In this document: positions 1 through 64,000 of the stretch, piece after piece
Position numbering within the stretch: position 1 is the stretch's first letter
Layout of the letters: the number at the start of each line of letters is the position of its first letter
Assembly: GCA_964394435.1 (NCBI GenBank)
Contig: CAYMXN010000001.1
Location: 43,739-107,738, forward strand
From: an uncultured Candidatus Saccharibacteria bacterium
GTDB lineage: Bacteria > Patescibacteriota > Minisyncoccia > UBA6257 > 1-14-0-10-44-23
Direction: 5' to 3'
Length of the DNA stretch: 64,000 nucleotides
Notes under the pieces: model-generated
Told to the model about the DNA's origin: nothing
The model's input: the letters and a program-made list of their open reading frames with translations, nothing else
Databases searched by the model: none
Program-made: the position numbers and the translations under genes

Positions 1-29
1 GTGAGCTTCCGAATCATCCGCGAACTTCA

Positions 30-419
30 TTGGCTCAACGGATTTTTGCGCTTCCGCTTTTTGTTCGCTTTGCCGTACCAGTTGCTTTAGCGATTATGAT
101 TTTTGTTGGTGTTTCGTATACGCAGACGCGACAGCCAGCAGTTTCGCTGTTGAGTGAGCCGGCGGTTGAGAATAGCGCCCTGACGTTGCCTGCTCCAGCG
201 GCCAAGATGATGGCTCCGCTTGCTGCTACTTCTGACTCCGCGGCGCAGTCAGCGGCGGGTGTTAGTCAGTCTGCTCCGGCAGATACGTATGTTTCTGATT
301 TTGAATCTATGTTTGCTGCCGATGCTCAATCTCAAAGTTCTCAAGATGCGATGATGATGGCGGCGCTCGACCCATCATCTGATTCGTATGATCAAGCCTT
401 TATGCAAAGTGGTATTTAA
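30..419 (+). CDS. hypothetical membrane/secreted protein, Ala/Ser/Gln-rich low-complexity tail; TTG start
   Basis: ORF track; N-terminal hydrophobic segment (FALPLFVRFAVPVALAIMIFVGV); no recognisable domain. Confidence 0.3.
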   Translation: MAQRIFALPLFVRFAVPVALAIMIFVGVSYTQTRQPAVSLLSEPAVENSALTLPAPAAKMMAPLAATSDSAAQSAAGVSQSAPADTYVSDFESMFAADAQSQSSQDAMMMAALDPSSDSYDQAFMQSGI

Positions 420-424
420 TACAT

Positions 425-1153
425 ATGAAGCGATTATTTTTCCTTTTACTTATTGGCGGTGTACTCGTGACGAATCTTGCTCAAGCAGCTAGTATCGATC
501 TTTTTGGTTCTGATAAGTGTGATTTGCTGTATAACCAACTCGATCGTTTTACGCAGACGCTTACCGAGCGCAGCAAGGTTGTCGATCAATCTAAAGACAA
601 GCAACTTCAAAAAGTGGTTGCGGCTGGGCAGGGTATGACGACGCAGTATGCCGAAACAAAGCTTCAACGCTTGGCTGCGCTTGATCAAGTAGTTTTAAGT
701 TTGAACTCGCTTAAGCTTACCGATGCACAGAAACAGGCTGTTGATGCCTTTTCTGTCTCGATGCGCGCAGCTACGGAGCAGTATTTTAATCAATTAATTG
801 AGGTTCAAAAGAATCAGCAGGTCAGTTTGAATAATGTAGTAGCGAAGCGTAATGCGGCTTTTGCTGCGTATCAATCTAAGCGTGATGCGCAAGTTCAGGA
901 GTTGGTTGGTCGTATTAAAAGCGATTGCGCGAAATCGCTTAAGCTGTCAGTTTTAAAAACGCAATTCAAGGAACAGATTCGTTTGATCGAAGATCAGGAA
1001 AAAGATGCTGCGGATGCGTTTAAGGATGTGCGTAAAGAGGCTGAAGATATAATCCGGGTGCGCAAAGATGCTCAACAGCAGGCGTTTGATGCCTTTAAGC
1101 GTGCGCTTGATCAAGCTAGGGCGCTCTTGAATAAGTCCTTAGAGAATAAGTAG
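425..1153 (+). CDS. secreted coiled-coil protein (signal peptide; Q/A/K-rich heptad-like repeats)
   Basis: ATG at 425; N-terminal signal peptide MKRLFFLLLIGGVLVTNLAQA; charged helical remainder; no family recognised. Confidence 0.45.
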   Translation: MKRLFFLLLIGGVLVTNLAQAASIDLFGSDKCDLLYNQLDRFTQTLTERSKVVDQSKDKQLQKVVAAGQGMTTQYAETKLQRLAALDQVVLSLNSLKLTDAQKQAVDAFSVSMRAATEQYFNQLIEVQKNQQVSLNNVVAKRNAAFAAYQSKRDAQVQELVGRIKSDCAKSLKLSVLKTQFKEQIRLIEDQEKDAADAFKDVRKEAEDIIRVRKDAQQQAFDAFKRALDQARALLNKSLENK

Positions 1154-1177
1154 GGAAGTGTTGTTGTGCTATCAAGG

Positions 1178-1202
1178 AAAACCGCCATTTTGGCGGTTTT
1201 TT
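1178..1202 (+). terminator. rho-independent terminator
   Basis: aaaaccgcc-attt-tggcggtttttt hairpin plus T-tract immediately after the 425..1153 stop. Confidence 0.7.
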
Positions 1203-1286
1203 GTTATTTATTGACTAGCGCATATTACAGCCTAGAGTTATTCACACTTTACAGAGTGGGGGATTGGGCTTAGTATTTGAGGGTAA

Positions 1287-1339
1287 GTGGGGATTTGTGG
1301 ATAACTGTGGGGATAAGTCGGGTTTCTGGGGATAAGTCG
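1287..1339 (+). promoter_or_regulatory. MraZ-box-like direct repeat array (GTGGGGAT / GTGGATAA / GTGGGGATAAGTCG / GGGGATAAGTCG)
   Basis: Four GTGGG-type repeats with 10/10/21-bp phasing about 175 nt upstream of mraZ; E. coli MraZ binds GTGGG repeats at 10-bp phasing in its own promoter; possible -35/-10 (TTGACT-16-TAGAGT) at 1211-1238. Confidence 0.45.
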
Positions 1340-1513
1340 CACTCAGAACTTCATTTCCGGTCATCGCGATTCTTTCCTGGCTGGAAAGCTCGCTACCTCT
1401 CCCGCCGTCGCGGTCCGAGAGTTGCCCGAAAATGAAATTCTTCGTTTGTGAGGTTGGGCGAGAATTGTCAAAAACAGAGAAGCTTCGTTTGTGAAGTAAA
1501 AACAAATTTGAAT

Positions 1514-1945
1514 ATGTTCATCGGAGAATACAAACACTCAATAGATGATAAGGGCCGGCTCGCGATACCGGTGAAGTTTCGTTCCGCGCTTCACACTGCG
1601 GCGGTTATTACTCGTGGGCTTGATCACTGTTTGTATATCTATACCTCATCGGCCTGGCAGGAGTTTGCTGGGAAGATTCGCGCGTTACCAATGACTAAGT
1701 CTGATAACCGTGCGTTTCAGCGTTTGATGTTGGCGGCGGCGGTTGATGTTGAGCTTGATAGTCAGGGTCGTGTTTTGATCCCTGATTATTTGCGTTCATA
1801 CGCTGGTATTTCAAAGCAAACAGTTGTTGCCGGACTCTATGATCGGTTAGAGGTCTGGGATGAGAAGAAGTGGGAGGAGTATAAGGCTAAGACCGAAGCT
1901 TCTTCTGATGAGATTGCGGAGAAGTTGGAAGGGTTGGGGCTTTAA
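1514..1945 (+). CDS. mraZ: transcriptional regulator MraZ
   Basis: N-terminus MFIGEYKHSIDDKGRLAIP and duplicated DxxxR-type MraZ/SpoVT-AbrB repeats; first gene of the dcw cluster; internal ATG of ORF 1448..1945. Confidence 0.9.
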   Translation: MFIGEYKHSIDDKGRLAIPVKFRSALHTAAVITRGLDHCLYIYTSSAWQEFAGKIRALPMTKSDNRAFQRLMLAAAVDVELDSQGRVLIPDYLRSYAGISKQTVVAGLYDRLEVWDEKKWEEYKAKTEASSDEIAEKLEGLGL

Positions 1946-2021
1946 TCAGTTGATTGGTGAATTAGTTAATTAGCCATGTTGATTACCTAACACACCAATT
2001 AACGAACCTAATTAACTAACG

Positions 2022-2999
2022 ATGGATCTTCGTCGTATGCATATACCAGTTCTTTTACAAGAGGTGATCGATGTACTCAAGGTTGCTCCAGGAGATTTTG
2101 TCATTGACGGAACTCTTGGTGCGGGTGGGCACGCACGGGCGCTCATAGAGCGTATTGTGCCCAACGGTATGTTCCTTGGTGTTGATCGGGATCAGCGAGC
2201 GGTGAATGAGTTTAGTAGTAATCGTGAGCAGGTTGCTCGTGCGTTGAAGTACGCGCAGGTTTTTTCAACCTCTTACGCAAATCTTTCGCAGCTCCTTGTC
2301 CGTGAGTCGCTGCCCAAGGCGGATGCTCTTTTAGTCGATCTTGGTTTTTCGTCAGAGCAAATTGATGGAGCGTTTGTAGGTAGGGGGTTTAGTTTTATGC
2401 GTGATGAGCCGCTTATCATGACGTATGACGACGCTACCACTCCGCTTCGTGATGTACTCCCAACGCTTTCTGTTGAGGAGATGACGAAGATTATCACCGA
2501 GTATGGTGATGAGCGCTATGCGTATAAGATTGCCAAGGCGATTGATGCTGCGCAAAAGCAGAAGCCAATTACGACGAGTGGTCAGCTTGCGCGAGTTATT
2601 TCAGAAGTTTTGCCGAAGGGGTATGAGCGCGGAAGGATTCATCCAGCTACTCGTACGTTTCAGGCGTTACGTATCTACGTTAACCGCGAGCTTGATCAGT
2701 TGAAAGAACTTCTTGTTTCAATCCCGCACATTGTAAAACCTGGTGGGCGCGTCGCAGTAATCACGTTTCATTCTCTTGAAGACAGAATCGTAAAGCATTA
2801 TTTCAAAGATGGTGTGTTCCTTGATCAGTCTCTTCCGGCTCATATTCCTGGGGAGGAATCAGAGGGGGGTGGTCAGTCAGAGTCAAAGGTCGAACAGTTC
2901 TCTCTTATTACAAAAAAGCCGATTACGGCCAGTGAAGCAGAGCTTGTAAGCAATCCGCGTGCTCGTTCTGCAAAGCTTCGCGCTGTAATCGTGAATTAA
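2022..2999 (+). CDS. rsmH: 16S rRNA (cytosine1402-N4)-methyltransferase RsmH/MraW
   Basis: HIPVLLQEV...DGTLGAGGHA SAM-binding motif; conserved position after mraZ. Confidence 0.9.
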   Translation: MDLRRMHIPVLLQEVIDVLKVAPGDFVIDGTLGAGGHARALIERIVPNGMFLGVDRDQRAVNEFSSNREQVARALKYAQVFSTSYANLSQLLVRESLPKADALLVDLGFSSEQIDGAFVGRGFSFMRDEPLIMTYDDATTPLRDVLPTLSVEEMTKIITEYGDERYAYKIAKAIDAAQKQKPITTSGQLARVISEVLPKGYERGRIHPATRTFQALRIYVNRELDQLKELLVSIPHIVKPGGRVAVITFHSLEDRIVKHYFKDGVFLDQSLPAHIPGEESEGGGQSESKVEQFSLITKKPITASEAELVSNPRARSAKLRAVIVN

Positions 3000-3002
3000 T
3001 CT

Positions 3003-3335
3003 ATGACTATCGCACAACCAAATCGAGATCGGCAGGCTGCCTGTGTATTACGTCTTATTGTTGCTGGCATAATCGCAGTCGCACTAGTGAGTGTGTACGC
3101 GTATAACAATACGGTACTTTTGCGGCGTCATGTCGTTGAGACAACGGGGGCTTTTGAAAAATTGAAAGTGCAGAATGCCAATCTGAAGAATGAGGTGTAC
3201 GGACTTCTCGATTCGAAGCAGCTTGTTTCTGTTGCTTCACGCCTTGGGCTAGTAAAGGAAACTAAGCCAAGCTACTTGTCTTTGACTGTTTCTGCTGCTT
3301 CTGCAAACGCTCAAACTGCTTTTGACTATCGTTAA
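3003..3335 (+). CDS. ftsL: FtsL-like cell division protein (single TM plus coiled coil)
   Basis: 110 aa; TM LRLIVAGIIAVALVSVYAY followed by a coiled-coil; canonical position between rsmH and ftsI. Confidence 0.5.
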   Translation: MTIAQPNRDRQAACVLRLIVAGIIAVALVSVYAYNNTVLLRRHVVETTGAFEKLKVQNANLKNEVYGLLDSKQLVSVASRLGLVKETKPSYLSLTVSAASANAQTAFDYR

Positions 3336-3343
3336 TTTTTCAG

Positions 3344-4978
3344 ATGAGACTTCGCTTACCACTTCTTATTGGCGTTTTTACGCTCGCATTTCTTTTCATT
3401 GGATTTAACGTTTACAATCTGCAGATTGAAAAGGGTGCGTATTATACTCAACGGGTTAGCGCGCAAAATATTAGCGCGGGGTTTTTAGAGCCGGCGCGTG
3501 GCACTATTTATTTCACTGATAAAAATGGGAGTCAGATTCCCGTAGCTATTAATCATGAGGCTTCGGTTATTTATGCGGTTCCGAAAGAGATTGGTGATGC
3601 GCAAGAGGCGAGTGGGATTTTGAGTCCAATTGTTAATATGCCCGTTGATCAATTGACGAAGGTGTTGAGTAAGCCAAATGACCTGTATGAACGATTAGTT
3701 GCTCGTGCAACTGCTGAACAGGTGCAGATGGTTTCAGACGCCCATATTAAAGGGGTATATATTGATAGCGCTGATGATCGATTTTATCCGTTTGGCGGGT
3801 TAGCTGCTCACGTGCTTGGGTTTACTTCGCCGAGCGAGGAAGATCAGACCGTGACTGGAAAATATGGACTTGAGTCATATTATCAGGATTTATTAGTTGG
3901 GCGACGTGGCTCGTATATTGATGGGAAGCTCGTGTTGCCGGTTGATGGGCAGGATATTCATACGACTATTGACCGCAATGTGCAGGCGCATAGCGAGGAG
4001 GTTTTAGATACATTGATGAAAACGTATAAGCCGATTTCGGGTATGGTGATTGTACAGGAGCCGAGTACGGGCAAGATTTTGGCTATGGCGGCAGCTCCTG
4101 GATTTGATCCAAATGAGTACGGTAAGTCATCTATTTCTCATTTCCTTAACCCAATGGTGCAGGCGGTTTATGAGCCTGGTTCGATTTTTAAAGTGATTAC
4201 GATGGCGATCGGGCTTGATGCGGGAAAGATTACCCCACAGACTTCATTTAATGATACGGGCGAGCTTAAGTTGAATGGAAAGGTTATTCGTAACTGGGAT
4301 CATAAGGCGCACGGCACCATTACTATGACTGAAGTAATTGAGCAGTCGGTAAACACCGGTGCGGCGTATGCGCAAAAGTTGATTGGACGAGATACGTTTT
4401 ATGATTATCTTGTGAAATTCGGTTTTAAAGAGCCGACGGGTATTGATTTGCCGGGTGAGACGATTGGCAAACTTACTCCTCTTGAGAAAAATAAGCAGGA
4501 CATCAACTTTGCGACTGCTTCGTTTGGTCAGGGTGTCTCGGTGACTCCGATTCGGTTGATTTCAGCTATTTCGGCGATTGCGAATCATGGGGTAATGGTT
4601 ACGCCGTATGTAAATGAGCGATCGCGTTCAGACGTTGAGCGACGGGTGATTAGCGCAGAGGCGGCAGAACAGACTGTTGGGATGATGGTTTCGGCGGTTA
4701 AAAAAGCTAAGGTGGCTGATATTCCACAGTATGATGTCGCGGGTAAGACGGGTACGGCGCAGATTCCTGATTTTGTGAAGGGTGGGTATATTGATTTTGA
4801 AGATGGACTTATTAATACGTACGTTGGATTTGCTCCTGCGTATGATCCAAAGTTCACTATTTTACTTCGTATTGATAAACCAGAGGGGGCGACGTTGGCC
4901 GGACAGACGGTCGTGCCTGCATTTCACGACCTTGCGCAGTTCTTGTTGAACTATTACAATGTGGCTCCATCACACTAA
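3344..4978 (+). CDS. ftsI: penicillin-binding protein 2B/3, peptidoglycan D,D-transpeptidase FtsI
   Basis: N-terminal TM; transpeptidase motifs SIFK (SxxK), SVN (SxN), KTGT (KTG); dcw context. Confidence 0.85.
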   Translation: MRLRLPLLIGVFTLAFLFIGFNVYNLQIEKGAYYTQRVSAQNISAGFLEPARGTIYFTDKNGSQIPVAINHEASVIYAVPKEIGDAQEASGILSPIVNMPVDQLTKVLSKPNDLYERLVARATAEQVQMVSDAHIKGVYIDSADDRFYPFGGLAAHVLGFTSPSEEDQTVTGKYGLESYYQDLLVGRRGSYIDGKLVLPVDGQDIHTTIDRNVQAHSEEVLDTLMKTYKPISGMVIVQEPSTGKILAMAAAPGFDPNEYGKSSISHFLNPMVQAVYEPGSIFKVITMAIGLDAGKITPQTSFNDTGELKLNGKVIRNWDHKAHGTITMTEVIEQSVNTGAAYAQKLIGRDTFYDYLVKFGFKEPTGIDLPGETIGKLTPLEKNKQDINFATASFGQGVSVTPIRLISAISAIANHGVMVTPYVNERSRSDVERRVISAEAAEQTVGMMVSAVKKAKVADIPQYDVAGKTGTAQIPDFVKGGYIDFEDGLINTYVGFAPAYDPKFTILLRIDKPEGATLAGQTVVPAFHDLAQFLLNYYNVAPSH

Positions 4979-4986
4979 TCTAGTAT

Positions 4987-6306
4987 ATGCGTGTATTTGT
5001 TCGCAAAACTCTCGAGTCGATTTTACGCGTGCTCTCAAAGGCGACACTCGCTAAATTTAAGCCGGTGGTAATTGGTGTTACGGGGAGCGTTGGGAAAACC
5101 TCGACAAAATTTGCTATCAAGGCGGTTCTTTCGAGCGCGTTTCGAGTTCGCGCATCAGCTGACAGCCACAATAGCGAGGTTGGATTTCCGTTGGCTATCT
5201 TAGGTGAGTGGCGCGGAGATGATTTGCGGATAATTAGTCGCGATGCGGCGCCAGGTGGTAAGTCGTTTGCTAAAGGATTGTTTTGGCTGAAGGTGATTAT
5301 CGTGAGTGCGACGCGTTTATTGTTTGGTTCGGCGAAGAAGTATCCAGAGTTTCTTATACTTGAGTACGGCGCTGATCGGCCGGGTGATATTAAGTATTTA
5401 GCGCAGATTGCGCGTCCACAGATTGGTGTAGTTACGGCGGTTGGTGATATGCCAGTGCATGTTGAGTTTTATGATGGTCCAGATGCGGTTGCGCTCGAAA
5501 AGGGGCGACTGGTTGAGGCCTTGCTTGTAAGTGGTAGTGCAGCTTTGAATTCTGATGATGAGCGAGTTTTTGCTATGAAGGATAAGACGCGTGCGAAAAC
5601 GATTACGTTTGGGTTTGGGGAGGGGGCGCAGGTGCGAATTGATAATTTTGAAACCAAAGTCGAGTCGGGTAAGGGGATTCGTTTTCCGCGTCCGATTGGT
5701 GTGACGTTTAAGCTTTCCTATAACGGGGCGTTTGCACCGGTGCGTATTAGCGGAACACTTGGCCGGGCGCAGGCGTATGCGTGTGCGGCAGCCGCAGCAG
5801 TTGGGCTTGGCTGCGGGATGAATTTAGTAAAGATTGCGGATGCGCTCGCGTATTATCAGCCACCGGCTCACCGGTTTAAATTTGTTGCGGGTGTGAATGA
5901 GTCGCTTCTTTTTGATGACGCGTATAACGCTTCGCCGCTTTCGATGATGAATGCACTTGAGGCGGTGGGTGAGCTTAAGGCGAAGCGGAAAATCGGTGTG
6001 CTTGGGGATATGCGCGAACTGGGAAAGTTCAGTCAGATGGCGCATGAGCAGCTTGGTCGGCTGGCTGCGCGTTCGTTAGACGTGTTAGTTGTAGTTGGAG
6101 ATTACGCGGGAGTTGTGGCGGAGGCGGCTAAAAAGGCGAAGATGCCGGCAAGGTCGGTAATCGTGTGTAAGAGCGCGGAAGATGCGCTGGTTGCTTGCTT
6201 GAGCTTGATAAAATCGGGAGATTTAGTTTTAATTAAAGCCTCAAAGGCGGTAGGACTTAAAACCGTAGTTGAGGGGCTGACTGCGCGAGCGGAGAAGTTG
6301 GCTTAA
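4987..6306 (+). CDS. murF: Mur ligase, UDP-MurNAc-tripeptide--D-Ala-D-Ala ligase (MurF-like, short N-terminus)
   Basis: P-loop VIGVTGSVGKTSTK; MurF-type C-terminal motif DDAYNASPLSM; dcw context. Confidence 0.7.
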   Translation: MRVFVRKTLESILRVLSKATLAKFKPVVIGVTGSVGKTSTKFAIKAVLSSAFRVRASADSHNSEVGFPLAILGEWRGDDLRIISRDAAPGGKSFAKGLFWLKVIIVSATRLLFGSAKKYPEFLILEYGADRPGDIKYLAQIARPQIGVVTAVGDMPVHVEFYDGPDAVALEKGRLVEALLVSGSAALNSDDERVFAMKDKTRAKTITFGFGEGAQVRIDNFETKVESGKGIRFPRPIGVTFKLSYNGAFAPVRISGTLGRAQAYACAAAAAVGLGCGMNLVKIADALAYYQPPAHRFKFVAGVNESLLFDDAYNASPLSMMNALEAVGELKAKRKIGVLGDMRELGKFSQMAHEQLGRLAARSLDVLVVVGDYAGVVAEAAKKAKMPARSVIVCKSAEDALVACLSLIKSGDLVLIKASKAVGLKTVVEGLTARAEKLA

Positions 6307-6341
6307 GAGGAGAGAAGAAACTGTATCGGTTATTGTAGACT

Positions 6342-6413
6342 GCTGCTTTCGTCTAGTGGCTAGGACGGCGCCCTCTCACGGCGCAAACAAGGGTTCGATT
6401 CCCTTAAGCAGCG
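6342..6413 (+). tRNA. tRNA-Glu (anticodon CUC)
   Basis: Cloverleaf read by hand: acceptor GCTGCTT/AAGCAGC, anticodon stem GCGCC/GGCGC, loop CTCTCAC, T-arm AAGGG-TTCGATT-CCCTT; close similarity to E. coli tRNA-Glu body; CCA not encoded. Confidence 0.85.
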
Positions 6414-6420
6414 CATGTCA

Positions 6421-6444
6421 AAAATGGGACAATGTCCCATTTTT
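6421..6444 (+). terminator. hairpin plus T-tract terminator directly after tRNA-Glu
   Basis: aaaatgggac-aat-gtcccatttt perfect 10-bp stem followed by T. Confidence 0.7.
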
Positions 6445-6511
6445 GATTTTGTGCTACCTAGTGGTGTCGTGTCTTTGTTTGCGCCGTGAGAGGGCTAGCC
6501 CTCTCCGGCAG

Positions 6512-6775
6512 GACCAGTGTCCCGACGGTAATCTCTGCGGCGACACTTTCCATAGGGCGAAATGCAAGGCGTGAGTGCGAGAATATATCGGTGATATGTT
6601 GAGTGCGAGCAACGCAGCAGTTCGCCTTATGGAATCGTGTCCGGAGGTTGCTGTCTGTCGCGCGCATTACTGCGTCGCTTGTCGTTCGCATATTTCCGAT
6701 ATTCTCACTTCGCGCTCCTTGTCCTGCGCGCGACAGACTTGCAACGCCGCAAGAGCTACCGTCGGGATACTGGTC
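6512..6775. other. GC-rich highly structured ~264-nt element closed by a 19-bp long-range helix (unclassified, possible structured ncRNA or insert)
   Basis: 6512-6530 gaccagtgtcccgacggta pairs with 6757-6775 taccgtcgggatactggtc (one G.U); several internal palindromes; GC about 58% versus about 46% flanks. Confidence 0.4.
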
Positions 6776-6776
6776 G

Positions 6777-6805
6777 ACAAGGGTTCGATTCCCTTAAGCA
6801 GCGCA
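6777..6805 (+). repeat. 29-nt direct repeat of the tRNA-Glu 3' end (T-arm plus acceptor 3' strand), att-like
   Basis: ACAAGGGTTCGATTCCCTTAAGCAGCGCA identical to 6387-6415. Confidence 0.85.
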
Positions 6806-6942
6806 GCTAGCGGGTCTTTTCATTGTGGTACTTTGTTACTGCGGGCTCGCAGTACGCTGTCGCTTATGTACAGCTTCGCCCTTGCGCCTCGTACCGCTAT
6901 GAAAATCCGCCGCTATATATAAATCTTTGCTATTATAATTTA

Positions 6943-7752
6943 ATGCACCCGGTAGCTCAGAGACTTCTTTCTCGGAAAAATAATCAAGCGACTCAGGGCC
7001 ATGGACGGCGCATTATTTTGCTTTCTTATGGCGGTACTATGAGTGGCATGGTAAGCGCGGGTGCACTTATCGCACTTGAAGAGCTTGGGTTGAGAAATGC
7101 GTTTGATGCAATTTATGCTTTTTCCGCCGGAGCTCCTAATGCTGCTTATTTTTTATCTGGACAGGTGAGATTAGGTGCATCGATTTACTACGAGAATCTT
7201 ATCGGGCGTCAGTTTATTAATTTTTTTAAACCTTGGCGTATCGTTAACGTTCCATACCTTATGAATATTTTTGAGTGTACCAAGCGTCTTGAGCCCGTGC
7301 GGATTATGAATGGGGAAACTTCTCTTTTTGTGAGATTGCAAAATATAGTAACGCGGGAGATTGAGTATGTGGATGCTTGTCAGTTTTCGGCGGAAGCAGA
7401 TTTTTTCTCTTTACTTAGAGCAGCAGTTAGTATGCCTTTTCTCACTCCTGGAGCTACCTTAATTCAAGGCAAACGATTTAAGGAGGATCTTTTTGGGTAT
7501 CATAAAGAATTTCTGAAAAGCGTTTTAGCGAAAGAGCCAGATAGTGATGTGGTTATTTTATATAGCAGGGCAAATCAACGTCCGCTTGGCTTTGTTTCTA
7601 GTGACTTAGTGCTTGAACTTATTCCTCCGACTTATTGCGCAATTAACCCACTTGAGACTCGAGGTGATGTCCTGAAGCGTGGTGCTGAACAGATGGGGCG
7701 ATATGTAAAGAGTCTTTTTGAACAGGAAGGTGATATCTCGCTTAAGGATTGA
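6943..7752 (+). CDS. patatin-like phospholipase
   Basis: GGTMSGMVSAGALIALEELG glycine-rich loop and FSAGA serine motif; tataat -10 immediately upstream (6934-6939); internal ATG of ORF 6823..7752. Confidence 0.7.
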   Translation: MHPVAQRLLSRKNNQATQGHGRRIILLSYGGTMSGMVSAGALIALEELGLRNAFDAIYAFSAGAPNAAYFLSGQVRLGASIYYENLIGRQFINFFKPWRIVNVPYLMNIFECTKRLEPVRIMNGETSLFVRLQNIVTREIEYVDACQFSAEADFFSLLRAAVSMPFLTPGATLIQGKRFKEDLFGYHKEFLKSVLAKEPDSDVVILYSRANQRPLGFVSSDLVLELIPPTYCAINPLETRGDVLKRGAEQMGRYVKSLFEQEGDISLKD

Positions 7753-7772
7753 ATTGTGCTACTATTTTATCT

Positions 7773-8174
7773 ATGGAAACCTGTATTTTTTGTAAGATCG
7801 TGAAGGGAGAGATTCCTGCCTATAAGGTGTTTGAAAACGAGGCGACGTTGGCGTTTCTAACTATTGGGCCAATTCGTCCAGGGCATATGCTTGTTATCCC
7901 TAAGAAGCATGAGCCGGATTTTTATAATCTTGATAGCGCTACCTATCATGCGGTGATGGAGACGGTTCATACAATGTCAAAACTTGCTAAAGAGAAGTTA
8001 CATCCAAAGCGAGTAGGTCTTGTTGTTGCGGGCTGGGATGTTCCGCATACGCATGTGCATGTCGTTCCAACTGAAGATTCTCGAGATATCATCTCTCAAT
8101 TTTCAATCAATGGGCCACTTCCTATCATGTCTGATGATGAGTTAAAGCAGGTATTCGGACGATTGATGAAATAA
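7773..8174 (+). CDS. HIT family (histidine triad) hydrolase
   Basis: CIFCKIVKGEIPA N-terminus and HTHVHVVP histidine triad. Confidence 0.8.
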   Translation: METCIFCKIVKGEIPAYKVFENEATLAFLTIGPIRPGHMLVIPKKHEPDFYNLDSATYHAVMETVHTMSKLAKEKLHPKRVGLVVAGWDVPHTHVHVVPTEDSRDIISQFSINGPLPIMSDDELKQVFGRLMK

Positions 8175-8176
8175 GT

Positions 8177-8497
8177 ATGAAACTTATCGCGTACACTTTT
8201 GGGTTTGGTTTCTTGTTGCTGATCGTGGCGATGTCGTTTGCGTATGTGAAGTTTGCCGGTGTAGATGCGCTCTTAGCGATTCACTTTACTCCACGGCAGG
8301 GCGTTGATTTTTTGGGTAGCTCGATGGATGTGTTTGGGGTCTTATTTACCGGCTTTGGGGTTTTGCTGGCTAACGGGTTTGTCGCATGGTATCTTAATAA
8401 GCGCGAGCATTTTTTGTCAGTAATCGTAGCTTTCTTTAGCGTCCTGCTCGCACTCTTGCTTTTTATCGCGACCTTTGTTATTATCGTCAATAACTAA
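8177..8497 (+). CDS. small integral membrane protein (3 predicted TM helices)
   Basis: Hydrophobicity pattern only. Confidence 0.4.
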   Translation: MKLIAYTFGFGFLLLIVAMSFAYVKFAGVDALLAIHFTPRQGVDFLGSSMDVFGVLFTGFGVLLANGFVAWYLNKREHFLSVIVAFFSVLLALLLFIATFVIIVNN

Positions 8498-8502
8498 TTT
8501 AT

Positions 8503-8811
8503 ATGTTTGCTGTAATTGAAACCGGCGGAAAGCAGTATCGCGTAGCTGCCGGAAACAAGTTAAAAGTTGAGAAACTCGAGGCCGAAGTTAATGGCAATGT
8601 TGTGTTTGATAAGGTGCTTCTTACCGTAGATGGCGAGAAGGTAAACCTTGGCAAACCACTTGTTGCCGGTGCGAAGGTTGAGGCGAAGGTGCTTAGCCAG
8701 GGCCGTGCTGACAAGCTGATCGTATTCAAGTATCATTCAAAGACTCGCCGTCGCAAAAAGAACGGTCATCGTCAGCCATTTACCGAGGTAGAGATTACTT
8801 CGATTAAATAA
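8503..8811 (+). CDS. rplU: 50S ribosomal protein L21
   Basis: MFAVIETGGKQYRV N-terminus; ~100 aa. Confidence 0.9.
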   Translation: MFAVIETGGKQYRVAAGNKLKVEKLEAEVNGNVVFDKVLLTVDGEKVNLGKPLVAGAKVEAKVLSQGRADKLIVFKYHSKTRRRKKNGHRQPFTEVEITSIK

Positions 8812-8820
8812 GAACTTAGC

Positions 8821-8845
8821 AAAACCGCCCGAAAGGGCGGTTTTG
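8821..8845 (+). terminator. rho-independent terminator after rplU
   Basis: aaaaccgccc-gaaa-gggcggtttt. Confidence 0.75.
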
Positions 8846-8944
8846 CATTAAGGGCAATTATTGACTTTGTCTTTGTATTGTGCTATAATATATATTAAGG
8901 CAATCAAGTGAAATTGGTCCTTTGGACCGGAAAGTGAGGTTCGC

Positions 8945-9601
8945 GTGTCGACTCGTCAAAGGTTGATCGCGGACATCTTGTTCGCGGTCCAGATGGTGCT
9001 TGGGATTTGGTTTGCGGTGACGCGAGTCAGTACTGTGCGCGAAGGGCTCGAGGGGGTGCTGATGGGCGAGTTTATTCTCGTTCTGGCGTTCGCACTCCTC
9101 GGTCTTTATCTCGCGCTCGCGTCGCGCCGGCTGCAAAAGAGTCGCATCGTGACGCAGAGCATCATTGTGTACAGTTTCTGGACGGCTGCGCTCGGCGTGC
9201 TCATCGGAGCGACGCTGACGAGTCCGGCTGGGGTGTACCAGTGGAGCACTACCGATACGATTACGGTTGGCGTTGGTGCGCTTGCGGCACTTGTCGTTGT
9301 TTCTATTGGGCGTGGGCGCGGGCTCTCGGTGCGCGACCCGATGGTGCGCGGTTGGACCGCACTGATGCTCAAGGGTTGGCCGCAGCTGATGCTCGCGGTC
9401 AAGATCGCGCTCGAGGGTCACGGGAAGCTTAGGCTTAGTACTGTTATCCTTGGGCACGCAACGATCTTGATTCGTCTTGGGCAGATCTTCTTGTCGGTCA
9501 AGGCTACTGGCTGGGATCGTCCGCGTCGTGGCCTGTGGTTGAGCGAGCTCGGCAATGAGCTCACGTGGTGCGTAACCACGATTGCATGGGTCATCTGGTG
9601 A
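8945..9601 (+). CDS. GC-rich multi-pass membrane protein (GTG start), probable foreign segment
   Basis: 6 hydrophobic helices; about 60% GC versus about 46% genome; RBS gtgagg upstream; antisense ORF judged spurious. Confidence 0.45.
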   Translation: MSTRQRLIADILFAVQMVLGIWFAVTRVSTVREGLEGVLMGEFILVLAFALLGLYLALASRRLQKSRIVTQSIIVYSFWTAALGVLIGATLTSPAGVYQWSTTDTITVGVGALAALVVVSIGRGRGLSVRDPMVRGWTALMLKGWPQLMLAVKIALEGHGKLRLSTVILGHATILIRLGQIFLSVKATGWDRPRRGLWLSELGNELTWCVTTIAWVIW

Positions 9602-9666
9602 TCTCCGGCCCCCACATTCGCGCAAGCGAGTGATGGGGGCTTTTTCATAGATCGTTTTAGAATGAA

Positions 9667-9709
9667 ATAAAAAAGTGATCGAAAGCGCATGGGCGCTACA
9701 TCGATCACT
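9667..9709. repeat. 43-bp element with nested palindrome GTGATCGA-AGCGC-ATGG-GCGCT-ACA-TCGATCAC, copy 1
   Basis: Identical to 10023-10065; located 9 nt after the stop of the 9719..9925 gene (minus strand). Confidence 0.85.
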
Positions 9710-9718
9710 AGTTTCTAC

Positions 9719-9925
9719 TTATTGTACTTTCGTGCCCTTGAGCTGCTTGAGCAGCTCAAGTACCTGCTTTAGTCGTGGCGAGGTGACATAGGTCTTGATG
9801 GCATCCTCTACGATGCGGGTCCTTGTCATGCCCGTCTTTTGCGCAACCTCATCGAGGAGTTTGATGACATCCTCGTGGATTCGGTAGCTAGTCATCTTTA
9901 CTGACCGACGAGCCTTCGGCATCAC
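9719..9925 (-). CDS. ribbon-helix-helix (CopG/Arc/MetJ-like) DNA-binding protein, antitoxin-like
   Basis: 68 aa; beta-strand KMTSYRI then two helices (EDVIKLLDEVAQKTGMTRTRIVEDAIKTYV); paralog of 10077..10280. Confidence 0.55.
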   Translation of the reverse strand: MMPKARRSVKMTSYRIHEDVIKLLDEVAQKTGMTRTRIVEDAIKTYVTSPRLKQVLELLKQLKGTKVQ

Positions 9926-10022
9926 TACTTTCTCCTTAGGGGTGCTGCTTGGCTATCTTAAGCCATATATCTCTTTTTTGTCAATTTAAGAGAGAGGCTT
10001 TTTAGCTCCGGTTTTGAGTTTA

Positions 10023-10065
10023 ATAAAAAAGTGATCGAAAGCGCATGGGCGCTACATCGATCACT
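10023..10065. repeat. 43-bp palindromic element, copy 2
   Basis: Identical to 9667-9709; 12 nt after the stop of the 10077..10280 gene. Confidence 0.85.
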
Positions 10066-10076
10066 TAGAGGGGATT

Positions 10077-10280
10077 CTACTTCACTTTCAAGTTTTCCAG
10101 TTCTGCCAGAAGGGATTTCACTTTTTTGCACCTTTGTGAGGTGGCGTAGCTTCTGATCGCGTCTACGGCGACACCAGTTCTTGTCCAGTGCATTTTCTTC
10201 GCGATTTTGTCGAGAAGTCTATAGACTTCGAGAGGAAGTCGGCAAGTAAACATCTTTTTCGGTTGATGGCCTTTCGGCAT
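10077..10280 (-). CDS. ribbon-helix-helix (CopG-like) DNA-binding protein, paralog
   Basis: 67 aa; FTCRLPLEVYRLLDKIAKKMHWTRTGVAVDAIRSY fits the RHH pattern. Confidence 0.55.
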   Translation of the reverse strand: MPKGHQPKKMFTCRLPLEVYRLLDKIAKKMHWTRTGVAVDAIRSYATSQRCKKVKSLLAELENLKVK

Positions 10281-10377
10281 CGCAACCTCCTTCTTGGGTT
10301 ATTGGCACTGCTCGAGTATTCTATGTTATATATTCGAGCGCAGTCAAGGTTGCTATAAGAAGTTTTGCTTCGTAAAT

Positions 10378-10971
10378 TTAACTTCGGTTTTTGAGTGAGT
10401 CGATGAGTGTTTGTTCGTCGGCAAACTCGATTTCACCGCCCGTTGGGATGCCGCGGGCGAGGCGGGTAATTTTTTGAGATAAGCCTTTTAGTTCGCCGGC
10501 GAGCAATGAGGCGTTGAGGTCGCCGATGGTGGTTGGTGAGAGTGCGATAATAATCTCGTTGAGTATGCCGGTTTTTTCCGTTGTTTTTTTGAGTACGGCG
10601 ATACGCGTCTTGTGTTGCATATCCAGGCTGCCGGCTTTTTTAATATCACCGACAATGAGATAGCGGCCGGTGAATGATTTAGCTTTTTCGAGCGTTAGGA
10701 CGTCGGTATCTTTTTCAACTACCGCGACAATGGTTTGATCTCGTTTTGGGTCGGTACAGATTGAGCAGAGGGGGCCGGTATTGTCGTGCATTAAAAAGCA
10801 CTGCTCGCACTCTTTGAGTTTTGTCAGGCTCGCGAGTGTTGTGCTGTAGTTGCTGATTTCGGATTTTGATAATCGTGCGAGGTAAAAGGCGAGACGTAGT
10901 CCTTGGCGTGGGCCAATGCCGGGAAGCTCGGCGAGGCGTTTGGCGAGTTCTTTAATCGCAGAAGGAGTCAT
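10378..10971 (-). CDS. recR: recombination protein RecR
   Basis: HhH N-terminus (LPGIGPRQ), C4 zinc finger CEQC...CSIC, Toprim domain. Confidence 0.9.
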   Translation of the reverse strand: MTPSAIKELAKRLAELPGIGPRQGLRLAFYLARLSKSEISNYSTTLASLTKLKECEQCFLMHDNTGPLCSICTDPKRDQTIVAVVEKDTDVLTLEKAKSFTGRYLIVGDIKKAGSLDMQHKTRIAVLKKTTEKTGILNEIIIALSPTTIGDLNASLLAGELKGLSQKITRLARGIPTGGEIEFADEQTLIDSLKNRS

Positions 10972-10979
10972 AGGCGGGG

Positions 10980-12305
10980 TTATGAGTGATGGGTGTCGAT
11001 ATTTCTAAAGGTCGACATCTCTTGCTCGAAGCGTACGGAAATAGAGCCGGTTGGACCGTTGCGGTGTTTGGCGACGATAAGCTCGGTTGCACCCTCATCA
11101 ACCGGGTCGAGTCCGGTCTTACCTTTGTTTTTACGCCAAATAAAGATAACGACGTCGGCGTCTTGTTCGATCGAGCCGGAGTCGCGGAGGTCAGAAAGGC
11201 GTGGTTCACCATCACGCTGTTCGGTTGCACGGGAGAGCTGGGAGAGGGCGACGACTGGTACGTTGAGTTCACGCGCGAGTCCTTTAAGACCACGGCTGAT
11301 TTCTGTAATCTGACTGACGATGTTGTCGCTGGTGGTGCGAGGTTGAATAAGTTGGAGATAGTCGATAATCAGCAGGTCGAGGCCGTGTTCTGACTGTAGG
11401 CGGCGAGCCATCGCGCGCATTTGGAGTACGGTTGGGCTTGGGGTGTCGTCGATGTGTAGGGATGATTGTGAAAGAGTATCTAGGGCGTGAGGGATAAACT
11501 CAAGGTCGCCTTCGTTTAGTTTGCCGGTGCGTAGTTTCCAAAGGGGAACGCTCGCTTCAGCGGCGATGATACGGTCGATGACTTGTTCGTTGCTCATTTC
11601 AAGCGAGAAGATGCCGACGTGTTTGCCTTCGCGCAGTGAGGCGTGGCGGGCGATGTCTAAGGCGAGGGAGGTTTTACCGACAGATGGACGCGCACCAATA
11701 ATAATCAAGTCTGATTTTTGGAATCCGGAGAGTTTTTCGTCGAGTTGAGTAAGTCCACTGCCGATACCACGGAGGCGACCTTCACCATTTTTTAGTTTTT
11801 CGATACGTTCGGCCGCTTCTTTCAGTTTGTCGCGAACAGCGTAAAACTTTTGACTGACCGAACCTTGGGAGATGGAAAAGATTCTACTTTCGATCTGGTC
11901 TAGGAGTTGCGGGAGGTCGTCGGTAGCAGTAAACGCGTCTTCGCTGATTTTCGCCGAAGTGCTGATAAGATCGCGGAGAATTTTTTTCTCTTTGACGAGT
12001 TTCGCGTAGTGCTCGACGTGGCTGGCGGTTGGTACTTTCTCGGTGAGAATCGTGAGTGCGGTAGCTCCTCCGATTTGTTCGAGGTGTCCGGCGTCCTTGA
12101 GTGCGTTGGTGACGGTTAAGATATCAATTGGTAAGCGCTTTTCAAACAGCTTTAGAAATGTAGCGTAGATGATTGAGTTAGTTGGATTATAAAAGTCTTC
12201 AGCGCGCAAAATATCTGCGACGCGAATGATCGCATCTTTATCAAGCATTAGCGCACCGAGCACTGATTCTTCAGCCTCCAGATTTTGAGGTGGTAGTTTG
12301 GTCAT
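10980..12305 (-). CDS. dnaB: replicative DNA helicase DnaB
   Basis: Walker A GARPSVGKTSLALD; DnaB N-terminal LPPQNLEAEESVLGALM. Confidence 0.9.
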   Translation of the reverse strand: MTKLPPQNLEAEESVLGALMLDKDAIIRVADILRAEDFYNPTNSIIYATFLKLFEKRLPIDILTVTNALKDAGHLEQIGGATALTILTEKVPTASHVEHYAKLVKEKKILRDLISTSAKISEDAFTATDDLPQLLDQIESRIFSISQGSVSQKFYAVRDKLKEAAERIEKLKNGEGRLRGIGSGLTQLDEKLSGFQKSDLIIIGARPSVGKTSLALDIARHASLREGKHVGIFSLEMSNEQVIDRIIAAEASVPLWKLRTGKLNEGDLEFIPHALDTLSQSSLHIDDTPSPTVLQMRAMARRLQSEHGLDLLIIDYLQLIQPRTTSDNIVSQITEISRGLKGLARELNVPVVALSQLSRATEQRDGEPRLSDLRDSGSIEQDADVVIFIWRKNKGKTGLDPVDEGATELIVAKHRNGPTGSISVRFEQEMSTFRNIDTHHS

Positions 12306-12325
12306 GATGATTAGGAGACGCCGAG

Positions 12326-13699
12326 TTAGTTTTTCGGTAGGACGATTGGTCCAACTGGCGTGTCTTCTACTAGGTATCCTAGCGCATCTATTTGCTTACG
12401 CAATGCGTCAGACTGGGTAAACTGTTTAGAACTTCTGTATAACTCGCGTTCGTTTGCCAGTTTCTCTATTTCTTGAGGAATAGTGATAGCTAGTGAGCTT
12501 ATGCCGAGCTTTGTGAGCCAGCCAGCAATGAACGTGTGGATGTGCTTGGCTTGAGTGGCGCTTAACTGCCAGATCTGCTTATTGACCGTATTCATTATAT
12601 TAAAGATAGTCGCGAGCGCTTTTGGGCTATTGAAGTCGTCGTCCATAGCGGCGATAAACTCTTTTTCATAAGCTGTTATGTCTAGCGTAATCGTTTCCTG
12701 TTTGGTTTGTACTTTAGTGAGTTTAAAGAGAAATGCTTTGATGTCGTTGAGATTTTTTTGCGCGGTACTAACTAGTTCATCGCCATAGTCCATTGGGGCG
12801 CGGTAGTGATGTGAGAGTACTATCATACGAAAGACGTCGCCCGAGTGCTTTTTAAGGAGTTCGGTGATGGTAATGAAGTTGCCGAGCGACTTACTCATTT
12901 TTTCGCCTACAAGATTTAAAAAGCCGGCGTGCATCCAGATCTGCACGAATGGTTTTTTACCGCTGGCTGATTCTTGTTGGGCGATTTCAGCTTCGTGGTG
13001 GGGGAATTTTAGGTCGATCGCACCTCCGTGAAGGTCATACTGTGGACCGAAAAAAGATTCGGTAATAGCCGTGTCTTCGATGTGCCAGCCTGGTCGGCCG
13101 GTGCCGAATTCAGCTTGCCATGACGGTTCATTTTCTTTCGAGAACTTCCAGAGACAAAAATCACCGGCGTTACGTTTTTTATCAATATTGTCGATGCGGG
13201 TTGTGCCATCGGTCGCCTGACTTGCAGTTCGCTTAGCAAGCTTGCCGTAGTCGGCAAATTTTGAGAGGTCGAAGTACCAACCTTCGCCTTCGATTTTATA
13301 CGCGTAGCCTTTTTTAATCAGGGTTTGTACTTGCTTGATGATTTGCGGGATGTGGTCGGTAGCTTTGGCAAATTGAGTAATTGAAGTGATGTTTAGCTCT
13401 TTGAGATTTTGTTTGTAGATATCTTCGTAGCGCTGTTTGATAACTTCCCACGAGACGTTTTCGTCCTGGGCTTTTTTGATTATCTTATCGTCGATGTCCG
13501 TAATATTCTGGAGATAGAACAATTTAAATCCGCGAGCCCTGATGTAGCGCGCGATAATATCAAAGGCGGTAAAGGTGCGGGCGTTGCCGATGTGCGGATG
13601 GTCGTACACGGTTGGTCCGCAGACAAACATTTTGAGCGAGCGGAAGAGCGGTTTTTTGAGTATTTCTTTTTTTCCCGTAAGGGTGTCGTAGATTTGCAT
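12326..13699 (-). CDS. cysS: cysteine--tRNA ligase
   Basis: HIGH (HPHIGNARTF) and KMSKS motifs; CysRS N-terminus MQIYDTLTG. Confidence 0.9.
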   Translation of the reverse strand: MQIYDTLTGKKEILKKPLFRSLKMFVCGPTVYDHPHIGNARTFTAFDIIARYIRARGFKLFYLQNITDIDDKIIKKAQDENVSWEVIKQRYEDIYKQNLKELNITSITQFAKATDHIPQIIKQVQTLIKKGYAYKIEGEGWYFDLSKFADYGKLAKRTASQATDGTTRIDNIDKKRNAGDFCLWKFSKENEPSWQAEFGTGRPGWHIEDTAITESFFGPQYDLHGGAIDLKFPHHEAEIAQQESASGKKPFVQIWMHAGFLNLVGEKMSKSLGNFITITELLKKHSGDVFRMIVLSHHYRAPMDYGDELVSTAQKNLNDIKAFLFKLTKVQTKQETITLDITAYEKEFIAAMDDDFNSPKALATIFNIMNTVNKQIWQLSATQAKHIHTFIAGWLTKLGISSLAITIPQEIEKLANERELYRSSKQFTQSDALRKQIDALGYLVEDTPVGPIVLPKN

Positions 13700-13701
13700 A
13701 A

Positions 13702-14610
13702 CTAGAGAATCTTTTTCTTTTTAAATCGATAGGCGAGATATCCGACGAGTCCGATCATTGGTAAGAATGTACACCAAAAAGTAAACGGGGTGGCGAGTAG
13801 GATGTCGCCAATATACGGAATGCTGACTGCGAAGATGTAAAAGAGTGGGATTGAGCTTAAGAACGCTCCCGCGGTTATTTTTTTGATTATCTCATTAGTT
13901 TGAGCGCTTAGGATTTGTGCGTTAGTTGTTTCAAGCGACTCGATAATCTCATAGTAGTTGTCGAGGGTTTGGGCGAGCTTTTGGTTGTCGCCAATCAGGT
14001 CGGCTAAGTAGACTCGGCTATCTTCTCCCCAGAATCTGGCGCCATTTTCTAGTAATGAGTTGAATAGTAGATTTTGCGGACGAGTAATTAATCGAAAATC
14101 TAAGATGTCGCGTTTTACATAAGAGATCTTTCGCAACAGATCGCCGCTGCGATCGTGGAAAATTTCGTTTGAAAGGAAGCTGACGCGTTCTTCGATGTGG
14201 TGGAGCTGGCGAGCGGAGAATGAGATGAACTCCTGGAGTAAGTTATACATCAGCTCGTAGCTGTTTTTACCCAGCATTTCTTTTTTCTTTTCTTCGCTAC
14301 GCAAAAGTTCCTGAAAAAGCTTTTCGATTGGCTCAAGTGTTTCGTGGTGCGCAGTAACAATAGTGTTTTTGGTAATCAAAAAATCGATTTCGGCGCGACG
14401 AGACGTTTTTTCCTGTGGGTCGTAGATAGGAATATGAAAAGCGACGAACATATACTTGCTGTACTGTTCGATGCGTCCACGAACCGAGGGGTGGGTTATC
14501 TCGTCGAGGAGTATGGGGTGAAAGACGCGTAGTTTGCGCAGCGCTTCAATGTCGCCGTCATTTGGCTTTAGGACGTCGATCCACGTTACTTTGTCTTTTA
14601 TCGTGCGCAT
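13702..14610 (-). CDS. CorA-like divalent cation transporter
   Basis: About 300 aa with cytoplasmic N-domain and two C-terminal TM helices, basic tail; canonical GMN motif not evident. Confidence 0.55.
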   Translation of the reverse strand: MRTIKDKVTWIDVLKPNDGDIEALRKLRVFHPILLDEITHPSVRGRIEQYSKYMFVAFHIPIYDPQEKTSRRAEIDFLITKNTIVTAHHETLEPIEKLFQELLRSEEKKKEMLGKNSYELMYNLLQEFISFSARQLHHIEERVSFLSNEIFHDRSGDLLRKISYVKRDILDFRLITRPQNLLFNSLLENGARFWGEDSRVYLADLIGDNQKLAQTLDNYYEIIESLETTNAQILSAQTNEIIKKITAGAFLSSIPLFYIFAVSIPYIGDILLATPFTFWCTFLPMIGLVGYLAYRFKKKKIL

Positions 14611-14699
14611 AGATTGCTGTGTATATCTTTATGTAAGTATAACGTATAATAGAGGGAAGAAGCACTAGGTCGTTTTAGTTTTATATTTTATTTATTAGT

Positions 14700-15491
14700 A
14701 TGCAGTCAAAAAATACACTTTCAGATTTTTTTATTAAATTGGTTGCAGTGTTGGGCCTGGCTTCATTTCTCGCTCTCTTTTCGTACTTAAACACCGTATT
14801 TGGTTGGACGAATCCAAGTGCGAATCCGCCGAGTGGAAGCGGTATCTTGACTGCGTACCAGGGGAAGCTTGGTATTAATGCGGCGACTCCAAGTAGTAGC
14901 CTTACGGTCAATGGTGTTATTAGCGCGGTTGGCAACTTAATTAAAGATGTTGCGACGCCGATTAGTGATACCGATGCGGCGAATAAAGCGTATGTTGATG
15001 CGCAGGTTGGTGCGACGGGTGGTGGAGGGGGGTCGTTAGTTATGTATGGATTTGGGCTTAATCAAACTCAAGCTGGTAGGTACCAGCGCGCCGGAGGAGC
15101 GATTGGTGCTGGATGTCGTGGTATTTTTGGTGGACTTTTTACAGCGGCGTGTGTTCCGACTGTTAACGTTGCAGCTGGGACTGGTGTAGCTGCTTGTCCA
15201 AGTGGCTGGACGCAAGTATATGCAGGATATGGTCCAATGAATACCTTGTTTACTTGGTATGGTATGGCAAATAGTGATCCGAGTGGTCAGAGCGGCGAGC
15301 AAACTGAACTTGACGTTCCTGATGCTGCAGTTATAGGAACTGACTCTATTTGTTCAGCAGTTCCTTATGCGGTTGTGTATGATGCAACTTATGCGCAGAA
15401 TGGTGCTAATGTGGGTGTTGGTGGTTCGAACGCAGTTTTGACCGCTTGTAATGATTACGGCTGTAATACCTGTAGAGTTTGTGTGAAATAA
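14700..15491 (+). CDS. membrane-anchored secreted Gly/Cys-rich protein with tail-fibre-like motifs
   Basis: Signal-anchor FIKLVAVLGLASFLALFSYL; AYQGKL and TDAANKAYVDAQ motifs; poly-Gly; Cys-rich C-terminus. Confidence 0.45.
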   Translation: MQSKNTLSDFFIKLVAVLGLASFLALFSYLNTVFGWTNPSANPPSGSGILTAYQGKLGINAATPSSSLTVNGVISAVGNLIKDVATPISDTDAANKAYVDAQVGATGGGGGSLVMYGFGLNQTQAGRYQRAGGAIGAGCRGIFGGLFTAACVPTVNVAAGTGVAACPSGWTQVYAGYGPMNTLFTWYGMANSDPSGQSGEQTELDVPDAAVIGTDSICSAVPYAVVYDATYAQNGANVGVGGSNAVLTACNDYGCNTCRVCVK

Positions 15492-15501
15492 TTTTTACAT
15501 C

Positions 15502-16041
15502 GTGCGTACGTCTCGTAATCGTTTTCAGATTTTTGTAATCATTGGTGTCTTGATTGTTTTCTTTTATCTCTTTTTTCAGAGCAATTTTGTGCTTTGCCCA
15601 ATGCGAACTCAACGCGAGGTGGTGCAGGGGAATTCTTTGCAGGGGATTATCGAAGATGGTGCTACGGTTAGAATCCAGTATGGATATTATGGTTGTCATA
15701 TTCCACTGCGTGATGAGGTGGTGGCGATTCGGTATGCAGGAAATAAAAATCCGCTTATTAAAGTAATAAAGGGTGTACCGGGTGATGTCTTTGCGCTTGA
15801 GCCTATGGGTGGCGGGCAGGCGCTCTTGATTAATCATCGGCCGGCGTTTACGAGTGCGGGTGTTCCGTATGTATTTAGCGCTCAAAAGGCGAAGGTTTTC
15901 TCTCTGTATATCCGTGATTACCAGGGAGTGATACCTGATAACGCCTATTTGGTGCTCGGTAATTTGCCGGAAGGTACGATGGATAGTTCGCAGTTTGGGC
16001 TTATTGATAAAGCGAGCTTGATTGGGCGTGTACAGCTGTAG
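15502..16041 (+). CDS. lepB: signal peptidase I (S26 family, LepB-like)
   Basis: N-terminal TM; GNSLQGII (GDSMxPT box variant); VLGNLPEGTMDSSQFGLI matching the C-terminal S26 box. Confidence 0.65.
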   Translation: MRTSRNRFQIFVIIGVLIVFFYLFFQSNFVLCPMRTQREVVQGNSLQGIIEDGATVRIQYGYYGCHIPLRDEVVAIRYAGNKNPLIKVIKGVPGDVFALEPMGGGQALLINHRPAFTSAGVPYVFSAQKAKVFSLYIRDYQGVIPDNAYLVLGNLPEGTMDSSQFGLIDKASLIGRVQL

Positions 16042-16077
16042 ATATTACTTGACAGAGACCTTGACAAAGCCTTTTTT

Positions 16078-16089
16078 TAGTTTAAACTA
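16078..16089. promoter_or_regulatory. perfect 12-bp palindrome TAGTTTAAACTA just upstream of grpE (possible operator); two TTGACA hexamers at 16049-16066
   Basis: Seen directly; no CIRCE consensus present. Confidence 0.25.
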
Positions 16090-16098
16090 GTTTTCACT

Positions 16099-16632
16099 AT
16101 GGACGAGTTACAGAATGAAAAACAATCATCTGCGAATCAGTCATCCTCCTCGTCTCTTCCTCCTGATGAGCTTCAAGCTCAAGTCCAGAAGTTGACGGGC
16201 GAACGCGACGAATATCTTGATGGGTGGCGACGTTCGAAAGCAGACTTTCTTAATTATAAAAAAGAAGAGGCGAAGCGTATCGAAGAAGTTGTTTCGTTTG
16301 GTAATATAGCTCTTATTAAAGAATTAATTGCAGTACTTGATAGTTTTGATCTCGCTTTAAACGCATTCACGCATGATGAACAGGCGCGTAAGGGGGCGGA
16401 GATGATTCGTGGTCAGTTTGAGGGTGTGTTAAAAAAGCACGGAGTAGAAAAAATTGCCGTACGTGCTGGTGATGAGCCTGATCCGCGTATTCACGAGATG
16501 ATGAGCGAGATCGATGTTCCACAGGGAAAGCACGAGCTCGCCGGAAAGATTGTTGATGAGTTGGCGAGCGGGTATATGCTCAATGGAAGGGTGATTCGTC
16601 CGGCAAAGGTGCGGGTAGGTAAGGTAAATTAA
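16099..16632 (+). CDS. grpE: nucleotide exchange factor GrpE
   Basis: DEYLDGWRRSKADFLNYKKEE GrpE signature; precedes dnaK. Confidence 0.85.
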   Translation: MDELQNEKQSSANQSSSSSLPPDELQAQVQKLTGERDEYLDGWRRSKADFLNYKKEEAKRIEEVVSFGNIALIKELIAVLDSFDLALNAFTHDEQARKGAEMIRGQFEGVLKKHGVEKIAVRAGDEPDPRIHEMMSEIDVPQGKHELAGKIVDELASGYMLNGRVIRPAKVRVGKVN

Positions 16633-16655
16633 CAAGTCATTAATTTATTACACAT

Positions 16656-18500
16656 ATGGCTAAAATAATCGGTATTGATTTAGGAACAACGAACTCGGCG
16701 GTTGCGGTTATGGAGGGTGGTGCGCCAAAGATTTTGGAAAACGCGGAGGGAAATCGCACGACTCCTTCGATTATTGCACTTACCAAGGGTGGTGAGCGTG
16801 TTGTTGGCTTATTGGCTAAGCGTCAGTCAGTCACTAATCCTAAGAACACTATTTTTTCGGTTAAGCGTTTGATTGGACGTAAGTTTTCTGATCCGGAAGT
16901 CCAGCGTGATAAGGCGTGGTTGCCATATGATATTCGTGAAAGTGCAGCTGGCGGTGTTGAGGTAAAGATGGGAGATAAGTGGCTTACGCCGGAAGAGCTT
17001 TCGGCGATGGTTTTGGCTAAGCTTAAGGCTGATGCAGAGGCGCGCTTAGGTGAGAAAGTTGAAGAGGCGGTTATTACCGTGCCTGCATATTTTGATGACA
17101 GCCAGCGTCAGGCGACTAAGAACGCCGGTGAGATTGCCGGTTTGAAGGTTCGCCGTATTATTAACGAGCCAACTGCAGCTGCGCTCGCGTACGGTTTTAA
17201 TAAAAAGAAAAACGAACAGATTGTTGTCTACGACTTTGGAGGTGGAACATTTGATATCTCTGTGCTTGAAGTTGGCGATGATGTTGTTGAGGTTAAGTCT
17301 ACGGGTGGCGACACACACCTTGGTGGTGATGATTTTGATAAGCGCATCCAGGAGTTTCTCGTCTCTGAATACAAAAAGCAGGAGGGTGTAGATATCAGCA
17401 AGGATCCGCTCGCGCTCCAGCGCTTAAAAGAGGCGGCCGAAAAAGCCAAGCACGAACTCTCTACTTCGCTTGAGACCGAGATTAACTTGCCATACATTAG
17501 TTCAGACGCTTCTGGTCCAAAACACTTCTTGATGAGGATGAGTCGGGCGAAGCTCGAAAGTTTAGTGCAGGATTATCTTGATCACTCGATTGATCTTACG
17601 CGCAAGACGGTTAAAGAGGCCGGCTTTGAGCTTAACGATATTGATGAGGTGATTCTGGTTGGTGGACAGACGCGTATGCCGGCGATGCAGGAGGCGGTTA
17701 AGAAGTTGTTTGGTAAAGATCCGCATATGGGTGTAAACCCAGACGAGGTAGTTGCGGCTGGTGCGGCTGTTCAGGCTGGTGTGCTCCAGGGAGACGTGAA
17801 AGATGTTCTGTTGTTAGACGTTACGCCGCTTTCCCTTGGTATTGAGACACTCGGTGGCGTATTTACGAAGTTGATTGAGAAAAATACGACTGTGCCGACG
17901 GCGAAGAGTCAGGTATTTTCTACAGCGGCTGATAATCAGACGAGTGTTGAGATTCACGTACTCCAGGGTGAGCGCGAGATGGCTGCCGACAACAAAACAC
18001 TTGCGCGCTTTATTCTCGACGGTATTCCTCCGGCTGCGCGCGGCACTCCACAAGTCGAGGTTAACTTTGATATTGATGCGAACGGTATTTTGAATGTAGG
18101 TGCGAAAGATAAGGCGAGTGGCAAGAGTCAGTCGGTTCGTATTGAGGCTTCAACTTCGCTTTCTAAGGAGGAGATTGAGAAGCTTAAGGCGGAGGCGGCA
18201 AAGCACGCGGATGAAGATAAGAAGAAGCGTGATGCGGCTGAAGCTCGTAATATCGCTGAAAACTTGATTTATGTTTCTGAAAAGTCACTCAAAGATGCTG
18301 GCGAGAAGGTGACGCCAGAAATCCGAGCGAGCGTTGAGGCGAAGATTAATGATTTAAAGAAGGTTAAGGACAGTGGAGATGTAGCAATCATCAAGAAAGC
18401 GACCGATGAGCTTTCGGCAGAGATTCAGAAAATCGGCGGGGCGATGTACAATAAAGAGAACAAAGCCGATGATGCTTCCTCAACAAAACAGCCTGAATAG
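16656..18500 (+). CDS. dnaK: chaperone DnaK (Hsp70)
   Basis: [28 protein letters not shown] signatures. Confidence 0.95.
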
Positions 18501-19482
18501 TATTTCCGGAGCGGATATCCGCACGACCGATGTTGATTGGTCATTGAAACACTTTTTTGTGTTGATTGTTTCGGGTGGAGTTTTTTCACTCCTTACGAGT
18601 TTTTGTTTGGCGCGGTTTAATGCGCTACCGAGTTCTTTGTGGTTGCTTTATACCGCACTTTCGATTGCAGGACTCTTTTCGGTTATTGTCTTTCAATCAC
18701 TACTCATCAAGAGTTCATTTTTGAGTTCGATTGTTGCACTCACTGAAGGTGTTTGTCTGGCTGTGTTCTTATTGAGTGATATTTCGAGCTGGTCAATTTT
18801 TGGACTCGCTTTATTTATCCTTTCGGTTTTGATTGGCTTTAAGGAGGGGAAGGTTCATCTTAATGAGCGGATGCGGATTCAGTTTGGCCGGTTTGCGCGG
18901 ATTGTGTTGGCGTGGACTACCACTGGCTTTGTTTTGTTTGTTTCGTTTTTCTATGCGAGTCTTTACCAGCAGGCGAATAGTATCTCGTTTGACGCGTTTC
19001 GATTTTTAACTGCGAATGGTGCGCCGGCAGTTGTACGCACCTTTGTTCCGGGATTTACTCCTGAAATGTCGACGGATGAGTTTTTCAGGACGTTTGCCGG
19101 TTTTCAGTTTCGTAGCAATCCGCAAATCGCTCAACTTTCCGAGGCTGATAAACAGCGCGTGTATGCCGAGCTTGGGAATCAGCTCCAGGCAAAGGTTTCT
19201 GAAGTGACTCAAACGCCAGTAGATTCACGTGAGACGATTTTGCAGTATTTTTACCGTATTGCGAATCGATACATTTCGCGGTTTAGTGCTGACGGCGCGG
19301 GTGTTATTCCGATGCTTGGCGTTGCTTTGTTTATCTACTTCACCCTAAAGCTTCTTTTTTTCTTCTATCGATATCCGATCGCTTGGTTCTGCCAGCTTGT
19401 CGTGTATAACTTGCTTTTGGCGACTAAGGTTGTCTATATTAGTACCGAACCAAGAAATAAGGAGATTATTCTTGTTAAATAA
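18469..19482 (+). CDS. multi-pass membrane protein of unknown function (start uncertain; overlaps dnaK 3' end)
   Basis: ORF track frame; 5-6 TM helices; ATG at 18469, alternative TTG about 18543. Confidence 0.4.
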
Positions 19483-19485
19483 CCT

Positions 19486-20574
19486 ATGGCTGGAGATTAC
19501 TATAAGATTTTAGGCGTTGAGAAAAATTCATCTGATGACGATATCAAAAAAGCATATCGTAAATTAGCGCAGCAGTATCACCCGGATAAAGCTTCGGGAA
19601 ACGAGCAGAAGTTTAAAGAGATTAACGAAGCGTATCAGGTGCTTTCCAATAAAGAGAAGCGTGCGCAGTATGACCGCTTTGGGAAGACATTTACTGGTGG
19701 GCAGGGTGGTGGTGCCGGGTTTTCCGGTTTCCAGGGTTTTGATTTTTCCAATATCAACTTTGATATGGGTGAGATGGGCGATTTGGGTGATATTTTTGAG
19801 TCGATGTTTGGCAGTATGGGTGGCAAGCGTCGGAAGACGTACACTCGTGGCAATGACTTACAGGCGATTCAGCAGATAACGCTTGTTGAAGCATTTACGG
19901 GAGTGAAAAAGGAGTTGCGTTTTAAAACGATGATCGCGTGCGAGCCGTGTACAGGGCTTGGGTATTTTTCAAAAGAGGGTACAAAGCAGTGTGAAACGTG
20001 TAATGGGCGCGGTGAGGTAAAAGAGGTGCGTAATAGTTTCTTTGGTAACTTCCAGCAGGTGCGTGCGTGTGATAAGTGTTTTGGTACTGGTCAGATTCCG
20101 AATAAGGTTTGTAACACTTGTAAGGGTGCGGGGCGAACTCAACAAACGAAAGTATTGACCGTAGATATTTTGCCAGGCGTAAGCGACACGCAACTGATTA
20201 AGCTCGCTGGTATGGGTGAGGCGGGTGAGCGTGGAGCTCCGGCGGGAGACCTCTATGTGCAGGTAATGATCGCACCGGACAAGGTATTTCGTCGCCAGGG
20301 CGAAGATTTGTTTATTAAGCACGAGGTTCGCCTGACTGATGTGTTATTGAATAAGAAGCTTTCGTTGCCATCAATTTCTGGTAAACAACTTTCGATTGAG
20401 ATTCCAGCAGGATTTAACTTAGCCGAGCAGCTTAAGATTTCCGGTGAAGGTATGCCACGTTTTGGCAGCAGTAGCCGCGGAAATCTGTATGTGAGTTTTG
20501 AGGTAAAAACACCAAAGAAGATTTCTTCTAAAGCGAAACAGCTCCTTGCTGATTTAGAGAGCGAACTTGATTAG
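19486..20574 (+). CDS. dnaJ: chaperone DnaJ
   Basis: J-domain DYYKILGV...HPDK, G/F-rich linker, four CxxCxGxG zinc-finger repeats. Confidence 0.9.
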
Positions 20575-20692
20575 AGTTAAGGCTGGAAAGCGCTTGGTTT
20601 ATTTTGCTTTTAAATTAAATTGAAGCCCTTCTTTCGCTTTACTCTTTCAGGGCACTCAATTTTGTACTCACTTGAGTACTCGTGAACAAAAT

Positions 20693-20766
20693 TGGTGCCT
20701 CCACATGGAATCGAACCATGATCAGCGGATTAAAAGTCCGTTGCTCTACCACTGAGCTATGGAGGC
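20693..20766 (-). tRNA. tRNA-Lys (anticodon UUU), CCA encoded
   Basis: Reverse complement GCCTCCATAGCTCAGTGGTAGAGCAACGGACTTTTAATCCGCTGATCATGGTTCGATTCCATGTGGAGGCACCA folds as a cloverleaf with loop CUUUUAA. Confidence 0.85.
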
Positions 20767-20874
20767 GTACAATGCTGTTTGTTATACCACATTTAGAAAT
20801 AGGTTTCAAATGGGATTTGCCAATTTAGGTCGTTTTCCGTATTCTATATCGGGACTCATTTTGGAGGGTATCTC

Positions 20875-21501
20875 ATGAAGGCGACGGTCTCGCTTTGCTC
20901 TGGCTGGAGAGAGCTTCTAGGCCCCGGTGTCGTCGAGGCGATGACACCGATCTCTGTCGATCCGATCGGACGCGAGAGCTGGGTGTGCGATCGTGCACAC
21001 GCTGGTCTTTTGCAGAAGATCCATTCGAGGGGTGCTGCGATTCGGTATCACTTTGAAGTGTCTCTTGGCGGTACTGCTCTCACCGAAGGTGAGTGTCGTG
21101 ACCAAAAGAGCGATTGTGCGATCATTGTGCGGCCCAATAGTCCGATCTCTCCGACCGGACAAGTGGTGTGTGTTTCCGCGAGGTCTCTTGATTGGGCGGC
21201 AGCGGCGATGTCCCACGTTCTCTCGGGTGAGCACTTCGCGACGCCCTTTGTCGCAGCTTCGCTGGCGAGGCCGAGCGGTTCGTATCAAGAAATGATTGCT
21301 CCGTTTGAGCGGTTGATGCTCGTGAGCGTTCTTTCTCGAAACAATTGGAGTCGTCAACGCTCTGCGGCAGAGCTTGGAATCTCTCGGCAGACGCTTCACA
21401 ATCGAATGGTGGCGCTTGAGCTTTATCAGGACTTGGCGTATCTCTGGCGGAAGGTTTCGTCTGTCGAGCAGCTGTTCCTTACGCCGACGTTGGCTGGCTG
21501 A
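20875..21501 (+). CDS. GC-rich hypothetical protein with C-terminal Fis-type HTH (AELGISRQTLHNRM)
   Basis: About 58% GC island next to tRNA-Lys; plus-strand ORF preferred over Arg-rich antisense ORF; terminator follows. Confidence 0.35.
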   Translation: MKATVSLCSGWRELLGPGVVEAMTPISVDPIGRESWVCDRAHAGLLQKIHSRGAAIRYHFEVSLGGTALTEGECRDQKSDCAIIVRPNSPISPTGQVVCVSARSLDWAAAAMSHVLSGEHFATPFVAASLARPSGSYQEMIAPFERLMLVSVLSRNNWSRQRSAAELGISRQTLHNRMVALELYQDLAYLWRKVSSVEQLFLTPTLAG

Positions 21502-21507
21502 CCTTTT

Positions 21508-21544
21508 AGGCGCTTTGACGTGTAACGTCGAGCGCCTTTTTATT
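21508..21544 (+). terminator. rho-independent terminator
   Basis: aggcgctttgacgtgtaacgtcgagcgcct hairpin plus tttttat. Confidence 0.65.
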
Positions 21545-21597
21545 TCAGTTTATTGCTTTTTTGGCATATTTTGACTACAATCGGTACATCTTAATTT

Positions 21598-22905
21598 ATG
21601 AAGAAAACATCATTATTTTTTATCTTTTTAGTATTTATCGCGACGGCCTTGGGCGTCTTCTTTGTTCACCCAGATTTTTGGGGAACGACGACTCGTCCGT
21701 GGAAGCTTGGTTTGGATTTAGTCGGTGGAAGTCACTTGGTATACGAGGTTGATATGACGGATGTGCTTGATGCTGATCGTGGAAGCGTGCTTTCTGGTTT
21801 GCGTGATGTTATTGAGCGTCGTGTAAACCTTTTTGGTGTGAGTGAGCCACAGGTATTGACTGCGCAGACCGGTGGAACGTATCGCTTGATTGTTGAGCTC
21901 GCCGGTATTAAGGATGTTGCCACGGCGATTAAGCAGATTGGTGAGACTCCATTTTTGTATTTTGCTGAAGAGACCGGTGCGGGAGCGGTGAGTGGCGTAC
22001 AGGCGACAACTGCTGATGGTCAGAAATTGGATGTTGCTCCGCAGCAAGAGCAGTATCGTCCAACCGAGCTTACGGGTCGCTATGTAAAGAGCGCGCAGCT
22101 GAACTTTAACCAGTACACTGGCTCGCCGGAAATCTCTTTGATTTTTAATGACGAGGGTGCGAAGTTATTTGAACAGGTGACGGCGAAAAACGTAAACAAG
22201 ACGCTCGCTGTTTATCTTGATGGTGCGATTATTACCGCTCCTCGTGTAAACGAGGCGATCGCGGGTGGACGTGCGCAGATTACTGGCAACTTTACAATCG
22301 CTGATGCTCGTCAGCTTGTTGAGCGTTTTAACGCCGGTGCGCTTCCAGCTCCGATTAAGTTGATTAGCCAGCAGACGATTGGTGCTTCGCTTGGTAATGA
22401 CAGTTTAGCTAAGACGCTTTGGGCTGGTTTGATTGGCGCCATTTTGGTTATGCTCTTTATGCTTATCTACTACCGCGGACTTGGCGTGTTCGCCTCGCTC
22501 GCACTCATTATCTACACCATCTTGCTGCTTTCTATCTTTAAGTTGTTTGGCGTGACGATGACCTTGGCTGGTATTGCCGGTATTATCTTGACGATTGGTA
22601 TGGCGGTAGACGCGAACATTCTTATCTTTGAGCGCACCAAGGAGGAGATTAGGAAAGGGTTGCACAAGACGGGTGCTATCTCGGAAGGTTTTCGCCGTGC
22701 GTGGCCGTCGATTCGCGACAGCAACATCGCAACAATTATTACTGCGTTAGTGCTCTACAACTTAACGTCGAGTTTTATTAAAGGGTTTGCGCTTTCGCTG
22801 CTCGTTGGTGTAATCGTGAGTATGTTTACGGCGATCACGGTGACGCGTACGCTCATTACTATCTTTATTAAGGATCGTAAGCCGAGCGCTCCTAAAACGG
22901 TATAA
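21598..22905 (+). CDS. secD: protein translocase subunit SecD
   Basis: N-terminal TM, periplasmic domain, C-terminal 5-TM SecD/SecF core. Confidence 0.85.
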   Translation: MKKTSLFFIFLVFIATALGVFFVHPDFWGTTTRPWKLGLDLVGGSHLVYEVDMTDVLDADRGSVLSGLRDVIERRVNLFGVSEPQVLTAQTGGTYRLIVELAGIKDVATAIKQIGETPFLYFAEETGAGAVSGVQATTADGQKLDVAPQQEQYRPTELTGRYVKSAQLNFNQYTGSPEISLIFNDEGAKLFEQVTAKNVNKTLAVYLDGAIITAPRVNEAIAGGRAQITGNFTIADARQLVERFNAGALPAPIKLISQQTIGASLGNDSLAKTLWAGLIGAILVMLFMLIYYRGLGVFASLALIIYTILLLSIFKLFGVTMTLAGIAGIILTIGMAVDANILIFERTKEEIRKGLHKTGAISEGFRRAWPSIRDSNIATIITALVLYNLTSSFIKGFALSLLVGVIVSMFTAITVTRTLITIFIKDRKPSAPKTV

Positions 22906-22916
22906 CAACTACTTCT

Positions 22917-23816
22917 ATGAACATCATTAAACACAAGTGGGTCTTTCTGGCGTTTTCCAGTCTGTTGATTGTTGCGAGTATTTTTGGTCTTTTTGCTTTC
23001 GGCCTTGAGAAAGGTATTGATTTTACTGGTGGTACGTACTGGCAGATTGAGTTTGGTAAGCCAGTAGAGCTTCCTGCGTTACGTACGTTTGTACAAACTG
23101 ATTTGAAATTGGCTGATGCGGCGGTAAACCAGCAAGAGTCAACCGGCGGATTTATTATCAAGGCGAAAGAAATTACTGAAGCTGACCACCAGACGTACAG
23201 TAAGGCGCTTATCAAAAAGTTTGGTGCGATGACCGAGCTTAGCTTTCAGGCGATTGGTGCGGCGATTGGTTCAGAATTAGTTAATCGTGCGTTTTGGGCG
23301 TTAGGTATTAACTTATTTGGTATCGCGCTGTATGTCGCGTACGCGTTTCGTAAAGTTTCGTACCCGGTTAGTAGCTGGAAGTACGCGTTTATCACTTTGA
23401 TTACACTGTTTCACGATGCAATTATTCCGCTTGGTATGTACACGTTCCTCGGACACTTCCTAGGAGTAGAGATTGATACCAACTTTATTGTTGCGGTGCT
23501 GCTGGTTATCGGTTTCTCGGTACACGACACCATTGTTGTGTTTGACCGTATTCGTGAAAACCTTCGCCACACCGATACGAGTAAGGTGCACTTCGGAGAG
23601 TTGGTAAACCGCAGCATCAACGAAACGTTTGCTCGCTCACTCAATACTTCGCTTACTCTGTTTATCGTCCTCGCGGTATTACTTCTTCTTGGAGCGACAA
23701 CGCTTAAGTACTTTATCTTAACTATCTTGGTTGGTACGGTTGTTGGAACATACTCTTCAATTTTCGTCGCTTCACCGCTTCTCGTTCTCTGGAATACGTC
23801 TGCGAAGGTTAAGTAA
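22917..23816 (+). CDS. secF: protein translocase subunit SecF
   Basis: Follows secD; six TM segments; SecF-family conserved C-terminal region. Confidence 0.85.
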   Translation: MNIIKHKWVFLAFSSLLIVASIFGLFAFGLEKGIDFTGGTYWQIEFGKPVELPALRTFVQTDLKLADAAVNQQESTGGFIIKAKEITEADHQTYSKALIKKFGAMTELSFQAIGAAIGSELVNRAFWALGINLFGIALYVAYAFRKVSYPVSSWKYAFITLITLFHDAIIPLGMYTFLGHFLGVEIDTNFIVAVLLVIGFSVHDTIVVFDRIRENLRHTDTSKVHFGELVNRSINETFARSLNTSLTLFIVLAVLLLLGATTLKYFILTILVGTVVGTYSSIFVASPLLVLWNTSAKVK

Positions 23817-23922
23817 GTATTCTAAAAATACCGTTGGTCCGAAAAGGCTGGCGGTATTTTTATTTTGACAATCATATTTGTATACGTATGATGTGGTTAG
23901 GTCATTTCTTTGGAGGGCTGCC

Positions 23923-24294
23923 ATGTCGAGGCATAAGTCTCGTGTTTTATTTTTTTGTGCCATAGGCGCAATAGTGATTCTACTCCCAACTTTTCTTATG
24001 AGCATTCGAACGAAGATCAAAGAGCAGTCCGCTACGCTTGATCGAATGGATCCTGAAGTGCAAGCAATTCTTAAGAGGCTTGAGGCTGCGCGGGAGCAGC
24101 AGAAGAAGTCTCTTAGCGAATTGAATGATATGATCGCCAATTTGCATGCCTGTAATCAGGAGGTGTTGGGGGCGGCGATTCGGCTCAATTCGGCGGTTAA
24201 GCTTAGCGATGAGGAGTTCCGGAAGCGAATGCTGGAGCTTTCGGATAAGATCAGGCAGCAGAGTGCTGAAGGGGCAGGTATGGATGGGGGATAG
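23923..24294 (+). CDS. hypothetical single-TM coiled-coil protein
   Basis: Internal ATG of ORF 23878..24294; TM VLFFCAIGAIVILLPTFLM. Confidence 0.35.
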   Translation: MSRHKSRVLFFCAIGAIVILLPTFLMSIRTKIKEQSATLDRMDPEVQAILKRLEAAREQQKKSLSELNDMIANLHACNQEVLGAAIRLNSAVKLSDEEFRKRMLELSDKIRQQSAEGAGMDGG

Positions 24295-24457
24295 TGTTTT
24301 TCTGCGGGCGGCTGACGATATGTCAGTCCGCCCGCTTACCCTATTTGACTGTCCACAGGCTCTTGTGGCGTAGGGGGTTGACGCTATTACCTTATTATGA
24401 TATCTTAATATCAATCGAAAAAGGCCCTATTTATATAACTAAATTAACCCTAACGGT

Positions 24458-25513
24458 ATGGCGAATCCGTCAAAAACTACAAACGTAATCATAGAGGAGT
24501 TGTTCTCTGATCTTGATCCGCGTCAGCGCAAAGTTTTAGTTAAGCGTTATGGACTTGATACAACCGACGAGATGACGTTGGCCGAGCTCGGAAAGCAGTT
24601 CGGTGTTACTCGTGAGCGCATCCGTCAGATCGAAGCACTCGCTTTAAAAGAGGTAAGCAAAAAGGCGAAGGGAGGTCATTTGAATGACATTGTTGGCGCC
24701 TCTGTTGAGCGACTCAAGGAGTCTGCTGGTGTTCGCCATGAGGGGAACTTACTTGAAGAGATAAAGATTTTTGCTCACCCGTCAGATCTCAATAAGAGTT
24801 TTGGCAATCAGGTTCGTTTCTTGCTCGAGCTTTCTGGGGTACTTACGTATCACCGTGAAGATGAGGAGCTTTTTTCGCACTGGCATCTTTCCGCCGAGCA
24901 TCAGAAGCGTGCGCTTGATTTCCTTGATACATTAATTAAACAGCTCAAGGATAAGAAGCAAGAGACTCTTCACAGCAAGAAGTTTGACGACTTCTTCCGT
25001 GAGGTAACGAAGTTGCACAAAGTTGAAGAGAAAGTTGCGCGACACTATCTTACGATTTCTAAGAAGTTTGGTAAGAACAAGTTTGGTGATTTCGGTCTCA
25101 CGGAGTGGGAAGAGGTCAACCCAAAGGTTTCTCGCGACTGGATCTATTTGATTCTCAAGAAGGCGAACCGCCCAATGCACTTTAACGAGATTGCTGAAGA
25201 GATTCGCAGGATGCGTAATGAGAAAAAGACCAATACGCAGACGATTCACAACGAACTCATCAAAGACAAGCGTTTTATCTTAGTTGGCCGTGGTATCTAT
25301 GGCCTACGCGAAAATGATGATTTCCCGGCAGGAACGATTCGCGAGGTACTTGTTCACATCTTAAAGAAGGCTGGGCCGATGAAGCCAAAAGACATCATGG
25401 CTGAAGTGCTTAAGCGTCGTATCTTTAAGGAGAACACGATCTTGTTTAACCTCCAGAATAAGAAGTATTTTGAGCGTACTACTGAAGGTAAGTACAAGCT
25501 GAAAAACGTATAA
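24458..25513 (+). CDS. DNA-binding protein with sigma-70 region-4-like HTH (N-terminal) and HARE-HTH-like winged helix (C-terminal)
   Basis: LDPRQRKVLVKRYGLDTTDEMTLAELGKQFGVTRERIRQIEALALK resembles sigma region 4; C-terminal PMHFNEIAEEI...RFILVGRGIYGLREN resembles the HARE-HTH of the RNA polymerase delta subunit. Confidence 0.5.
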   Translation: MANPSKTTNVIIEELFSDLDPRQRKVLVKRYGLDTTDEMTLAELGKQFGVTRERIRQIEALALKEVSKKAKGGHLNDIVGASVERLKESAGVRHEGNLLEEIKIFAHPSDLNKSFGNQVRFLLELSGVLTYHREDEELFSHWHLSAEHQKRALDFLDTLIKQLKDKKQETLHSKKFDDFFREVTKLHKVEEKVARHYLTISKKFGKNKFGDFGLTEWEEVNPKVSRDWIYLILKKANRPMHFNEIAEEIRRMRNEKKTNTQTIHNELIKDKRFILVGRGIYGLRENDDFPAGTIREVLVHILKKAGPMKPKDIMAEVLKRRIFKENTILFNLQNKKYFERTTEGKYKLKNV

Positions 25514-25521
25514 GAATCAAT

Positions 25522-25546
25522 GCGAGCCCTCCGGGGCTCGTTTTGA
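25522..25546 (+). terminator. rho-independent terminator
   Basis: gcgagccc-tccg-gggctcg plus tttt. Confidence 0.7.
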
Positions 25547-25591
25547 TTCTTGAGGCAATGGGCAAAGGGCGATATACTTAATACAGAACGT

Positions 25592-26884
25592 ATGAGTTTT
25601 TTTGATTTTGCACAACAGCTTTGGGGGTATACCGCCGCTTTTCTTTTAAATATCTGGCCGGTTGTTTTGTTTTTTATTCTCTTTCCTCTTTTTCGATCAG
25701 CATATCTTTTTTGGAGGCAGCAACTTTTTATCGAAGATACAAAGTGGGTTTTTCTTGAAATGATTATTCCTCGATTGCTCGAGAAGAGTCCGCGTGGAAT
25801 GGATCAGGTGCTTCAATCACTCCATCAGCTTCGAAATTCGCCAAGCACTTGGCGCGATAGATATAACGGTGGTGAGGTTACGTATTGGTTTACTCTTGAG
25901 ATGGTGAGCTTTGGCGGTCAGATTCATTTTTATATTCGCTGCGAAGAGCATTTGCGTCCTTTGGTTGAGGCGGCATTTTATTCCGCGTACCCCGATGTTG
26001 AGTTGAATGAAGTGCACGATTATATGCACACATTGCCCCATACGTATGCAGATATTCGTGCGCAGGGGTATGAGATGTGGGGGACGGAGATGACGCTTAA
26101 AAAACCATCGATGTATCCGATTAAGAGCTATCTTGATTTCGAAACTCCTGATGAGCAGTTGCAGTTTGACCCGATTTCGAGTTTCTTGGAGGTGCTTGGT
26201 CAGGTTAAAGAAAAGGAGTTTTTGGGATTGCAGTTTAATATTATTCCGCACGATCATGAGTCGTGGATTAAGCACTTTGAGGCTGATATTGATAAGCTGC
26301 GCGAACCACGCAAGATTGAGTCTGATAAAGAGGGTGGTTTTCCGATGATGATTCCAAAATCGAAGCGACAGAGCGATATTTTGGATGCAGTTGAGCGTAA
26401 TTTTTCCAAACCACCATTTGCGTGCGCGGTTCGGTTTGTGTATATGGGGCCAAAGGCTGATTTTTATGATTCGTTTGCTCGTCGTGGCATTATCAGTGCA
26501 TTTAACCAGTATTCTGCCGGTGATCTTAACGCGTTTGGTCAGAACTTTGGTATGATGACTGGCGCGAGTCCGTATAAGTTTCCGTATTTGTTTACGGGAA
26601 TTCGCAAGAAGCTGCGTAAGCAGCGCTTGTGGGGATATTACCATCACCGTGAAGCTGGTATTGAGACGTTTTTTGGTAAGCTTATTTCCTCGCATCCGCT
26701 CAACTTTAATTTTCACTCAACTGAATTTGAGCTAAACACCGAATCTTTGGCGACATTGTTTCATCCGCCAACAGGCATCGTGCTTACTGCGCCACATACA
26801 AAGCGTGTTGAGAGTAAAAAGTTTGGTGCTCCGGCTGGATTACCGATTTATGCTGATGAAAAGGTATTGGATAAATTCTTATAA
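25592..26884 (+). CDS. membrane-anchored hypothetical protein (about 430 aa); first gene of the ATPase module
   Basis: N-terminal TM AAFLLNIWPVVLFFILFPLF; ATG at 25592 preferred because TTG at 25550 abuts the terminator; no domain recognised. Confidence 0.45.
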   Translation: MSFFDFAQQLWGYTAAFLLNIWPVVLFFILFPLFRSAYLFWRQQLFIEDTKWVFLEMIIPRLLEKSPRGMDQVLQSLHQLRNSPSTWRDRYNGGEVTYWFTLEMVSFGGQIHFYIRCEEHLRPLVEAAFYSAYPDVELNEVHDYMHTLPHTYADIRAQGYEMWGTEMTLKKPSMYPIKSYLDFETPDEQLQFDPISSFLEVLGQVKEKEFLGLQFNIIPHDHESWIKHFEADIDKLREPRKIESDKEGGFPMMIPKSKRQSDILDAVERNFSKPPFACAVRFVYMGPKADFYDSFARRGIISAFNQYSAGDLNAFGQNFGMMTGASPYKFPYLFTGIRKKLRKQRLWGYYHHREAGIETFFGKLISSHPLNFNFHSTEFELNTESLATLFHPPTGIVLTAPHTKRVESKKFGAPAGLPIYADEKVLDKFL

Positions 26885-26889
26885 CTACT

Positions 26890-27540
26890 ATGGCTGACGA
26901 ACACTCATCAGGTCCGGGTTGGTTTGAGCCAGTTGTCATTGGCGTGGTTATTATTGGTATCGCGGCGTATATTTTGTCGCCGGTGTTGCGCTCGGGTTTT
27001 GATACGGCGGATCAACTCGTTAATGCTGATGTGCTTGGCGGAGCCGGTGTTGCTGCTGCTGCGTGGTGGCATCAGTGGGTGGTTCCAACGTTTGTAATTA
27101 TTGATATTATTTTGCTCGCACTTATTGTGTATTGTGGCGTGAAGTCTTGGCATACCTTTCCGAAGGTTAGTATGTTTGAGACGCCGAGTGTTGCGGTGGT
27201 GAAGCGTAAACTAAAAAAAGATAAGACTATTTTGCTTCATTGGAACAACCTTGTTGCCCGATTTAGAACAGGAACTCCGGAGAATATGCGCTTAGCAGTT
27301 ATTGAGGCGGACACTCTTGTTGATTATTTTCTCAAGAAGTCTGAATATCCGGGTGAGACGATGGCGGATCGTTTGAGCAATATTCAGCCAGGTGAGATGA
27401 AGAGCCTTGAGCGTGTCTGGAAGGCGCATCGTTTGCGTAACGATTTAGTGCACACTCCTGGGTTTGCCATTTCACAGAAAGACGCCGAGAGTTCATTACA
27501 GGCGTTTCGCGATTTCTTAATGGAGCTTGATGCGTTTTAA
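26890..27540 (+). CDS. two-TM membrane protein with cytoplasmic alpha-helical domain carrying a HEPN-like RNxxxH motif (HRLRNDLVH)
   Basis: TM helices VVIGVVIIGIAAYIL and VVPTFVIIDIILLALIVYCGV; C-terminal RNDLVH fits the Rx4-6H HEPN signature. Confidence 0.4.
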   Translation: MADEHSSGPGWFEPVVIGVVIIGIAAYILSPVLRSGFDTADQLVNADVLGGAGVAAAAWWHQWVVPTFVIIDIILLALIVYCGVKSWHTFPKVSMFETPSVAVVKRKLKKDKTILLHWNNLVARFRTGTPENMRLAVIEADTLVDYFLKKSEYPGETMADRLSNIQPGEMKSLERVWKAHRLRNDLVHTPGFAISQKDAESSLQAFRDFLMELDAF

Positions 27541-27549
27541 TCTATTATT

Positions 27550-28938
27550 ATGGCTGATCAGCAGCCGGCGTTATCTGCCGGGGTAAAATTACAAACTGTG
27601 AAATATGCGCCGCCACCGGCGCAGCTTCCGGTTTTAGGTAAGGTTGATACTAACGAGACTTCTTTTATCGGGAAGACGAACTATGTTGCCGCACTTGAAG
27701 AAAAGAAGTATGTATTTGGCATTAAGCGAGTCGATCGGCGCCGAAATGTATATATGATTGGTAAGAGTGGTACGGGTAAGACAAAGCTGATGGAGTTAAT
27801 GATCCGTCAGGATATTAGCGCGGGGAAGGGGGTGTGCGTGTTTGATCAGCACGGCGATTTAATCGATGATATTTTGGACTTTATTCCTGAAAGTCGGGCT
27901 GAAGATGTTTTGGTGATTGACCCATCCGATATTGAGTGTCCGGTCGCTTTTAATCCGCTTTCAAATATTGAGCCGGCGTTTCGGCATCAGTTTGCCCAGG
28001 GACTTATTGAGATACTTGAGTCGCAGTTTGGCGCGAGTTGGAACGCTCACATTGAGCATGTATTTCGTTTTATTGTGCTCGCACTTTTAGATTATCCGCA
28101 GGCGACGATGCGAGGTATGATCTCGATGCTTACTGATGCTGCGTATCGCGCACAAGTTATTCCGTACATCACTGATGAGATGGTGCAGCGATTTTGGCGG
28201 GATGAGTTTGTCGCCTGGTCGACTAAGACAGAGAAGGTTGAGGCCGAGGCGGTTGCTCCGCTTGTAAATAAGCTGGCTCAATTTTTTTCTGATCCACTTT
28301 TGCGCTCAATTTTTACTAAGCAGGAAAATGCGATTGACGTGAATGAGTGGTTGCGGGGACAGAAGATCGTGTTAATTAATCTTAACAAGGGGAAGCTCGG
28401 TAAGGAGAACTCGAGTTTTTTTGGTGGACTTTTCCTAATTAAGCTTAAGCAGGCGGGTATGGCACGTTTAAGTCAGCCCGAAGCTTCGCGGAAGGATTTT
28501 AATGTGTATATTGATGAGTTTCATCATCTGATTACCGAAACGTTTGAGAGTTTGTTATTTGAAGGGAAGAAGTATCATATCTCGTTTACTATCGCTCATC
28601 AGTATCTTGGTCAAATTATCGAACATTTTCGGTCATCGATTTTTGGTAACGTGGGTACGATTATTGTATTTCGAGTTGGCGGAGAGGATGCGGAGCGCCT
28701 TGAGAGTGAACTTGCTCCGGTCTTTAAAGTTAAAGATATGATCAACCTTGGTAAGCGTGAGTTTTATATCAAGATGGTGATTGACGGTGAGCCGTGTGAC
28801 CCATTTTCCGCAGAGACGCTTAAGGTTTTGCTTCCTAATACTCCTTCGGCCCGTGAGCAGATTATGAAAACATTTCGGGGCAGGTATTGCCATCCCGCAG
28901 TTAGTGAGCGTACATCCGTGCCTCCGCCAGCTCATTAG
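27550..28938 (+). CDS. FtsK-HerA superfamily P-loop ATPase, TraD/TraG/VirD4 coupling-protein-like (no TM)
   Basis: Walker A YMIGKSGTGKTKLM, Walker B VYIDEFHHL, IAHQYLGQ motif; tandem paralog of 29004..30884. Confidence 0.6.
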   Translation: MADQQPALSAGVKLQTVKYAPPPAQLPVLGKVDTNETSFIGKTNYVAALEEKKYVFGIKRVDRRRNVYMIGKSGTGKTKLMELMIRQDISAGKGVCVFDQHGDLIDDILDFIPESRAEDVLVIDPSDIECPVAFNPLSNIEPAFRHQFAQGLIEILESQFGASWNAHIEHVFRFIVLALLDYPQATMRGMISMLTDAAYRAQVIPYITDEMVQRFWRDEFVAWSTKTEKVEAEAVAPLVNKLAQFFSDPLLRSIFTKQENAIDVNEWLRGQKIVLINLNKGKLGKENSSFFGGLFLIKLKQAGMARLSQPEASRKDFNVYIDEFHHLITETFESLLFEGKKYHISFTIAHQYLGQIIEHFRSSIFGNVGTIIVFRVGGEDAERLESELAPVFKVKDMINLGKREFYIKMVIDGEPCDPFSAETLKVLLPNTPSAREQIMKTFRGRYCHPAVSERTSVPPPAH

Positions 28939-29003
28939 ACTTTTTTAGTCTTTTGAGGCGTGGTTATTTTACGCTATACTAATAGAGGTAACTTATTATA
29001 TCT

Positions 29004-30884
29004 ATGCATCAGCCATCTCAACCTGCGCCGGATAATAGCCAGAATGTTGTGTATTTTGCTCGCACTGATTTTCGAGGTGCGTCGAAACTTTTTGGTATAA
29101 AACGTAAGGATCGTCGGCAGCATATGTACGTAATCGGTAAAACCGGTACGGGCAAGTCTGCTTTTTTGCATAATTTAATTGCGCAGGATATTGCGAATGG
29201 TGATGGGTTGTGTGTGGTTGATCCACACGGTGAGTTGATTGAGGGGGTGCTTTCGATGATTCCAAGAGAACGCATTAAAGATGTGGTGTATTTTAATCCG
29301 GCGGACATCGATTACCATATGGGGTTTAATGTGCTCGAGCTTCCAGATCCTCGGTACAAGCACTTAGTCGCTTCGGGTCTTATGGGTATTTTTACAAAAA
29401 TCTGGAGCAATGTATGGAGTGCGCGTATGGAGTACATTATGAACAACGCGATTTTGGCTTTGCTTGATACTCCAAACACTACACTGCTTGGTATCCCGCG
29501 TTTGCTTGTCGATAAAAACTACCGGCAGCGTATTGTGAATAACGTAAAAGATCCGGTTGTCCGTGCATTTTGGGTTAACGAGTACGAGGAGTGGCAAGAT
29601 AAGTTTCGCTCTGAAGCTATCGCTCCAATTCAGAACAAGGTCGGACAGTTTTTGTCGACTTCGATTATTCGTAATGTCGTCGGACAGACGACGAGTACGA
29701 TTGATATTTTTGATATTATGAATAGTCGAAAAATCTTTTTGGTTAACGTGTCTAAAGGACGTATCGGTGAAGATAACTCGGCACTTTTAGGTGCGATGCT
29801 GATTACTAAGATTCAGCTTTCGGCGATGGAGCGCGTGCGTATTCCTGAAGACGAGCGTAAAGATTTTTATTTATATGTTGACGAGTTTCAGAACTTTGCG
29901 ACGGATTCATTTGCGAGCGTGCTCTCTGAAGCACGTAAGTATCGCTTAGACCTGATTATCGCTCACCAATATGTTGGTCAGCTCGTAACTGATGTTTCAA
30001 CAAAGGTACGTGATGCGGTATTTGGAAACACCGGTACGATGGTGGTGTTTCGGGTTGGTGCGGCTGATGCGGAGTTTTTAGAAAACGAGTTTGCACCTGA
30101 ATTTACTGTTGAGGACATTGTTAATCTTCCAAACTATCATATTTATCTCAAGTTAATGGTTGATGGGTTTACGGCACGACCATTTTCTGCTGCGACCATA
30201 GCGCCGTTTAAGAGTAGGGGTGGTTCGGCGGGGTTGGATGAGATTATTACCGCTTCTCGGCAGCGATATGCGCGTCGACGTGAGGATATTGAGGCGGCGA
30301 TTAACCGATGGGCGAGCGGTACGGGCGTAGAGGCTGAAGATGATGCGCCGCGTCGTTCAAATATTGATACAACAACTGCTTCGCCTGCTCCCGCACCAAC
30401 TCATACCGGGACTGCGAAAACTCAAAGCGCGGCGCCAGCTCGTTCGGGCGAGCGATCTTCTGATGAGATGACTATTGCGGTCTGCTCTTCGTGTGGTAAA
30501 GAGGCGAAGTTGCCGTTTAAGCCAACGCCGGGACGACCAGTGTATTGTTCGGATTGTATGAATAAGATTCAGAAGGGTGAGCTTAAGCCGGTTAAGTCGA
30601 TTAAGAAGCCAACTCAAGAACTTATGGATAAGGGGGTTTCTTCGCTCGCTTCGATTGGTATCGAGTTTGAGGCTCCGAAACAATCTCGGCCGGCGTCTTC
30701 TTCGCAGCCGCGCAACGATCAGCGCCTACATCAGCGAGCACGTGGCGGCGGAGGTACTCAAAAGAAAGAGGTTTCGCTTTCTGAACTCCATCCGCGTAAT
30801 GATAAGCCTAAGCTTAAGGAGGTGCAGAGCTCGGATATCGAGAAGATGAAGCAGCAGCTTTCGCAAGCCTCACATCAGCCATAG
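29004..30884 (+). CDS. TraD/VirD4-like P-loop ATPase paralog with disordered C-terminal extension and CxxC...CxxC zinc ribbon
   Basis: Walker A YVIGKTGTGKSAFL, Walker B LYVDEFQNF, IAHQYVGQ; C-terminal CSSCGKEAKLPFKPTPGRPVYCSDC; RBS gaggta. Confidence 0.6.
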   Translation: MHQPSQPAPDNSQNVVYFARTDFRGASKLFGIKRKDRRQHMYVIGKTGTGKSAFLHNLIAQDIANGDGLCVVDPHGELIEGVLSMIPRERIKDVVYFNPADIDYHMGFNVLELPDPRYKHLVASGLMGIFTKIWSNVWSARMEYIMNNAILALLDTPNTTLLGIPRLLVDKNYRQRIVNNVKDPVVRAFWVNEYEEWQDKFRSEAIAPIQNKVGQFLSTSIIRNVVGQTTSTIDIFDIMNSRKIFLVNVSKGRIGEDNSALLGAMLITKIQLSAMERVRIPEDERKDFYLYVDEFQNFATDSFASVLSEARKYRLDLIIAHQYVGQLVTDVSTKVRDAVFGNTGTMVVFRVGAADAEFLENEFAPEFTVEDIVNLPNYHIYLKLMVDGFTARPFSAATIAPFKSRGGSAGLDEIITASRQRYARRREDIEAAINRWASGTGVEAEDDAPRRSNIDTTTASPAPAPTHTGTAKTQSAAPARSGERSSDEMTIAVCSSCGKEAKLPFKPTPGRPVYCSDCMNKIQKGELKPVKSIKKPTQELMDKGVSSLASIGIEFEAPKQSRPASSSQPRNDQRLHQRARGGGGTQKKEVSLSELHPRNDKPKLKEVQSSDIEKMKQQLSQASHQP

Positions 30885-30923
30885 TTTTTTCCCCGGTATT
30901 TGGTAAACTTAATAGCGTACGTA

Positions 30924-32570
30924 ATGAATATTCCCTTTTTTAAAAAAATAACAGCTTCACGAGAGAGTAAGCGCGGACAAGGGCGTGTTGTTTTTCTTGG
31001 GAAATCGAAAAAATACAGTGAGTGGTCTAGTCGTATATTTGAATTTACTAAGCTGCATCCGGTTGAGCTAGGTGTTTTATTTGTCGCTGCCTTTTTAATT
31101 TACTCATTTACTGCTCGTGGTTCGGCTCTAGTTTTTCATCCAACTACGTGCGTAGGTGGTTGGCAAAATGCACAGAATGCTCAAGGAGCTCCTGAACTTA
31201 CGGTAGGTGCGGAGATTGATGAGTTTACTCCGACTAACTCTGCGTTATTTGTAGGCGGCGTACAGAGCATTGATTGTAGTGCGTTTTCTGGCATTCAGGC
31301 TCCAGAGGGAACGGCGATTGAGGCGTTAAGTTTGTCGTTTTCATTAGGTGTGAAAAAAGTTTCAATTTCTGCCAATCCAGAAGGAGAAAACCCAGCTCCG
31401 ATTGATGGTGGGGTCCAACTTATTCTTAATCCAGATGGATCTTCATCGGGCAGTCCAGCAGTTGAGTCTCCCGCTTCTTCGAACGAGCCGATCGTTTTGC
31501 CGGAGCAGTCGGTTACGCCCGTAGCTCCTGTTGAGGTTCCAGTTCAGACTCCGGTGCAATCAGAAGTCCCGACTCAACAGCAGGATGTGCCTGCAGAAGT
31601 TCCAGCTCAACAAAATGCGCCCGCACCTACTGAAAATGCGCCACAATCCTCGTGGTTTGTTCCGGTTGCATTAGCTCAAGAGGTGAGTGATAGTGTTCAG
31701 TCGATTGATATTGTACAGAGCTCATTGCCGCTTGGGCGCATCTCGTACTCATTCGATGGTTCGATTTGGTACGACCTTGGTACATTTGATGAAAAGAGTT
31801 TTGCTAACCTCGCGTATCAGATTCCGGTACTCCAGGGCTCAATGACTAGTGAAGCTTCGACGACTTCGCATGGTCCGGAGATTACCAGTTGGGCTGATTT
31901 AGCTCAATTACGTGTTCGCATTGATAGCGATGTACTTACGCTCGACACCCGCTATGAGGTGTATCTTGATGGTGTTTCAGTTGAGGCGTCGTATTCTGAC
32001 GTTCCTAAGGTCCCTGAAGCTACTCCGCAGCCTTCGGCGAGCGAACCTGTAGTCGCAGATTCTCAAGCGAGTACTACTAAGGCTGATCTCGTTGAGCAGC
32101 CAGTTGCTTTATTGCCAGAACAACTTCCTCTGATTAATCCAACCGAGAGTCCGTTTGCTTATATTCCATCTCGTGCGCTACGCCTTTTGACCGGACGGGC
32201 TATACAGAGCGTTATCTCGTTGCCGTGGCAAGATGTGAATGAGGCAAAAAAGCGTCTAAAAGAGCTTAGCGGTAGCGCTTCGGTTACATATGACGCAGAG
32301 CGTGAGGATATCGTTCTTGATGGTACGTGTAACGAAGAGTACTATGTCGTTTTGATTTTTAGAAAAGCCGATGACTATCAGAAGAATCCGAATACTGCGG
32401 TTTATAACTCCGCATCACAGTGTAGTGGTTCTTTCTCGGTTGCCCTTGGGCCAATCATTGAAAGTATCGGCAATCTCAAGGCAGGTACGTACCACATCTT
32501 AGTTGCTAGTCAGTCCGAGGGTGGTGGGTGGATTCCAATTTCTCCAATCGCTCCATTTCAGGTAGAATAA
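30924..32570 (+). CDS. membrane-anchored surface protein with Pro/Gln/Val-rich spacer and conserved C-terminal domain shared with 38510..39040
   Basis: TM LGVLFVAAFLIYSF; PVAPVEVPVQTPVQSEVPTQQQD linker; C-terminal EEYYVVLIFRKADDYQKNPNTAVYNSASQCSG. Confidence 0.5.
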   Translation: MNIPFFKKITASRESKRGQGRVVFLGKSKKYSEWSSRIFEFTKLHPVELGVLFVAAFLIYSFTARGSALVFHPTTCVGGWQNAQNAQGAPELTVGAEIDEFTPTNSALFVGGVQSIDCSAFSGIQAPEGTAIEALSLSFSLGVKKVSISANPEGENPAPIDGGVQLILNPDGSSSGSPAVESPASSNEPIVLPEQSVTPVAPVEVPVQTPVQSEVPTQQQDVPAEVPAQQNAPAPTENAPQSSWFVPVALAQEVSDSVQSIDIVQSSLPLGRISYSFDGSIWYDLGTFDEKSFANLAYQIPVLQGSMTSEASTTSHGPEITSWADLAQLRVRIDSDVLTLDTRYEVYLDGVSVEASYSDVPKVPEATPQPSASEPVVADSQASTTKADLVEQPVALLPEQLPLINPTESPFAYIPSRALRLLTGRAIQSVISLPWQDVNEAKKRLKELSGSASVTYDAEREDIVLDGTCNEEYYVVLIFRKADDYQKNPNTAVYNSASQCSGSFSVALGPIIESIGNLKAGTYHILVASQSEGGGWIPISPIAPFQVE

Positions 32571-32590
32571 CAACTGGTGCATTTTTCGAT

Positions 32591-33220
32591 ATGAAACCGA
32601 ATTTTAAATCACTTACTCAATCAAACATTATTCTTGTTGTCGACCCTCAAAAAACGGTCGCGCCCGAGAATCGTGATTTTGTTGACTTGTTTGGTCCCGC
32701 TGATTCTGCTGGCTCGCAGTTTGTAGATGATCCGGTTATTCGCTCAAAATTTATGGTTGTGCCGAAGCTTCAGCTTCGCGTTACTCTTGAAAATGTGCGC
32801 TTGCGCATCGACGATGATTCGAAGGCGCAGCCAGCTCAATCTATCTTGGTTCGTGAAGCTATGCGTGCCTATACAAAGCTCTTTAAGCAGGTTCAGCTTA
32901 CTGCGATCGGCTTTAATTTTGATATTATGTATCGATTTGAAAAAATGATTCCGACGGATTATCTTTTTAAACATTTCGCTGACGAGAAGCTTCTTAAAAA
33001 AGGTACGTTTTTTGATTTTGGTATTCAATTCGCCCTCGATCGTGAAGGGGGAAGGGCTCAAGAGGTTGTGTTTTTGAAGATGCCATCGGCTCTCGAGCTT
33101 GCCGTGCATTACAACTACCATCTTAATGCGCGCGAGCTACCAAAGAGCGAAAAACTTCAGCAGATTTTTGAAAAGGCATATGAACAAGTCGATGAGATTA
33201 TCGAGCATTTAAAGTTCTAA
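32591..33220 (+). CDS. hypothetical cytoplasmic protein (about 209 aa)
   Basis: Internal ATG of ORF 32528..33220; no motif recognised. Confidence 0.4.
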   Translation: MKPNFKSLTQSNIILVVDPQKTVAPENRDFVDLFGPADSAGSQFVDDPVIRSKFMVVPKLQLRVTLENVRLRIDDDSKAQPAQSILVREAMRAYTKLFKQVQLTAIGFNFDIMYRFEKMIPTDYLFKHFADEKLLKKGTFFDFGIQFALDREGGRAQEVVFLKMPSALELAVHYNYHLNARELPKSEKLQQIFEKAYEQVDEIIEHLKF

Positions 33221-33223
33221 TAT

Positions 33224-34684
33224 ATGTCTATCGTTGATAACAAAGTACAATTTGATCCGAAGTTGAAGCGTCGAAAGTTTGCGCTGGTGTTATTAACTGG
33301 TTTTGAGGTGGTTCTTACGTTTGCACTCTCGAGTGTTTTAGTTGTAGGGAGATGGCTCTCTCCGTCTTCTAGTGCTGCAGTTGGTGTGCCAAACAAGCTT
33401 TCGTATCAGGGGCGATTGACTGACACTTCGGGAAATGCTTTGGGTGGAAGTGGTACAAACTATTGCTTTCGATTTTCGCTGTATGACTCTGCGTTGGGTG
33501 GAAGTAAGATTTGGCCATCTGGTACGCCTGCCTCGTCGACCTTAAGTGTGGTAAACGGTGTTTTTAGTGCGACCATTGGTCAGGCGGACACGCTTGATTA
33601 TAATTTTTATGCAACTGATACGGTGTATTTAAATGTTGAGGTAAATACCTCTACCTCAACGTGTCACGCGGCTAACTTTGAGTCGATGACGCCACGTCAA
33701 CAGGTACTTGCGACGGGTTTTGCGATTACTTCGCAGAACGTGTACGGAAGTTTGCTAAAGACGGACATCTCGGCCTCTTCGGTGCAGATCGGAACAGGCT
33801 CGGGTAGCTCTGCTCCAAAGTTTTTAACGCTTGATGTCCAAAACACTGCTGCAACACTCGGATCTTCCTGCTCGGTCAATGGTCAGCTGTGGTACAACTC
33901 AAACGCTTCGAATACCCAGGCGCTTATTTGTGAAAATAGTGTTATTCGTCCAGTTACTGATCAGTTTGTTTTAAGCTTTTACCCAACAATCCCATTGCCA
34001 GTCGCCTCATCAACCAATAACAGCGGAACGACTGGCGCAGGAACAAACGTTACGGCTTCATTTCACGTTTCGCCGCTTGTGCTTGAACACGCTGTTTCTT
34101 TCTCGAGGGTTAATCTCTGGGTGTCGCATGTGACGATTGCGGGAACTGGGTCTGGATCTGTGGCTAAGTATGTTGGTATCTATACCCTAAATAGTGGTAC
34201 CGCCTTGTCTCGTCTCTCGTCGTTTATGTTTAGACAGGAGGTGAGCCAGAACAGTGTTACAGCACAGAGCCACCGTTTTTACTGGGGAACTAATAGTACT
34301 TCGAATAGTTCTTCTTCGGGAGGTAACATTTCAGCTAACTACGCTGGTGTTCGCGCACTTCCAATTTTTACGGGTAATACTTCATTGTCTGCAGGAAAGT
34401 ATTATCTTGTGCAGGCGATGGTAAACGTGAGCGCTGGTTCGAACATTGTCGCTTCGTATAATAATATGTATGTTTCTTTCTCGCAGACAACTGCTGCGCA
34501 GCTTGGTTCGGCGGTAACGACTGCTTTTAATCCTTTGCTTGGACAGTTTTCTTCGACTTCAACGTTTGGTGATTTAACTTCGCCTTTTATGCCGGCTTCG
34601 ATTCATACGAGCGTTATTACGAATACCGGTGGTACGAGTCAGTGGAAGTCGAATTTTATTCAGCTTATCGGCACCCAGCTTTAA
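33224..34684 (+). CDS. membrane-anchored Ser/Thr/Asn/Gly-rich surface protein (tail-fibre-like N-terminal motif SYQGRL)
   Basis: Signal-anchor ALVLLTGFEVVLTFALSSVLVV; low-complexity beta-rich composition. Confidence 0.5.
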   Translation: MSIVDNKVQFDPKLKRRKFALVLLTGFEVVLTFALSSVLVVGRWLSPSSSAAVGVPNKLSYQGRLTDTSGNALGGSGTNYCFRFSLYDSALGGSKIWPSGTPASSTLSVVNGVFSATIGQADTLDYNFYATDTVYLNVEVNTSTSTCHAANFESMTPRQQVLATGFAITSQNVYGSLLKTDISASSVQIGTGSGSSAPKFLTLDVQNTAATLGSSCSVNGQLWYNSNASNTQALICENSVIRPVTDQFVLSFYPTIPLPVASSTNNSGTTGAGTNVTASFHVSPLVLEHAVSFSRVNLWVSHVTIAGTGSGSVAKYVGIYTLNSGTALSRLSSFMFRQEVSQNSVTAQSHRFYWGTNSTSNSSSSGGNISANYAGVRALPIFTGNTSLSAGKYYLVQAMVNVSAGSNIVASYNNMYVSFSQTTAAQLGSAVTTAFNPLLGQFSSTSTFGDLTSPFMPASIHTSVITNTGGTSQWKSNFIQLIGTQL

Positions 34685-34687
34685 CGT

Positions 34688-35416
34688 ATGAAGCCGGCAG
34701 TTGTTTTTGAAAATCTTAACCTTGGTCTTCATAACGCTGACTTGGCAGCCTCTGCGGAGCGGTTAGCAAAAGGTAAGACATATCGTGATTTGTCGACGAT
34801 TATTTTGTGTCCTACGCGCGGTATGATCCCTGATCGCGTTGTTCAGTCTTGGATGGGTCTTATTAGGCCGATGAACCAAAAAGTTATCGGACCATTATTT
34901 ATTCGTGGGTATGAGGTTGGTGAGGCGTATAATATGGGGATACAAATGGTACTTTCTAATCCCGAGCTTTCGAAGTGGAAGTATATTTTGACCGTGGAAG
35001 AAGATAATATTCCACCTCCCGATGGGTTGATTCGTTTGTATGAGAGTATGGATGATTTTGATGTCGTGGGTGGCTTATATTGGACTAAGGGTGAGGGTGG
35101 TCAACCAATGATTTATGGCGATCCGGCGGTTGAGCCATTTAACTTTATTCCTCAACTGCCTAAGGCGAATACTGTCCAGCCGGCTAATGGGCTCGGTATG
35201 GGTTTTAATTTATGGAAGATTGAGATGTTTAAAGATTCTAGGCTTAAGCAGCCATGGTTTCAGACACTTAATGACTTGTATCCTGGGGAGGGTACGAAAG
35301 TATATACGCAAGATTTGTATTTTTTTGAGCACGCGAGTAAACTTGGATATAAATTTGCCTGTGATACACGCGTAAAGGTTGGGCACTATGACGCGGGCAT
35401 GGATATTGTTTGGTAG
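34688..35416 (+). CDS. putative glycosyltransferase (GT-A fold, GT2-like)
   Basis: ILCPTRG beta1, acidic EEDNIPPPD (DxD-like), VVGGLY, QDLYFFEHASKLGYKF pattern. Confidence 0.45.
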   Translation: MKPAVVFENLNLGLHNADLAASAERLAKGKTYRDLSTIILCPTRGMIPDRVVQSWMGLIRPMNQKVIGPLFIRGYEVGEAYNMGIQMVLSNPELSKWKYILTVEEDNIPPPDGLIRLYESMDDFDVVGGLYWTKGEGGQPMIYGDPAVEPFNFIPQLPKANTVQPANGLGMGFNLWKIEMFKDSRLKQPWFQTLNDLYPGEGTKVYTQDLYFFEHASKLGYKFACDTRVKVGHYDAGMDIVW

Positions 35417-35421
35417 CTTGT

Positions 35422-36387
35422 ATGCTTACAAAACTTTCTTTTCGTGAAAAAGTTTTAATCGCTGTTATTTGTATCATTCTTATTGTATTTTTCTGGGGTC
35501 ACGGCCCAAGGTATGCTCGGCATGAGTATCTTAGGAAAAATGATGAGTTTGGGCTTATTAATCCTTCGATCATCGCAAATATCGGGAAGCACTACATCAT
35601 TAACTTCAAGCCGTTACGTGGCCAGATCGAACAGATTATCGCCCGATATCCGCAAAAAACATTTGTGTATTTTTCGTATTTAAACAATGCTGCGTGGATA
35701 GGTATTAATGAGCGTGATGAGTTTGTTGCCGCCTCGACTATTAAGGTGCCTATCGCGATGTCGCTTTTAAAGGCGGCAGAAGAGGGTAGAATTGATCTTG
35801 CTAGTCGTTATACCCTTCAGCAACTTGACCTTGATGCTGGTTTTGGGGATTTGTATAAAACTGGCGTTGATGCTGATTTTTCTGTTGAAGAGTTGATGCA
35901 GATTATGTTGCGGCAGTCTGATAATACGGCGCTTAATGCTTTAGTTTCGGTATTTGAGCGAATCGGAATCTCTGATCCGCTTGAGGGAGTATATGGTGCT
36001 CTTGGTTGGGAGTTTACGCAGGCGATTCCGGAGTTTGGTCAAGCGATTGATTACTCGAATATCAACCTCAAGACTCTTTCAAACCTATTTTTGGCTTTAT
36101 ATGATGCGAAGTATGTTAACTTGGAGAATTCGCAGAAGATTTTACAGCTTTTGACCGAATCTCCTTTTAACGATCGGATAGCGAGTGGAGTTCCCGAAGA
36201 TGTTCCGGTTGCGCATAAAATCGGTACTGCGAGCGGTAAGGGTACTTTTTCGGATTGTGGAATTGTATATGCTCCAAGTCGGCATTATTTACTTTGCCTT
36301 GGTTCGAGCGGTGCGCGCGAGGAGGTAGCGACTAGATTTATGTCTGAAGTTTCTAAACTGGTTTATAACTATGTAATTAGTCACTAG
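35422..36387 (+). CDS. membrane-anchored class A beta-lactamase-like serine hydrolase
   Basis: N-terminal TM; STIK (SxxK), SDN, KIGT (KTG-like) motifs. Confidence 0.6.
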   Translation: MLTKLSFREKVLIAVICIILIVFFWGHGPRYARHEYLRKNDEFGLINPSIIANIGKHYIINFKPLRGQIEQIIARYPQKTFVYFSYLNNAAWIGINERDEFVAASTIKVPIAMSLLKAAEEGRIDLASRYTLQQLDLDAGFGDLYKTGVDADFSVEELMQIMLRQSDNTALNALVSVFERIGISDPLEGVYGALGWEFTQAIPEFGQAIDYSNINLKTLSNLFLALYDAKYVNLENSQKILQLLTESPFNDRIASGVPEDVPVAHKIGTASGKGTFSDCGIVYAPSRHYLLCLGSSGAREEVATRFMSEVSKLVYNYVISH

Positions 36388-36439
36388 GCGTAACGGTCGA
36401 TCCTAAAGTTTAATTTTAATACCATTATGGATAATTCAT

Positions 36440-36916
36440 ATGAATAAACGATTGCAGTTTTTAGTGTTTGTGTTTTTTGCTTTGCTTGTATCAGGGAGCG
36501 TTGTCTTTGCGGCCGTTAAGCTTGTAACTAATGAACAAAAGATAAAGACGTTAAAAGCAACATTTACTTATCAGGATTTTATCGATGCTCCAGTTGAGGA
36601 GGGGGCGATGGGTTACCTGAAGATTGCCGATTTGCCTGCAAATACGCAGATACTTTCGGCTTTTGTTAAGGTAGTAGATCCATTTCTAAGTATTAATGGC
36701 GAGGGTATGACTGTTGAGCCAAAAATTAAGAGTAACGAAAAAAGTATTGCACACGGAGCTTCTTTGACAGATGATGATAGTTTAAGTGATGGAAGTCTTT
36801 TCTCTGGCTATATCTCAAACGCTGACGAGGAGATTGTTTTGCGGTTTAATCCACAAGAGGCAGATCGTATCGTTGGTGGAAAGGCGAAGCTTTTTGTGAA
36901 CTATATCGAGCATTAG
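36440..36916 (+). CDS. small secreted protein (signal peptide), unknown function
   Basis: Signal peptide MNKRLQFLVFVFFALLVSGSVVFA. Confidence 0.45.
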   Translation: MNKRLQFLVFVFFALLVSGSVVFAAVKLVTNEQKIKTLKATFTYQDFIDAPVEEGAMGYLKIADLPANTQILSAFVKVVDPFLSINGEGMTVEPKIKSNEKSIAHGASLTDDDSLSDGSLFSGYISNADEEIVLRFNPQEADRIVGGKAKLFVNYIEH

Positions 36917-36942
36917 AATTTGTTTTAGTTGTTTTGGTTGGA

Positions 36943-36966
36943 CTACGCCCGCATATGCGGGCGTAG
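36943..36966. terminator. perfect palindromic hairpin ctacgcccgcatatgcgggcgtag (terminator-like)
   Basis: 12-bp stem; weak T-tract after. Confidence 0.4.
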
Positions 36967-37004
36967 TTGTTTGCTGGTGTTATTTCGGATATGATGATGT
37001 ACAT

Positions 37005-37070
37005 ATGAAACTTGATATCGCGTGTGGGTCAGGTAAGTATATAGGGTTAATATTCCCATATGAGAGATGA
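37005..37070 (+). pseudogene. 21-codon remnant duplicating the first 8 codons of the 37998 methyltransferase gene (MKLDIACG...)
   Basis: 37005-37028 is identical (24/24) to 37998-38021; the frame stops at 37068-37070, overlapping the start of the next gene. Confidence 0.6.
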
Positions 37071-37950
37071 TCGTTGGCTTGCTGATAAGAAAGAGATCGA
37101 AAGGGAGTATGGGAAGTGGGTTTCATATGAAATCGCGAATCAAGGGAGTGGCTTTTTTCTGCAAAAACCAACGAATGATTTTGAAACAACTCCTTTTGTA
37201 TTTATTGAACGAATTTTTCGATGTATCTCTGATATTTCAAAAAAATCAATTACGAAGATTACAGCTCTTGATCTAGGTTGTATGGAAGGAGTTGTTTCTC
37301 TTGCATTGGCTAGTTGGGGGATGCGTCGTGTCATTGGGGTTGATGCGCGAGAGTCACATATAGCTAAGGCTTTGTTTGCTAAGGATGTGCTCGGATTGAA
37401 GCGTGTTGATTTTTTTAAACGGGACGTGCGAGCATTACGTTTTGCGCCGGGAGAGTTTGATGTCGTATTAGCACTTGGTATTATTTATCATCTTGATGCG
37501 TCTGATATTTTTCGTCTTCTAAGTGATGCATTCAACTGGACGAACGAGATGCTTATCGTCGACACGCATATTAGTTTCCATCCTCGTGAGTGCGTTGAGT
37601 TTAATGGGCGTATGTATTGGGGTAGTTATTATGATGAGCCACAGGAGATGAGTCTAGATAGTAGTCAGTGCTATTATGCAGCTTCAGTGGGAAATAAGAG
37701 AAGTTTTTGGTTTACGCGCGCTTCACTACTTAATCTGTTGAGTGATATAGGATATACCGCTGTTTATGTGTGTGTGTTTCCTCGGGGTGGCATGGGGCGG
37801 GATAATGATGATCGATTGACTCTTATCGCAACTAAGGTTCCAGCGCTGCGCTCAACGATCTTTAGTCCTTCAAGTCTTGAAACAGTAGCTCGTTTTGAGG
37901 AGCGTGAGTTTGGCATGGTCGTGATTCATCCACTTAATAATCCCTCCTAG
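37060..37950 (+). CDS. class I SAM-dependent methyltransferase
   Basis: Motif I ITALDLGCMEGVVSLALA; post-I DVVLALGIIYHL. Confidence 0.65.
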   Translation: MRDDRWLADKKEIEREYGKWVSYEIANQGSGFFLQKPTNDFETTPFVFIERIFRCISDISKKSITKITALDLGCMEGVVSLALASWGMRRVIGVDARESHIAKALFAKDVLGLKRVDFFKRDVRALRFAPGEFDVVLALGIIYHLDASDIFRLLSDAFNWTNEMLIVDTHISFHPRECVEFNGRMYWGSYYDEPQEMSLDSSQCYYAASVGNKRSFWFTRASLLNLLSDIGYTAVYVCVFPRGGMGRDNDDRLTLIATKVPALRSTIFSPSSLETVARFEEREFGMVVIHPLNNPS

Positions 37951-37997
37951 TGGGTCGTTGGTTTGAGAAATAATTTTGATATGCTACTATCATCGCT

Positions 37998-38507
37998 ATG
38001 AAACTTGATATCGCGTGTGGGCAGAATAAACAAAAAGGGTTTAAAGGGGTAGATATTGCTCCGGGAGAGGGCGTGGATTTTGTTTGGGACCTTGAACAGT
38101 ACCCATGGACGCCTTTTAAAGATAACTCGTGCGATGAGATTGTTATTAGTCATTACTTAGAGCACGTAAAGGACTTCATGAAGTTTATGGATGAGGTCTA
38201 TCGTATCTGTCAAAATGGAGCGATTGTGAGGATTGTCTCGCCGTATTACACTTCGATTCGCGCATGGCAAGACCCAACGCATGTTCGGGCTATTTCTGAA
38301 GCTACTTTTTTGTATACGGATAAAAATTGGCGTACAGCTAACAAGCTTGATCACTATCCTATGAAGTGTAATTTTCAAGTTGTCAATATGGTCACTTTTA
38401 TTAATGAGCCATGGAATGTTAAGAGTGAGGAGGCGAAGCAATTTGCGGCGCGGCACTATTGGAACGTGGTCAGTGATATTCTCGTAGAGCTCAAGGCGAT
38501 TAAGTAA
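37998..38507 (+). CDS. class I SAM-dependent methyltransferase (small, Methyltransf_11/23-like)
   Basis: MKLDIACGQNKQKGFKGVDIAP motif I; CDEIVISHYLEHV. Confidence 0.65.
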   Translation: MKLDIACGQNKQKGFKGVDIAPGEGVDFVWDLEQYPWTPFKDNSCDEIVISHYLEHVKDFMKFMDEVYRICQNGAIVRIVSPYYTSIRAWQDPTHVRAISEATFLYTDKNWRTANKLDHYPMKCNFQVVNMVTFINEPWNVKSEEAKQFAARHYWNVVSDILVELKAIK

Positions 38508-38509
38508 TT

Positions 38510-39040
38510 ATGAATCAGAAGGATCCGATTACTATCGCTTTACGAAAAAAGAAAATTCGCATTTTTTCGTTGCTTATTTTGCTCGGTCTAGTCTTTTGGG
38601 GTTGGGGTGCTCAATTTTATTCTCCGCGTCAGGAGATTGCTCCACTGGCGAGCGTGGGTGGTGATTTTTCGCTCTCTCCACTCTCTCCTGGGTTTGGTTT
38701 TTCCGGACCAGGAGGATATCGAAATCCGTTGCTGGACTATCCTGATCCGGCGCGCATGCGTACCTTTTCTTATCGATTGGGATTGTATACGGATAAAACC
38801 CGGCTACTTATTAAGGATATTTGCGCCGACGAATACTATGCTATTTTAATTTACCGAAAAGGAGATGACTATCGAGTTCAGCCAAATGCTGCTTTGTACA
38901 ATAGTGCTCAATTGTGCGCTTCCGGTAAGCGATTTGTTGTTGAAATAGATTTGATGGGTGTTCTGCGTGATACGCCAGGTTCGTATTATTACTTTGTTGC
39001 TGATCAGGGAAAGGTAGGTGAGTGGCGTAATCCTCGATAG
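38510..39040 (+). CDS. secreted protein sharing C-terminal domain with 30924..32570
   Basis: TM/signal IFSLLILLGLVFWGW; DEYYAILIYRKGDDYRVQPNAALYNSAQLCASG aligns with the 30924 C-terminus. Confidence 0.5.
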   Translation: MNQKDPITIALRKKKIRIFSLLILLGLVFWGWGAQFYSPRQEIAPLASVGGDFSLSPLSPGFGFSGPGGYRNPLLDYPDPARMRTFSYRLGLYTDKTRLLIKDICADEYYAILIYRKGDDYRVQPNAALYNSAQLCASGKRFVVEIDLMGVLRDTPGSYYYFVADQGKVGEWRNPR

Positions 39041-39085
39041 ACTTTTTGTTATCGCGCTATTCGGTTTTCTTGGTATACTTATTCT

Positions 39086-39496
39086 ATGAAGCGGTTTTTG
39101 CATTTTGTTTTTTCCCAATCACCCCTTGTTTTGTTTTTAGTATTATTCGCTTTCCTTTTTGCTCTCATACTTCTTGTTCGACTTACTTTTTTTACCGAAC
39201 AGTGGGTTATAGTAGTCCAGAAAAATGGAAGTGGACTCGTGGGGCATCTTACCGACAAGGGTGATTTTGTCCGTCTTTCTGATGTGTATGTGCTTAAAAA
39301 GCAATCTTTACCGCCTCAAGAAAGCTGGACTTCAAGTTTTATTCTCCGGGCTGATATCGATCCTGGTTTTAGCATTGAGCGATTTGATCTTGATAGCGTA
39401 CTAATTAGTCGTTCAGACATTGCATCTATTGTTCCAGTTTCTTCGGACTCACTTATCGTTAAGCGAATTGATCAAATTCTCTATTTAAGCGAGTAG
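39086..39496 (+). CDS. small membrane-anchored protein
   Basis: TM LVLFLVLFAFLFALILLV. Confidence 0.4.
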   Translation: MKRFLHFVFSQSPLVLFLVLFAFLFALILLVRLTFFTEQWVIVVQKNGSGLVGHLTDKGDFVRLSDVYVLKKQSLPPQESWTSSFILRADIDPGFSIERFDLDSVLISRSDIASIVPVSSDSLIVKRIDQILYLSE

Positions 39497-39498
39497 CT

Positions 39499-42400
39499 AT
39501 GAGTAATACAAAGACTTTTTTGTTCTACATATTGTTCGCTTTTGGCCTACTAGTTTCTTTTCCGTCTTCGGCAGCGGCAGCGATTTCATTAGTTCAATCC
39601 AATTCGACCTATCCCGGTGGTACCGGTCCGACCGGGCTCGCGTTTAGTTCCAATAATACTGCGGGAAATCTTATCGTGGTTGGGGTGCAGGGGGCTAATA
39701 ACTCGGCTGACCCGACGATTACTGATACTCGGGGTAATACGTATGTAAAAGTTGGTTCGGTTCACGGCGGAAGCGGCACTGCGTATTCGTATTTGTATTA
39801 TGCGAAGAATATTGCGGCTGGAGCGAACACAGTTACGGTTACGTTGCCGAATGGAAATGACCTTGGGTTTCATATTTCCGAGTGGAGTGGCGTAGATACT
39901 ACGTCGCCATTTAATGCTTCTTCGAGCGATGTTGCTACTTCTTCAGTTACTGTTTGGTCGACTACTAACCTTACGACAACTGCGGCTGACACGGTATTGA
40001 TAGCGTTTACAGGTACCGAAAATTCGGCCGAGACATTTACCGCTGGAACAAATTTTACTAAGCTAACCGAGCAGACTTCGCACTCTTCGATGGTACAGTA
40101 TCGCATCGTTTCTTCGGCTGGTACGTATCGTGCGACTGCTACTGTAAGCAACGCAGATAACGCGTGGGTGATGATTATGGGTGCGTTTAAGGCTGCGAAT
40201 ACAATTACTCCTACTAAGGTTGTTTTTAATCCATTTTCAGCGCGGTCAAAAACGTTCTTTTTAGACCCTCCTGCCTTTAATAGTATTAGCGGATACACTT
40301 CTTCGACTTCATTTAAGGAGCTTGCGGCAGGTGGTCAGCCGGCTGATGGTTTTTCTTCATCGACGAGTTATAAGCCGTGTGCCGGCCAGTTATGTACTTT
40401 TTTCTTGACTAATGACCCTAATCCGGCCAGCATCGCTTATCTTACTGGTTATCGGTGGTACTCAAATGCAGATGCAGTTACTACCGGATCTACTCTAGCT
40501 GCTACTAATGCTACGACGACCGCTCCAGCGCAAGGCACCCCGCTTCGCTTAAGGGCTGTTTTGCATATGCCAGTTGATTACTCAATCGGACCAACATCTT
40601 CAACTCTTCCCGTCTCTGGCATTAATAACACAGTTACTGGAGCGACAGCGTGGACGAATACGAATAATGTAACGAGTAGCGATAACTCATACGCAACGGT
40701 CGTACTTCCAAATGCTACATTGCCTAGTAATTATATTGAGGCGAAGAATTTTGGTTTTAGTTTGCCGGCGAGTTCAACGATTACCGGTATTTATGTTGAG
40801 GTTGATCGCAAAGACGATGGCTCAAAATTGAAAGATGCGTTTGTTTCTATCTTTAAGACCGACGGTTCGCCAAATCTTGGTACTGCGAGTACTTCGTTCT
40901 GGACCAGTACCGAGCAAACAGCAACGTATGGTGGTCAGTACGATCTCTGGAGCACGAGTTTTACCGCGGCTGATATTAATAGTCCTGATTTTGGTTTTGG
41001 TATTGGAGTATGGGGCGATTCAGTGGCTTGTGCTGGAGGATGTACCGCTTCAGTTGATGCGATTCGTGTCACCGTTTACTATCAGCCAGAAAATTTAAAG
41101 TTGCAGTACGCGGCTAAGTCGGGAACATGCGATACAGCTTTTTCAGGAGAGACGTATGTGGATGTGGCGACAAGTAGTGGGGCAATTCGTTTTTATAACA
41201 ATACAACTCCTAGCGATAATGATACGATTACTGCTTCTTCGAGTGATCCGACGCACGGCACTGATACTGTGGTTGCCCAGACGTATCAAGAATCAAATAA
41301 TTTTGGCGTAACGAGTACTGTTCCTGCGGGTAATGATGGACTTTGGGATTTTTCACTAGTTGATTATAGTGCGACAGCAAATACTGACTATTGTTTTCGA
41401 GTTGTTTCGAGTAGTGGGGCCACTTCGACGCCTGACTATGTTCCTGAATTTACCACTGCCGCAGCCGGTGCGGGTATAACTATCTCGGGAACTGTGTATT
41501 CAGATGCTGGAATTACAACAACTACTTCGTCCGTATCGCTTTCGATTAACGGTGGCACAAAAACAACCGTTTCTACTAATGGTAGCGGAGTCTTTACTTT
41601 TTCGAGCGTGACTACACCCAACGCTGCTGATGTGATTACTGTTTGGATGGACAATAACGGCGGAGGAAATGGAACGGGGGCGACTGTTACTCGTTATAGT
41701 GGCAGCGGTGATCTTACTGGGTTGGATATCTATAGGAGTCGAATGATTGTTCGACATGAGGATGCTGGGCCAATTATTAACACTGATATTGATGCGTGTA
41801 CAAAGACACTTGGAGCTGGTTGTGCAGATAGTGATATTCATTTCGATGTTTCGGGTGGTGCGCTGACGGTTGATAGTGATTGGGGTTTGTACGTTTGGGG
41901 AGGAGATACCTTTACTCCCGGAGGGGCGGTGACGCTTACTGCTGGTGCTGCGTCTTCGACTCCGGGCGGAGATTTGACCTGGGGTTCTTCATCTTCGACG
42001 TTAAGTATGTCGACTAACGCGCTTTCGGTGGGGGGCGATTGGCGCAATGATGTCGGTGGAACTGCTACGATAACGAGTAGTGCGGTTACGTTTACGGCTA
42101 CTCAACCGGGAATGGTGATTAATAGTGGGAACAAGAACTTTGGGAGTGTGACGTTTAATGGTGTAGGTGGAACTTGGTCGGCGTCAACCAGTCAAATGGT
42201 AATTACGGGAAGTACTGGGCTTACGATGACCGCGGGGACACTTAATAATGTGATGGGTTCGGCACCAATAACTGTAAGTGGTAATGGAAACGTAGTTGGG
42301 AGCGGAACTGGAGATGGTGTTATTAGTCTTACCTCGAGTAAGTTTATTTTCCGGCCGGGAATTTTGGTGTCGAGGAATTTTGCGTCGGGGAATACGGTTA

Positions 42401-44073
42401 ACTGGTCGTTTTACGATCTTGAATTTAACGGATCTAACGCGGGAGGAGCGTCATTTCAAAACAGCAGCGCTGCGAGCACCACCATTACTGTTTCAAACGT
42501 CTTAACGATTGGTTCTTCGACTGATTCTGGTGCGACTACGTTTGCCGCGGGCAGTTCGACTTTTGTACTTTCTGGTACGACCGGTACGCCGTTTGTAATT
42601 ACATCTAGTCCAGCTGCGACGTTTACGAGCGCTTCTTCGACATTCCAATTTTCCGGAAACTATGCGAGTGGTAATACGCAGATTCCGGGCGTTGGTTATT
42701 ACAAGTTGGTTACTAATAACGCTTCAGAGACGTATAACATTACCGGAAATGCGAGCACCTCGGACAGCTTAACTGTTACTGCCGGCACATTTGATATCGC
42801 AACGTCGAGTTTTGTTATTGGAGACGGACTAACAGTTTCTTCTGGGGCTACATTTACTGGTTCGAATAATGTCACGCTAACTGTAGCAACGAGCACTGCT
42901 TCATTTTTAGGGACGACTAACTTTACCGGTGGCACATTTTCGTTGTTCGCCCGAAATAGCGACAAGACGATTGATCTTGGGAGTGCGAGCGCAAGCACAA
43001 CCCTTAATATTATGACGATAGACTCGGTTGGTATTAGTCCGACCGTTACGTTTAGCGGTACCGGTGGTGGTTTGCGTACGCTTGGCGGACTATCGATTGG
43101 CTCAATTGGTATTGTTACGCTGGCGGTTACTACTTCGGCGCCGTTTACGATTGAAGGTAATTTTAATAATACGGTAAATGGTACGTTTAACGCTTCTTCG
43201 AGTGTAGCGCTTACCTTTAAGGGGAACTTTCTTTCGGATGGAACACTGACTACCGCGAGTAGTACGTTTATCTTTACCGGTTCGTCGGGGACGGCGACAA
43301 TTGGCGGTGCTGCTGCGTTTACATTTTATAATTTGAGCTTACTCGCTCCTACGGCAACTCGAACGTATCAGTTTACGAGCGGTAAGACGTATTATGTGAA
43401 TGGTGCGCTGAATATCGCCGGAACGAGTAGCTCGGTTAAGGCGGTTATTAGTGCGTCAACTGGTAGTGTGCAGTGGCTTATTAATCACCAGGGAACTGAA
43501 AACGTACAGTTTGCCAACATTATTGACTCTGGCTGTGATGCGTTGAGTACTAATATCAGTGTGATGTCGGCTGATAACCTTGATAATGGAAATAACGGTA
43601 CGTGTTGGCTATTTCAGACGTTAGCAATGACCCTAAGCACCACGACCATTTCATTGCCACTCACTAGTGGTAATACGTGGACAACTACCGCGAGTAACAC
43701 GCTCACCGTCACTTCTACGGTCGAGTCTGGATATAACGTAACTGCTTTTGCTTCGGGCTTATTAACCTCTGGGTTAAATACTATCAGTGATTGGCCGAGC
43801 AGTTATTCGGCACCAACAACATGGGCGGGTACGTGTAGTGGTTCGAGCCAGTGTGGATTTGGCTATAACACCGATGATGCTGATTTAACACAATTTTCAG
43901 GAAGTAAGTACGCGGCGTTTAGTAGTAGTACTCCCGGAGATATTATTGCTACTAAATCAACTAGTGCGCGTGGTGATCAAACAACTATTACGTATCGTGT
44001 TTCGGTTCCAACAAATCAAGCCGCGGGTACGTATACTAATAGTTTGAATTTTGTTTTAACACAGCAATTTTAA
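39499..44073 (+). CDS. giant (1524 aa) secreted Thr/Ser/Gly/Ala/Asn-rich surface protein with conserved about 130-aa C-terminal domain ending ...YRVSVPTNQAAGTYTNSLNFVLTQQF
   Basis: Signal peptide MSNTKTFLFYILFAFGLLVSFPSSAAAA; composition; C-terminal domain homologous to that of 45357..46610. Confidence 0.6.
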   Translation: MSNTKTFLFYILFAFGLLVSFPSSAAAAISLVQSNSTYPGGTGPTGLAFSSNNTAGNLIVVGVQGANNSADPTITDTRGNTYVKVGSVHGGSGTAYSYLYYAKNIAAGANTVTVTLPNGNDLGFHISEWSGVDTTSPFNASSSDVATSSVTVWSTTNLTTTAADTVLIAFTGTENSAETFTAGTNFTKLTEQTSHSSMVQYRIVSSAGTYRATATVSNADNAWVMIMGAFKAANTITPTKVVFNPFSARSKTFFLDPPAFNSISGYTSSTSFKELAAGGQPADGFSSSTSYKPCAGQLCTFFLTNDPNPASIAYLTGYRWYSNADAVTTGSTLAATNATTTAPAQGTPLRLRAVLHMPVDYSIGPTSSTLPVSGINNTVTGATAWTNTNNVTSSDNSYATVVLPNATLPSNYIEAKNFGFSLPASSTITGIYVEVDRKDDGSKLKDAFVSIFKTDGSPNLGTASTSFWTSTEQTATYGGQYDLWSTSFTAADINSPDFGFGIGVWGDSVACAGGCTASVDAIRVTVYYQPENLKLQYAAKSGTCDTAFSGETYVDVATSSGAIRFYNNTTPSDNDTITASSSDPTHGTDTVVAQTYQESNNFGVTSTVPAGNDGLWDFSLVDYSATANTDYCFRVVSSSGATSTPDYVPEFTTAAAGAGITISGTVYSDAGITTTTSSVSLSINGGTKTTVSTNGSGVFTFSSVTTPNAADVITVWMDNNGGGNGTGATVTRYSGSGDLTGLDIYRSRMIVRHEDAGPIINTDIDACTKTLGAGCADSDIHFDVSGGALTVDSDWGLYVWGGDTFTPGGAVTLTAGAASSTPGGDLTWGSSSSTLSMSTNALSVGGDWRNDVGGTATITSSAVTFTATQPGMVINSGNKNFGSVTFNGVGGTWSASTSQMVITGSTGLTMTAGTLNNVMGSAPITVSGNGNVVGSGTGDGVISLTSSKFIFRPGILVSRNFASGNTVNWSFYDLEFNGSNAGGASFQNSSAASTTITVSNVLTIGSSTDSGATTFAAGSSTFVLSGTTGTPFVITSSPAATFTSASSTFQFSGNYASGNTQIPGVGYYKLVTNNASETYNITGNASTSDSLTVTAGTFDIATSSFVIGDGLTVSSGATFTGSNNVTLTVATSTASFLGTTNFTGGTFSLFARNSDKTIDLGSASASTTLNIMTIDSVGISPTVTFSGTGGGLRTLGGLSIGSIGIVTLAVTTSAPFTIEGNFNNTVNGTFNASSSVALTFKGNFLSDGTLTTASSTFIFTGSSGTATIGGAAAFTFYNLSLLAPTATRTYQFTSGKTYYVNGALNIAGTSSSVKAVISASTGSVQWLINHQGTENVQFANIIDSGCDALSTNISVMSADNLDNGNNGTCWLFQTLAMTLSTTTISLPLTSGNTWTTTASNTLTVTSTVESGYNVTAFASGLLTSGLNTISDWPSSYSAPTTWAGTCSGSSQCGFGYNTDDADLTQFSGSKYAAFSSSTPGDIIATKSTSARGDQTTITYRVSVPTNQAAGTYTNSLNFVLTQQF

Positions 44074-44077
44074 CTTT

Positions 44078-45193
44078 ATGCTTAAGAATTCTCGAAAAAC
44101 TATTTACTTAATGCTTGCCTTGGTTGCTTTTATTTTTCGCTTGCCAACACCAGCTCTAGCTGAAGGATTGCAATTGTCAGTAAGTAAAGGTATTTTTGCT
44201 CTTGAGGTTTTGCCGGGGATCGCCCACGAGGATATGATTGGCGTGATCAATACTTCGGCTAGTCAGCCGTTGCCAGTTGAGGTGCAGATGTCGATGTGGA
44301 ATTTGAAATCTAATGCAGATGAGCTCGAATTTGTTTCGGTTGATGATGAGCTGAATGCGACGAAGTGGTTTTCGCTCGTTTCTCCAAAAGGGGGAGTTAG
44401 TAGACTTTCGGGTACGCGCTTTATTATTCCCGCTGATGGGTATCGTGATTTACGTTTTAGGATTCTACCCCCACAGTCTGCTCCGCTTGGAAGTTATCTT
44501 GTGGCGATGCGCTTAAAAGTTGCTGCTCCTGATTATTATTTTGCCGAAGGTGGAACGCGTCTGTATCCGGAAATTGACGTACTCTTTTTTATCAATGTAA
44601 AAGATCTTAATCTTTCTGGTTCGAGTCAGCGATACACGGCGCAGATTTCTTCATTTAGCGCAAAAGACGACAATACGATTGGAGCGCTTTCGCTGCTTGT
44701 TTCAAAGGCGAGCGCTGGAGTATTTGAGGATATTGTAAACCAATATATCGCAACTATTCGTAATACCGGTTTGTATTATTTTAAGATGAAGGGCAGTATC
44801 GAGGTGAAAAATATGTTTGGGAGAGTTGTAAAGACTATCGATTTGCCGAATAGGTACTTAATTCCAAATCGAACTCGTTCGCTTGAGATTGGTATCGAGG
44901 AGGACGCCAATGCTTCTCGGGGGATATTTTCTTCATTTGGGCGATTTTTTGCTGATCATTTTTATTTCGGTCCATATACCGCAACGTTGCTTTTGCAGGT
45001 TCCGGTTAACTCGATTGACGATACTCCCGATGCTAACTCGTTTGTTCGTGAGTCGGTGCGTTTTTGGGTGTTTCCTTGGAAATTGCTCTTGTTGGTTGTT
45101 GGGTTTGTTTTCGCAATCCGCTTCTTCTGGAAACGGGGAGGAGTGTTACGCATCAAGCGAGCGTTTTTGACGCTTATCGGAAAGGCAAAGTAG
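44078..45193 (+). CDS. CscA-like (DUF916/DUF3324-like architecture) secreted protein with C-terminal TM anchor and basic tail; partner of the giant protein
   Basis: Signal peptide; two beta-rich domains; FWVFPWKLLLLVVGFVFAIRFFWKRGG; paralog of 46616..47551. Confidence 0.45.
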   Translation: MLKNSRKTIYLMLALVAFIFRLPTPALAEGLQLSVSKGIFALEVLPGIAHEDMIGVINTSASQPLPVEVQMSMWNLKSNADELEFVSVDDELNATKWFSLVSPKGGVSRLSGTRFIIPADGYRDLRFRILPPQSAPLGSYLVAMRLKVAAPDYYFAEGGTRLYPEIDVLFFINVKDLNLSGSSQRYTAQISSFSAKDDNTIGALSLLVSKASAGVFEDIVNQYIATIRNTGLYYFKMKGSIEVKNMFGRVVKTIDLPNRYLIPNRTRSLEIGIEEDANASRGIFSSFGRFFADHFYFGPYTATLLLQVPVNSIDDTPDANSFVRESVRFWVFPWKLLLLVVGFVFAIRFFWKRGGVLRIKRAFLTLIGKAK

Positions 45194-45356
45194 CAAGCTA
45201 TATTTGACCATTTCAAATATTTATTGACTTATCCACAGTTTTGATTTGTTTTGTAAAGTAGGGATGTGAGCTTTCGTGTTATACTAAGTGTAAATAAATC
45301 GTGTGGATTTATTTTGTAGCTTTTATTACTAATTATTAATTAATTCTTTGACTATC

Positions 45357-46610
45357 ATGAAACGATTTTTAAGCCATTTGATGGGGGCGACCGGAAGTGC
45401 GACTGTCGCCACGACGCTCATCATCTCACTGCTTGTTTCGGCGAGCGGTTTTTACTTATTATCTCGCTCGGCGAGTGCGACTGCGCTTACTTCGGTCAAA
45501 GATACGCTTTCGACCTCCGCTCCAGCTACAGCGGCTAACCACACGATTCAGTTTATTACCAAGAGTAACATCGCTAACGGCGATACGATTAAGATTGAGT
45601 TTGATACACTCGGTACAACTGACCAATTTACGATTAACTCACTTCTCTTTAGTGATATCGACTTAAAGCATAACAACCAGGGTAGCTGTTCGGGCACTCT
45701 TGCTAACCAGACTATTTCTTCTGCTTTTACTACAGCATCAAGTACTTTTACGGTTGCTATTTCGAGTTCAACTGATGATATTACCTTTACGGCGACTTCG
45801 ACGGCAGCTACGTATATCCCGTCAGGTGCGTGCGTTATTATCACCATCGGAACAAACTCAACGTATCAATCAACTGGAGTAAACCAGATTGTAAATCCAG
45901 CTAAGACTGCGGCTGCTGGTGTTGCTGATGTCAACGACGTAAAGATTACGTTTACCGGTACTCCAGCTGCTGATAGTGGCTCGGCTCTAGTGGCGACTAT
46001 CGACCAAGTTACGGTCTCGGTTACCGTTGACTCGAGTCTCTCGTTCTCTATTTCTGGTGTGACTGGTGCGAGCTGTACACAAGGTACTGGTACCCAGGTG
46101 ACTACAACTTCGACTACTGTACCGTTTGGTTCTTCGTTGGTTGCTGTAAACACTTTCTATAGAGGTTGTCAGGACTTAGTGGTGAGCACAAACGCTTCGA
46201 GTGGATACGCGATCACTGCAGAAGAGAATACGAGCTTGCTTTCCGGTTCGATCACGTTAGACGACACTCGTTGCGATTTCGCCTCGGCGGAGTGTAGCGA
46301 GGTTATTGGTGCTGCATCTACTACAGCTTGGGCGACCGCAACTAACAATGGTTTTGGCTATACTTGCAGCGGCTCTTCTTGTAACTCTGCTTTTGCTACA
46401 GCAACCGAGTACAATCAGTTCTCGTGCACCGGATCTGATGCGCAATGCAATCCGGGTTCGGGAGGTGAGGCCGCACAGACACCAATTTCCACTTCGACTC
46501 CAGTAAGTGCTGATACCTCACGTATCGTCTATCGTCTCTCGGTAAGTGGTACGCAGCCAGCTGGTTCGTACAGCAACACCATTACCTATATCGCGACGCC
46601 GACCTTCTAA
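45357..46610 (+). CDS. Thr/Ser-rich surface protein (about 417 aa) sharing the C-terminal domain of the giant protein (...YRLSVSGTQPAGSYSNTITYIATPTF)
   Basis: Signal anchor; SGYAITA, TAWAT, GFGY, SGSSC, QFSC motifs align with the 39499 C-terminus; ATG 45357 (TTG 45348 alternative). Confidence 0.55.
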   Translation: MKRFLSHLMGATGSATVATTLIISLLVSASGFYLLSRSASATALTSVKDTLSTSAPATAANHTIQFITKSNIANGDTIKIEFDTLGTTDQFTINSLLFSDIDLKHNNQGSCSGTLANQTISSAFTTASSTFTVAISSSTDDITFTATSTAATYIPSGACVIITIGTNSTYQSTGVNQIVNPAKTAAAGVADVNDVKITFTGTPAADSGSALVATIDQVTVSVTVDSSLSFSISGVTGASCTQGTGTQVTTTSTTVPFGSSLVAVNTFYRGCQDLVVSTNASSGYAITAEENTSLLSGSITLDDTRCDFASAECSEVIGAASTTAWATATNNGFGYTCSGSSCNSAFATATEYNQFSCTGSDAQCNPGSGGEAAQTPISTSTPVSADTSRIVYRLSVSGTQPAGSYSNTITYIATPTF

Positions 46611-46615
46611 CAGTT

Positions 46616-47551
46616 ATGAACAAGCGCCTATCATTTAAAGCTTTCGCGATAGTATCGCTTCTCCTTTTGGGTGCCTTTATGTACGCACCAAAGGCCTCTG
46701 CTATTACGATTTCGCCACTTAACTTTGAGCTTAGTGGCAATCCGGGTGATAAGATTTCGAATGTGCTGCGTATCTACAACGATCAGGATGTTCCTATTGG
46801 TGTAAGCGTAAGCGCTCAAAACTTTACCGCTTCTGATGAAGAGGGGCGCGTCAAAATTGACCTTGATAATACCCGGGAAAATTCGTACTCATTTGCGAGC
46901 TGGATTAAGCTGTCACCTGAAGAGTTAGTAATTGAGCCAAAGTCTTTTAAGGCGATCGAGTTTACGGTTTCAGTTCCACTTAATGCAGAGCCAGGAGGAC
47001 ACTACGCCTCTATTTTAGCTGCTGTTGGGGCTACTTCAGAGACTGGTGCGACTGCGATTTCACAGCGTATTGGAGCGCTTCTTCTTTTGAATGTGAGTGG
47101 TGAGATTAAAGAGGAGATGTATCTAAAAGAGTTTTCGGTTCCGAATTATTCTGAATATGGTCCAGTTACGCTCGTAAGTCGTTTTGAAAATACCGGCAGC
47201 GTTCACTTAAAGCCTCGTGGGTTTATTACGATAACAAACATTTTCAATCAGGAGGTTGGTCGCTTCGACTTACCACAGAGCAACGTTCTCCCGGGAACGA
47301 TTCGTCGTATCGAAACTGCTTGGGGTCAGAAGTATTTGTTTGGACGGTATCAGGCGAATTTAACGACGGTGTATGGATCGACGAATGATCCAATCACGAG
47401 CGTGGTTCAGTTTTGGGTCATCCCATGGAAAGAGACTGCAGCCGTCGGATTTGCCGGCTTGATTGTACTCATCTTCTTGATTCGCCGCCGCCGCCGTATC
47501 GGCCTTGCGCTACGCGTCTTGTTTGGCTCTGAAATGCCGAAGCAGCGTTAG
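46616..47551 (+). CDS. CscA-like membrane-anchored partner protein, paralog of 44078..45193
   Basis: Signal peptide; FASWIKLSP, FWVIPWK, C-terminal TM plus RRRRR tail; collinear similarity with 44078..45193. Confidence 0.45.
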   Translation: MNKRLSFKAFAIVSLLLLGAFMYAPKASAITISPLNFELSGNPGDKISNVLRIYNDQDVPIGVSVSAQNFTASDEEGRVKIDLDNTRENSYSFASWIKLSPEELVIEPKSFKAIEFTVSVPLNAEPGGHYASILAAVGATSETGATAISQRIGALLLLNVSGEIKEEMYLKEFSVPNYSEYGPVTLVSRFENTGSVHLKPRGFITITNIFNQEVGRFDLPQSNVLPGTIRRIETAWGQKYLFGRYQANLTTVYGSTNDPITSVVQFWVIPWKETAAVGFAGLIVLIFLIRRRRRIGLALRVLFGSEMPKQR

Positions 47552-47570
47552 CGACTTATTATTTCTTTTC

Positions 47571-48509
47571 ATGCAGCATTTTCAAAGGATTGGTCGCGCG
47601 TCCGTATATTTTGCTCTGCTTATTCTTTGTATTCCGTTTTTTGGGTCTGCCGCAGAGACTCGGGATATTGGCGTTACGATTACCATTGGCGAAACCGCTA
47701 CGACAACACCTTCTGGGGGTGGTGGCGGGGGTGGAGGAGGTACGTTTGGTACGGTAACCGCTGTTACATTAAGCGGATACGTGTATCCGGGTGCGATTAT
47801 TACCTATTTGGATAATGGTGTTGTTATTGGGACTGGTGTTGCTGATAGTAGTGGGGTATTTTTGAAATCGTTTTCTGTTCCTTCAGGACTTTCGCAATTT
47901 GGTCTTTGGGCGCGCGATACGATGGATTTTATTTCACCAACTACGAATATCGGTATATATCTACAACCGTATGTTCCGGTTACTATTTCGCAGATTGTAA
48001 TCGGCCCGACTATTACTGGGAAGACTAATCTTGCGGTTGGCGAGGATCAGCTTTTGTATGGAAGTGGTTACCCTGGGGCTCAAATTAATTTGTTTAATAT
48101 TTTTGCCCCAAGTCAGACTCCGTATACAGCGATGGTGAATGCGGCCGGTCGTTGGCAGATTCGTATTCCTGCTGCTTCGTTGTTTGCTGGATCGTATACG
48201 TTTCAGGCGATGATGCAGGCTGGACTAGGAGGGAGTACGGGGTATTCGCAGGGATTTACTTTTATTGTCGGGAAGAGCGGAGAGTTGGTTCCTGGGCAGC
48301 CGCCGGTTAGCGGTGGAGGCAAGAGGTGTTTTGGTTCGGATTTTAATGGTGATGGGCGGGTTAATATTCAAGACTTCTCAATCTTTCTTTTTTACTGGCA
48401 CAAGGATTATTCACAGCGACCTCCGGCCAATGCCTGCGTAGATCGCAATGGTGATCGCAAGGTTGATATTAAGGATTTTTCGATCGTTATGCATGACTGG
48501 ACTAAGTAA
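47571..48509 (+). CDS. secreted Gly-rich protein with C-terminal type-I dockerin domain
   Basis: Signal peptide; poly-Gly; tandem Ca-binding repeats DFNGDGRVNIQDFSIF / DRNGDRKVDIKDFSIV. Confidence 0.7.
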   Translation: MQHFQRIGRASVYFALLILCIPFFGSAAETRDIGVTITIGETATTTPSGGGGGGGGGTFGTVTAVTLSGYVYPGAIITYLDNGVVIGTGVADSSGVFLKSFSVPSGLSQFGLWARDTMDFISPTTNIGIYLQPYVPVTISQIVIGPTITGKTNLAVGEDQLLYGSGYPGAQINLFNIFAPSQTPYTAMVNAAGRWQIRIPAASLFAGSYTFQAMMQAGLGGSTGYSQGFTFIVGKSGELVPGQPPVSGGGKRCFGSDFNGDGRVNIQDFSIFLFYWHKDYSQRPPANACVDRNGDRKVDIKDFSIVMHDWTK

Positions 48510-48523
48510 TATATACTCATAGT

Positions 48524-49663
48524 ATGAAGCGCAATATTCTATTTATCTCGTTGTTCTTTGTTGGTTTGTTTGGATTTTGCGCAAACAGCGTGTATGCGGC
48601 TTCTCTGTTTCTTTATCCGCAACATATCGACTTAGTTGAGGGTGAGAGTGCGAGCGTTGAGATTCGGCTTTCAACCGACGGAAAACAGATGAATGCTGCG
48701 GAAATCCATGGTGTTCTTACTGGGCTGGCGGCGAGTATTCGTAGTATTGATGATTCGCAGACTATTATTAAGCTCTTTCTTGATCGGCCTTCGACGGCGC
48801 GCAATGAGTTTGAACTCATTGGTGGCGTTCCGAATGGATTTGCGGGTGATGGTATTTTGGGAAGACTTACCGTTCGCGGTTTAGCTAAAGGAACTGCTTC
48901 GATTAGTTTTTTGCCTTCTTCGCAGGTACTTGAGAATGACGGGAATGGGACTGCGCTTCCGTTGTCTTTATCGGGTGCGACTATCGCTGTTTCTGCGCGT
49001 CCACAGGATTATATTGTCATCACGTCGCAGTCTCATCCGGATCAAGATATGTGGTATCAGCGTCGCTCAGTTCAGCTTCATTGGGATCTTAAGCCTGGGG
49101 CGAGCTATAGCTATTTAGTGAGTAGAGATATTACTGCGGTTCCTGATAATATGGCTGATAAGCCAGAGGGTGAGTTGCTTTGGTTAGGTGATATCAAATT
49201 GAGTGATATTCAGGATGGTATTACGTATTTTTCAGTTAAGGAGGTCGGGGGGAGTGTGGTGTCGAGGTATCGCTTGATGCAAGATAGTTCACTGCCGGAG
49301 TTTTCTGACGCGACTATTCGCCCAGGAATTATTGAGACGGGTGGGAAGGAGTTTCTGACTTTTTCTGCTACTGATGCAGTCTCGGGTATCGACCGATTTG
49401 AAGTGAAGGTTGATGGTCGTGATTTTGAAAGCGTGACATCGCCATATATTTTAGGTTCTGGGTACCGCACACTTATCTTGCGGGCGTACGATCGAGCGGG
49501 TAATTATGCTGAAAAAACGTTTACTGCTGCTCGCTTTGTGGTTATCTCTTGGTTCTCGGTTGTCATTCTCTTGCTCATCTTGCTTATCTTGGCGCTGCTG
49601 TATATTTTATTCCACTGGCTTAGCGATCGTCGTGAGGAGCGGAAAAAGCATATAAAAGTGTAG
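48524..49663 (+). CDS. membrane-anchored cohesin-domain protein
   Basis: Signal peptide; N-terminal about 140-aa module (LYPQHIDLVEGESASVEIRLS...ILGRLTVRGLAKGTASISF...GATIAVS) with cohesin-like pattern; C-terminal TM VVISWFSVVILLLILLILALLYILF and basic tail. Confidence 0.55.
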   Translation: MKRNILFISLFFVGLFGFCANSVYAASLFLYPQHIDLVEGESASVEIRLSTDGKQMNAAEIHGVLTGLAASIRSIDDSQTIIKLFLDRPSTARNEFELIGGVPNGFAGDGILGRLTVRGLAKGTASISFLPSSQVLENDGNGTALPLSLSGATIAVSARPQDYIVITSQSHPDQDMWYQRRSVQLHWDLKPGASYSYLVSRDITAVPDNMADKPEGELLWLGDIKLSDIQDGITYFSVKEVGGSVVSRYRLMQDSSLPEFSDATIRPGIIETGGKEFLTFSATDAVSGIDRFEVKVDGRDFESVTSPYILGSGYRTLILRAYDRAGNYAEKTFTAARFVVISWFSVVILLLILLILALLYILFHWLSDRREERKKHIKV

Positions 49664-49664
49664 A

Positions 49665-49698
49665 AACTAAAAACACCCGAACGGGTGTTTTTAGTTTC
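49665..49698. terminator. bidirectional terminator, perfect palindrome aaactaaaaacacccg-aa-cgggtgtttttagttt
   Basis: Between the convergent cohesin gene and efp. Confidence 0.8.
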
Positions 49699-50274
49699 TT
49701 ATTCCTTGGATTTTTCGAGACGTTCTACGTATGTGCCGGTAAGGGTGTTTACTTTGATGATGTCGCCGGTATTAACGAACATAGGAACTTGTACTGATGC
49801 TCCAGTTTCAAGGATCGCGGTTTTAGTGGTATTGCTGGCAGAGTTTCCTTTTTCACCTGGAGGGGTTTCTTTGATTTTAAGGTCAGCCTTGATTGGCCAG
49901 ACGAGGCTAATAACTTGATCTTTCCAGCGAATTGCTGTTACCTCGGTGTTTTGCTTAGTGAACTTGCCGCCGATGCCTGCGATATCTTCTGAAATCGAGA
50001 ATCGCTTGCTTGGGTCTTTGGCGTCGCAGAACCAGTAGGCGTCTTTATTAATATAAAGGAATTTTACCGTTTGTTTTTCGATCTCAACCTCCTCGAAGTT
50101 TTCGTTCATATGGAAGTTGCGCTGTAAAATCTTTCCGGTAATCAAGTTTTTAATTTCAGTCTGGGCGACTGGTTTGCGCTGTTGCATACGTAAAAAAGCG
50201 AAGCTAATAACTTCGTATGGCTGGCCCTCGTATACAAACAAGGTTCCTTCTTTAAGATCGTTATAAGAAAGCAT
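49699..50274 (-). CDS. efp: elongation factor P
   Basis: MLSYNDLKEGTLFVYEGQPYEV and three-domain EF-P layout. Confidence 0.85.
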   Translation of the reverse strand: MLSYNDLKEGTLFVYEGQPYEVISFAFLRMQQRKPVAQTEIKNLITGKILQRNFHMNENFEEVEIEKQTVKFLYINKDAYWFCDAKDPSKRFSISEDIAGIGGKFTKQNTEVTAIRWKDQVISLVWPIKADLKIKETPPGEKGNSASNTTKTAILETGASVQVPMFVNTGDIIKVNTLTGTYVERLEKSKE

Positions 50275-50353
50275 TGGTTTGCTGCGAAACGTTACTTAGT
50301 AATGGAGATATTTTAAGCAAAGTTGGCGAAAATGTCAATTTTGGTTTAAGATA

Positions 50354-51451
50354 GTGGCGATGAATCTGAAGTCTCAAAAAACGGTCTTTGTGGGTATGTC
50401 AGGCGGGGTTGATAGCTCTCTGACTGCTGCATTGCTTAAAGAGCAGGGCTACCACGTTGTGGGGGTGCATTTACGTTGCTGGAATGTTGATGGGTGTGCG
50501 GAGCAGGATGCGGAGGATGCGCGGCGGGCCGCTGAAGTATTAGAGATTCCTTTCTATGTATTCGATTTCGAGAAGGAGTATAAGGAGCGCGTGGTGAAGT
50601 ATATGGTTGATGGGTATAAAAAGGGTATTACACCTAATCCGGATGTGATGTGTAATCAGGAGATTAAGTTCGGATTGTTTTATCAGCGGGCGATTTCACT
50701 CGGTGCTGACTATGTGGCGACTGGACACTATGTAAAATTAGTTCGCTCGCGAAGCGGCTTGGCGTTATTCGCGGCAAAAGACTCGACGAAAGATCAGTCG
50801 TACTTTTTATGGACACTTACTTCCAAGCAGCTCGAGCATTGCTTATTTCCTTTAGGGGATCTTATAAAGCGGACGCAGGTCCGGAGGCTTGCGAAGAAGT
50901 ATAAGTTGCCTAATGCGCTCAAGAAAGATTCGCAGGGAATTTGTTTTCTTGGGGCGGTGAGTCTGCCGGAGTTCTTGGCTGATTTTATTCCGGCTAAAAG
51001 TGGCGATATTTTGAATATTGATGGTGAGGTTATTGGAACGCATAAGGGGGCGCAGTTTTATACGATTGGTCAGCGTCGGGGTATTGGAGTTGGGGGAAGC
51101 GATGAACCTTTGTATGTGGCTGAAAAGGATATACAGCAGAATACACTCGTATTAGCACCTGAATCAGACGCACTCCTTTATAAGGGCAGTGTTAGATTGA
51201 CGGATGTTAATATGATTTCTTCTAGCTATAAACTTTCAGTTATTGGCTCACGACTTCCTGTGTATGTGCGTGTGCGATATCGTCAGCCATTAGTGAAGGC
51301 GAATCTTATTTTGCGTGGTAAGCGCGGGTTAGAGCTTGTTTTTGATAAGCCGCAGAAGTTTATTGCGCCGGGGCAGTCGGCGGTTATGTATGTGAAGCGG
51401 CCGCAAGGATTTGAGATGATTGGCGGCGGTGTTATTGTTTCGGCGAAGTAG
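50354..51451 (+). CDS. mnmA: tRNA-specific 2-thiouridylase MnmA
   Basis: PP-loop VGMSGGVDSS; GTG 50354 or ATG 50360 start. Confidence 0.85.
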   Translation: MAMNLKSQKTVFVGMSGGVDSSLTAALLKEQGYHVVGVHLRCWNVDGCAEQDAEDARRAAEVLEIPFYVFDFEKEYKERVVKYMVDGYKKGITPNPDVMCNQEIKFGLFYQRAISLGADYVATGHYVKLVRSRSGLALFAAKDSTKDQSYFLWTLTSKQLEHCLFPLGDLIKRTQVRRLAKKYKLPNALKKDSQGICFLGAVSLPEFLADFIPAKSGDILNIDGEVIGTHKGAQFYTIGQRRGIGVGGSDEPLYVAEKDIQQNTLVLAPESDALLYKGSVRLTDVNMISSSYKLSVIGSRLPVYVRVRYRQPLVKANLILRGKRGLELVFDKPQKFIAPGQSAVMYVKRPQGFEMIGGGVIVSAK

Positions 51452-51470
51452 GGTATACTGTGAAGTAGCT

Positions 51471-52898
51471 ATGCCTACGCATCAAAAAGCGTTTTGGGCG
51501 ATGTCTTTTTTCTTAGTTGGCGTATTAGCAGCTAGCAGTATTTTTGATTGGCGCCAGTGGTTGTTTGTTCTTTCTGGTATTTGGTTGCTTATAGTTGGGA
51601 TGTTGATTCTAGCGCAGCGCTTTTGGTTAGCGCTTTTGTCGATTGGATTTCTTATCGGATTTTTGTACTACGGTTGGCACAATGCACTTACTCCACGGCT
51701 TGATGTAGTTGCGCTTTCCCAGCAGCCAGTTGAGGCGCTTGTACTTCGTTCGTCGGTAACCTTTGATAAACAGACTGTTGTCGCTAAGTTGCTTGAGTGG
51801 AGGGATGCTCGGATCCAAATTACCTTGCCTGTATATCCGGAGTATCAGTATGGCGACCAGATTCGTATTACCGGTTCTTTTATTGAGCCGCCTGAAAGTG
51901 GGTATTATCGTAAGGAGGGTATTGGAGCGACGGTTCGTTTACCGAGGATTGAGTTGCTTGCGAGTGGTAAAGGAGATGGGGTGTTGAGTATACTTTTTTC
52001 GTTTCGACAGAGTGTGATTAATTCATTAAAGGCTTCGCTTGGTCCTGATCAGGCAGCTTTCCTTGGTGGGCTTATTTTAGGCAGGAGTGTGGGGTTTTCG
52101 CAGGAGCTTCGCGATGAGTTTAAAGCTACGGGGACGACTCACTTAGTCGCACTTTCTGGCTATAACGTGAGTATTATTGTGGTGGCGATGGCGAGCTTAC
52201 TCGGGTTTTGGTTTTCGCGGCGGGTTATTTTTATCGTAACTACGCTGGCGATTATTGCTTTTGTGCTTATGACTGGCGCAGAAGCTTCGGTTATACGGGC
52301 GGCGATTATGGGTGTAATTTTGCTTGTTTCAGAGCGTGCCGGACGACCATTTTTGATGCGTAATGCGATTGCTTTGGCGGCGACGGTGATGGTGGTGCTT
52401 AATCCGAATGTGCTCTTGTTTGATGTTGGATTCCAGCTTTCCTTTTTCGCATTTTTGGGAATTGTCTATTTACAGCCGGCGATTATTTCATTTTTCAATT
52501 TTTCTCTTGAGCCGGGGGTGTTTGGTTGGAGGAAAAACTTAATTACCACTACTGCAGCACAGCTCATGGTATTGCCCCTGCTCTTGTACTACTTTGGTTT
52601 TTTCTCGCCAATTTCATTTATTACTAACTTGCTCATTGTTGGATTTATTCCTTATACGATGTTGTTTGGTCCACTGATTTATTTGGGGCACCTTATCTCG
52701 CCGCTACTTGGGATTTTTATTTCATTGCCTGCGCGAGTATTTCTCGGGTATGAGCTTGGCGTAATTCACTTCTTTTCAAAGCTTTCCTTCGGCGTTTCGC
52801 TCGTGGGTATTCCGGTTTTTGCTGTGTGTAGTTATTATTTGCTTCTCACTTGGTTTATGTATGCTGCTTGGCGCAGGCGTATGACAAGAAGTGTATAA
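51471..52898 (+). CDS. comEC: ComEC/Rec2 competence channel protein, membrane core (DUF4131 plus competence domain)
   Basis: Polytopic; HLVALSGYNVSIIV and AEASVIRAAIMGVILL motifs typical of the ComEC core. Confidence 0.7.
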   Translation: MPTHQKAFWAMSFFLVGVLAASSIFDWRQWLFVLSGIWLLIVGMLILAQRFWLALLSIGFLIGFLYYGWHNALTPRLDVVALSQQPVEALVLRSSVTFDKQTVVAKLLEWRDARIQITLPVYPEYQYGDQIRITGSFIEPPESGYYRKEGIGATVRLPRIELLASGKGDGVLSILFSFRQSVINSLKASLGPDQAAFLGGLILGRSVGFSQELRDEFKATGTTHLVALSGYNVSIIVVAMASLLGFWFSRRVIFIVTTLAIIAFVLMTGAEASVIRAAIMGVILLVSERAGRPFLMRNAIALAATVMVVLNPNVLLFDVGFQLSFFAFLGIVYLQPAIISFFNFSLEPGVFGWRKNLITTTAAQLMVLPLLLYYFGFFSPISFITNLLIVGFIPYTMLFGPLIYLGHLISPLLGIFISLPARVFLGYELGVIHFFSKLSFGVSLVGIPVFAVCSYYLLLTWFMYAAWRRRMTRSV

Positions 52899-53066
52899 TG
52901 CGTATATGGATACTCTGACACGTACTGCTGAATTTTTTCTGATGGCGTTCTTGCTTTTATTTGTTTGCGTATCGATGAATGGCGTGTTGCGGGTCTTTAT
53001 TTTGAGTTGGCTGATACTTTTAGGATTGTATATTTCGACGGTTATATATGGACGATTAAGGTTGAT

Positions 53067-53915
53067 ATGAAACGAATCCTGTTATATCTTTTTGCGCTTT
53101 TAGTCGGTATTGATTTTTGCGTGTGGGGTTTGGTTTTAATACATCGCTCATCCGCACAGGAGGCGTTGTATTTTTTTGATGTCGGGCAAGGTGATAGCGA
53201 GATGATTACGCTTAGTACGGGTGAGCATATTATTATTGATGGTGGGCCGACGAGTGCGATATTAAAAAATCTTGATCGTGTATTGGCGCCGACTGAACGA
53301 AGGATCGATTTGCTTATTATGACCCATCCGCAACTGGATCATTTTGCTGGGTTTGTTGATGTATTAAAAACGTATGATGTAGGTGCGTTTATTGGTAGCG
53401 GGCGCAAGGCGGATATTGGGGCGTATCAGGCGCTTCACCAGGAGCTTATCAAGCATAATGTTCCATATGTTCGGGTGGGTGAGGGAGATGAAATTCGCGT
53501 GGGTGATTCGGTACTTTCGATTCTATCTCCCAATGTGAGTGAGTCGCTTAGCGGGGAGCTCAATGATAGTTCGGTGGTGGTTTTGCTAAAAACGCCGCGG
53601 CTACGTGCTCTGTATACTGGCGATATTGGTGAAAATATTGAACAGCGTTTAGTTGCTGATTATGATTTGAAGTCGGACGTGCTTAAAGTTCCGCATCATG
53701 GTTCGCGGTTTTCATCGAGTAATGTATTTGTGAAAGAGGTTGATCCAGCGATTGCTGTTATTGAGGTGGGGGCGAAGAACACCTATGGGCACCCTACGCA
53801 GGCGGCGCTAAGTCGTTTAGCGAGCGTTGCTGATCAGATTTTGCGTACGGATCAACAAGGGATATTGAAAATTGTACCTAAAGGAGGCGCGCTTGAGATT
53901 TTGAATCAGAGGTAG
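53067..53915 (+). CDS. ComEC-type metallo-beta-lactamase domain protein (separate ORF)
   Basis: N-terminal TM; DVGQGDS, HPQLDHFAG, VPHHGS motifs. Confidence 0.7.
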   Translation: MKRILLYLFALLVGIDFCVWGLVLIHRSSAQEALYFFDVGQGDSEMITLSTGEHIIIDGGPTSAILKNLDRVLAPTERRIDLLIMTHPQLDHFAGFVDVLKTYDVGAFIGSGRKADIGAYQALHQELIKHNVPYVRVGEGDEIRVGDSVLSILSPNVSESLSGELNDSSVVVLLKTPRLRALYTGDIGENIEQRLVADYDLKSDVLKVPHHGSRFSSSNVFVKEVDPAIAVIEVGAKNTYGHPTQAALSRLASVADQILRTDQQGILKIVPKGGALEILNQR

Positions 53916-53965
53916 AAATTATCAAACGAGCGTGATAGTATCGATATATTCATCAAATCATATCT

Positions 53966-55252
53966 ATGGAGCGAACACTTATTAAAGATTTAGCGCAGTT
54001 AGTCGGAAAAGAGGTCTCGGTGAGCGGCCGTATTTTGAATATGCGCGTACTTAGTGGCAAGACATTTGTCGTTTTTCAGGATTATACCGGAGTGGTGCAG
54101 GCAGTTTTTGCGACTGAACCGGCTTTAAAAATCGGCGAGGCGGCGGTTTTGTCGGGTGTGGTAAAGGCGGATGCGCGCGCTAAGACTGGAGTAGAGCTTA
54201 GTGAAGTTAAGATCGTGGAGCGCTATAAGCTCTATGAGGATATTCCGTTTGATATTTCTAAGAATGAGCTTAATTTGAATGTGGATACGCTTTTTGATCA
54301 GCGTACGCTTTCGGTGCGTCATCCGAAAATTCAGGCGATTTTTAGGTTGTATGACTTATTATTGGCTGGTTATGAGCAGGCGGCTCGCGCAAACTCGTTT
54401 ACCGAGATTAAGACGCCAAAGTTGCTTGAAACGGCGAGTGAGGGTGGAGCGAACTTTTTTAAAGTAAGTTATTACGACCGTACGGCTGTATTAGCGCAGA
54501 GTCCGCAGTTTTATAAGCAGATTATGGTTGGTGCGCTCGAGCGTGTGTTTGAGATTGGTTCGGTATATCGTGCGGAGCCGTCGTTTACTACCCGTCACGT
54601 GAGTGAGTACATCGGGCTTGATGCGGAGATGGGATTTATCAGTTCGTATAAAGATGTAACTGCGGCTCTAACGAAGGTGCTCAAGGGGATGTTTGGTCAT
54701 ATTGCCGCAAATGGTAGGGAGTTTATGTTGATGTATCCAAAGGCGGAGGTGCCAACTGTTCCAGATGAGATTCCGCATTTTAAGCTTGCGGAAATTAAAG
54801 AGATTATCAAAAAAGAGTACGGTCATAGCGTGCCAGAAGATACAGATATCGACCCAGAAGGTGAACGTTTAGCGGGGCGATATGCGAAAGAGAAGTTCGG
54901 ATCAGACTTTGTCTTTATTACGCACTACCCGTGGAAGTATCGTGCGTTTTACACAATGCCAAGCAAGGAGAATCCGGAAGAGACGTATGGATTTGATTTG
55001 TTCTACAAGGGTCTTGAGATGGCGAGTGGCGGACAGCGTATCCATGACTACGACCAGTTGATCGAGAATATGAAGAAAAAAGGCGTGAGTCCGAAGGGTA
55101 TGGAGTCGTATCTTAACGTGTTTAAGTTCGGTATGCCGCCGCACGGAGGATGGGGGCTTGGCAGCGAGCGTTTAATTCAGCAGTTGCTTGGACTTGAGAG
55201 TGTCAAAGAGGCGATTTTGTTCCCGCGAGATGTAAAGCGACTCAATCCGTAA
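53966..55252 (+). CDS. class IIb aminoacyl-tRNA synthetase, Asp/Asn-tRNA ligase (compact archaeal-type)
   Basis: OB anticodon-binding N-domain; motif 2 FRAEPSFTTRH; motif 3 GGWGLGSERL. Confidence 0.75.
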   Translation: MERTLIKDLAQLVGKEVSVSGRILNMRVLSGKTFVVFQDYTGVVQAVFATEPALKIGEAAVLSGVVKADARAKTGVELSEVKIVERYKLYEDIPFDISKNELNLNVDTLFDQRTLSVRHPKIQAIFRLYDLLLAGYEQAARANSFTEIKTPKLLETASEGGANFFKVSYYDRTAVLAQSPQFYKQIMVGALERVFEIGSVYRAEPSFTTRHVSEYIGLDAEMGFISSYKDVTAALTKVLKGMFGHIAANGREFMLMYPKAEVPTVPDEIPHFKLAEIKEIIKKEYGHSVPEDTDIDPEGERLAGRYAKEKFGSDFVFITHYPWKYRAFYTMPSKENPEETYGFDLFYKGLEMASGGQRIHDYDQLIENMKKKGVSPKGMESYLNVFKFGMPPHGGWGLGSERLIQQLLGLESVKEAILFPRDVKRLNP

Positions 55253-55293
55253 GGGTTGCGGAAATCGGAAAGAAAAATTATTATCAACTACAT

Positions 55294-55773
55294 ATGAACC
55301 ACCCAAAAGAAGAGCGAACGTTAGTATTATTAAAGCCAGATGCACTCCAGCGAAATTTGTTGGGAGAAATTATCCAGCGTTTTGAGCGTCGTGGACTTAA
55401 GCTTATTGGCTTAAAAATGGTCCAGCTTGATGAGGTTATTCTCAAGGATCACTACGCACACCTTAAGGACAAGCCATTTTTTAAGGGTATTCAGGACTTT
55501 ATGTCTTCGTATCCAGTCGTGGCAATTGCGATTTCCGGTGTAAAGGCGATCTCGATTGTCCGTGCGATGGTTGGCCCAACAAAGGGGTATGATGCGGCGC
55601 CAGGGACGATTCGCGGAGACTTTTCGATGAGTACGCAATCAAATCTTGTACACGCGTCTGACCCAGCGGAAAATCCAGAGGCGGAGGTAAAGCGGTTTTT
55701 TGCTCCACACGAGCTTTTCTCGTATAAGAAGATGGAGTTTGATATCTTACACGCGGCTGACGAGCTTAAGTAA
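55294..55773 (+). CDS. ndk: nucleoside diphosphate kinase
   Basis: ERTLVLLKPDALQR and NLVHASD active-site His motif. Confidence 0.85.
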   Translation: MNHPKEERTLVLLKPDALQRNLLGEIIQRFERRGLKLIGLKMVQLDEVILKDHYAHLKDKPFFKGIQDFMSSYPVVAIAISGVKAISIVRAMVGPTKGYDAAPGTIRGDFSMSTQSNLVHASDPAENPEAEVKRFFAPHELFSYKKMEFDILHAADELK

Positions 55774-55786
55774 AAGTTATCCACCA

Positions 55787-55810
55787 AAAGCGCCTTGTCG
55801 GGCGCTTTTG
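55787..55810 (+). terminator. rho-independent terminator after ndk
   Basis: aaaagcgcc-ttgtcg-ggcgctttt. Confidence 0.75.
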
Positions 55811-55963
55811 CTTTTGTGGTATACTGTGTATGTAATCCCGCTCAAGGAATTCCTATCAAATTTCTTTATCAGGGATGGCACTATATCCTCTGACCTTGGT
55901 CTTAGGACGAGCCAACCCACCTAACAACTGTTAGGATTGTCCGGGCAGGATTACTCCAAAGAT

Positions 55964-55986
55964 GCCGACGCGAGTCGGCTTTTTTG
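55964..55986 (+). terminator. terminator-like hairpin inside the lepA leader (gccgac-gcga-gtcggc plus TTTTTT)
   Basis: 47 nt upstream of the lepA ATG; about 150 nt downstream of an extended -10 (tgGTATACT at 55816-55826). Confidence 0.55.
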
Positions 55987-56032
55987 TTGGCGTTTTATTG
56001 AATTCGTGGTATTTTTGCTTCATACGTTTTAT

Positions 56033-57925
56033 ATGGATAACATTCGCAATTTCTTAATTACCGCACATATTGACCATGGCAAGAGTACCTTGTCGGATCG
56101 TTTGTTGGAGGTAACCAAAACTGTTGAGCGGCGCAATATGCAGGCGCAGTATTTGGATTCGATGGATCTTGAGCGCGAGCGCGGCATTACGATTAAAATG
56201 GCGCCGGTTCGTATGGAGTATACGTTTGAAGGGAAGCAGTATATTTTGAATTTAATTGATACGCCGGGTCACTCGGATTTTGCGTATGAGGTGAGTCGTG
56301 CGCTTATGGCTGTTGAGGGTGCGATTTTACTTGTAGACGCGACTCAAGGTATTCAGGCGCAGACGCTTTCAAACTTTGAGCAAGCGCGGAAGGCGGGGCT
56401 TAAGCTACTTGGTGTAGTTAACAAAGTTGATATCGCAGATCAGGAGATGGTTGAGAACGCTGTTTTGGATTTAGCCGAACTGCTCAAAGTTTCACCGGAT
56501 GAGATTATCAAGGCTTCGGGAAAGACTGGGCAGGGTGTTGAAGACATTTTAGCTGCGGTTATTCGCCAAGTGCCTCCACCAAAGCAGCCGGAGTTTACGA
56601 TGCAGGCGGCGCGTGGGCTGGTATTTGATAGTCAGTATGATGACCATAAAGGTGTTATCGCGTTTATTCGGGTATTTTCCGGCAGTTTTAAGCTCAATCA
56701 AAACTACGGGCTTGTGGCGACTGGCGCGGAGGTAAAGACTAAAGACACTGGATACCTCAAGCCAGGGTTTATTACGAGTCCGGAAATTCACAATGGTGAG
56801 ATTGGATATATCGCAACGGGTATTAAAGATCCGGATAAGCTTAAGATTGGAGATACGATTACCGATTACTCGCTTTCTGCGCTTACTGATTCGCAGCGTA
56901 ATGATTTGGCATTGCCGGGATATCGCGAGCCAAGGCCGGTGGTGTTTGTGAGTTTTTACCCGGATGAGAGTGATGATTATGATGATTTTAAAAAGGCGTT
57001 AGCGAAACTGCGACTTTCTGATTCGGCGCTTGTATTTGAACCAGACCAGAGTGAGGTGCTTGGACGTGGATTTAAAGGAGGGTTCTTGGGTCGTTTGCAC
57101 TTTGAGATCGCGGCGGAGCGTATTGAGCGTGAGTTTAACATCCCAACGCTTAGCAGTTTTCCGTCAGTATCTTATAAAGTAAAGCCGTCAATTCGTGCTG
57201 GGGTGAAAAAAGATCAAGCGGTTACTAATGCGGAAAAGTGGGAGGGTGAGTATTTGATTGTACAAAATCCAAAAGATTTCCCGGATGAGTATCTCGAGGT
57301 GCTTGAGCCGATGACGCATATTGAGATTTTAACGCCACTCCAGTATATGGGCGCGATTTTGCAGTTAAAGGATTTGTACAGACTTTCAAATATTGAGACG
57401 CATCCGTTTGGTGTGCATGGTGCAGGAGCGCATAAGGATAAGATGCTTTTAAGTGCCGACTTGCCGCTTGCGGATTTGATTTCTGATTTTGACGATAAGG
57501 TGAAGTCGGTTTCGCAAGGTTATGGTTCTCTAAGTTATGAGCTGACTGATTATGTCCGCGGGGATGTTGATAAGGTTGAGATTTTAGTTGCAGATAATGT
57601 GGTTCCGGGATTAACGCGTGTTTTGCCGAAGGAAGATATTGAAAAAGAAGGGAGGAAGATGTGTGAGAAGTTGAAAGACTTATTGCCGAAACTCCAGTTT
57701 AGTCAGGCGATTCAGGCTCGTTGGCGTGGACGTATTGTTGCGCGCGAAACGATTGCTGCGGCGAAAAAAGAGTTGGGTAATTTTGGTAAAAATGGCGGAG
57801 ACAGAACGCGTAAGATGAAACTCTGGAAGAAGCAGGCGAGGGGTAAGGAGCGACTTAAAGAGCGCGGTATGGAGAGTGGCGTGCGTGTACCAGCTTCAGT
57901 ATTCAGAGAGTTGCTTAAGAAATAG
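56033..57925 (+). CDS. lepA: elongation factor 4 (LepA)
   Basis: IRNFLITAHIDHGKSTL, DTPGH, NKVD GTPase motifs; LepA C-terminal domain; internal ATG of ORF 55937..57925. Confidence 0.9.
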   Translation: MDNIRNFLITAHIDHGKSTLSDRLLEVTKTVERRNMQAQYLDSMDLERERGITIKMAPVRMEYTFEGKQYILNLIDTPGHSDFAYEVSRALMAVEGAILLVDATQGIQAQTLSNFEQARKAGLKLLGVVNKVDIADQEMVENAVLDLAELLKVSPDEIIKASGKTGQGVEDILAAVIRQVPPPKQPEFTMQAARGLVFDSQYDDHKGVIAFIRVFSGSFKLNQNYGLVATGAEVKTKDTGYLKPGFITSPEIHNGEIGYIATGIKDPDKLKIGDTITDYSLSALTDSQRNDLALPGYREPRPVVFVSFYPDESDDYDDFKKALAKLRLSDSALVFEPDQSEVLGRGFKGGFLGRLHFEIAAERIEREFNIPTLSSFPSVSYKVKPSIRAGVKKDQAVTNAEKWEGEYLIVQNPKDFPDEYLEVLEPMTHIEILTPLQYMGAILQLKDLYRLSNIETHPFGVHGAGAHKDKMLLSADLPLADLISDFDDKVKSVSQGYGSLSYELTDYVRGDVDKVEILVADNVVPGLTRVLPKEDIEKEGRKMCEKLKDLLPKLQFSQAIQARWRGRIVARETIAAAKKELGNFGKNGGDRTRKMKLWKKQARGKERLKERGMESGVRVPASVFRELLKK

Positions 57926-58037
57926 GTATCTAACTTAGGGCTGGGAGGGGTAATTTTGCTAGGTTTTGAGGAGATTTTCTGTTCGTGTTTTATGCTCCGA
58001 CGCTAGCAGGGTCAGCGCCTTAACTTAAGCGCTGGGG

Positions 58038-58065
58038 TTGACTTTTTCTTTATTTTGTGTATACT
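58038..58065 (+). promoter_or_regulatory. sigma70-like promoter TTGACT-16nt-TATACT
   Basis: Near-consensus hexamers with 16-nt spacer, seen directly. Confidence 0.5.
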
Positions 58066-58071
58066 GATTTT

Positions 58072-58165
58072 GTAGTGAGTAATCAGCAGTCCTGAGGATG
58101 ATATCGTTTCAGGAGTGCCTAAGCAATTTGTGGCAAAACACCGGCTCCGGCCGGTGTTTTGTTTT
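58072..58165 (+). ncRNA. candidate about 95-nt small RNA or leader (promoter to intrinsic terminator)
   Basis: Transcript from about 58072 to terminator aaaacaccggc-tccg-gccggtgttttgtttt (58135-58165); internal hairpin tcctga...tcagga. Confidence 0.35.
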
Positions 58166-58375
58166 GCGGATTTTTGCTGTGATATACTTGAGATATCTTT
58201 GGTGTGTAGAGGGTTGTCGATTGCGATTTGCGCCCATGAGGGCTATCGTTGACGTATACTCACTAAACACAAATTGTATTGGAGTCGTATCCGATGGCCC
58301 TCAGGGGTGCCAATGCAAAGCGGTATAAGGTTTTCGATATATCGACGACCCTCTATCTACCAAAGACTGTTTTAT

Positions 58376-59314
58376 ATGATTCAAGAAAACGTTTTGCTTT
58401 CTCGCTATAGTAATTTTCAAATCGGGGGACGGGCCCGATTTTTTATTGAGGCGAAGGAGCAGGCTGATGTAGCTATGGCCTGTGCGCTGGCGGCGGAGAA
58501 AAAGTTGCCCATCTTTGTGCTTGGGGCGGCGACCAATTTGCTGATTGATGATGCTGGTTTTGATGGAGTGGTTATTCGTGCTGCGTTTAATCAGATACAG
58601 CTTGATGGCACGACGCTGCGCGTTGGCGCGGGAGTGCTGATGAAGGATTTGTTGGAGTTTGCTATCGCCCATCAACTACAAGGATTAGAGTGGGCGGGAG
58701 GGCTACCGGGTACGGTTGGTGGGGCGGTTTTTGGTAACGCGGGGTGCTTTGGTGGTGAGATGAAGGATTCGGTGGGCGAGGTGGTGAGTCTAGTCCTTAC
58801 TGATGGAGTAGTGCGATTAGTTGAGCGTACTAATGCGCAGTGCGAGTTTGCTTATCGGGATAGTTTTTTTAAACGGAGTGCAGCTAGTGGGTTGAGTGAG
58901 ATTATTATTGAAGTCGTATTTGAGCTGCAGCCTGGTGACGGAACGATGCTGCGAGCAGCGGTTGATGAAAAAATCGCGTATCGCCAGCAACGTCAGCCAC
59001 TTGAGTATCCTAATGTGGGTAGTATTTTTAAAAATGTTGATGTACGAGTTATACCTGCTGAAACGTTGAAACAGTTTGAGGCGAAGATAAAGACCGATCC
59101 ATTTCCGGTACTTCCAACTGCGGTACTTATTTCGGCGGCGGGGCTCAAAGGATTTCGTGTTGGCGGAGCGATGGTTTCAGAAAAACACGCGAATTTTATT
59201 GTAAATGTTGGTGGGGCGACGGCGAGTGATGTGAAGGCGGTGATGGCGCAGGTGAAACTTGAGCTCAAAAAGCAGTTTGGCGTCGAAGTTGAGCAGGAGG
59301 TGATTTTTGTGTAG
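58376..59314 (+). CDS. murB: UDP-N-acetylenolpyruvoylglucosamine reductase MurB
   Basis: FAD-binding FQIGGRARFF...LGAATNLL; C-terminal MurB domain; internal ATG of ORF 58274..59314. Confidence 0.8.
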   Translation: MIQENVLLSRYSNFQIGGRARFFIEAKEQADVAMACALAAEKKLPIFVLGAATNLLIDDAGFDGVVIRAAFNQIQLDGTTLRVGAGVLMKDLLEFAIAHQLQGLEWAGGLPGTVGGAVFGNAGCFGGEMKDSVGEVVSLVLTDGVVRLVERTNAQCEFAYRDSFFKRSAASGLSEIIIEVVFELQPGDGTMLRAAVDEKIAYRQQRQPLEYPNVGSIFKNVDVRVIPAETLKQFEAKIKTDPFPVLPTAVLISAAGLKGFRVGGAMVSEKHANFIVNVGGATASDVKAVMAQVKLELKKQFGVEVEQEVIFV

Positions 59315-59385
59315 CCCGGCACACCGGACTTGTCTCGCGAGACCTTGACTCACAGTCTCACAGCGACAAGCTCCGGTGTGCCGGG
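59315..59385. repeat. long nested inverted repeat (14-bp outer stem cccggcacaccgga/tccggtgtgccggg) abutting the murB stop
   Basis: Seen directly; inner stem cttgtc..gcgacaag. Confidence 0.7.
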
Positions 59386-59604
59386 GGTGAAGGGGGAAGT
59401 TGAAGAAGAAATATGTAAGGGCGAATATTTGTAATATTAGTTGAGCGTTGTCGGCTCATTAGGTATACTAAGAGATATGAATCCCGGTAGAGGTATCGGG
59501 ATACTCATATATAGCAGTGGCATTCTGTTTGCTGCTTACAAAAGTCTAATATAAACATAATTTGCATGGATGACGACTTGTTGTCGCATCCTGCTTCTAA
59601 CGGG

Positions 59605-60009
59605 ATGAATATCACTATAAAGGCTACTAATTTAGAGTTAACCCCGCCAATCAAAGAGTATATCGAAGAGAAGATCGGTTCGCTGTCTAAGTTTTTGCAG
59701 CGATATGAGAGTGGCGATGGTCTTATTGCTAGCGTTGAGATTGCACGTACTACCAATCATCATCACAAGGGTGACGTGTATCATGCCGAAGTGAACTTAC
59801 AGCTTCCTAATAAGCTGCTTCGTGCTGCCGAAGAAGACGAGGATGTTCGTGTTGCGATTGGTAAGATTAAAGAGGTTCTTCAGCGTGAGATTGTGCAGTA
59901 TAAGGATATGGGCGGACACCGTGGTTCGACGCTTAGTAAGATTTCCCGTGCCGGAAAGGGTGCGCTCAAGAAAGTAATTTGGTGGAGGAGTGATAAGGAG
60001 CAGGAGTAA
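59605..60009 (+). CDS. hpf: ribosome hibernation promoting factor (HPF/RaiA family)
   Basis: MNITIKATNLELTPPIKEYIEEKIGSL N-terminus typical of S30AE/HPF. Confidence 0.8.
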   Translation: MNITIKATNLELTPPIKEYIEEKIGSLSKFLQRYESGDGLIASVEIARTTNHHHKGDVYHAEVNLQLPNKLLRAAEEDEDVRVAIGKIKEVLQREIVQYKDMGGHRGSTLSKISRAGKGALKKVIWWRSDKEQE

Positions 60010-60077
60010 TGAGTGCGAGGCTTCATGCTAGTATTTATCGCATTTTTTTGTCATAATGCGCAGTATTAACACATTCT

Positions 60078-62546
60078 ATGGCTTTTCTTGGTTTATTTGG
60101 TAAGTCAAAAATTAAGTCTCAATTTAAGAGTATTGTTTCGCAGGTAAATGCTCTTGAGGCGGAGATACAGGCGTTGTCGCCTGACGAGCTGCGTGCAGAA
60201 AGTAAAAAGCTGCAGTTTTTGGTTGCCGAGGATGTGGCGAGCGGAACAAGCGATCAAGATGCGCTTAATAAGATACTTCCACGGGCGTTTGCGTTGGTGC
60301 GTGAAGCAGCAAAGCGTACGCTTGGTCAGCGTCATTTTGACGTTCAGATTATGGGAGGTTTTGTGCTCCATAACAACGCGATTGCCGAGATGCGTACGGG
60401 TGAGGGTAAGACGCTTGTCGCTACGTTGCCAGTGTATCTTAATGCACTGCTTGGTAAGGGTGTGCACGTAGTGACCGTCAACGAGTATTTGGCAAAGCGT
60501 GATGCGGATTGGATGGGTCAGGTGTATCACGCACTCGGATTAACTGTTTCGTGTTTAGTGCACGGTGGTGCGCTTCAGTATGATCCGACGCATATTTCTC
60601 CAGATGCAGAAAAGCTCGTAGATAAAGAGCGTGATACGACTGGGAGCTTTTTAGTTCAAAAAGAGTATCTCAAGCCGATTGATCGTAAGGCTGCGTATGA
60701 GTGTGATATTACTCATGGTACTAATCATGAGTTTGGTTTTGATTATTTGCGCGATAACCTAGCTGCGAGCAAACAGAGTCAAGTTCAGCGCGGACACTAT
60801 TTTGCGGTTATTGATGAGGTAGACTCGATTTTAATTGATGAGGCGCGTACACCGCTGATTATTGCTGCTCCGGATAGTGAGTCGAGTCAGGCGTATAAAA
60901 CGTTTGCTCGGATTGTTGCTCGCCTAGAAAAGGGAGTGGACTATGTCGTGGATGAAAAAGATAAGGGCGTGCAGATTACCGATGAGGGTATTAATAAAGT
61001 AGAGCAGCTAGCGGGGGTGAAAGAGTTGTACGCTCCGGAAAATTTGCGTTTAACGCATTACTTGCAGGAGTCGTTGCGGGCGTACGGATTATTTGTGAAA
61101 GACCGAGATTATATCGTCAAAGGTGATGACGTCATTATTGTTGACCAATTTACCGGGCGCTTGATGCAGGGTCGTCGTTTTTCCGGTGGACTCCACCAGG
61201 CGATTGAGGCGAAAGAAGGAGTGTTAGTTCAGAACGAATCTAAAACATACGCACAGATTTCGATTCAAAACTATTTCCGTTTGTATAAAAAGCTGGCCGG
61301 TATGACTGGTACGGCACAGACTTCGGCTGAAGAGTTCCATAAAGTATATAAGCTTGAGGTAGAGACGATCCCAACGAATCGTCAGCTCGCACGTATTGAT
61401 ATGCCGGATTTGATTTATAAGACGGTTGATGCGAAATATGATGCGATTGTAAAAGATGTGAAAGAGCGTAATGCGAAGGGGCAGCCAGTACTTATTGGTA
61501 CGGTTTCGATTGAGAAGAACGAGGAGCTTTCACGCCGTTTGTCTGCGGCAGGATTAAAGCACGAGATGCTGAACGCGAAGAACAATGAGCGCGAGGGTGC
61601 GATTATTGCTCAAGCCGGTAAAAAGGGTGCTATTACGGTTGCGACGAACATGGCTGGTCGTGGTGTGGACATTATCTTGGGTGGTAATCCGCCAGAGATT
61701 AAGCAGCAGCAAGAGGTGCGTGATATTGGTGGGTTGCACGTTATTGGCACCGAGCGTCACGATAGTCGGCGTATTGATAACCAGTTGCGTGGACGTGCGG
61801 GACGTCAGGGTGATCCGGGTAGCTCGCAGTTTTTCCTTTCGATGGAAGATGACTTAATGCGTATTTTTGGCGGTGACCGTATGAAAGGATTGATGACTCG
61901 TCTAAATTTGCCGGATGATATGCCAATTCAGGCGGGTATTTTGACTCGTTCGATTGGTCAGGCGCAGAGCAAGGTAGAGGGGCGCAATTTTGATGCGCGT
62001 AAGCACTTATTGGAGTATGACGATGTGCTTAATAAACAGCGTCTAGCTATTTATCGTCGTCGCCAGGAGATGATTGAGAGCGGTGTAGTTAAGCGAACTC
62101 AAAAGAGTGAGGTTGAGGGTGAGGCGGAGACAGAGATTGTTTCTAAAGTTCCACTTGGGCCAGCGCTCGCGATGCTTGATACGCTTTGGATGGGACACTT
62201 AGAGAATATGGACGCGCTTCAGGAGTCGGTTCGTTTACGCTCCGTTGGTCAGCATGACCCGCTGATTGAGTATCGCCGTGAGGGACGTATGTTGTATCAA
62301 GATATGCTTGCTGCGTTTGACCAGTGGCTGATTGAAAACGAAGATCGTTTTACTGTACAGATGGCGGATCAGTCTAAAAATCCAGCTCCAAAGTTTAACT
62401 TGCCGTCAGTTCCGGATATTGGGCAGGCGACCGTAGCTCCTGGGGATGAGGGAAGTTCTTCAATAAGCTCGGGCAGTACTGTTGGACGAAATGATCCGTG
62501 CACATGTGGTTCGGGTAAGAAGTATAAAAAGTGTCACGGGAAGTAG
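60078..62546 (+). CDS. secA: preprotein translocase ATPase SecA
   Basis: DEAD motor motifs (MRTGEGKTLV, DEVDSILIDEARTPLIIA); C-terminal zinc-binding CTCGSGKKYKKCHGK. Confidence 0.95.
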   Translation: MAFLGLFGKSKIKSQFKSIVSQVNALEAEIQALSPDELRAESKKLQFLVAEDVASGTSDQDALNKILPRAFALVREAAKRTLGQRHFDVQIMGGFVLHNNAIAEMRTGEGKTLVATLPVYLNALLGKGVHVVTVNEYLAKRDADWMGQVYHALGLTVSCLVHGGALQYDPTHISPDAEKLVDKERDTTGSFLVQKEYLKPIDRKAAYECDITHGTNHEFGFDYLRDNLAASKQSQVQRGHYFAVIDEVDSILIDEARTPLIIAAPDSESSQAYKTFARIVARLEKGVDYVVDEKDKGVQITDEGINKVEQLAGVKELYAPENLRLTHYLQESLRAYGLFVKDRDYIVKGDDVIIVDQFTGRLMQGRRFSGGLHQAIEAKEGVLVQNESKTYAQISIQNYFRLYKKLAGMTGTAQTSAEEFHKVYKLEVETIPTNRQLARIDMPDLIYKTVDAKYDAIVKDVKERNAKGQPVLIGTVSIEKNEELSRRLSAAGLKHEMLNAKNNEREGAIIAQAGKKGAITVATNMAGRGVDIILGGNPPEIKQQQEVRDIGGLHVIGTERHDSRRIDNQLRGRAGRQGDPGSSQFFLSMEDDLMRIFGGDRMKGLMTRLNLPDDMPIQAGILTRSIGQAQSKVEGRNFDARKHLLEYDDVLNKQRLAIYRRRQEMIESGVVKRTQKSEVEGEAETEIVSKVPLGPALAMLDTLWMGHLENMDALQESVRLRSVGQHDPLIEYRREGRMLYQDMLAAFDQWLIENEDRFTVQMADQSKNPAPKFNLPSVPDIGQATVAPGDEGSSSISSGSTVGRNDPCTCGSGKKYKKCHGK

Positions 62547-62547
62547 T

Positions 62548-62814
62548 ATGGCGTTGATTGCGAAAAAAGTTTGGCCAGAATATTTTTCCGCAATACTTTC
62601 GGGTAAGAAAAAGTACGAGCTGCGTTTGAATGATTTTGAGGTAAACGAGGGTGATGTGCTCTTACTTGAAGAGTGGGACCCTCACACAAAGGCGTATACC
62701 GGTAGAAAAATTGAAAAGAAAGTGAGTTATGTTGGCAAGTTTAAGCTTGATCAACTTTTTTGGCCGAAAGAACAAATTGAAGAAAAAGGAATTCAGATTA
62801 TCTCGCTAGAATAG
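62548..62814 (+). CDS. ASCH/PUA-like domain protein (DUF3850-like)
   Basis: KKVWPEYFSAILSGKKKYELRLNDF...EGDVLLL pattern; internal ATG of ORF 62482..62814. Confidence 0.5.
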   Translation: MALIAKKVWPEYFSAILSGKKKYELRLNDFEVNEGDVLLLEEWDPHTKAYTGRKIEKKVSYVGKFKLDQLFWPKEQIEEKGIQIISLE

Positions 62815-62866
62815 GGTAAAAATAAAATGCCCACTAACAACAGTTACGTTGTAGTGGGCGGGAGTC

Positions 62867-63565
62867 TTAGTAGCCAAACGTGTTTCCGGGGATGATGAGC
62901 GCTTTGGCGCCGGCACTGCCAACGCTCATCAGAAATTGTCTCCAGCCTTCGAGTACGGCCTCTGCCATCGGTTGCTTGAGGTTCTCGATGAGTTTTGGCT
63001 CATGAAGTGATCGTTCTTCGCCGATCCAGCGTGCGATATCTGTGCACGCGTGCCAGGTAACCAGCGGCCCCATCGCCCGGTGATACTTATCGCTAGTTAT
63101 GAAGGTATCGAGATCGGGGCGCATTCGCATTTGATTGTGCGTGCGCATCGGCCTGCTCCATAGCGTAGGACATGATAGTGCTAAGTCTTTGTTTGTTTCG
63201 AAGCAGTGAATCGCCTGATTGGTCCCGGTGCTTTTTACTGCGATGACCGCTTGGTCTTTTTCGCCCAGCATTGAGAGTAGGAAGGGTGGCGCAATGCAGC
63301 GGCTCTTTTCAGCTTCGACTACCAACCCTTGATTGTGGTAACAGCAACGTCCAATGTAGGTGAGGGCGACGCTGCGTGGCTCTCTTGGTGTTCGATTGAT
63401 GTTGCCGAGGTCGATTTGATCGTCAGCTGACCAAATGACAAAACCGTCGGGGTCCTCTTTGTATCCCGATGTTTCTTGGAGCAGGGCTTTACCGTCATCT
63501 GCATTGGAAATTGGCACAAGATGTATCTGCGGGTAGACGATGAGGAGTTTGAGGTGGCAGCTCAT
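62867..63565 (-). CDS. hypothetical protein (about 232 aa), Cys/His-containing, no family recognised
   Basis: RBS aaggaga 6 nt upstream of ATG at 63565. Confidence 0.45.
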   Translation of the reverse strand: MSCHLKLLIVYPQIHLVPISNADDGKALLQETSGYKEDPDGFVIWSADDQIDLGNINRTPREPRSVALTYIGRCCYHNQGLVVEAEKSRCIAPPFLLSMLGEKDQAVIAVKSTGTNQAIHCFETNKDLALSCPTLWSRPMRTHNQMRMRPDLDTFITSDKYHRAMGPLVTWHACTDIARWIGEERSLHEPKLIENLKQPMAEAVLEGWRQFLMSVGSAGAKALIIPGNTFGY

Positions 63566-63750
63566 TAGTAGTCTCCTTGTTTTATTTTTCGATGACCTAC
63601 CCACACTCTATCTATCCTTATCTAGAGTGTCAATGCGATGAAACTTTCTTGTCTTAACGGGTGTATTATGTAAGAGATCGTTGTTTAGTTTAGCTATAGC
63701 CTATACGGGTAGAGGGCGGGGCGTTTATTTTTAAAATTATATTTTTCTAT

Positions 63751-64000
63751 ATGGATTTTTCTAAGTCAGTAAAGCCGGAGGTGATTGGTAGGGCGAGTGA
63801 GGCGTTAGCTGCGAATGGATTTACGGTAGTAGTGGCTGAAACTGGTGCGCAGGCGAAACAAGAGGTGCTTAATTTAATTCCGAAAAATGCCGAGGTAATG
63901 ACGATGACGTCGGTTACGCTTGATACGATTGGGGTTGCGAAGGCGATTAATGATTCGGGAGATTATGACTCGGTACGCTTAAAGCTCAATACGATGAACC
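63751..64000 (+). CDS. LUD-domain (LutC/YkgG, DUF162) protein, 5' partial (runs off the window)
   Basis: MDFSKSVKPEVIGRASEALAANGFTVVVAETGAQAKQEVLNLIPKNAEVMTMTSVTLDTIG matches the LUD-domain N-terminus. Confidence 0.5.
   Translation, partial: MDFSKSVKPEVIGRASEALAANGFTVVVAETGAQAKQEVLNLIPKNAEVMTMTSVTLDTIGVAKAINDSGDYDSVRLKLNTMN

Follow-up and report, generated by a model that had tools for sequence, protein, structure and literature searches.

A recombination-associated insert beside tRNA-Glu in an uncultured Patescibacteria bacterium may be maintained as a structured RNA

Integration remnants, recombination sites that act as folded strands, and RNAs released with tRNA transcripts have all been described, and each offers a point of comparison for unusual DNA located beside a tRNA gene. 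The attP(+) site of CTX phage uses the XerCD of its host, and the attC site of integrons is a folded single-stranded recombination site. Functional RNAs can also be released from tRNA 3′ trailers, such as 3′ETS-leuZ in E. coli. Here an insert found directly 3′ of a tRNA-Glu(CUC) gene is compared with these and other systems. The gene is found where the mraZ-rsmH-ftsI-murF cluster ends in an uncultured Patescibacteria (candidate phyla radiation) bacterium, in a stretch of 64,000 nucleotides hereafter called the window. This organism is represented in the sequencing runs SRR14271335, SRR13076513 and SRR13076518.

In its general arrangement, the insert resembles the attL/attR remnants known as CIMEs. 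An intact tRNA gene is followed by inserted DNA and a terminal repeat of the tRNA 3′ end, no recombinase is included, and related organisms carry genuine mobile elements at this site. Unlike in CIMEs, however, the repeat is embedded in a longer conserved stretch, the tRNA has also been copied in inverted orientation, and the interior is conserved and covarying rather than decaying arm DNA. A possible likeness to attP(+) and attC is that the sense and antisense target copies may pair as a strand-specific mimic of the site, around an interior that is variable but base-paired and with no recombinase inside the element. The insert differs from both in having no dif-like site or integron context, in the degeneracy of its mimic duplex, and in an interior that is far larger and conserved in sequence.

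The insert shares several traits with palindromic intergenic elements (REP/BIME, Correia and similar) and MITEs: it spans a few hundred base pairs, forms a long imperfect palindrome with inverted repeats at its ends, and is located between genes behind a terminator. In contrast to these, the insert has one copy in 64 kb, no target duplication, strand-asymmetric pairing and conserved loops. Like 3′ETS-leuZ, it follows the tRNA on the same strand, such that a common transcript might be possible, but it is ten times larger and located behind a terminator hairpin. Finally, elements carrying a large serine recombinase (LSR) at related loci (L011, L043, L045 and L019) use the same tRNA, have a boundary within a few nucleotides of its 3′ end, and carry hairpin-rich ends; a palindromic junction is expected on their excision. 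The insert differs from them in having neither a recombinase gene or remnant nor any sequence similarity, and the LSR elements leave no long tRNA direct repeat.

The features of the locus are collected in Table 1. A preliminary description of this DNA had recognized the tRNA gene and its terminator hairpin, an antisense copy of the anticodon arm (6478-6495) within a perfect palindrome, a 264-nt segment whose ends form a 19-bp long-range helix, and an exact 29-nt duplicate of the tRNA 3′ end. All of these are present, although several boundaries and values change. The tRNA gene ends at 6414 rather than 6413 according to ARAGORN, and the antisense copy is longer than had been thought. The GC content, given earlier as about 58% against about 46% in the flanks, is indeed elevated over the 46.0% of the whole window, but amounts to 55.7% for 6512-6775 and 54.1% for 6414-6805. 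Similarly, the structure had been thought to end at 6805, whereas conserved structure runs on to about 6915. The complementarity between the tips of the two core arms had gone unnoticed.

Table 1. Positions of the features at the tRNA-Glu(CUC) locus (window numbering)
Feature	Position	Strand	Description
Remnant of a separate insertion upstream of the tRNA	6311-6341	+	Final ~30 nt of a GIY-YIG gene cassette
tRNA-Glu(CUC), complete	6342-6414	+	ARAGORN; Rfam RF00005, 63 bits
Direct repeat, copy 1	6387-6415	+	Variable loop, T arm, acceptor 3′ strand, discriminator and next 2 nt
Intrinsic-terminator-like hairpin	6417-6447	+	14-bp stem, 3-nt loop, T-run
Inverted copy (A′) of tRNA nt 29-74	6450-6495	-	46 nt, 76% complementary to 6370-6415
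Anticodon-arm hairpin	6483-6509	+	Antisense copy turns back into second sense copy (sequence reading, fold)
Palindromic core	6512-6775	+	264 nt, within second sense tRNA copy
Helix o	6512-6541 with 6746-6775	+	Predicted fold
Helix Pa	6542-6563 with 6619-6641	+	Predicted fold
Helix Pc	6564-6617 with 6670-6722	+	Predicted duplex, -56.7 kcal/mol
Helix Pb	6647-6666 with 6725-6745	+	Predicted fold
Motif GGGATACTGGTC	6764-6775	+	Core 3′ end, 23 nt upstream of T-loop GATTCCC
Direct repeat, copy 2	6777-6805	+	Exact match to copy 1; 3′ part of second sense copy
Domain 3	6808-6915	+	Closing helix 6808-6831 with 6891-6915 around three small hairpins

The terminator-like hairpin is the sole site of its kind within 6200-7100, an interval in which no promoter-like site was found. 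Because its flanks are symmetric, termination is possible from both directions, and transcription arriving from either side could end there. The MurF protein of this lineage falls in a cluster of four members whose next relatives are only about 56% identical, and thus the lineage is isolated. Two related loci, L004 and L024, carry a tRNA-Glu(CUC) gene that is 100% identical to that of the window. Between the window and L004, the hairpin differs by 1 substitution in 34 nt, located in the loop. The insertion remnant upstream of the tRNA is 96% identical to positions 5676-5705 of L024, which form the 3′ end of a GIY-YIG ORF; the cassette is complete in L024, and its remnant is absent from L004.

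The relationship of the insert to the tRNA is more extensive than a single repeat. A unit corresponding to tRNA nt 29-74 (6370-6415), which starts with the anticodon stem 5′ strand and ends 2 nt beyond the discriminator, is present three times in the order sense, antisense, sense. The first sense copy lies within the tRNA itself, and the second is composed of GCCCTCTC-CGGC (6496-6509) together with the downstream direct repeat. This second copy is split by the core, with approximately 4 nt at the variable-loop junction (tRNA nt ~43-46) replaced. Thus, from its sequence, the 29-nt repeat can be read as the portion of the second sense copy located 3′ of the core; it shows no difference from L004 at any of its 29 sites. 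The antisense copy includes a perfect 21-nt complement (6475-6495) to tRNA nt 29-49, covering the anticodon arm and variable loop, and its first 28 nt (6450-6477) are degenerate. In the minimum free energy (MFE) fold this copy is predicted to pair with the repeat, with the fast-evolving T-arm portion about half mismatched. The turn-arounds between the copies are the terminator hairpin and a CTAG-centred palindrome, the latter being the perfect 18-nt GAGAGGGCTAGCCCTCTC at 6488-6505 inside the anticodon-arm hairpin.

The 3′ end of tRNA-Glu(CUC) is demonstrably a recombination hotspot across the Patescibacteria, in which the order murF then tRNA-Glu(CUC) is conserved. Loci L019 and L059 are 99.955% identical for 4.5 kb through the tRNA and unrelated directly after it, where L019 carries an LSR gene on the opposite strand with its 3′ end overlapping the tRNA. 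The same recombinase gene is located beside the tRNA in L045, L043 and L011, and in L011 the full protein is 528 aa long and has Resolvase, Recombinase and Zn-ribbon domains. This gene is bounded by terminal inverted repeats of 115-145 bp that start 4 nt inside the tRNA 3′ end and contain internal hairpins. In L021, the tRNA-Glu gene is instead associated with a 3.7-kb island that carries phage-type regulators and no recombinase, and is bounded by 46-nt repeats in which 19 of the 46 nt are the tRNA end.

Smaller inserts followed by a repeat of the tRNA end, in each case with the tRNA sequence of their own lineage, are found in L013, L021, L030 and L049, where the short repeats occur 75-250 nt downstream. 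In L013, L021 and L030 the order is like that in the window: hairpin, inverted tRNA copy, structured interior, repeat. An inverted copy is present at 4 of the 5 loci with a strong repeat and at none of the 33 without one (p = 7e-5). L013 carries its small element twice in a row, separated by a repeat of the tRNA end. The motif GGGRTACTGGTC is present in the same register in each of the two 46-nt repeats that bound the L021 island, with 15 of 23 nt identical to the window, and a degenerate version of the GGGATACTGGTC motif is found in L009. These sequence matches support a link between the insert, through the GGGATACTGGTC motif, and elements that probably use a common recognition sequence. Together, the breakpoint, the recombinase elements, the island, the small inserts and the common motif support an origin by site-specific recombination; for this particular insert, such an origin is inferred from its anatomy and from the other loci.

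The core is an imperfect palindrome, 61% identical to its own reverse complement across 264 nt. Its ends, 6512-6530 and 6757-6775, form 19 bp with one G-T, and the pairing extends to terminal inverted repeats of 31 nt at 81% (6512-6542 with 6745-6775); the inverted partner of GGGATACTGGTC is located at 6512-6523. No target-site duplication is evident from the sequence at the core borders. Two arms are closed by Pa and Pb, each of which is well paired and unrelated to the other, and the tips of the arms are complementary to one another over 45 bp (Pc). The linkers from Pc to Pa and Pb are only 1-3 nt, and therefore Pc most probably cannot coexist with Pa and Pb for geometric reasons. The predicted alternatives are a Y shape formed with Pa and Pb (-139.8 kcal/mol) and a rod formed with Pc (-127.7 kcal/mol), and this modelled pair of mutually exclusive folds suggests a conformational switch. 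For the 364-nt interval 6447-6810 the folding energy is -184.8 kcal/mol, far beyond chance (z = -9.4 against dinucleotide shuffles). Domain 3 is located outside the repeat, is conserved along with the insert, and has an MFE of -44.8 kcal/mol (z = -4.2).

Locus L004, whose MurF is 94% identical, carries the same element at the same position, including the tRNA-end repeat and domain 3. In L024 the identical tRNA is followed at once by a DUF218 gene, with neither the insert and its repeat nor domain 3. This is not a clean empty site, because a different gene occupies the position of the insert and the flanks are not collinear. A JGI contig in the same MurF cluster (L023) diverges inside murF and adds no information on the insert. 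Through ftsI-murF, the window, L004 and L024 are about equidistant (85-87% identity), whereas immediately beyond the variable segment L004 and L024 reach 97.5% identity, compared to ~85% upstream. The locus is therefore a mosaic, which again denies L024 the status of a clean empty site, and the element may be of more recent origin than the flanking DNA, so that arguments based on rates are weakened.

As a neutral yardstick, fourfold-degenerate sites from rsmH to murF were compared between the window and L004, and 244 of 698 (35%) differ. Across 6478-6805 there are differences at only 19 of 328 sites (5.8%; p = 1e-36 against 35%), with no change in the 34 nt of 6478-6511. Domain 3 has also changed slowly (13 of 115, or 11%; p = 6e-9 against 35%). 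The 5′ part of the inverted copy (6450-6477) carries 7 changes in 28 nt and one indel, and its 25% does not differ significantly from neutral (p = 0.18) and is above the core (p = 9e-4). Relative to fourfold-degenerate sites, the core has thus evolved about sixfold more slowly, a figure subject to the caveat that the locus is a mosaic. The contrast between 25% and 5.8% inside the element, together with the pair-preserving pattern described below, is independent of the flanks. The substitutions show no 3-nt periodicity, and therefore the region is not coding.

Changes in base pairs were counted on the structure including Pc, using only the two sequences from the window and L004. Across 200 pairs, 98.5% of cells are paired, compared to 35-47% when the partners are slid by 1-3 columns, and these pairs include 4 two-sided and 13 one-sided changes that preserve pairing. 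Within the four core helices, 4 pairs have changed on both sides and still pair (0.72 expected, P = 0.006), 9 have changed on one side and are kept, and 1 is broken, leaving 13 of 14 altered pairs intact. All six changes in Pc keep its pairing, and two breaks occur in the helices that the arm tips would form if each folded locally instead. The fold of the + strand contains 10-11 G-U pairs versus 0-1 A/C mismatches (10:0 and 11:1; p = 0.002 and 0.006), and is more stable than that of the - strand in both genomes. The rates of change at paired and unpaired sites are not significantly different (18 of 224 versus 1 of 40, p = 0.32), a point against the interpretation that follows. Slow change, pair-keeping changes and the excess of G-U on the + strand imply that the folded + strand, which is the strand of the tRNA, is under selection, and judging from these sequence patterns the selected object is most likely a putative RNA. 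The covariation supports the helices, but it rests on few events, since the only two copies of the element are ~94% identical.

These rates bear directly on whether the insert is an inert scar, in which attL-attR leftovers persist with no present function after the body of an integrated element was deleted. The repeat of the tRNA 3′ end, the lack of an integrase, the attP-like size, the hotspot and the short downstream repeats at L013, L021, L030 and L049 would all be expected of such a scar. Nonetheless, the low divergence of the insert relative to both silent sites and its own adjacent degenerate segment, the 13 intact pairs among 14 altered, and the strand-specific excess of G-U pairs make it decidedly improbable that nothing more remains.

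The same pair-preserving changes could be explained in part by events at the level of DNA. A palindrome, perhaps MITE-like or produced by fused transposon terminal inverted repeats, might stay self-complementary through gene conversion or replication template switching, without an RNA or any function under selection. This is compatible with the self-alignment of the core in reverse complement and with its 31-nt terminal inverted repeats, and fusing two of the 115-145-bp hairpin-bearing repeats from the elements of relatives would yield a similar palindrome. Likewise, a sense-antisense-sense zig-zag that turns at hairpins is what template switching produces. Mismatches maintained in this manner should be strand-symmetric, though, and the observed counts of G-U versus A/C are not. 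Furthermore, Pa and Pb are well paired but mutually unrelated, the unpaired positions are conserved too, there is no sequence similarity to the repeats of the recombinase elements, and no target-site duplication is evident. Overall, there seems to be only a slim chance that a palindrome of this type accounts for the core. Several points speak against an RNA in particular: a good terminator is located between the tRNA and the element, no promoter-like site was found in 6200-7100, the folded + strand could be DNA, and replication template switching can also keep hairpins complementary without any function.

The main rival reading, somewhat unlikely but not lightly dismissed, is that the insert is a still-mobile, non-autonomous integrative element served by a recombinase encoded elsewhere. 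The o:o′ stem with GGGRTACTGGTC near the tRNA-like 3′ end would then be the candidate recombination site, possibly as a folded single strand like CTX phage attP or integron attC, and structure would be selected for the benefit of the element and not that of the host. By our own derivation, the layout of repeat, inverted copy and repeat is the trace expected of folded-strand integration, and L013, L021 and L030 show this layout too, each with the tRNA sequence of its own lineage. The motif in register with the repeats of the recombinase-less 3.7-kb island, the tandem copies of L013, and the mosaic locus, which indicates horizontal exchange here, are consistent with mobility, and the strand asymmetry fits folded single-stranded DNA equally well. 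In contrast, the T-arm and acceptor part of the inverted copy, which is needed for a tRNA-mimic duplex, is degenerate and evolves at approximately the neutral rate. Also, the arms are conserved in sequence beyond what pairing demands, no recombinase is present in the parts of the window examined, and there is no second copy in the 64 kb, the ~100 related loci, or the viral, phage and plasmid collections.

The tRNA-derived ends also raise the question of whether the insert belongs to a tRNA-like molecule, such as a tmRNA made of two pieces, a tRNA carrying a giant intron or a giant variable arm, or an RNA with a tRNA-like 3′ end that directs processing. The second copy does keep an intact T arm and acceptor 3′ strand. 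Under relaxed settings, ARAGORN reports a spurious permuted tmRNA and, at 6714-6804, a pseudo-tRNA (acceptor strand GCTCCTT, 6 of 7 pairs), and Rfam gives a weak match to tRNA-Sec at 6713-6803 (16 bits). However, default thresholds report nothing, no intron-containing tRNA is found when introns are allowed, and the upstream tRNA is complete with its own terminator. The relaxed matches also compete with helices backed by compensatory changes. In the analogous elements elsewhere, the repeat begins inside the T loop, and therefore no T arm is possible. Any identity of this kind is exceedingly improbable.

Searches for further homologues and for established identities of the insert were negative throughout. 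Rfam 15 reported only the tRNA at the gathering score in this region, and only tRNA-derived and chance matches at E up to 10, so the insert corresponds to no known family there. No other copy was found by nhmmer and blastn in the rest of the 64-kb window or at ~100 related loci. Phage and plasmid collections searched by blastn yielded no homologue, nor did exact-pattern scans of viral contigs, where the pattern matches were rejected as unrelated tandem repeats or chance matches. A 21-mer from the tRNA 3′ end had no occurrence in a metagenome collection. The genes from 8.8 to 23 kb are housekeeping genes according to Pfam.

Several specific assignments were considered and rejected. A protein-coding function was set aside on the grounds that ORFs crossing the region have no Pfam match and that codon periodicity is absent. 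A tRNA intron or tmRNA was likewise rejected, as ARAGORN and Rfam found nothing further at standard thresholds with introns allowed. A leader of the downstream gene is not a suitable identity, given that this gene differs between the window and L004. A conserved structured family, termed R1, is located 3′ of tRNA-Glu in other lineages and is not represented in Rfam; a covariance model of it was built here. Elements of R1 are followed by convergent genes, which also counted against a leader function. The insert is not a member of R1, with no match at E up to 1 under default filters and less than 3 bits when the filters were disabled. An origin from the serine-recombinase elements was rejected, with nothing found by tblastn and local alignment to the L011 and L043 repeats reaching z of 2.2 or below. 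Between R1 and the terminal repeats of the recombinase elements there is a weak resemblance (z about 3.3), which is too little to claim homology.

The preliminary description had interpreted the duplicated tRNA end as a sign of integration at attB, and had stated that no integrase is present. The first of these views is reasonable, given the exact 29-nt repeat, the complete tRNA, the hotspot and the motif in common with the L021 repeats. The second agrees with tblastn, in which the serine recombinase of relatives had no match anywhere in the window, and with Pfam scans of ORFs in 3344-8494 and 8858-22902, in which no recombinase domain was found. Three origins had been offered: the scar of an excised island, a miniature tRNA-targeting element, or a structured non-coding RNA gene. 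A scar is insufficient to explain the slow core and compensatory changes, the miniature element corresponds to the somewhat unlikely main rival discussed above, and a structured RNA is the best supported, on the evidence of two sequences.

Our preferred reading, held tentatively and with somewhat less than even confidence, is that the insert is a recombinase-less leftover of the hotspot whose core and adjoining domains have been selected as a + strand fold, most likely a bistable RNA. Recombination at the tRNA 3′ end would have laid down DNA after tRNA-Glu, and no recombinase remains. The order left behind would comprise a fresh tRNA 3′ end with the terminator hairpin, a decaying inverted copy, and a second sense copy split by the core. 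As the comparison with L004 shows, the core, the anticodon-arm hairpin, the repeat and the 110-nt downstream domain are not decaying; they have changed several-fold more slowly than silent sites, and compensatory and G-U changes, which preserve pairing on the + strand only, have kept their helices. The selected object would be the folded + strand, most likely as an RNA of roughly 330-440 nt in the direction of the tRNA. Such an RNA might be made by read-through of the terminator or from an undetected promoter, and would take two exclusive folds, the Y with Pa and Pb and the rod with Pc.

A broader proposal, which we consider unlikely although worth stating, is that the insert, together with the similar inserts of L013, L021 and L030, belongs to an undescribed class of miniature elements tied to tRNA-Glu in Patescibacteria, of which the present one has been kept as a bistable RNA of ~400 nt that alternates between the Y and the rod. 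The active form of such elements would be a folded single strand made of sense and antisense copies of the 3′ half of the tRNA.

Organisms of the candidate phyla radiation cannot be cultured, and to our knowledge few non-coding RNAs are known from them. If the core is a real RNA, it would represent a new large structured RNA from this radiation, and if the preferred reading is true, an attachment module of a mobile element would have been retained for a structure-dependent role. If the core is merely a self-maintaining palindrome, the insert would be an ordinary integration remnant. Regardless of the RNA, the tRNA-Glu(CUC) gene beside murF is a hotspot in Patescibacteria that is used by compact serine-recombinase elements whose gene extends into the tRNA. 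Also located there is at least one other family of conserved structured elements, R1, which Rfam does not include.

In related loci compared with the window, the 3' end of the tRNA-Glu gene, a recombination hotspot across Patescibacteria, is occupied by several kinds of DNA (see table). Four of these loci carry a compact element with a single large serine recombinase gene, the product of which is 528 aa in L011. The final 15-20 codons of this gene are encoded by the opposite strand of the tRNA-Glu gene. Terminal inverted repeats of 115-145 bp bound the element; they have their starting point 4 nt within the 3' end of the tRNA and are 100% identical between L011 and L043. Within the recombinase coding region of L019, positions 5750-6290 contain unusually dense nested inverted repeats, with arms of 13-20 nt that are 80-100% complementary. 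A larger island resides in L021, flanked by a 46-nt direct repeat composed of 27 non-tRNA nt and the 19-nt tRNA-Glu end, and no recombinase is found among its genes. A degenerate copy of this 46-nt repeat is present at L009:5623-5676.

Several Patescibacteria lineages carry, immediately 3' of tRNA-Glu(CUC), a conserved structured element of ~170-190 nt termed R1, a family to which the window insert does not belong. The R1 fold consists of three hairpins, with compensatory changes in 11 of 34 pairs when four sequences are compared, and the element is absent from Rfam. MurF identity among the lineages bearing R1 is only 40-66%. At some R1 loci, convergent genes come next after the element, and L013 holds two copies in tandem, separated by a repeat of the tRNA end.

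Locations of features in the window and in related loci
Feature	Location	Remarks
Serine-recombinase element	L011:5352-7111	
Serine-recombinase element	L043:1342-3101	
Serine-recombinase element	L045:2066-3802	
Serine-recombinase element	L019:5447-6733	
Island	L021:5490-9234	3.7 kb; XRE-type HTH protein, KilA-N regulator, four unknown ORFs
R1	L038:1752-1925	
R1	L037:5777-5965	- strand
R1	L067:6738-6921	
R1	L059:4494-4653	
R1	L013:6562-6724	
R1	L013:6405-6561	
R1	L030:5183-5410	
Breakpoint	L019 5494 / L059 4494	
Contig end, L002	window 6516	just after palindrome
Contig end, L003	window 6431	terminator hairpin
Patatin-like phospholipase ORF	window 7039-7752	segment 6926-7751; between domain 3 and HIT gene
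Small ORF, 67-68 aa	window 9719-9925	- strand
Small ORF, 67-68 aa	window 10077-10280	- strand; neighbors the preceding ORF

Two of these assemblies, L019 and L059, share 99.955% identity across 4.5 kb and are unrelated exactly past the tRNA-Glu 3' end, beyond which L019 continues into the recombinase element and L059 into R1. Either the hotspot is polymorphic at the level of strains, or a join made during assembly falls at the tRNA. L002 and L003, which are contigs of the same strain as the window from two other sequencing runs, both end within the window insert, and these ends could result from low coverage, from an assembly break induced by hairpins, or from population heterogeneity at the insert.

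Elsewhere in the window, two small ORFs resemble each other, as judged from their translations, and their products look like putative paralogous small DNA-binding proteins.

Variation is also evident on both sides of the tRNA in L004, a relative with the same element at the same place, and in L024, a relative with an identical tRNA and no insert. Between murF and the intact tRNA, L024:5321-5705 contains fragments of the 5' half of the tRNA (nt 1-32) that are degenerate and broken up by hairpin insertions, together with a gene for a 93-aa GIY-YIG protein. Just the last ~30 nt of such a GIY-YIG insertion are retained in the window (6311-6341), and none of it is found in L004. Downstream, the cassette between tRNA-Glu and the HIT gene differs in all three, because, where the window has the patatin-like phospholipase gene, L004 has only ~100 nt and L024 has a DUF218 gene. 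In the HIT-gene region, L004:5458-5939 and L024:6382-6863 are 97.5% identical, and upstream of the tRNA their identity is only 84-86%. Ancestry here is mosaic, and a breakpoint lies at the tRNA hotspot.

Follow-up and report, generated by a model that had tools for sequence, protein, structure and literature searches.

The DNA sites of the ribbon-helix-helix (RHH) proteins CopG, Arc, MetJ, and omega are short repeats in inverted or direct orientation. The prototype of the RHH_1 family is CopG (RepA) of pMV158 (PDB 2cpg, 1b01, and 1ea4), a protein of 45 amino acids that heads the copG-repB plasmid replication operon and whose operator overlaps the promoter. We know of no shared 3' hairpin described for CopG that is comparable to the element treated below. 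A second group with the same fold comprises the RHH antitoxins (AtaR/TacA/KacA, EndoAI/MazE-RHH, RelB, and ParD), which are defined by their bicistronic toxin operon.

By both structure and profile, CopG is the closest match to two proteins, RHH1 and RHH2, encoded by an uncultured Candidatus Saccharibacteria bacterium in the window, the whole stretch of 64,000 nucleotides that was analyzed. Like CopG, both are small stand-alone RHH proteins without a toxin partner, and autorepression at their own promoters is expected by analogy. They differ from CopG, with which they share ∼28% identity, in a length of 67 amino acids with an extra C-terminal helix and in their setting on the chromosome, where each gene is monocistronic and no rep gene is close by. 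The N-terminal RHH domain and the C-terminal helix are shared with the RHH antitoxins, whose profiles and folds match weakly; unlike in those systems, a bicistronic toxin operon is missing, and scores stay below the family cutoffs. Each gene is followed by a copy of a hairpin element. It resembles intrinsic terminators in its GC-containing stem-loop of about -20 kcal/mol and the six U residues that follow, 9 to 11 nt past the stop codon. Unlike in ordinary terminators, its two copies are 100% identical, including loop and bulges, behind paralogues with saturated coding sequences. An array of integron attC sites is similar in that a highly similar bulged hairpin follows each of two successive small accessory genes, but the core sites R''/R' and an integrase in the slot are lacking here and each gene has its own promoter. 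Unlike integron cassettes, the genes are paralogous instead of unrelated cargo, and the hairpin occurs in only two copies, with none elsewhere in the collections searched. The explanation that we favor, with a little more confidence than doubt, is that of two monocistronic CopG-like units with terminators and probable autorepression, which arose by an ancient duplication, underwent conversion of their terminators, and occupy a variable slot.

The two genes are as follows.

10077 to 10280, minus strand: RHH2, the upstream paralogue, a ribbon-helix-helix protein of 67 amino acids (ORF call and AlphaFold2 model).
9719 to 9922, minus strand: RHH1, the downstream paralogue, 67 amino acids, with an ATG start and a match to Pfam RHH_1.

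RHH1 also has an in-frame GTG at 9925. The tandem paralogy on the minus strand, claimed in an earlier sequence-only reading of this DNA, holds: the proteins of 67 amino acids each align over their full length without gaps at 43% identity (BLASTP, E = 1e-17). Against Pfam RHH_1 (PF01402), RHH1 reaches 24.5 bits, above the cutoff of 20.5, and it also matches PHROG 3887, "transcriptional regulator" (E = 1.4e-10), while RHH2 has no direct Pfam match. In alignment A3, composed of the two window proteins and 27 distant relatives, RHH_1 is matched by 23 of the 29 sequences. CopG, which the sequence-only reading had named beside ParD and Arc, is matched by the joint profile of the RHH1/RHH2 family with an E value of 1.2e-6. 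The AlphaFold2 model of RHH2 from the 29-sequence alignment reaches a pLDDT of 84.9, compared to 60 with a two-sequence alignment, and shows helices at residues 17 to 30, 34 to 47, and 49 to 63 with an extended segment before the first helix. DSSP assigns no β-strand to this monomer model, since the strand pairs only in the dimer. The top Foldseek matches of the model are CopG structures (1b01 and 1ea4), with target-normalized TM-scores of 0.86 to 0.89 and an rmsd of 1.0 Å over 43 residues. The RHH fold proposed earlier is thus confirmed by the Pfam score, the CopG profile, and the TM-score of 0.89. Judged from sequence and model, RHH1 and RHH2 are small CopG-like RHH proteins with a putative DNA-binding function, most likely acting as dimeric transcriptional repressors.

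RHH1 and RHH2 each form a singleton cluster among 5.8 billion protein clusters, where word-indexed searches return only the query itself. When 1.84 billion representatives were searched exhaustively with the profile, only these two proteins scored strongly, and the next match is a generic RHH protein at an E value of 8e-11. No relatives were found by tblastn against phage and plasmid records, by a degenerate-pattern scan of IMG/VR for RHH homologues, or, as further members of the RHH1/RHH2 family, in the 64-kb window, where no partner was detected either. RHH2 is on record solely from Logan assemblies and not from NCBI.

The RHH pair lies between recR on one side and a convergent membrane gene on the other, in a slot with the following features.

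8849 to 10377, no strand: variable slot from the rplU terminator to the recR stop codon, delimited by BLASTN against the sister locus L001; within it lie both RHH modules and the GC-rich membrane gene.
8945 to 9601, plus strand: GC-rich (60%) gene of a multi-pass membrane protein of 218 amino acids, convergent with RHH1.
8861 to 8889: the membrane gene's own promoter.
About 9607 to 9645: the membrane gene's own terminator, from a hairpin-plus-T-run scan.

In the BLASTN comparison with the sister genome, the conserved flanks stop at window positions 8850 and 10377. The same recR–rplU slot of the sister genome is occupied by one unrelated HNH-like ORF of 222 amino acids, which is defense-like and resembles PtuB or PDC-M01B. 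Both the RHH pair and the GC-rich membrane gene, together filling the slot of 1.5 kb, are missing there. The RHH pair is therefore accessory, lineage-specific DNA in a small strain-variable recR–rplU slot of Candidatus Saccharibacteria. The sequence-only reading had placed the module beside a GC-rich foreign segment. The module does adjoin this segment, but the putatively foreign part is wider, as the whole slot at 8849 to 10377, including the RHH pair, is absent from the sister genome. The family of the membrane protein is richer in GC than its surroundings at every locus examined, so the high GC content alone is no evidence of recent transfer, and GC richness was dropped as stand-alone proof of foreign origin. 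A conserved association of the membrane gene with the RHH genes was likewise rejected, as its homologues (36 to 88% identity) are found in other contexts without RHH genes.

No toxin gene adjoins the RHH pair among the ORFs of at least 25 amino acids listed on either strand of 9640 to 10380, and the six largest non-RHH ORFs in this interval have no Pfam match at an E value of ≤0.1, which agrees with the earlier statement that a toxin partner is missing. Two antisense ORFs on the plus strand (9675 to 9791 and 10031 to 10156) were rejected as genes, having neither a Shine-Dalgarno site nor a Pfam match. They share 12 residues because both start within the identical element, and they diverge directly after it.

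The same neighborhood bears on whether RHH1 and RHH2 are orphan antitoxins, a reading that we regard as unlikely. Here, the C-terminal amphipathic helix (residues 49 to 63) would neutralize a toxin whose gene is carried by a phage, a mobile element, or another part of the genome, while the RHH domain would only autoregulate and the hairpin would still be a terminator. A protein of 67 amino acids with a C-terminal helix past the 45-residue CopG core fits such a function, as do the Foldseek alignments over 58 to 68 columns to AtaR, KacA, TacA, and SO_1444; the alignment of the third helix of the RHH2 model (49 to 63) to the C-terminal helices of AtaR, KacA, and TacA is a loose one. Profile matches to EndoAI and MazE6, a weak RelB-like NCBIfam match, and the PtuB/PDC-M01B-like HNH gene held by the accessory slot in the sister genome point in the same direction. 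However, none of the adjacent ORFs on the two strands is toxin-like, neither a partner nor a further RHH protein of the family is found in the 64-kb window, no antitoxin family model reaches its cutoff, and a C-terminal helix of this kind is also found in RHH regulators that are not antitoxins. Stand-alone CopG-like repressors stay the preferred description of the two proteins.

The upstream regions of both genes contain the following signals.

10318 to 10347, minus strand: promoter P2 of RHH2, TTGACT, 18-nt spacer, TAGAAT (consensus scan, 10 of 12 positions).
10287 to 10293, minus strand: Shine-Dalgarno sequence AAGGAGG of RHH2, read from the sequence.
9955 to 9984, minus strand: promoter P1 of RHH1, TTGACA, 18-nt spacer, TAAGAT (consensus scan, 10 of 12 positions).
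9932 to 9937, minus strand: Shine-Dalgarno sequence AAGGAG of RHH1, read from the sequence.
10310 to 10339, no strand: candidate P2 operator, GCTCGAGTAT-N10-ATATTCGAGC, complementary at 9 of 10 positions, spanning the spacer and the -10 box.
9950 to 9965, no strand: candidate P1 operator, TGGCT-N6-AGCCA, a 5-bp stem bracketing the -10 hexamer.

With a sigma-70-like promoter and a Shine-Dalgarno site of its own, each gene forms a self-contained monocistronic unit. Such a unit would consist of a sigma-70-type promoter, a strong Shine-Dalgarno site, an ORF of 67 codons, and a Rho-independent terminator, and each RHH protein would probably regulate its own expression via the inverted repeat on the -10 box of its own promoter. 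The inverted repeat at P2 is not significant by itself, as 22% of shuffled sequences hold one at least as good, and only its placement over the -10 box is suggestive of an operator. For the P1 palindrome, we infer a role as an operator from the sequence only. The two inverted repeats differ from each other. The predicted DNA-facing β-strand residues, S/T12 and R14, are alike in both paralogues (alignment A1) and would fit a single target, which speaks against separate operators at the two promoters. As operators, the promoter repeats are likelier than the hairpin.

The hairpin element occurs at the 3' end of both units.

9666 to 9709, minus strand: terminator copy 1, predicted, 9 nt past the stop codon of RHH1; it faces the terminator of the GC-rich membrane gene that converges on RHH1.
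10022 to 10065, minus strand: terminator copy 2, predicted, 11 nt past the stop codon of RHH2, with the P1 -35 box following ∼37 nt downstream.

The element reads AGTGATCGATGTAGCGCCCATGCGCTTTCGATCACTTTTTTATT on the minus strand and is identical between the copies at 44 of 44 nt. The sequence-only reading had described a perfectly identical element after each gene, which is correct apart from the length, given there as 43 bp. The nested palindrome that it reported is also present, with an outer stem of GTGATCGA/TCGATCAC and an inner stem of AGCGC/GCGCT. In the window, two copies are observed, compared to 0.00 expected from 100 shuffles. The 44 nt are embedded in a 57-nt repeat of 91% identity with a distance of 356 nt from start to start. 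Sliding identity between the units varies from 0.3 to 0.7 along the unit and reaches 1.00 over the hairpin, with an abrupt drop outside the element. Weak homology is found on both sides, comprising the 57-nt repeat and a shared AAGTAGAA at the stop codons, in line with the flanking similarity noted earlier. In Logan, the short-read contigs of four samples (L031, L032, L033, and L035) all break off at or inside the element, the behavior expected if the repeat is real and exceeds the assembly k-mer in length.

On the coding strand, the element forms a bulged 14-bp hairpin followed directly by U6. Copy 1 folds with its flanks as RNA at -24 kcal/mol (z = -6.65) and copy 2 at -21.7 kcal/mol (z = -5.24), and none of 200 shuffled sequences is as good in either case; a custom hairpin-plus-T-run scan gives -19.6 and -19.7 kcal/mol for copies 1 and 2, respectively. 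A stable stem-loop with a U-tract, in the sense orientation just past the stop codon, is the arrangement of Rho-independent terminators. Other genes in the window end in canonical hairpin-plus-T-run terminators as well, all of differing sequence. Termination is read here from shape alone. Between the terminator and operator roles suggested earlier, this anatomy favors the terminator, given that U6 follows the hairpin in the coding orientation, that each copy comes directly after a stop codon, and that no promoter lies near copy 1. Judged by its shape, the 44-nt nested palindrome is thus probably the Rho-independent terminator of each RHH unit.

A role of the palindrome as a DNA operator, in addition to or instead of termination, appears improbable to us. 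The target of RHH dimers would be the inverted GTGATCGA arms, the AGCGC-N4-GCGCT core, or both, and copy 2, by virtue of its position ∼37 nt upstream of the P1 -35 box, would allow RHH2, RHH1, or both to control P1. Sequence-specific recognition would explain the perfect conservation, as the identity covers loop and bulge bases that a purely structural terminator does not need, and both the location of copy 2 directly upstream of P1 and the putative DNA-reading strand residues, alike in both paralogues, suit such a site. The ATCAC in the element arm resembles WATCACW, the heptad of the omega repressor, and is taken as a lead only. In contrast, copy 1 sits between two convergent terminators with no promoter there to regulate, and the outer arms are 26 bp apart from center to center, which is atypical of RHH operators. 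At each promoter, the position usual for an operator, over the -10 box, is taken by a separate inverted repeat, and termination fully accounts for the U-tract and the placement after the stop codon. Termination remains the preferred function of the element. Quite improbable, to a greater degree than the operator role itself, is a hairpin that is more than a terminator in the sense of a shared sequence-specific site, bound by the RHH proteins as DNA or at the RNA 3' end and coupling both units, or of a recombination site for cassette exchange.

Further copies of the element were sought in several collections. Only the two gene-linked copies occur in the 64-kb window, even with three mismatches allowed, and a classification as a dispersed REP or MITE-like repeat was rejected on this count. 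The element is absent from the sister locus, from the other loci compared, and from ∼8.5 kb past the window end (L065); the search for further copies thus covers 64 kb plus ∼8.5 kb, a part of the source genome. With the stems held fixed, there are no matches in 185,579 species-representative genomes, the JGI metagenomes, or IMG/VR. The outer stem and the T-run alone are found on 22 metagenome contigs; the hairpins there look like ordinary terminators, differ in their interiors, and are not accompanied by RHH genes of the RHH1/RHH2 family, which supports the terminator reading. As unrelated terminator-like hairpins, these 22 matches carry no information on an element family. Rfam has nothing at the element, and within 8500 to 11500 it gives only a subthreshold NsiR4 match at the position of the rplU terminator.

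It is very unlikely that an RHH cassette, on insertion at an attC- or att-like hairpin site, left the 44-nt copies behind as direct repeats, with the 312-nt segment at 9710 to 10021 (P1 and RHH1) bounded by the duplicated target and the paralogues having diverged elsewhere beforehand: perfect direct repeats do bracket a complete promoter-gene unit in a locus that holds other cargo in the sister genome, the hairpin has extrahelical bulges as in attC sites, and identity falls off sharply beyond the element, but 9600 to 10400 contains no GTTRRRY and a sole RYYYAAC at 10376 that is unrelated to the element, no recombinase-sized ORF is listed inside the 1.5-kb slot (8849 to 10377), sites expected at other loci or genomes are found neither in the window and at the sister locus nor in the genome, metagenome, and virus collections named above, and the weak homology on both sides is that expected of a tandem duplication. 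The attC reading of the element was accordingly rejected for its missing core sites R''/R'.

Under the favored explanation of two duplicated monocistronic units, the identity of the terminators stands against the divergence of the genes. The coding sequences of RHH1 and RHH2 share 55% nucleotide identity, with 26 of 67 third positions identical (39%), and among the conserved residues, 12 of 29 use the same codon. The noncoding element is indeed better conserved than the coding sequence, as the sequence-only reading had pointed out (44 of 44 nt compared to 55%). The saturation of synonymous sites indicates an ancient duplication of the RHH units. With the coding sequences saturated and the hairpin identical in loop and bulges, either gene conversion or a sequence-specific constraint is needed. 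Selection on structure alone would not explain the perfect identity. The identity of loop, bulges, and tail best fits gene conversion or concerted evolution within a short island of homology, which we infer as the probable course; a recent copying of the terminator from one unit into the other is an alternative. This narrows the earlier proposal of selection or gene conversion on the hairpin: one of the two is required, conversion fits best, structure-only selection is insufficient, and a single genome cannot separate conversion from selection on the sequence.

Conversion normally needs flanking homology, and the flanks here are only ∼55% identical, which counts against it. RecA-dependent exchange also has a lower length limit, to which a tract of 44 to 57 nt comes close. 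Sequence-specific selection, for example, by a palindrome-recognizing protein, would lead to perfect identity as well, and on one genome the two look the same.

The RHH pair with its shared terminators is a tidy, essentially ordinary arrangement, and if the favored explanation is true, little is at stake: two orphan CopG-like regulators would be added to the accessory genome of Saccharibacteria, together with a clean small case of concerted evolution limited to a terminator hairpin. The annotation of such loci calls for some caution, as RHH2, known only from Logan, may be uncalled in the deposited genome and short-read assemblies break at the 44-nt repeat. The palindrome would gain greater weight only if it turned out to be recognized by a protein or used for recombination; in the latter case, it would represent a minimal cassette system without a recognizable integron. 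As it stands, the locus offers a simple test case for gene conversion versus sequence-specific selection on a terminator, and it may serve to mark the recR–rplU slot as variable, with cargo that differs between closely related genomes: a defense-like HNH gene in the sister genome, and the RHH regulators together with a membrane protein here.

The two tandem CopG-like ribbon-helix-helix genes on the minus strand, claimed by the sequence-only reading for 9650-10290, are present as ORFs, each followed by a hairpin element:

9666-9709 (plus-strand coordinates): element copy 1, 3' of RHH1, perfectly identical to copy 2
9719-9922, minus strand: RHH1 ORF, 67 residues from the aligned ATG-CCG-AAR start, with an extra in-frame GTG at 9925
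10022-10065 (plus-strand coordinates): element copy 2, 3' of RHH2, perfectly identical to copy 1
10077-10280, minus strand: RHH2 ORF, 67 residues from the aligned ATG-CCG-AAR start

The coding sequences share 55% nucleotide identity, 26 of 67 codons have the same third base, and conserved residues keep the same codon in 12 of 29 cases, two of the 12 being ATG. This low agreement implies saturation of the synonymous sites and an old duplication. Along the aligned units, a 20-nt sliding profile of identity runs at 0.30-0.70 across promoter, UTR and coding sequence, reaches 1.00 across the hairpin only and returns to 0.45 behind it. The element is indeed better conserved than the coding sequence, as had been claimed (44/44 nt versus 55% identity), and the chance of 44 successive matches at a 55% background is ~1e-12. 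A perfectly identical terminator behind saturated paralogues is the sole unusual feature of the locus, and known processes can explain it.

The element lies within a 57-nt repeat that is 91% identical between its copies, the starts lying 356 nt apart, and follows the stop codon after 9 nt (RHH1) or 11 nt (RHH2). The identity and close spacing described earlier thus hold, with a length of 44 nt in place of 43 bp. On the coding (minus) strand it reads AGUGAUCGA-UGU-AGCGC-CCAU-GCGCU-U-UCGAUCACU-UUUUUUAUU, with an outer stem of 9 bp, an inner stem of 5 bp, two small bulges (3 nt and 1 nt) and a tetraloop (4 nt), then six U. ViennaRNA folds the hairpin alone at -19.6 / -19.7 kcal/mol; with flanks, the two copies reach -24 and -21.7 kcal/mol (z=-6.65 and -5.24), a stability that 0 of 200 shuffles attain. 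This is the anatomy of a textbook Rho-independent terminator, correctly positioned and oriented behind each stop codon. Every computable feature of an intrinsic terminator is found in the element, and its role in terminating transcription is assigned with high confidence. A simple consensus terminator scan missed it because of the bulges only. With a custom hairpin-plus-T-run scan, other genes of this genome also end in such terminators, all of different sequence:

after 425-1153
after the GC-rich membrane protein gene (~9607-9645)
after 20875-21501
after 22917-23816

Rfam gives no match at the element. A sub-threshold NsiR4 match at 8822-8873 on the minus strand (25.6 bits, gathering score 40) overlaps the rplU terminator hairpin AAAACCGCCCGAAAGGGCGGTTTTG, which almost certainly accounts for it as a false positive.

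The search for further copies that had been proposed found none beyond the two in the window, in the locus of a sister Saccharibacteria MAG (L001) or in public collections. The window holds exactly two copies with up to 3 mismatches allowed (expected 0.00), and the complete element has no match at L001 or in 185,579 species-representative genomes, JGI metagenomes and IMG/VR. The outer stem and T-run alone occur in 22 unrelated metagenome contigs, where they form ordinary terminator-like hairpins with other interiors and no nearby gene of this RHH family. Logan short-read contigs from four sequencing runs (L031, L032, L033, L035) all terminate at or inside the repeated element, and since contigs break in this way at a repeat longer than the assembly k-mer, the repeat is no artefact of a single assembly.

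Selection on structure only fails to account for the perfect identity, because compensatory changes and free variation of loop, bulge and tail would be tolerated. This leaves homogenisation of the copies, or recognition of the actual sequence by some factor. Gene conversion is given an even chance of being the cause. It would repeatedly reset a short island of homology; otherwise, one terminator may recently have been copied onto the other unit. Within the unit, homologous exchange would have only the identical 44-57-nt tracts to act on, so that homogenisation could sustain itself while the remainder drifts.

RHH2 and RHH1 appear to form two tandem monocistronic units and not an operon, with these predicted signals (promoters and Shine-Dalgarno sequences on the minus strand):

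10347-10318: P2, sigma-70-like promoter of RHH2, TTGACT-18-TAGAAT
9984-9955: P1, sigma-70-like promoter of RHH1, TTGACA-18-TAAGAT
Shine-Dalgarno sequences, both strong: AAGGAGG (RHH2), AAGGAG (RHH1)
10310-10339: P2 inverted repeat, GCTCGAGTAT-N10-ATATTCGAGC, candidate operator
9950-9965: P1 inverted repeat, TGGCT-N6-AGCCA, candidate operator

The inverted repeats differ between P1 and P2, and each spans the -10 box, the conventional position for RHH autorepression. As operators they are statistically weak candidates, and an inverted repeat as good as that of P2 is present in 22% of shuffles. The RHH proteins would be dimeric repressors, each autoregulating at its own promoter, and the hairpins would end transcription, copy 2 shielding RHH1 from RHH2 read-through. 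Alternatively, the proteins could bind the palindrome of the element, whose unpaired bases are conserved; copy 2 lies upstream of P1, and the putative DNA-reading residues are alike in RHH1 and RHH2. However, copy 1 lacks a promoter that it could control, the spacing of the arms is unusual for an RHH operator, and the geometry of the U-tract is already explained without an operator role.

Towards its 3' end, the RHH1 coding sequence also contains a perfect 24-bp palindrome with 11-bp arms (CTTGAGCTGCT-CA-AGCAGCTCAAG, 9737-9760), which encodes LELLKQLK and lies ~30 nt upstream of the RHH1 terminator; the RHH2 equivalent has 5-bp arms only (TTCTG-G-CAGAA). It may be a by-product of mutually reverse-complementary L/K/E/Q codons, or serve as a further RNA hairpin or as a binding site. 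The RHH1 stop-codon/hairpin junction (9704-9721, minus strand TAAGTAGAAACTAGTGAT) matches the RHH1 Shine-Dalgarno/start region (9921-9938, TAAGGAGAAAGTAGTGAT) in 16/18 positions, with a chance of ~0.005-0.04 for a region of this size; nothing comparable is found in RHH2.

The genes lie in the rplU-recR interval, a slot at 8849-10377 with these flanks:

8503-8811, plus strand: rplU, on one side
recR, dnaB and cysS, minus strand: on the other side

A RecR-based scan leads to the Candidatus Saccharibacteria MAG locus L001 (RecR 96% identical), collinear with the window by BLASTN at 86% and 81% nucleotide identity on the two sides. Collinearity ends exactly at the recR stop codon (10377) and just beyond the rplU terminator (8850). 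The slot holds 1.5 kb with the GC-rich membrane gene, RHH1 and RHH2 in the window, and 0.67 kb (10596-11266) with one AT-rich (34% GC) 222-aa ORF in L001. This ORF contains an HNH-like CxxC motif region, a below-threshold Pfam HNH_5 match and PADLOC PDC-M01B / PtuB-like matches (E=3e-7 to 1e-4). Because L001 holds a different gene there, the slot is variable and the RHH pair within it is accessory DNA, a pattern suggestive of a mini-hotspot for genes of accessory or defence type. No RHH of this family is found in the other recR loci fetched, and no third copy in the window. The bracketing of P1 and RHH1 by direct repeats within such a slot would also suit a cassette with att-like ends, yet attC core sites are not found, the slot has no recombinase, no other element copy is found (window, L001 locus, public collections), and residual homology continues past the element, as tandem duplication predicts.

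Homologues of the GC-rich gene at 8945-9601 (36-88% identity) occupy other contexts without RHH neighbours, and it is rejected as a conserved RHH partner. A GC-rich neighbour had been noted as foreign; its richness stands, but in all homologue contexts examined the family exceeds the surrounding DNA in GC, so that high GC is a family trait and no proof of recent import. The ORF has 202 aa in the NCBI version (later start) versus 218 aa in Logan and the window. In a JGI metagenome contig (3300045394, Ga0490021_040271), an 85%-identical homologue is followed at ~1050-1485 by a tandem array with a period of ~37 nt (..TGCGAGCYA-N10-TGAAATCCA-N9..), in the place that the RHH genes take in the window. 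A patatin-like phospholipase gene (6921-7751; ORF 6823/7039-7752, plus strand; Pfam Patatin 36.7 bits) is lacking from the otherwise collinear L001, in which only ~100 bp separate a HIT-family gene from the tRNA-Glu region at that position; this is another strain-specific insertion or deletion, 1 kb away from the slot. All 1-kb bins of 1-64000 have a positive GC skew, and as the cumulative skew rises monotonically, the window lies inside one replichore with no origin/terminus switch. Most genes are on the plus strand; recR, dnaB, cysS and both RHH genes are on the minus strand.

The RHH1 and RHH2 proteins show 43% identity over 67 residues without gaps (BLASTP, E=1e-17). RHH1 passes Pfam RHH_1 of the CopG family (24.5 bits, threshold 20.5) and matches the phage family PHROG 3887, 'transcriptional regulator' (E=1.4e-10); RHH2 has no direct Pfam match and, by sequence, is clearly a paralogue of RHH1. 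When 1.84 billion representative proteins are searched exhaustively with a profile, RHH1 and RHH2 alone score strongly; the next match has E=8e-11 and the remainder are generic small RHH proteins. RHH_1 is matched by 23 of the 29 sequences aligned from RHH1, RHH2 and 27 relatives from this search. The family profile matches CopG of pMV158 (E=1.2e-6) as well as the RHH antitoxins EndoAI and MazE6. The AlphaFold2 model of RHH2 built on this alignment (pLDDT 84.9; helices 17-30, 34-47, 49-63) finds CopG structures best in Foldseek (rmsd 1.0 A, target-normalised TM-score 0.86-0.89), followed by Arc and several RHH antitoxins. The RHH fold claimed from the sequence is well supported, with Pfam, CopG profile and Foldseek in agreement, and both sequence and fold place the proteins in the RHH superfamily; their predicted identity as DNA-binding proteins of the RHH type carries very high confidence. 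Stand-alone repressors of the CopG/Arc class are the closest functional resemblance; the RHH2 model has one additional C-terminal helix compared to CopG. No relatives are found in phage records, plasmid records or viral contigs, and each protein is a singleton among 5.8 billion 90%-identity clusters. RHH2 is recorded only from Logan assemblies, not from NCBI, and therefore may be uncalled in the deposited genome.

A reading of the pair as orphan antitoxins draws on the third helix and a loose likeness to AtaR, KacA and TacA, but no antitoxin model reaches its cut-off and the adjacent toxin that defines a type II module is absent: as had been claimed, among the non-RHH ORFs of 25 aa or more on the two strands of 9640-10380 none is toxin-like, and the six largest have no Pfam match. 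A REP/MITE-like dispersed repeat is not supported by any search, the source genome being covered over ~72 kb.

In the sequence covered, the element lacks the defining features of both attC sites and dispersed repeats. Element and proteins belong to known classes, of which they are very isolated representatives. The explanation as a whole, with autoregulating repressors, terminators and homogenised hairpins, is considered moderately probable. As it stands, the locus is of minor significance, and it would gain more only if hairpin binding or recombination were demonstrated.

Follow-up and report, generated by a model that had tools for sequence, protein, structure and literature searches.

The 25 kb between positions 24458 and 49663 of the window (the whole 64-kb stretch of DNA analysed here) probably hold independent units that became neighbours by chance in this lineage: a core ATPase module (Unit A, 24458-30884) and a pilus supercluster of Pam/WxL type, made up of envelope and modification genes (Unit B, 30900-39496) and a pilus unit (Unit C, 39499-49663). 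The first-pass annotation had described the span as one accessory surface and secretion island. Its layout was borne out: 21 consecutive, tightly packed ORFs all lie on the + strand, with SecD and SecF upstream and efp (minus strand), mnmA and ComEC downstream. At least eight proteins are exported or anchored, where at least seven large surface proteins had been counted. S/T/G/A/N residues account for 0.40-0.57 of p486, p1524, pil420 and dock334 and for 0.32-0.36 of the remaining exported or anchored proteins. The modules are paralogous, as had been noted: the 371-aa chaperone resembles the 311-aa one, the C-terminus of p1524 resembles the pilin C-terminal domain, and that of p556 resembles p176.

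The right-hand two thirds of the block is a CPR-specific surface-appendage cluster, which probably serves in host attachment. Its right part is likely to be a pilus cluster of the Pam type (WxL-like and chaperone-assisted), as in other CPR bacteria. The features of Unit C are:

39499..44073, + strand: p1524, giant secreted S/T/G/A/N-rich protein with a signal-like N-terminus; a pilin C-terminal (acceptor) domain makes up the final ~145 aa
44078..45193, + strand: chapA371, membrane-anchored chaperone-like protein of the DUF916/WxLIP type, partner of p1524; signal-like N-terminus, C-terminal TM segment 326-344
45348..46610, + strand: pil420, two-domain pilin with 10 Cys; N-terminal beta-sandwich, linker strand, C-terminal Ig-like domain
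46616..47551, + strand: chapB311, membrane-anchored DUF916/WxLIP, PapD/FimC-like chaperone (WxLIP_PGBD 1.9e-5)
47505..48509, + strand: dock334, exported adaptor (Dockerin_1 7.2e-6, 26.5 bits, Pfam cut-off 22.9; Big_6)
48524..49663, + strand: coh379, signal peptide, then a divergent cohesin domain (~27-150) and two more beta domains; anchored by a C-terminal TM segment (332-369)
49662..49699, no strand: 18-nt perfect inverted repeat where coh379 and efp converge, bidirectional terminator-like; right border of the insert

The AF2 model of pil420 (pLDDT 87) has two beta domains, 48-217 and 231-418, and a conserved strand, VTVSVTVDSSLSF, links the domains. The protein matched the NCBIfam model CPR_Pam_pilin_C at 5.2e-7 and 29.9 bits, below the cut-off of 55, and 39 of 50 members of its family (4107 clusters at 50% identity) matched the same model, the best at 3e-10. 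The C-terminus of p1524 aligned with the pilin family (hhalign 96.8%, E = 2.6e-10), and no strand of the VTVSVTV type, the pilin linker-strand motif, was found in p1524. Giant homologues of 974-4553 aa stand first in four other clusters (L084, L085, L086 and L167). We propose p1524 as a candidate tip adhesin and pil420 as a candidate shaft subunit.

The AF2 model of chapB311 (pLDDT 89) shows two beta-sandwiches between a signal helix and a C-terminal TM helix. In a PDB copy without any Pam structure, Foldseek matched it best to the E. faecium WxLIP entries 9i1y/9i25 (about 1e-12) and next to the chaperone-usher chaperones CfaA, FimC, CsuC, Caf1M and PapD. Entry 9i25 shows WxLIP bound to a long WxL protein. 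Pfam WxLIP_PGBD was matched by 42 of 47 members of the chapB family, to which chapA371 aligned with hhalign 99.4% and E = 2.3e-21.

The earlier statement that the locus matches no canonical pilus is outdated, as it corresponds to the Pam pilus and, at the level of the chaperones, to the WxL/WxLIP clusters of Firmicutes. In architecture, Unit C proteins match PamC/PamD and the pilins of the Pam preprint, with HMM scores below threshold, and an ATP synthase adjoins the cluster in L169, as the preprint reports for pam operons (bioRxiv 10.64898/2026.03.03.709456). Proteins of such architecture form donor-strand filaments by cryo-EM in a CPR bacterium, and assembly of the Pam and chaperone-usher type requires no cytoplasmic ATPase (bioRxiv 10.64898/2026.03.03.709456).

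Alternatively, Unit C could be a WxL-type surface complex in which membrane-anchored WxLIP presents non-polymerising, wall-associated adhesins, as proposed for the WxL/Csc systems of Enterococcus and Lactobacillus. The structural match of chapB311 to E. faecium WxLIP, including the complex with a long WxL protein, and the WxLIP_PGBD matches across its family speak for this, as does the definition of WxL clusters by a large protein with a shared C-terminal domain, a small protein and a TM-anchored DUF916 protein (PMC10599100), which is the grammar of Unit C. However, no Pfam WxL domain was detected in the pilins, a point that weighs against the Pam/WxL reading too, no W-x-L motifs are present, the pilin family matches the Pam pilin model, filaments are formed by proteins of the same architecture, and the conserved linker strand together with a strand-bearing dockerin adaptor suits a polymer. 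We therefore regard a non-polymerising complex as unlikely, while the two readings may be compatible if WxL clusters are themselves Pam-like.

The last two genes had been called a dockerin/cohesin pair. Translation of dock334 probably begins at the ATG near 47571. Behind the signal sequence comes a short beta-strand, IGVTITI, which a poly-Gly linker separates from the Big_6 Ig domain(s); the dockerin forms the C-terminus. The strand, the Gly linker and the two-Ca-loop dockerin were kept in 7/7 homologues, whose gene follows chaperone B in every case, and the strand motif was seen elsewhere solely in the pilin linker. The dockerin stood, above its cut-off, and the pair was conserved; the case for the cohesin is weaker and comes through its family. 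No direct Pfam match was obtained for coh379, but it aligns over its full length with PF00963 Cohesin proteins, and it was called a cohesin because 6 of 11 aligned homologues (best 5.3e-10) match PF00963 in the region aligned to residues ~27-150. Every one of the cohesin proteins has a TM helix at its C-terminus. The pair probably tethers the fibre at the cell membrane. Pam of Saccharimonadia has a PamR anchor, in place of which we propose cohesin-dockerin here; the Pam preprint mentions neither a cohesin-dockerin anchor nor the WxLIP link (bioRxiv 10.64898/2026.03.03.709456).

Judging by homology with Pam and with chaperone-usher/WxLIP structures, we infer the following course of assembly. 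Every subunit would be exported by Sec, and its C-terminal Ig domain, which is incomplete, would be capped by the cognate one of the two membrane-anchored DUF916/PapD-like chaperones. As tip adhesin, p1524, with an acceptor domain and without a donor strand, would begin the fibre, and pil420 would donate the strand that links its two domains (VTVSVTV...) to the subunit before it, giving a polymer without ATP or an usher. The N-terminal strand of dock334 would then enter the last pilin and end the fibre, and its dockerin would bind the cohesin of TM-anchored coh379, so that the fibre is fixed to the cytoplasmic membrane and the pair substitutes for PamR.

Unit B, between ATP2 and p1524, contains the following genes:

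30900..32570, + strand: p556, N-terminally anchored exported protein and first gene of the insert; TM 49-67, P/Q/V/E-rich spacer
32528..33220, + strand: p230, cytoplasmic protein with no TM segment and no family match
33224..34684, + strand: p486, membrane-anchored fibre-like protein, S/T/G/A/N-rich (50%); TM 18-36
34688..35416, + strand: p242, putative GT-A-type glycosyltransferase
35410..36387, + strand: membrane-anchored class-A beta-lactamase-like (penicillin-recognising) protein (Beta-lactamase2 6.2e-41); TM 6-24
36440..36916, + strand: p158, small exported protein with an N-terminal hydrophobic segment, absent in the sister species
37060..37950, + strand: MT1, class I SAM methyltransferase (Methyltransf_25 6.5e-13)
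37998..38507, + strand: MT2, short methyltransferase-like protein (Methyltransf_11 9.3e-8), constant partner of p242
38510..39040, + strand: p176, anchored protein with a p556-type C-terminal domain
39086..39496, + strand: p136, small membrane protein; N-terminal hydrophobic stretch of two adjacent TM windows (residues 3-41)

The hydrolase and both methyltransferases named in the first-pass annotation were recovered, the hydrolase scoring 82 bits with NCBIfam bla_class_A, below the cut-off of 200. The glycosyltransferase stood as a sub-threshold match of p242 to Glycos_transf_2 (E = 0.031). Identity to p242 was 62-83% in 80 metagenome loci, MT2 adjoined it in 69 of the 80, and a DUF916 chaperone gene lay near it in 10 of 24 long loci. 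These enzymes (the GT-like p242 with MT2, MT1 and the beta-lactamase-like protein) probably modify the envelope or the pilins. A weak match of p486 to the NCBIfam fibre protein Bdello_MAT_N (1.6e-4) was below cut-off. The C-terminal domain of p556, ~100 aa, is common to p176 (phmmer 7.5e-13). Co-linearity of p556 with p230-p486-p242 was found in L087, L090 and L095. In these three and in L099, homologues of p230, co-conserved with p556 and p486, occupy the same position, those of p486 (40-44% identical) lie upstream of p242, and those of p176 lie 3' of MT2. No family match was found for p136, which is directly 5' of p1524; a 138-aa gene is at the same position in L084/L087.

Units B and C form one envelope/pilus supercluster that travels together in several CPR lineages. 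The order p556-p230-p486-p242-bla-MT2-p176, then pilins and chaperone (with or without dockerin and cohesin), recurs in L090 and L095, and Unit B recurs partially in L099, where p556 and the pilus genes went undetected. Neither DUF8128 nor the ATPases were found within 10 kb upstream of these three clusters.

Unit A is a continuation of the secDF operon region and a vertically inherited, Paceibacteria-wide core module. The regulator, the two membrane proteins and the two paralogous ATPases (E = 2e-103 between them) were all identified as first annotated:

24458..25513, + strand: Sigma70_r4 and HARE-HTH protein, 351 aa (Pfam 4.7e-15 and 1.8e-9)
25592..26884, + strand: DUF8128 (PF26449) protein, 430 aa; one N-terminal TM segment, then a large conserved domain
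26890..27540, + strand: small membrane protein, 216 aa, two TM segments, directly 3' of DUF8128
27550..28938, + strand: ATP1, VirD4/TraD-like (FtsK/HerA-superfamily) P-loop ATPase, 462 aa (TrwB_AAD_bind 3.6e-12, DUF87, TraG-D_C, T4SS-DNA_transf)
29004..30884, + strand: ATP2, VirD4/TraD-like ATPase, 626 aa (TrwB_AAD_bind 9.2e-13, zf_Tbcl_2 6.2e-16, TIGR04272)

The start of DUF8128 was set at ATG 25592, while the mechanical ORF ran from TTG 25550 (444 aa); the 430-aa product matches P0001, which carries the annotation PF26449 DUF8128, at 100% identity. A terminator-like hairpin (25522-25541) lies 3' of the regulator gene. Neither ATPase has a TM segment. In ATP1 the Walker A and B motifs, GKSGTGKT and VYIDEF, were read from the sequence; ATP2 ends in a CxxC-x17-CxxC zinc finger. 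Such ATPases are commonly orphans in Patescibacteria, where 5,713 VirD4-like proteins were counted in 2,918 genomes, just 148 of them near virB4 (PMC12102498). No Pfam or NCBIfam family matched the 216-aa protein. We infer that Unit A is a membrane-tethered FtsK/HerA-type translocase.

The DUF8128 homologue alignment matched 314 species-level genomes, and 80 loci were fetched with 10-kb flanks. The order secD-secF-sigHARE-DUF8128-TM-ATP1 was colinear in about 60-77 of these 80 relatives: the regulator gene adjoins secF and DUF8128 in 65-68, the 216-aa protein immediately follows DUF8128 in 69-80, and ATP1 is present in 74-77. DUF8128 identity was 42-55% across Paceibacteria-type MAGs. ATP2 lay within 10 kb in 22 loci, the sister species L004 not counted; efp was in range in 13 of these, and its start was each time no more than about 700 bp from the ATP2 match. 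ATP2-efp is thus the common junction in relatives, and Units B and C are an 18.8-kb lineage-specific insertion into it (30900-49663). The left 6.4 kb being conserved core synteny, the accessory island did not hold for the whole span, nor the surface appendage for the ATPase part.

A second possibility is that the whole 25 kb is one lineage-specific secretion/display system, with the coupling-protein-like ATPases energising export or assembly of the surface proteins. The packed, same-strand arrangement would fit it, and the orphan T4CP-like ATPases of Patescibacteria might serve in such a system. The order ATP1...ATP2, p556...pilus cluster, efp is also the same in L004 and in a more distant contig (L087/L088; ATP1 61% and pilin 52% identical to the window), the one further lineage with the two blocks adjacent. 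However, the neighbourhoods largely refute it: other ATPase loci lack pilus genes, and other pilus clusters lack the ATPases. Within 10 kb, genes for pilin, chaperone and dockerin were lacking in 79 of the 80 DUF8128 loci, and the family HMMs for these three gave 0 matches in the set of 80; the insert genes occurred there solely in L004, and the cohesin-TM HMM matched in one locus, L006. In pilin- or chaperone-anchored loci, the pilus unit (giant, chaperone, pilin, chaperone, Big_6-dockerin, cohesin) is carried by Uhrbacteria, Veblenbacteria and others in at least five other contexts, beside L21-RecR-DnaB, PolA, an ABC transporter or an ATP synthase operon, with no T4CP-like ATPase gene beside it. 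Independent scattering of the genes in relatives is what the first-pass annotation had said would refute its proposal. The ATP2-efp junctions in 13 relatives, the Sec-type N-termini of all surface proteins, the ATPase-free assembly of Pam and chaperone-usher fibres, and the absence of VirB4, relaxase and other T4SS genes from the 64-kb window likewise argue against a single system, which we consider improbable. Unit A is probably neither part of a T4SS nor a motor for the downstream proteins. Since the adjacency is kept in the window, L004 and the distant L087/L088, the two independent units may still have a functional link restricted to this lineage.

That the insert is a horizontally acquired mobile island or prophage remnant unrelated to pili is the least probable reading: it sits at an otherwise conserved junction, its proteins are 72-86% identical to those of the sister species (core proteins 92-99%), it contains an indel and the scar of a duplication, and p486 has weak similarity to a fibre protein of Bdellovibrio, but no GC or skew shift across the span, no tRNA or direct repeats bordering block or insert, and no integrase-family or phage structural match among the 21 ORFs (Pfam and NCBIfam) were found, relatives of p486 and the chaperone were absent from 2.9 million viral contigs, PADLOC gave no matches but generic P-loop or methyltransferase ones, and the pilus/envelope reading accounts for the gene content. 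The indel, with MT1, spans 36388-37996, which has no counterpart in L004, and 37004-37048 is a 45-nt copy of the 5' end of MT2.

The region at 24458-49663 consisted of 21 consecutive ORFs, all on the + strand, flanked by SecD/SecF at one end and by efp (minus strand), mnmA and ComEC at the other. The first-pass annotation had read it as one candidate novel surface and secretion island with coupling-protein-like motors. That description was largely right in its observations and wrong in its unifying interpretation, since the ATPase module and the surface cluster occurred apart in other genomes. The two are separate units, and their adjacency is confined to one lineage. The features are as follows.

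24458-30884, + strand: Unit A, encoding a sigma-region-4/HARE-HTH protein, a DUF8128 protein, a small TM protein and two VirD4/TraD-like ATPases (ATP1 and ATP2)
25550-25591, + strand: the extra 14 codons of the mechanical DUF8128 ORF
30900-49663, + strand: insert between ATP2 and efp, with envelope genes (p556, p230, p486, p242, a beta-lactamase-like gene, p158, the methyltransferases MT1 and MT2, p176, p136) and the pilus cluster
34688-35416, + strand: p242
36388-37996: stretch without counterpart in L004, the locus of a sister species
37004-37048: 45-nt copy, 80% identical, of the MT2 start (37997-38041), just upstream of MT1
37998-38507, + strand: MT2
39499-49663, + strand: pilus cluster, with the giant subunit p1524, the chaperone chapA371, the pilin pil420, the chaperone chapB311, the Ig-dockerin protein dock334 and the TM-anchored cohesin protein coh379
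44020-44073 and 46560-46610: sites of a C-terminal motif common to pilin-like proteins
49662-49699: perfect 18-nt inverted repeat, bidirectional terminator-like, lying exactly between the stop codons at which the convergent genes coh379 and efp end

Domain searches bore out most of the gene list in that annotation. A Sigma70_r4 plus HARE-HTH protein, a Beta-lactamase2 protein and two methyltransferases were found, both ATPases showed TrwB_AAD_bind, TraG-D_C and DUF87 signatures, and the dockerin scored over the Pfam threshold for Dockerin_1. Many of the proteins had an N-terminal hydrophobic segment, and four of these were rich in S/T/G/A/N. Two assignments were less direct: the proposed glycosyltransferase, p242, did match GT2, but below threshold (E = 0.031), and the cohesin of coh379 was recognisable through its homologues only.

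The GC content was 0.41-0.49 across the whole window, with both GC and skew flat, and the only tRNAs of the window, at 6342 and 20693, were far from the region. No border repeats were found around it, and none of its 21 ORFs matched a recombinase or integrase in Pfam or NCBIfam. A mobile genomic island was therefore rejected for want of a compositional shift, an integrase and tRNA or direct-repeat borders. A prophage or other mobile element was rejected because of the unshifted composition, the borders without tRNA or repeats, and the viral contigs, which held no relatives of p486 or the chaperone. A promoter and terminator scan gave no more sites than the shuffled expectation; the only element noted from it was a hairpin 3' of the sigma/HARE gene.

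The separation of the two units was seen from both sides. With an alignment of DUF8128 homologues, relatives were located in 314 species-level genomes; 80 of the loci were taken, with 10-kb flanks. The colinear order secD-secF-sigma/HARE-DUF8128-TM protein-ATP1 was kept in about 60-77 of the 80, while the genes of 30900-49663 were present in L004 only. Family HMMs of the pilin, chaperone and dockerin had no match in the DUF8128 loci, and that of the cohesin-TM protein matched in one locus. ATP2 was within reach in 22 loci besides L004; in the 13 loci with efp in range, the efp start lay at most about 700 bp from ATP2, usually followed by mnmA and comEC. Conversely, a metagenome scan anchored on p242 gave 80 loci, 24 of them long, and in three that kept insert genes (L090, L095 and L099) DUF8128 and the ATPases were absent within 10 kb upstream. 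In L090 and L095 the order p556-p230-p486-p242-(MT1)-bla-MT2-p176 preceded small genes of pilin type and a chaperone gene, joined in L090 by dockerin and cohesin genes; L099 kept p230 to p176, and pilus genes were not detected there. On these data, the appealing idea that the orphan VirD4-like ATPases are tied to surface display is a false lead.

Outside the window, the two units were adjacent in L004 and in one further lineage. L004 was 82-87% identical to the window at the nucleotide level, and its proteins were 92-99% identical to those of the window in the core vs 72-86% in the insert. It lacked p158 and MT1, so that the beta-lactamase-like gene ran straight to MT2; this indel and the partial duplication of the MT2 start (45 nt) have the look of a scar left by a recently inserted cassette. 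The more distant lineage (L087/L088, the same as L084; ATP1 61% and pilin 52% identical) kept the full order from ATP1 and ATP2 through the p556-like gene and the pilus cluster to efp.

Unit A is a separate, deeply conserved module of DUF8128, TM protein and two ATPases, with Cys-rich arrays in relatives, and is a question in its own right. The mechanical DUF8128 ORF was 444 aa from a TTG, and the ATG start, which all database copies use, gives 430 aa; only the 430-aa form had an exact sequence match because the real start lies 14 codons downstream. The protein was 42-55% identical among Parcubacteria/Paceibacteria-type MAGs. Its profile gave nothing meaningful against PDB sequences, and no paper mentioning the family was found in the literature search.

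ATP1 and ATP2 resembled the coupling proteins VirD4, TraD and TrwB in their P-loop NBD (signatures at E of about 1e-12), in the TrwB_AAD_bind and TraG-D_C matches and in the Walker A and B motifs, which could be read from the sequence. Unlike these proteins, they had no N-terminal TM domain (no TM segment was found in either), and they were paired paralogues always located behind DUF8128 and the small TM protein in core synteny. ATP2 ended in a CxxC-x17-CxxC finger. Against the NCBIfam TraD/VirD4 equivalogs they scored 30-47 bits, far under the cut-offs of 250-650. A T4SS or conjugative element was likewise not indicated: neither the region nor any large ORF in the 64-kb window matched VirB4, VirB6/VirB8-type channel parts or a relaxase in Pfam or NCBIfam. 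The pair agrees with the description of "orphan" T4CPs (PMC12102498). A defence-system reading of Unit A was rejected, since its PADLOC matches were only generic (HerA/mad8 P-loop); the other PADLOC matches were of the sigma-region-4 protein to MzaA and of MT1 to the generic mad2 methyltransferase.

The DUF8128 loci yielded two further observations. In relatives, one to six tandem copies of paralogous, very Cys-rich cytoplasmic proteins of about 550-610 aa (around 580) stood between the ATP1 and ATP2 homologues, amounting to 133 ORFs in 51 of the 80 loci (for example L026 13327-20815, L078, L056 and L065) and absent from the window. They had CxxC zinc-ribbon-like motifs at both the N- and C-terminus and belonged to no Pfam family. 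Many TPA MAG records with Paceibacteria-type synteny, L004 among them, were titled "uncultured Candidatus Saccharibacteria bacterium", and one (L055) Gammaproteobacteria; the relatives' names were Jorgensen-, Lipton-, Kaiser-, Harrison- and Brennerbacteria, and such record titles therefore look generic or wrong.

The surface cluster of the insert probably represents a diverged member, or else a variant, of the newly described Pam/WxL-type chaperone-assisted pilus. CPR bacteria are thought to be host-attached, and their contact appendages are mostly unknown. The AF2 model of pil420 (pLDDT 87) showed two beta domains linked by a conserved strand. The protein matched the NCBIfam model NF058581 (CPR_Pam_pilin_C) at 5.2e-7 and 29.9 bits, below the cut-off of 55, and 39 of 50 members of the pilin family matched it, also below the cut-off. 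The C-terminal domain of the pilin had a homologue in the last ~145 residues of p1524 (hhalign 96.8%). In the AF2 model of chapB311 (pLDDT 89), a signal helix was followed by two beta-sandwiches and a C-terminal TM helix at 271-302. Its best Foldseek match in the PDB was the E. faecium WxLIP (9i1y), then 9i25 (WxLIP bound to a long WxL protein), and the next were CfaA, FimC, CsuC, Caf1M and PapD with E = 1e-10 to 1e-8. It scored 25.1 bits against Pfam WxLIP_PGBD/DUF916 (cut-off 27.3), a model matched by 42 of 47 chaperone family members. By homology chapA371 belonged to the same family, and the pilin-chaperone gene order occurred twice in the cluster. Searches of PDB sequences with the pilin, the chaperone, the cohesin protein, p242 and p486, and with pilin and chaperone profiles, gave nothing meaningful.

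The Pam pilus of Ca. Mycosynbacter amalyticus consists of the pilins PamA/B/E/T, the chaperones PamC/D and the anchor PamR; its two-domain pilins are joined by donor-strand exchange, its FimC/PapD-like chaperones have a C-terminal TM helix, and there is no envelope-spanning machine (bioRxiv 10.64898/2026.03.03.709456). The window's cluster is similarly restricted to CPR, with Sec-exported subunits, pilins, with several Cys, that are predicted to have a beta-sandwich at the N-terminus, a strand serving as linker and an Ig-like domain at the C-terminus, and two PapD/FimC-like chaperones that retain the C-terminal TM helix and are encoded beside the pilins. It has neither usher nor ATPase, a fibre-like protein is found in the neighbourhood, and the pilin family matches the Pam pilin C-domain model with scores under the family cut-off. 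An F-type ATP synthase operon directly followed the pilus cluster in a Veblenbacteria relative (L169, 15613-20957), with none nearby in the window; the same neighbourhood is reported for Saccharimonadia pam operons (bioRxiv 10.64898/2026.03.03.709456). The filament may resemble Pam in its assembly by donor-strand exchange, as the conserved alternating linker strand of the pilins suggests. The differences were in the first subunit, which is a 1524-aa giant here and the single-domain PamT in Pam, and in the conserved dockerin adaptor and TM-anchored cohesin, of which the Pam preprint makes no mention. Besides the giant tip-type subunit, co-conserved genes for the envelope and for putative modification belong to the cluster, as does the conserved cohesin-dockerin pair, so far undescribed for the system.

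The WxL clusters of Firmicutes combine two proteins, one small and one large, that have a C-terminal domain in common, with a WxLIP of DUF916-DUF3324-TM architecture (PMC10599100). The window's cluster has the same grammar as these WxL/Csc clusters, and its chaperone, too, is of the DUF916 type, with two Ig domains, a TM helix at the C-terminus and an E. faecium WxLIP as the closest structure. With chapB311 it contains the at least one WxLIP (DUF916 PGBD, DUF3324 HBD, TM helix) that marks a WxL cluster, the HBD of this chaperone escaping direct detection by sequence. No Pfam WxL domain was matched at E <= 0.01 in pil420 or p1524, which had no Trp-x-Leu motifs and carried Y/F at the place of the W. 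Their C-termini (...AGSYSNTITYIATPTF) presumably resemble the distal WxL motif with the Trp replaced. WxL proteins differ in being described as peptidoglycan-bound, not as filaments, and the window's cluster had no LPXTG partner and an additional cohesin-dockerin pair. WxL, DUF916, cohesin and dockerin are all unmentioned in the Pam preprint (bioRxiv 10.64898/2026.03.03.709456).

A common motif, Q-x-A-x-x-Y-[ST]-x-x-[ILV]-x-[FYVI]-x-A-x-x-x-[PF], was observed at the C-terminus of pilin-like proteins in many CPR clusters, with AGSYSNTITYIATPTF and ATSYTGGVTITAIANP as examples; besides the two sites in the window, it was located at L090 13168-15300, L095 15943-17642 and L146 5209-6255.

Chaperone-usher pili (Pap, Fim, Caf, Csu, CFA/I) share the chaperone fold, Ig-like subunits and presumed donor-strand assembly. 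In contrast to them, there is no outer membrane or usher here (no usher-like protein was seen among the 21 genes), the chaperones are membrane-anchored, and the subunits have two domains with an internal donor strand.

A PamR-type terminator and anchor has two FnIII domains, an N-terminal strand and a C-terminal TM (bioRxiv 10.64898/2026.03.03.709456), and no such FnIII-TM anchor was recognised in the window's cluster. The two roles of PamR appear divided here: dock334 would supply the N-terminal strand, the Ig part and the dockerin, and coh379 the cohesin and the TM. In all seven dock334 homologues, a signal sequence led to a short alternating strand, then came a poly-Gly linker and Big_6 Ig domains, and the protein ended in a dockerin with two Ca-binding D-x-N-x-D loops. 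The strand varied as IGVTITI, VGVSITI and LTISITI, and the only other strict match to its pattern in the pilus clusters was the pilin inter-domain linker, VTVSVTVD(E/S)SL. Members of the coh379 family had a signal peptide, a cohesin domain, two more beta domains and a TM anchor; PF00963 matched six of the 11, in the region aligned to residues ~27-150 of coh379. A dockerin with duplicated Ca loops and a cohesin are thus encoded together, and from their sequences are predicted to pair. In the proposed arrangement, the N-terminal strand of dock334 would insert into the last pilin and so terminate the fibre, the dockerin of dock334 would bind the membrane cohesin coh379, and the two proteins together would stand in for PamR of the Saccharimonadia system.

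As in cellulosomes (for example the anchoring scaffoldins of Clostridia), the dockerin is type-I-like with two Ca loops and the cohesin is on a cell-anchored protein. Unlike in cellulosomes, there were no enzymes, carbohydrate-binding modules or multi-cohesin scaffoldin, the anchor was a TM helix rather than SLH or sortase, and the genes lay inside a pilus operon. A possible new use of cohesin-dockerin outside cellulosomes, as a pilus anchor, is suggested by the cluster; our literature search found no paper linking the pair to CPR pili.

The pilin family is large, and the unit recurred in other CPR genomes. A word-indexed search with pil420 gave 170 matches and an exhaustive profile search 4107 clusters at 50% identity; some relatives were 600-3000-aa proteins with the pilin unit at the C-terminus. 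The order in Uhrbacteria, Veblenbacteria and other CPR was giant (974-4553 aa), chaperone, pilin, chaperone, Big_6-dockerin and one to three cohesin proteins, with L21/RecR/DnaB, PolA, an ABC transporter or the ATP synthase operon as neighbours. A divergent form of the recently discovered Pam pilus type probably extends to this genome of Paceibacteria/Parcubacteria type and to relatives that bear the labels Uhr-, Veblen- and Colwellbacteria. Through its chaperone, the system is connected to the WxL/WxLIP surface clusters of lactobacilli and enterococci, which are poorly understood.

The genes p242 and MT2 formed a tight and unusually conserved pair, found in 69 of the 80 metagenome loci with 62-83% identity (L087-L166), and a DUF916 chaperone gene was near p242 in 10 of the 24 long loci. 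Both are candidates for enzymes that modify the pilin; the Pam preprint describes a modification, of unidentified nature, on PamA Ser356 (bioRxiv 10.64898/2026.03.03.709456).

Taken jointly, and only as a tentative proposal that we consider somewhat doubtful as a whole, these may be donor-strand pili of Parcubacteria-type CPR that resemble Pam, with a dedicated cohesin-dockerin pair holding the base to the cytoplasmic membrane and the adaptor strand inserted into the last pilin; Pam and the Firmicute WxL/WxLIP system would then form one ancient usher-less family of chaperone-assisted fibres of monoderms, and p242 and MT2 would be dedicated pilin modifiers. Among the new leads, three stand out as strongest: the proposed cohesin-dockerin anchor, the link between Pam and WxLIP, and the DUF8128/ATPase/Cys-rich module.

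Small four-helix-bundle genes (Pfam 23S_rRNA_IVP/bAvd, the family to which DGR accessory proteins belong) were repeatedly inserted in, or called fused to, the pilus-cluster genes of relatives, whereas the cluster of the window showed none. They were located at:

L084 3131-3445: four-helix-bundle gene
L085 7904-9340 and 13502-15040: four-helix-bundle genes
L169 7080-7454: four-helix-bundle gene
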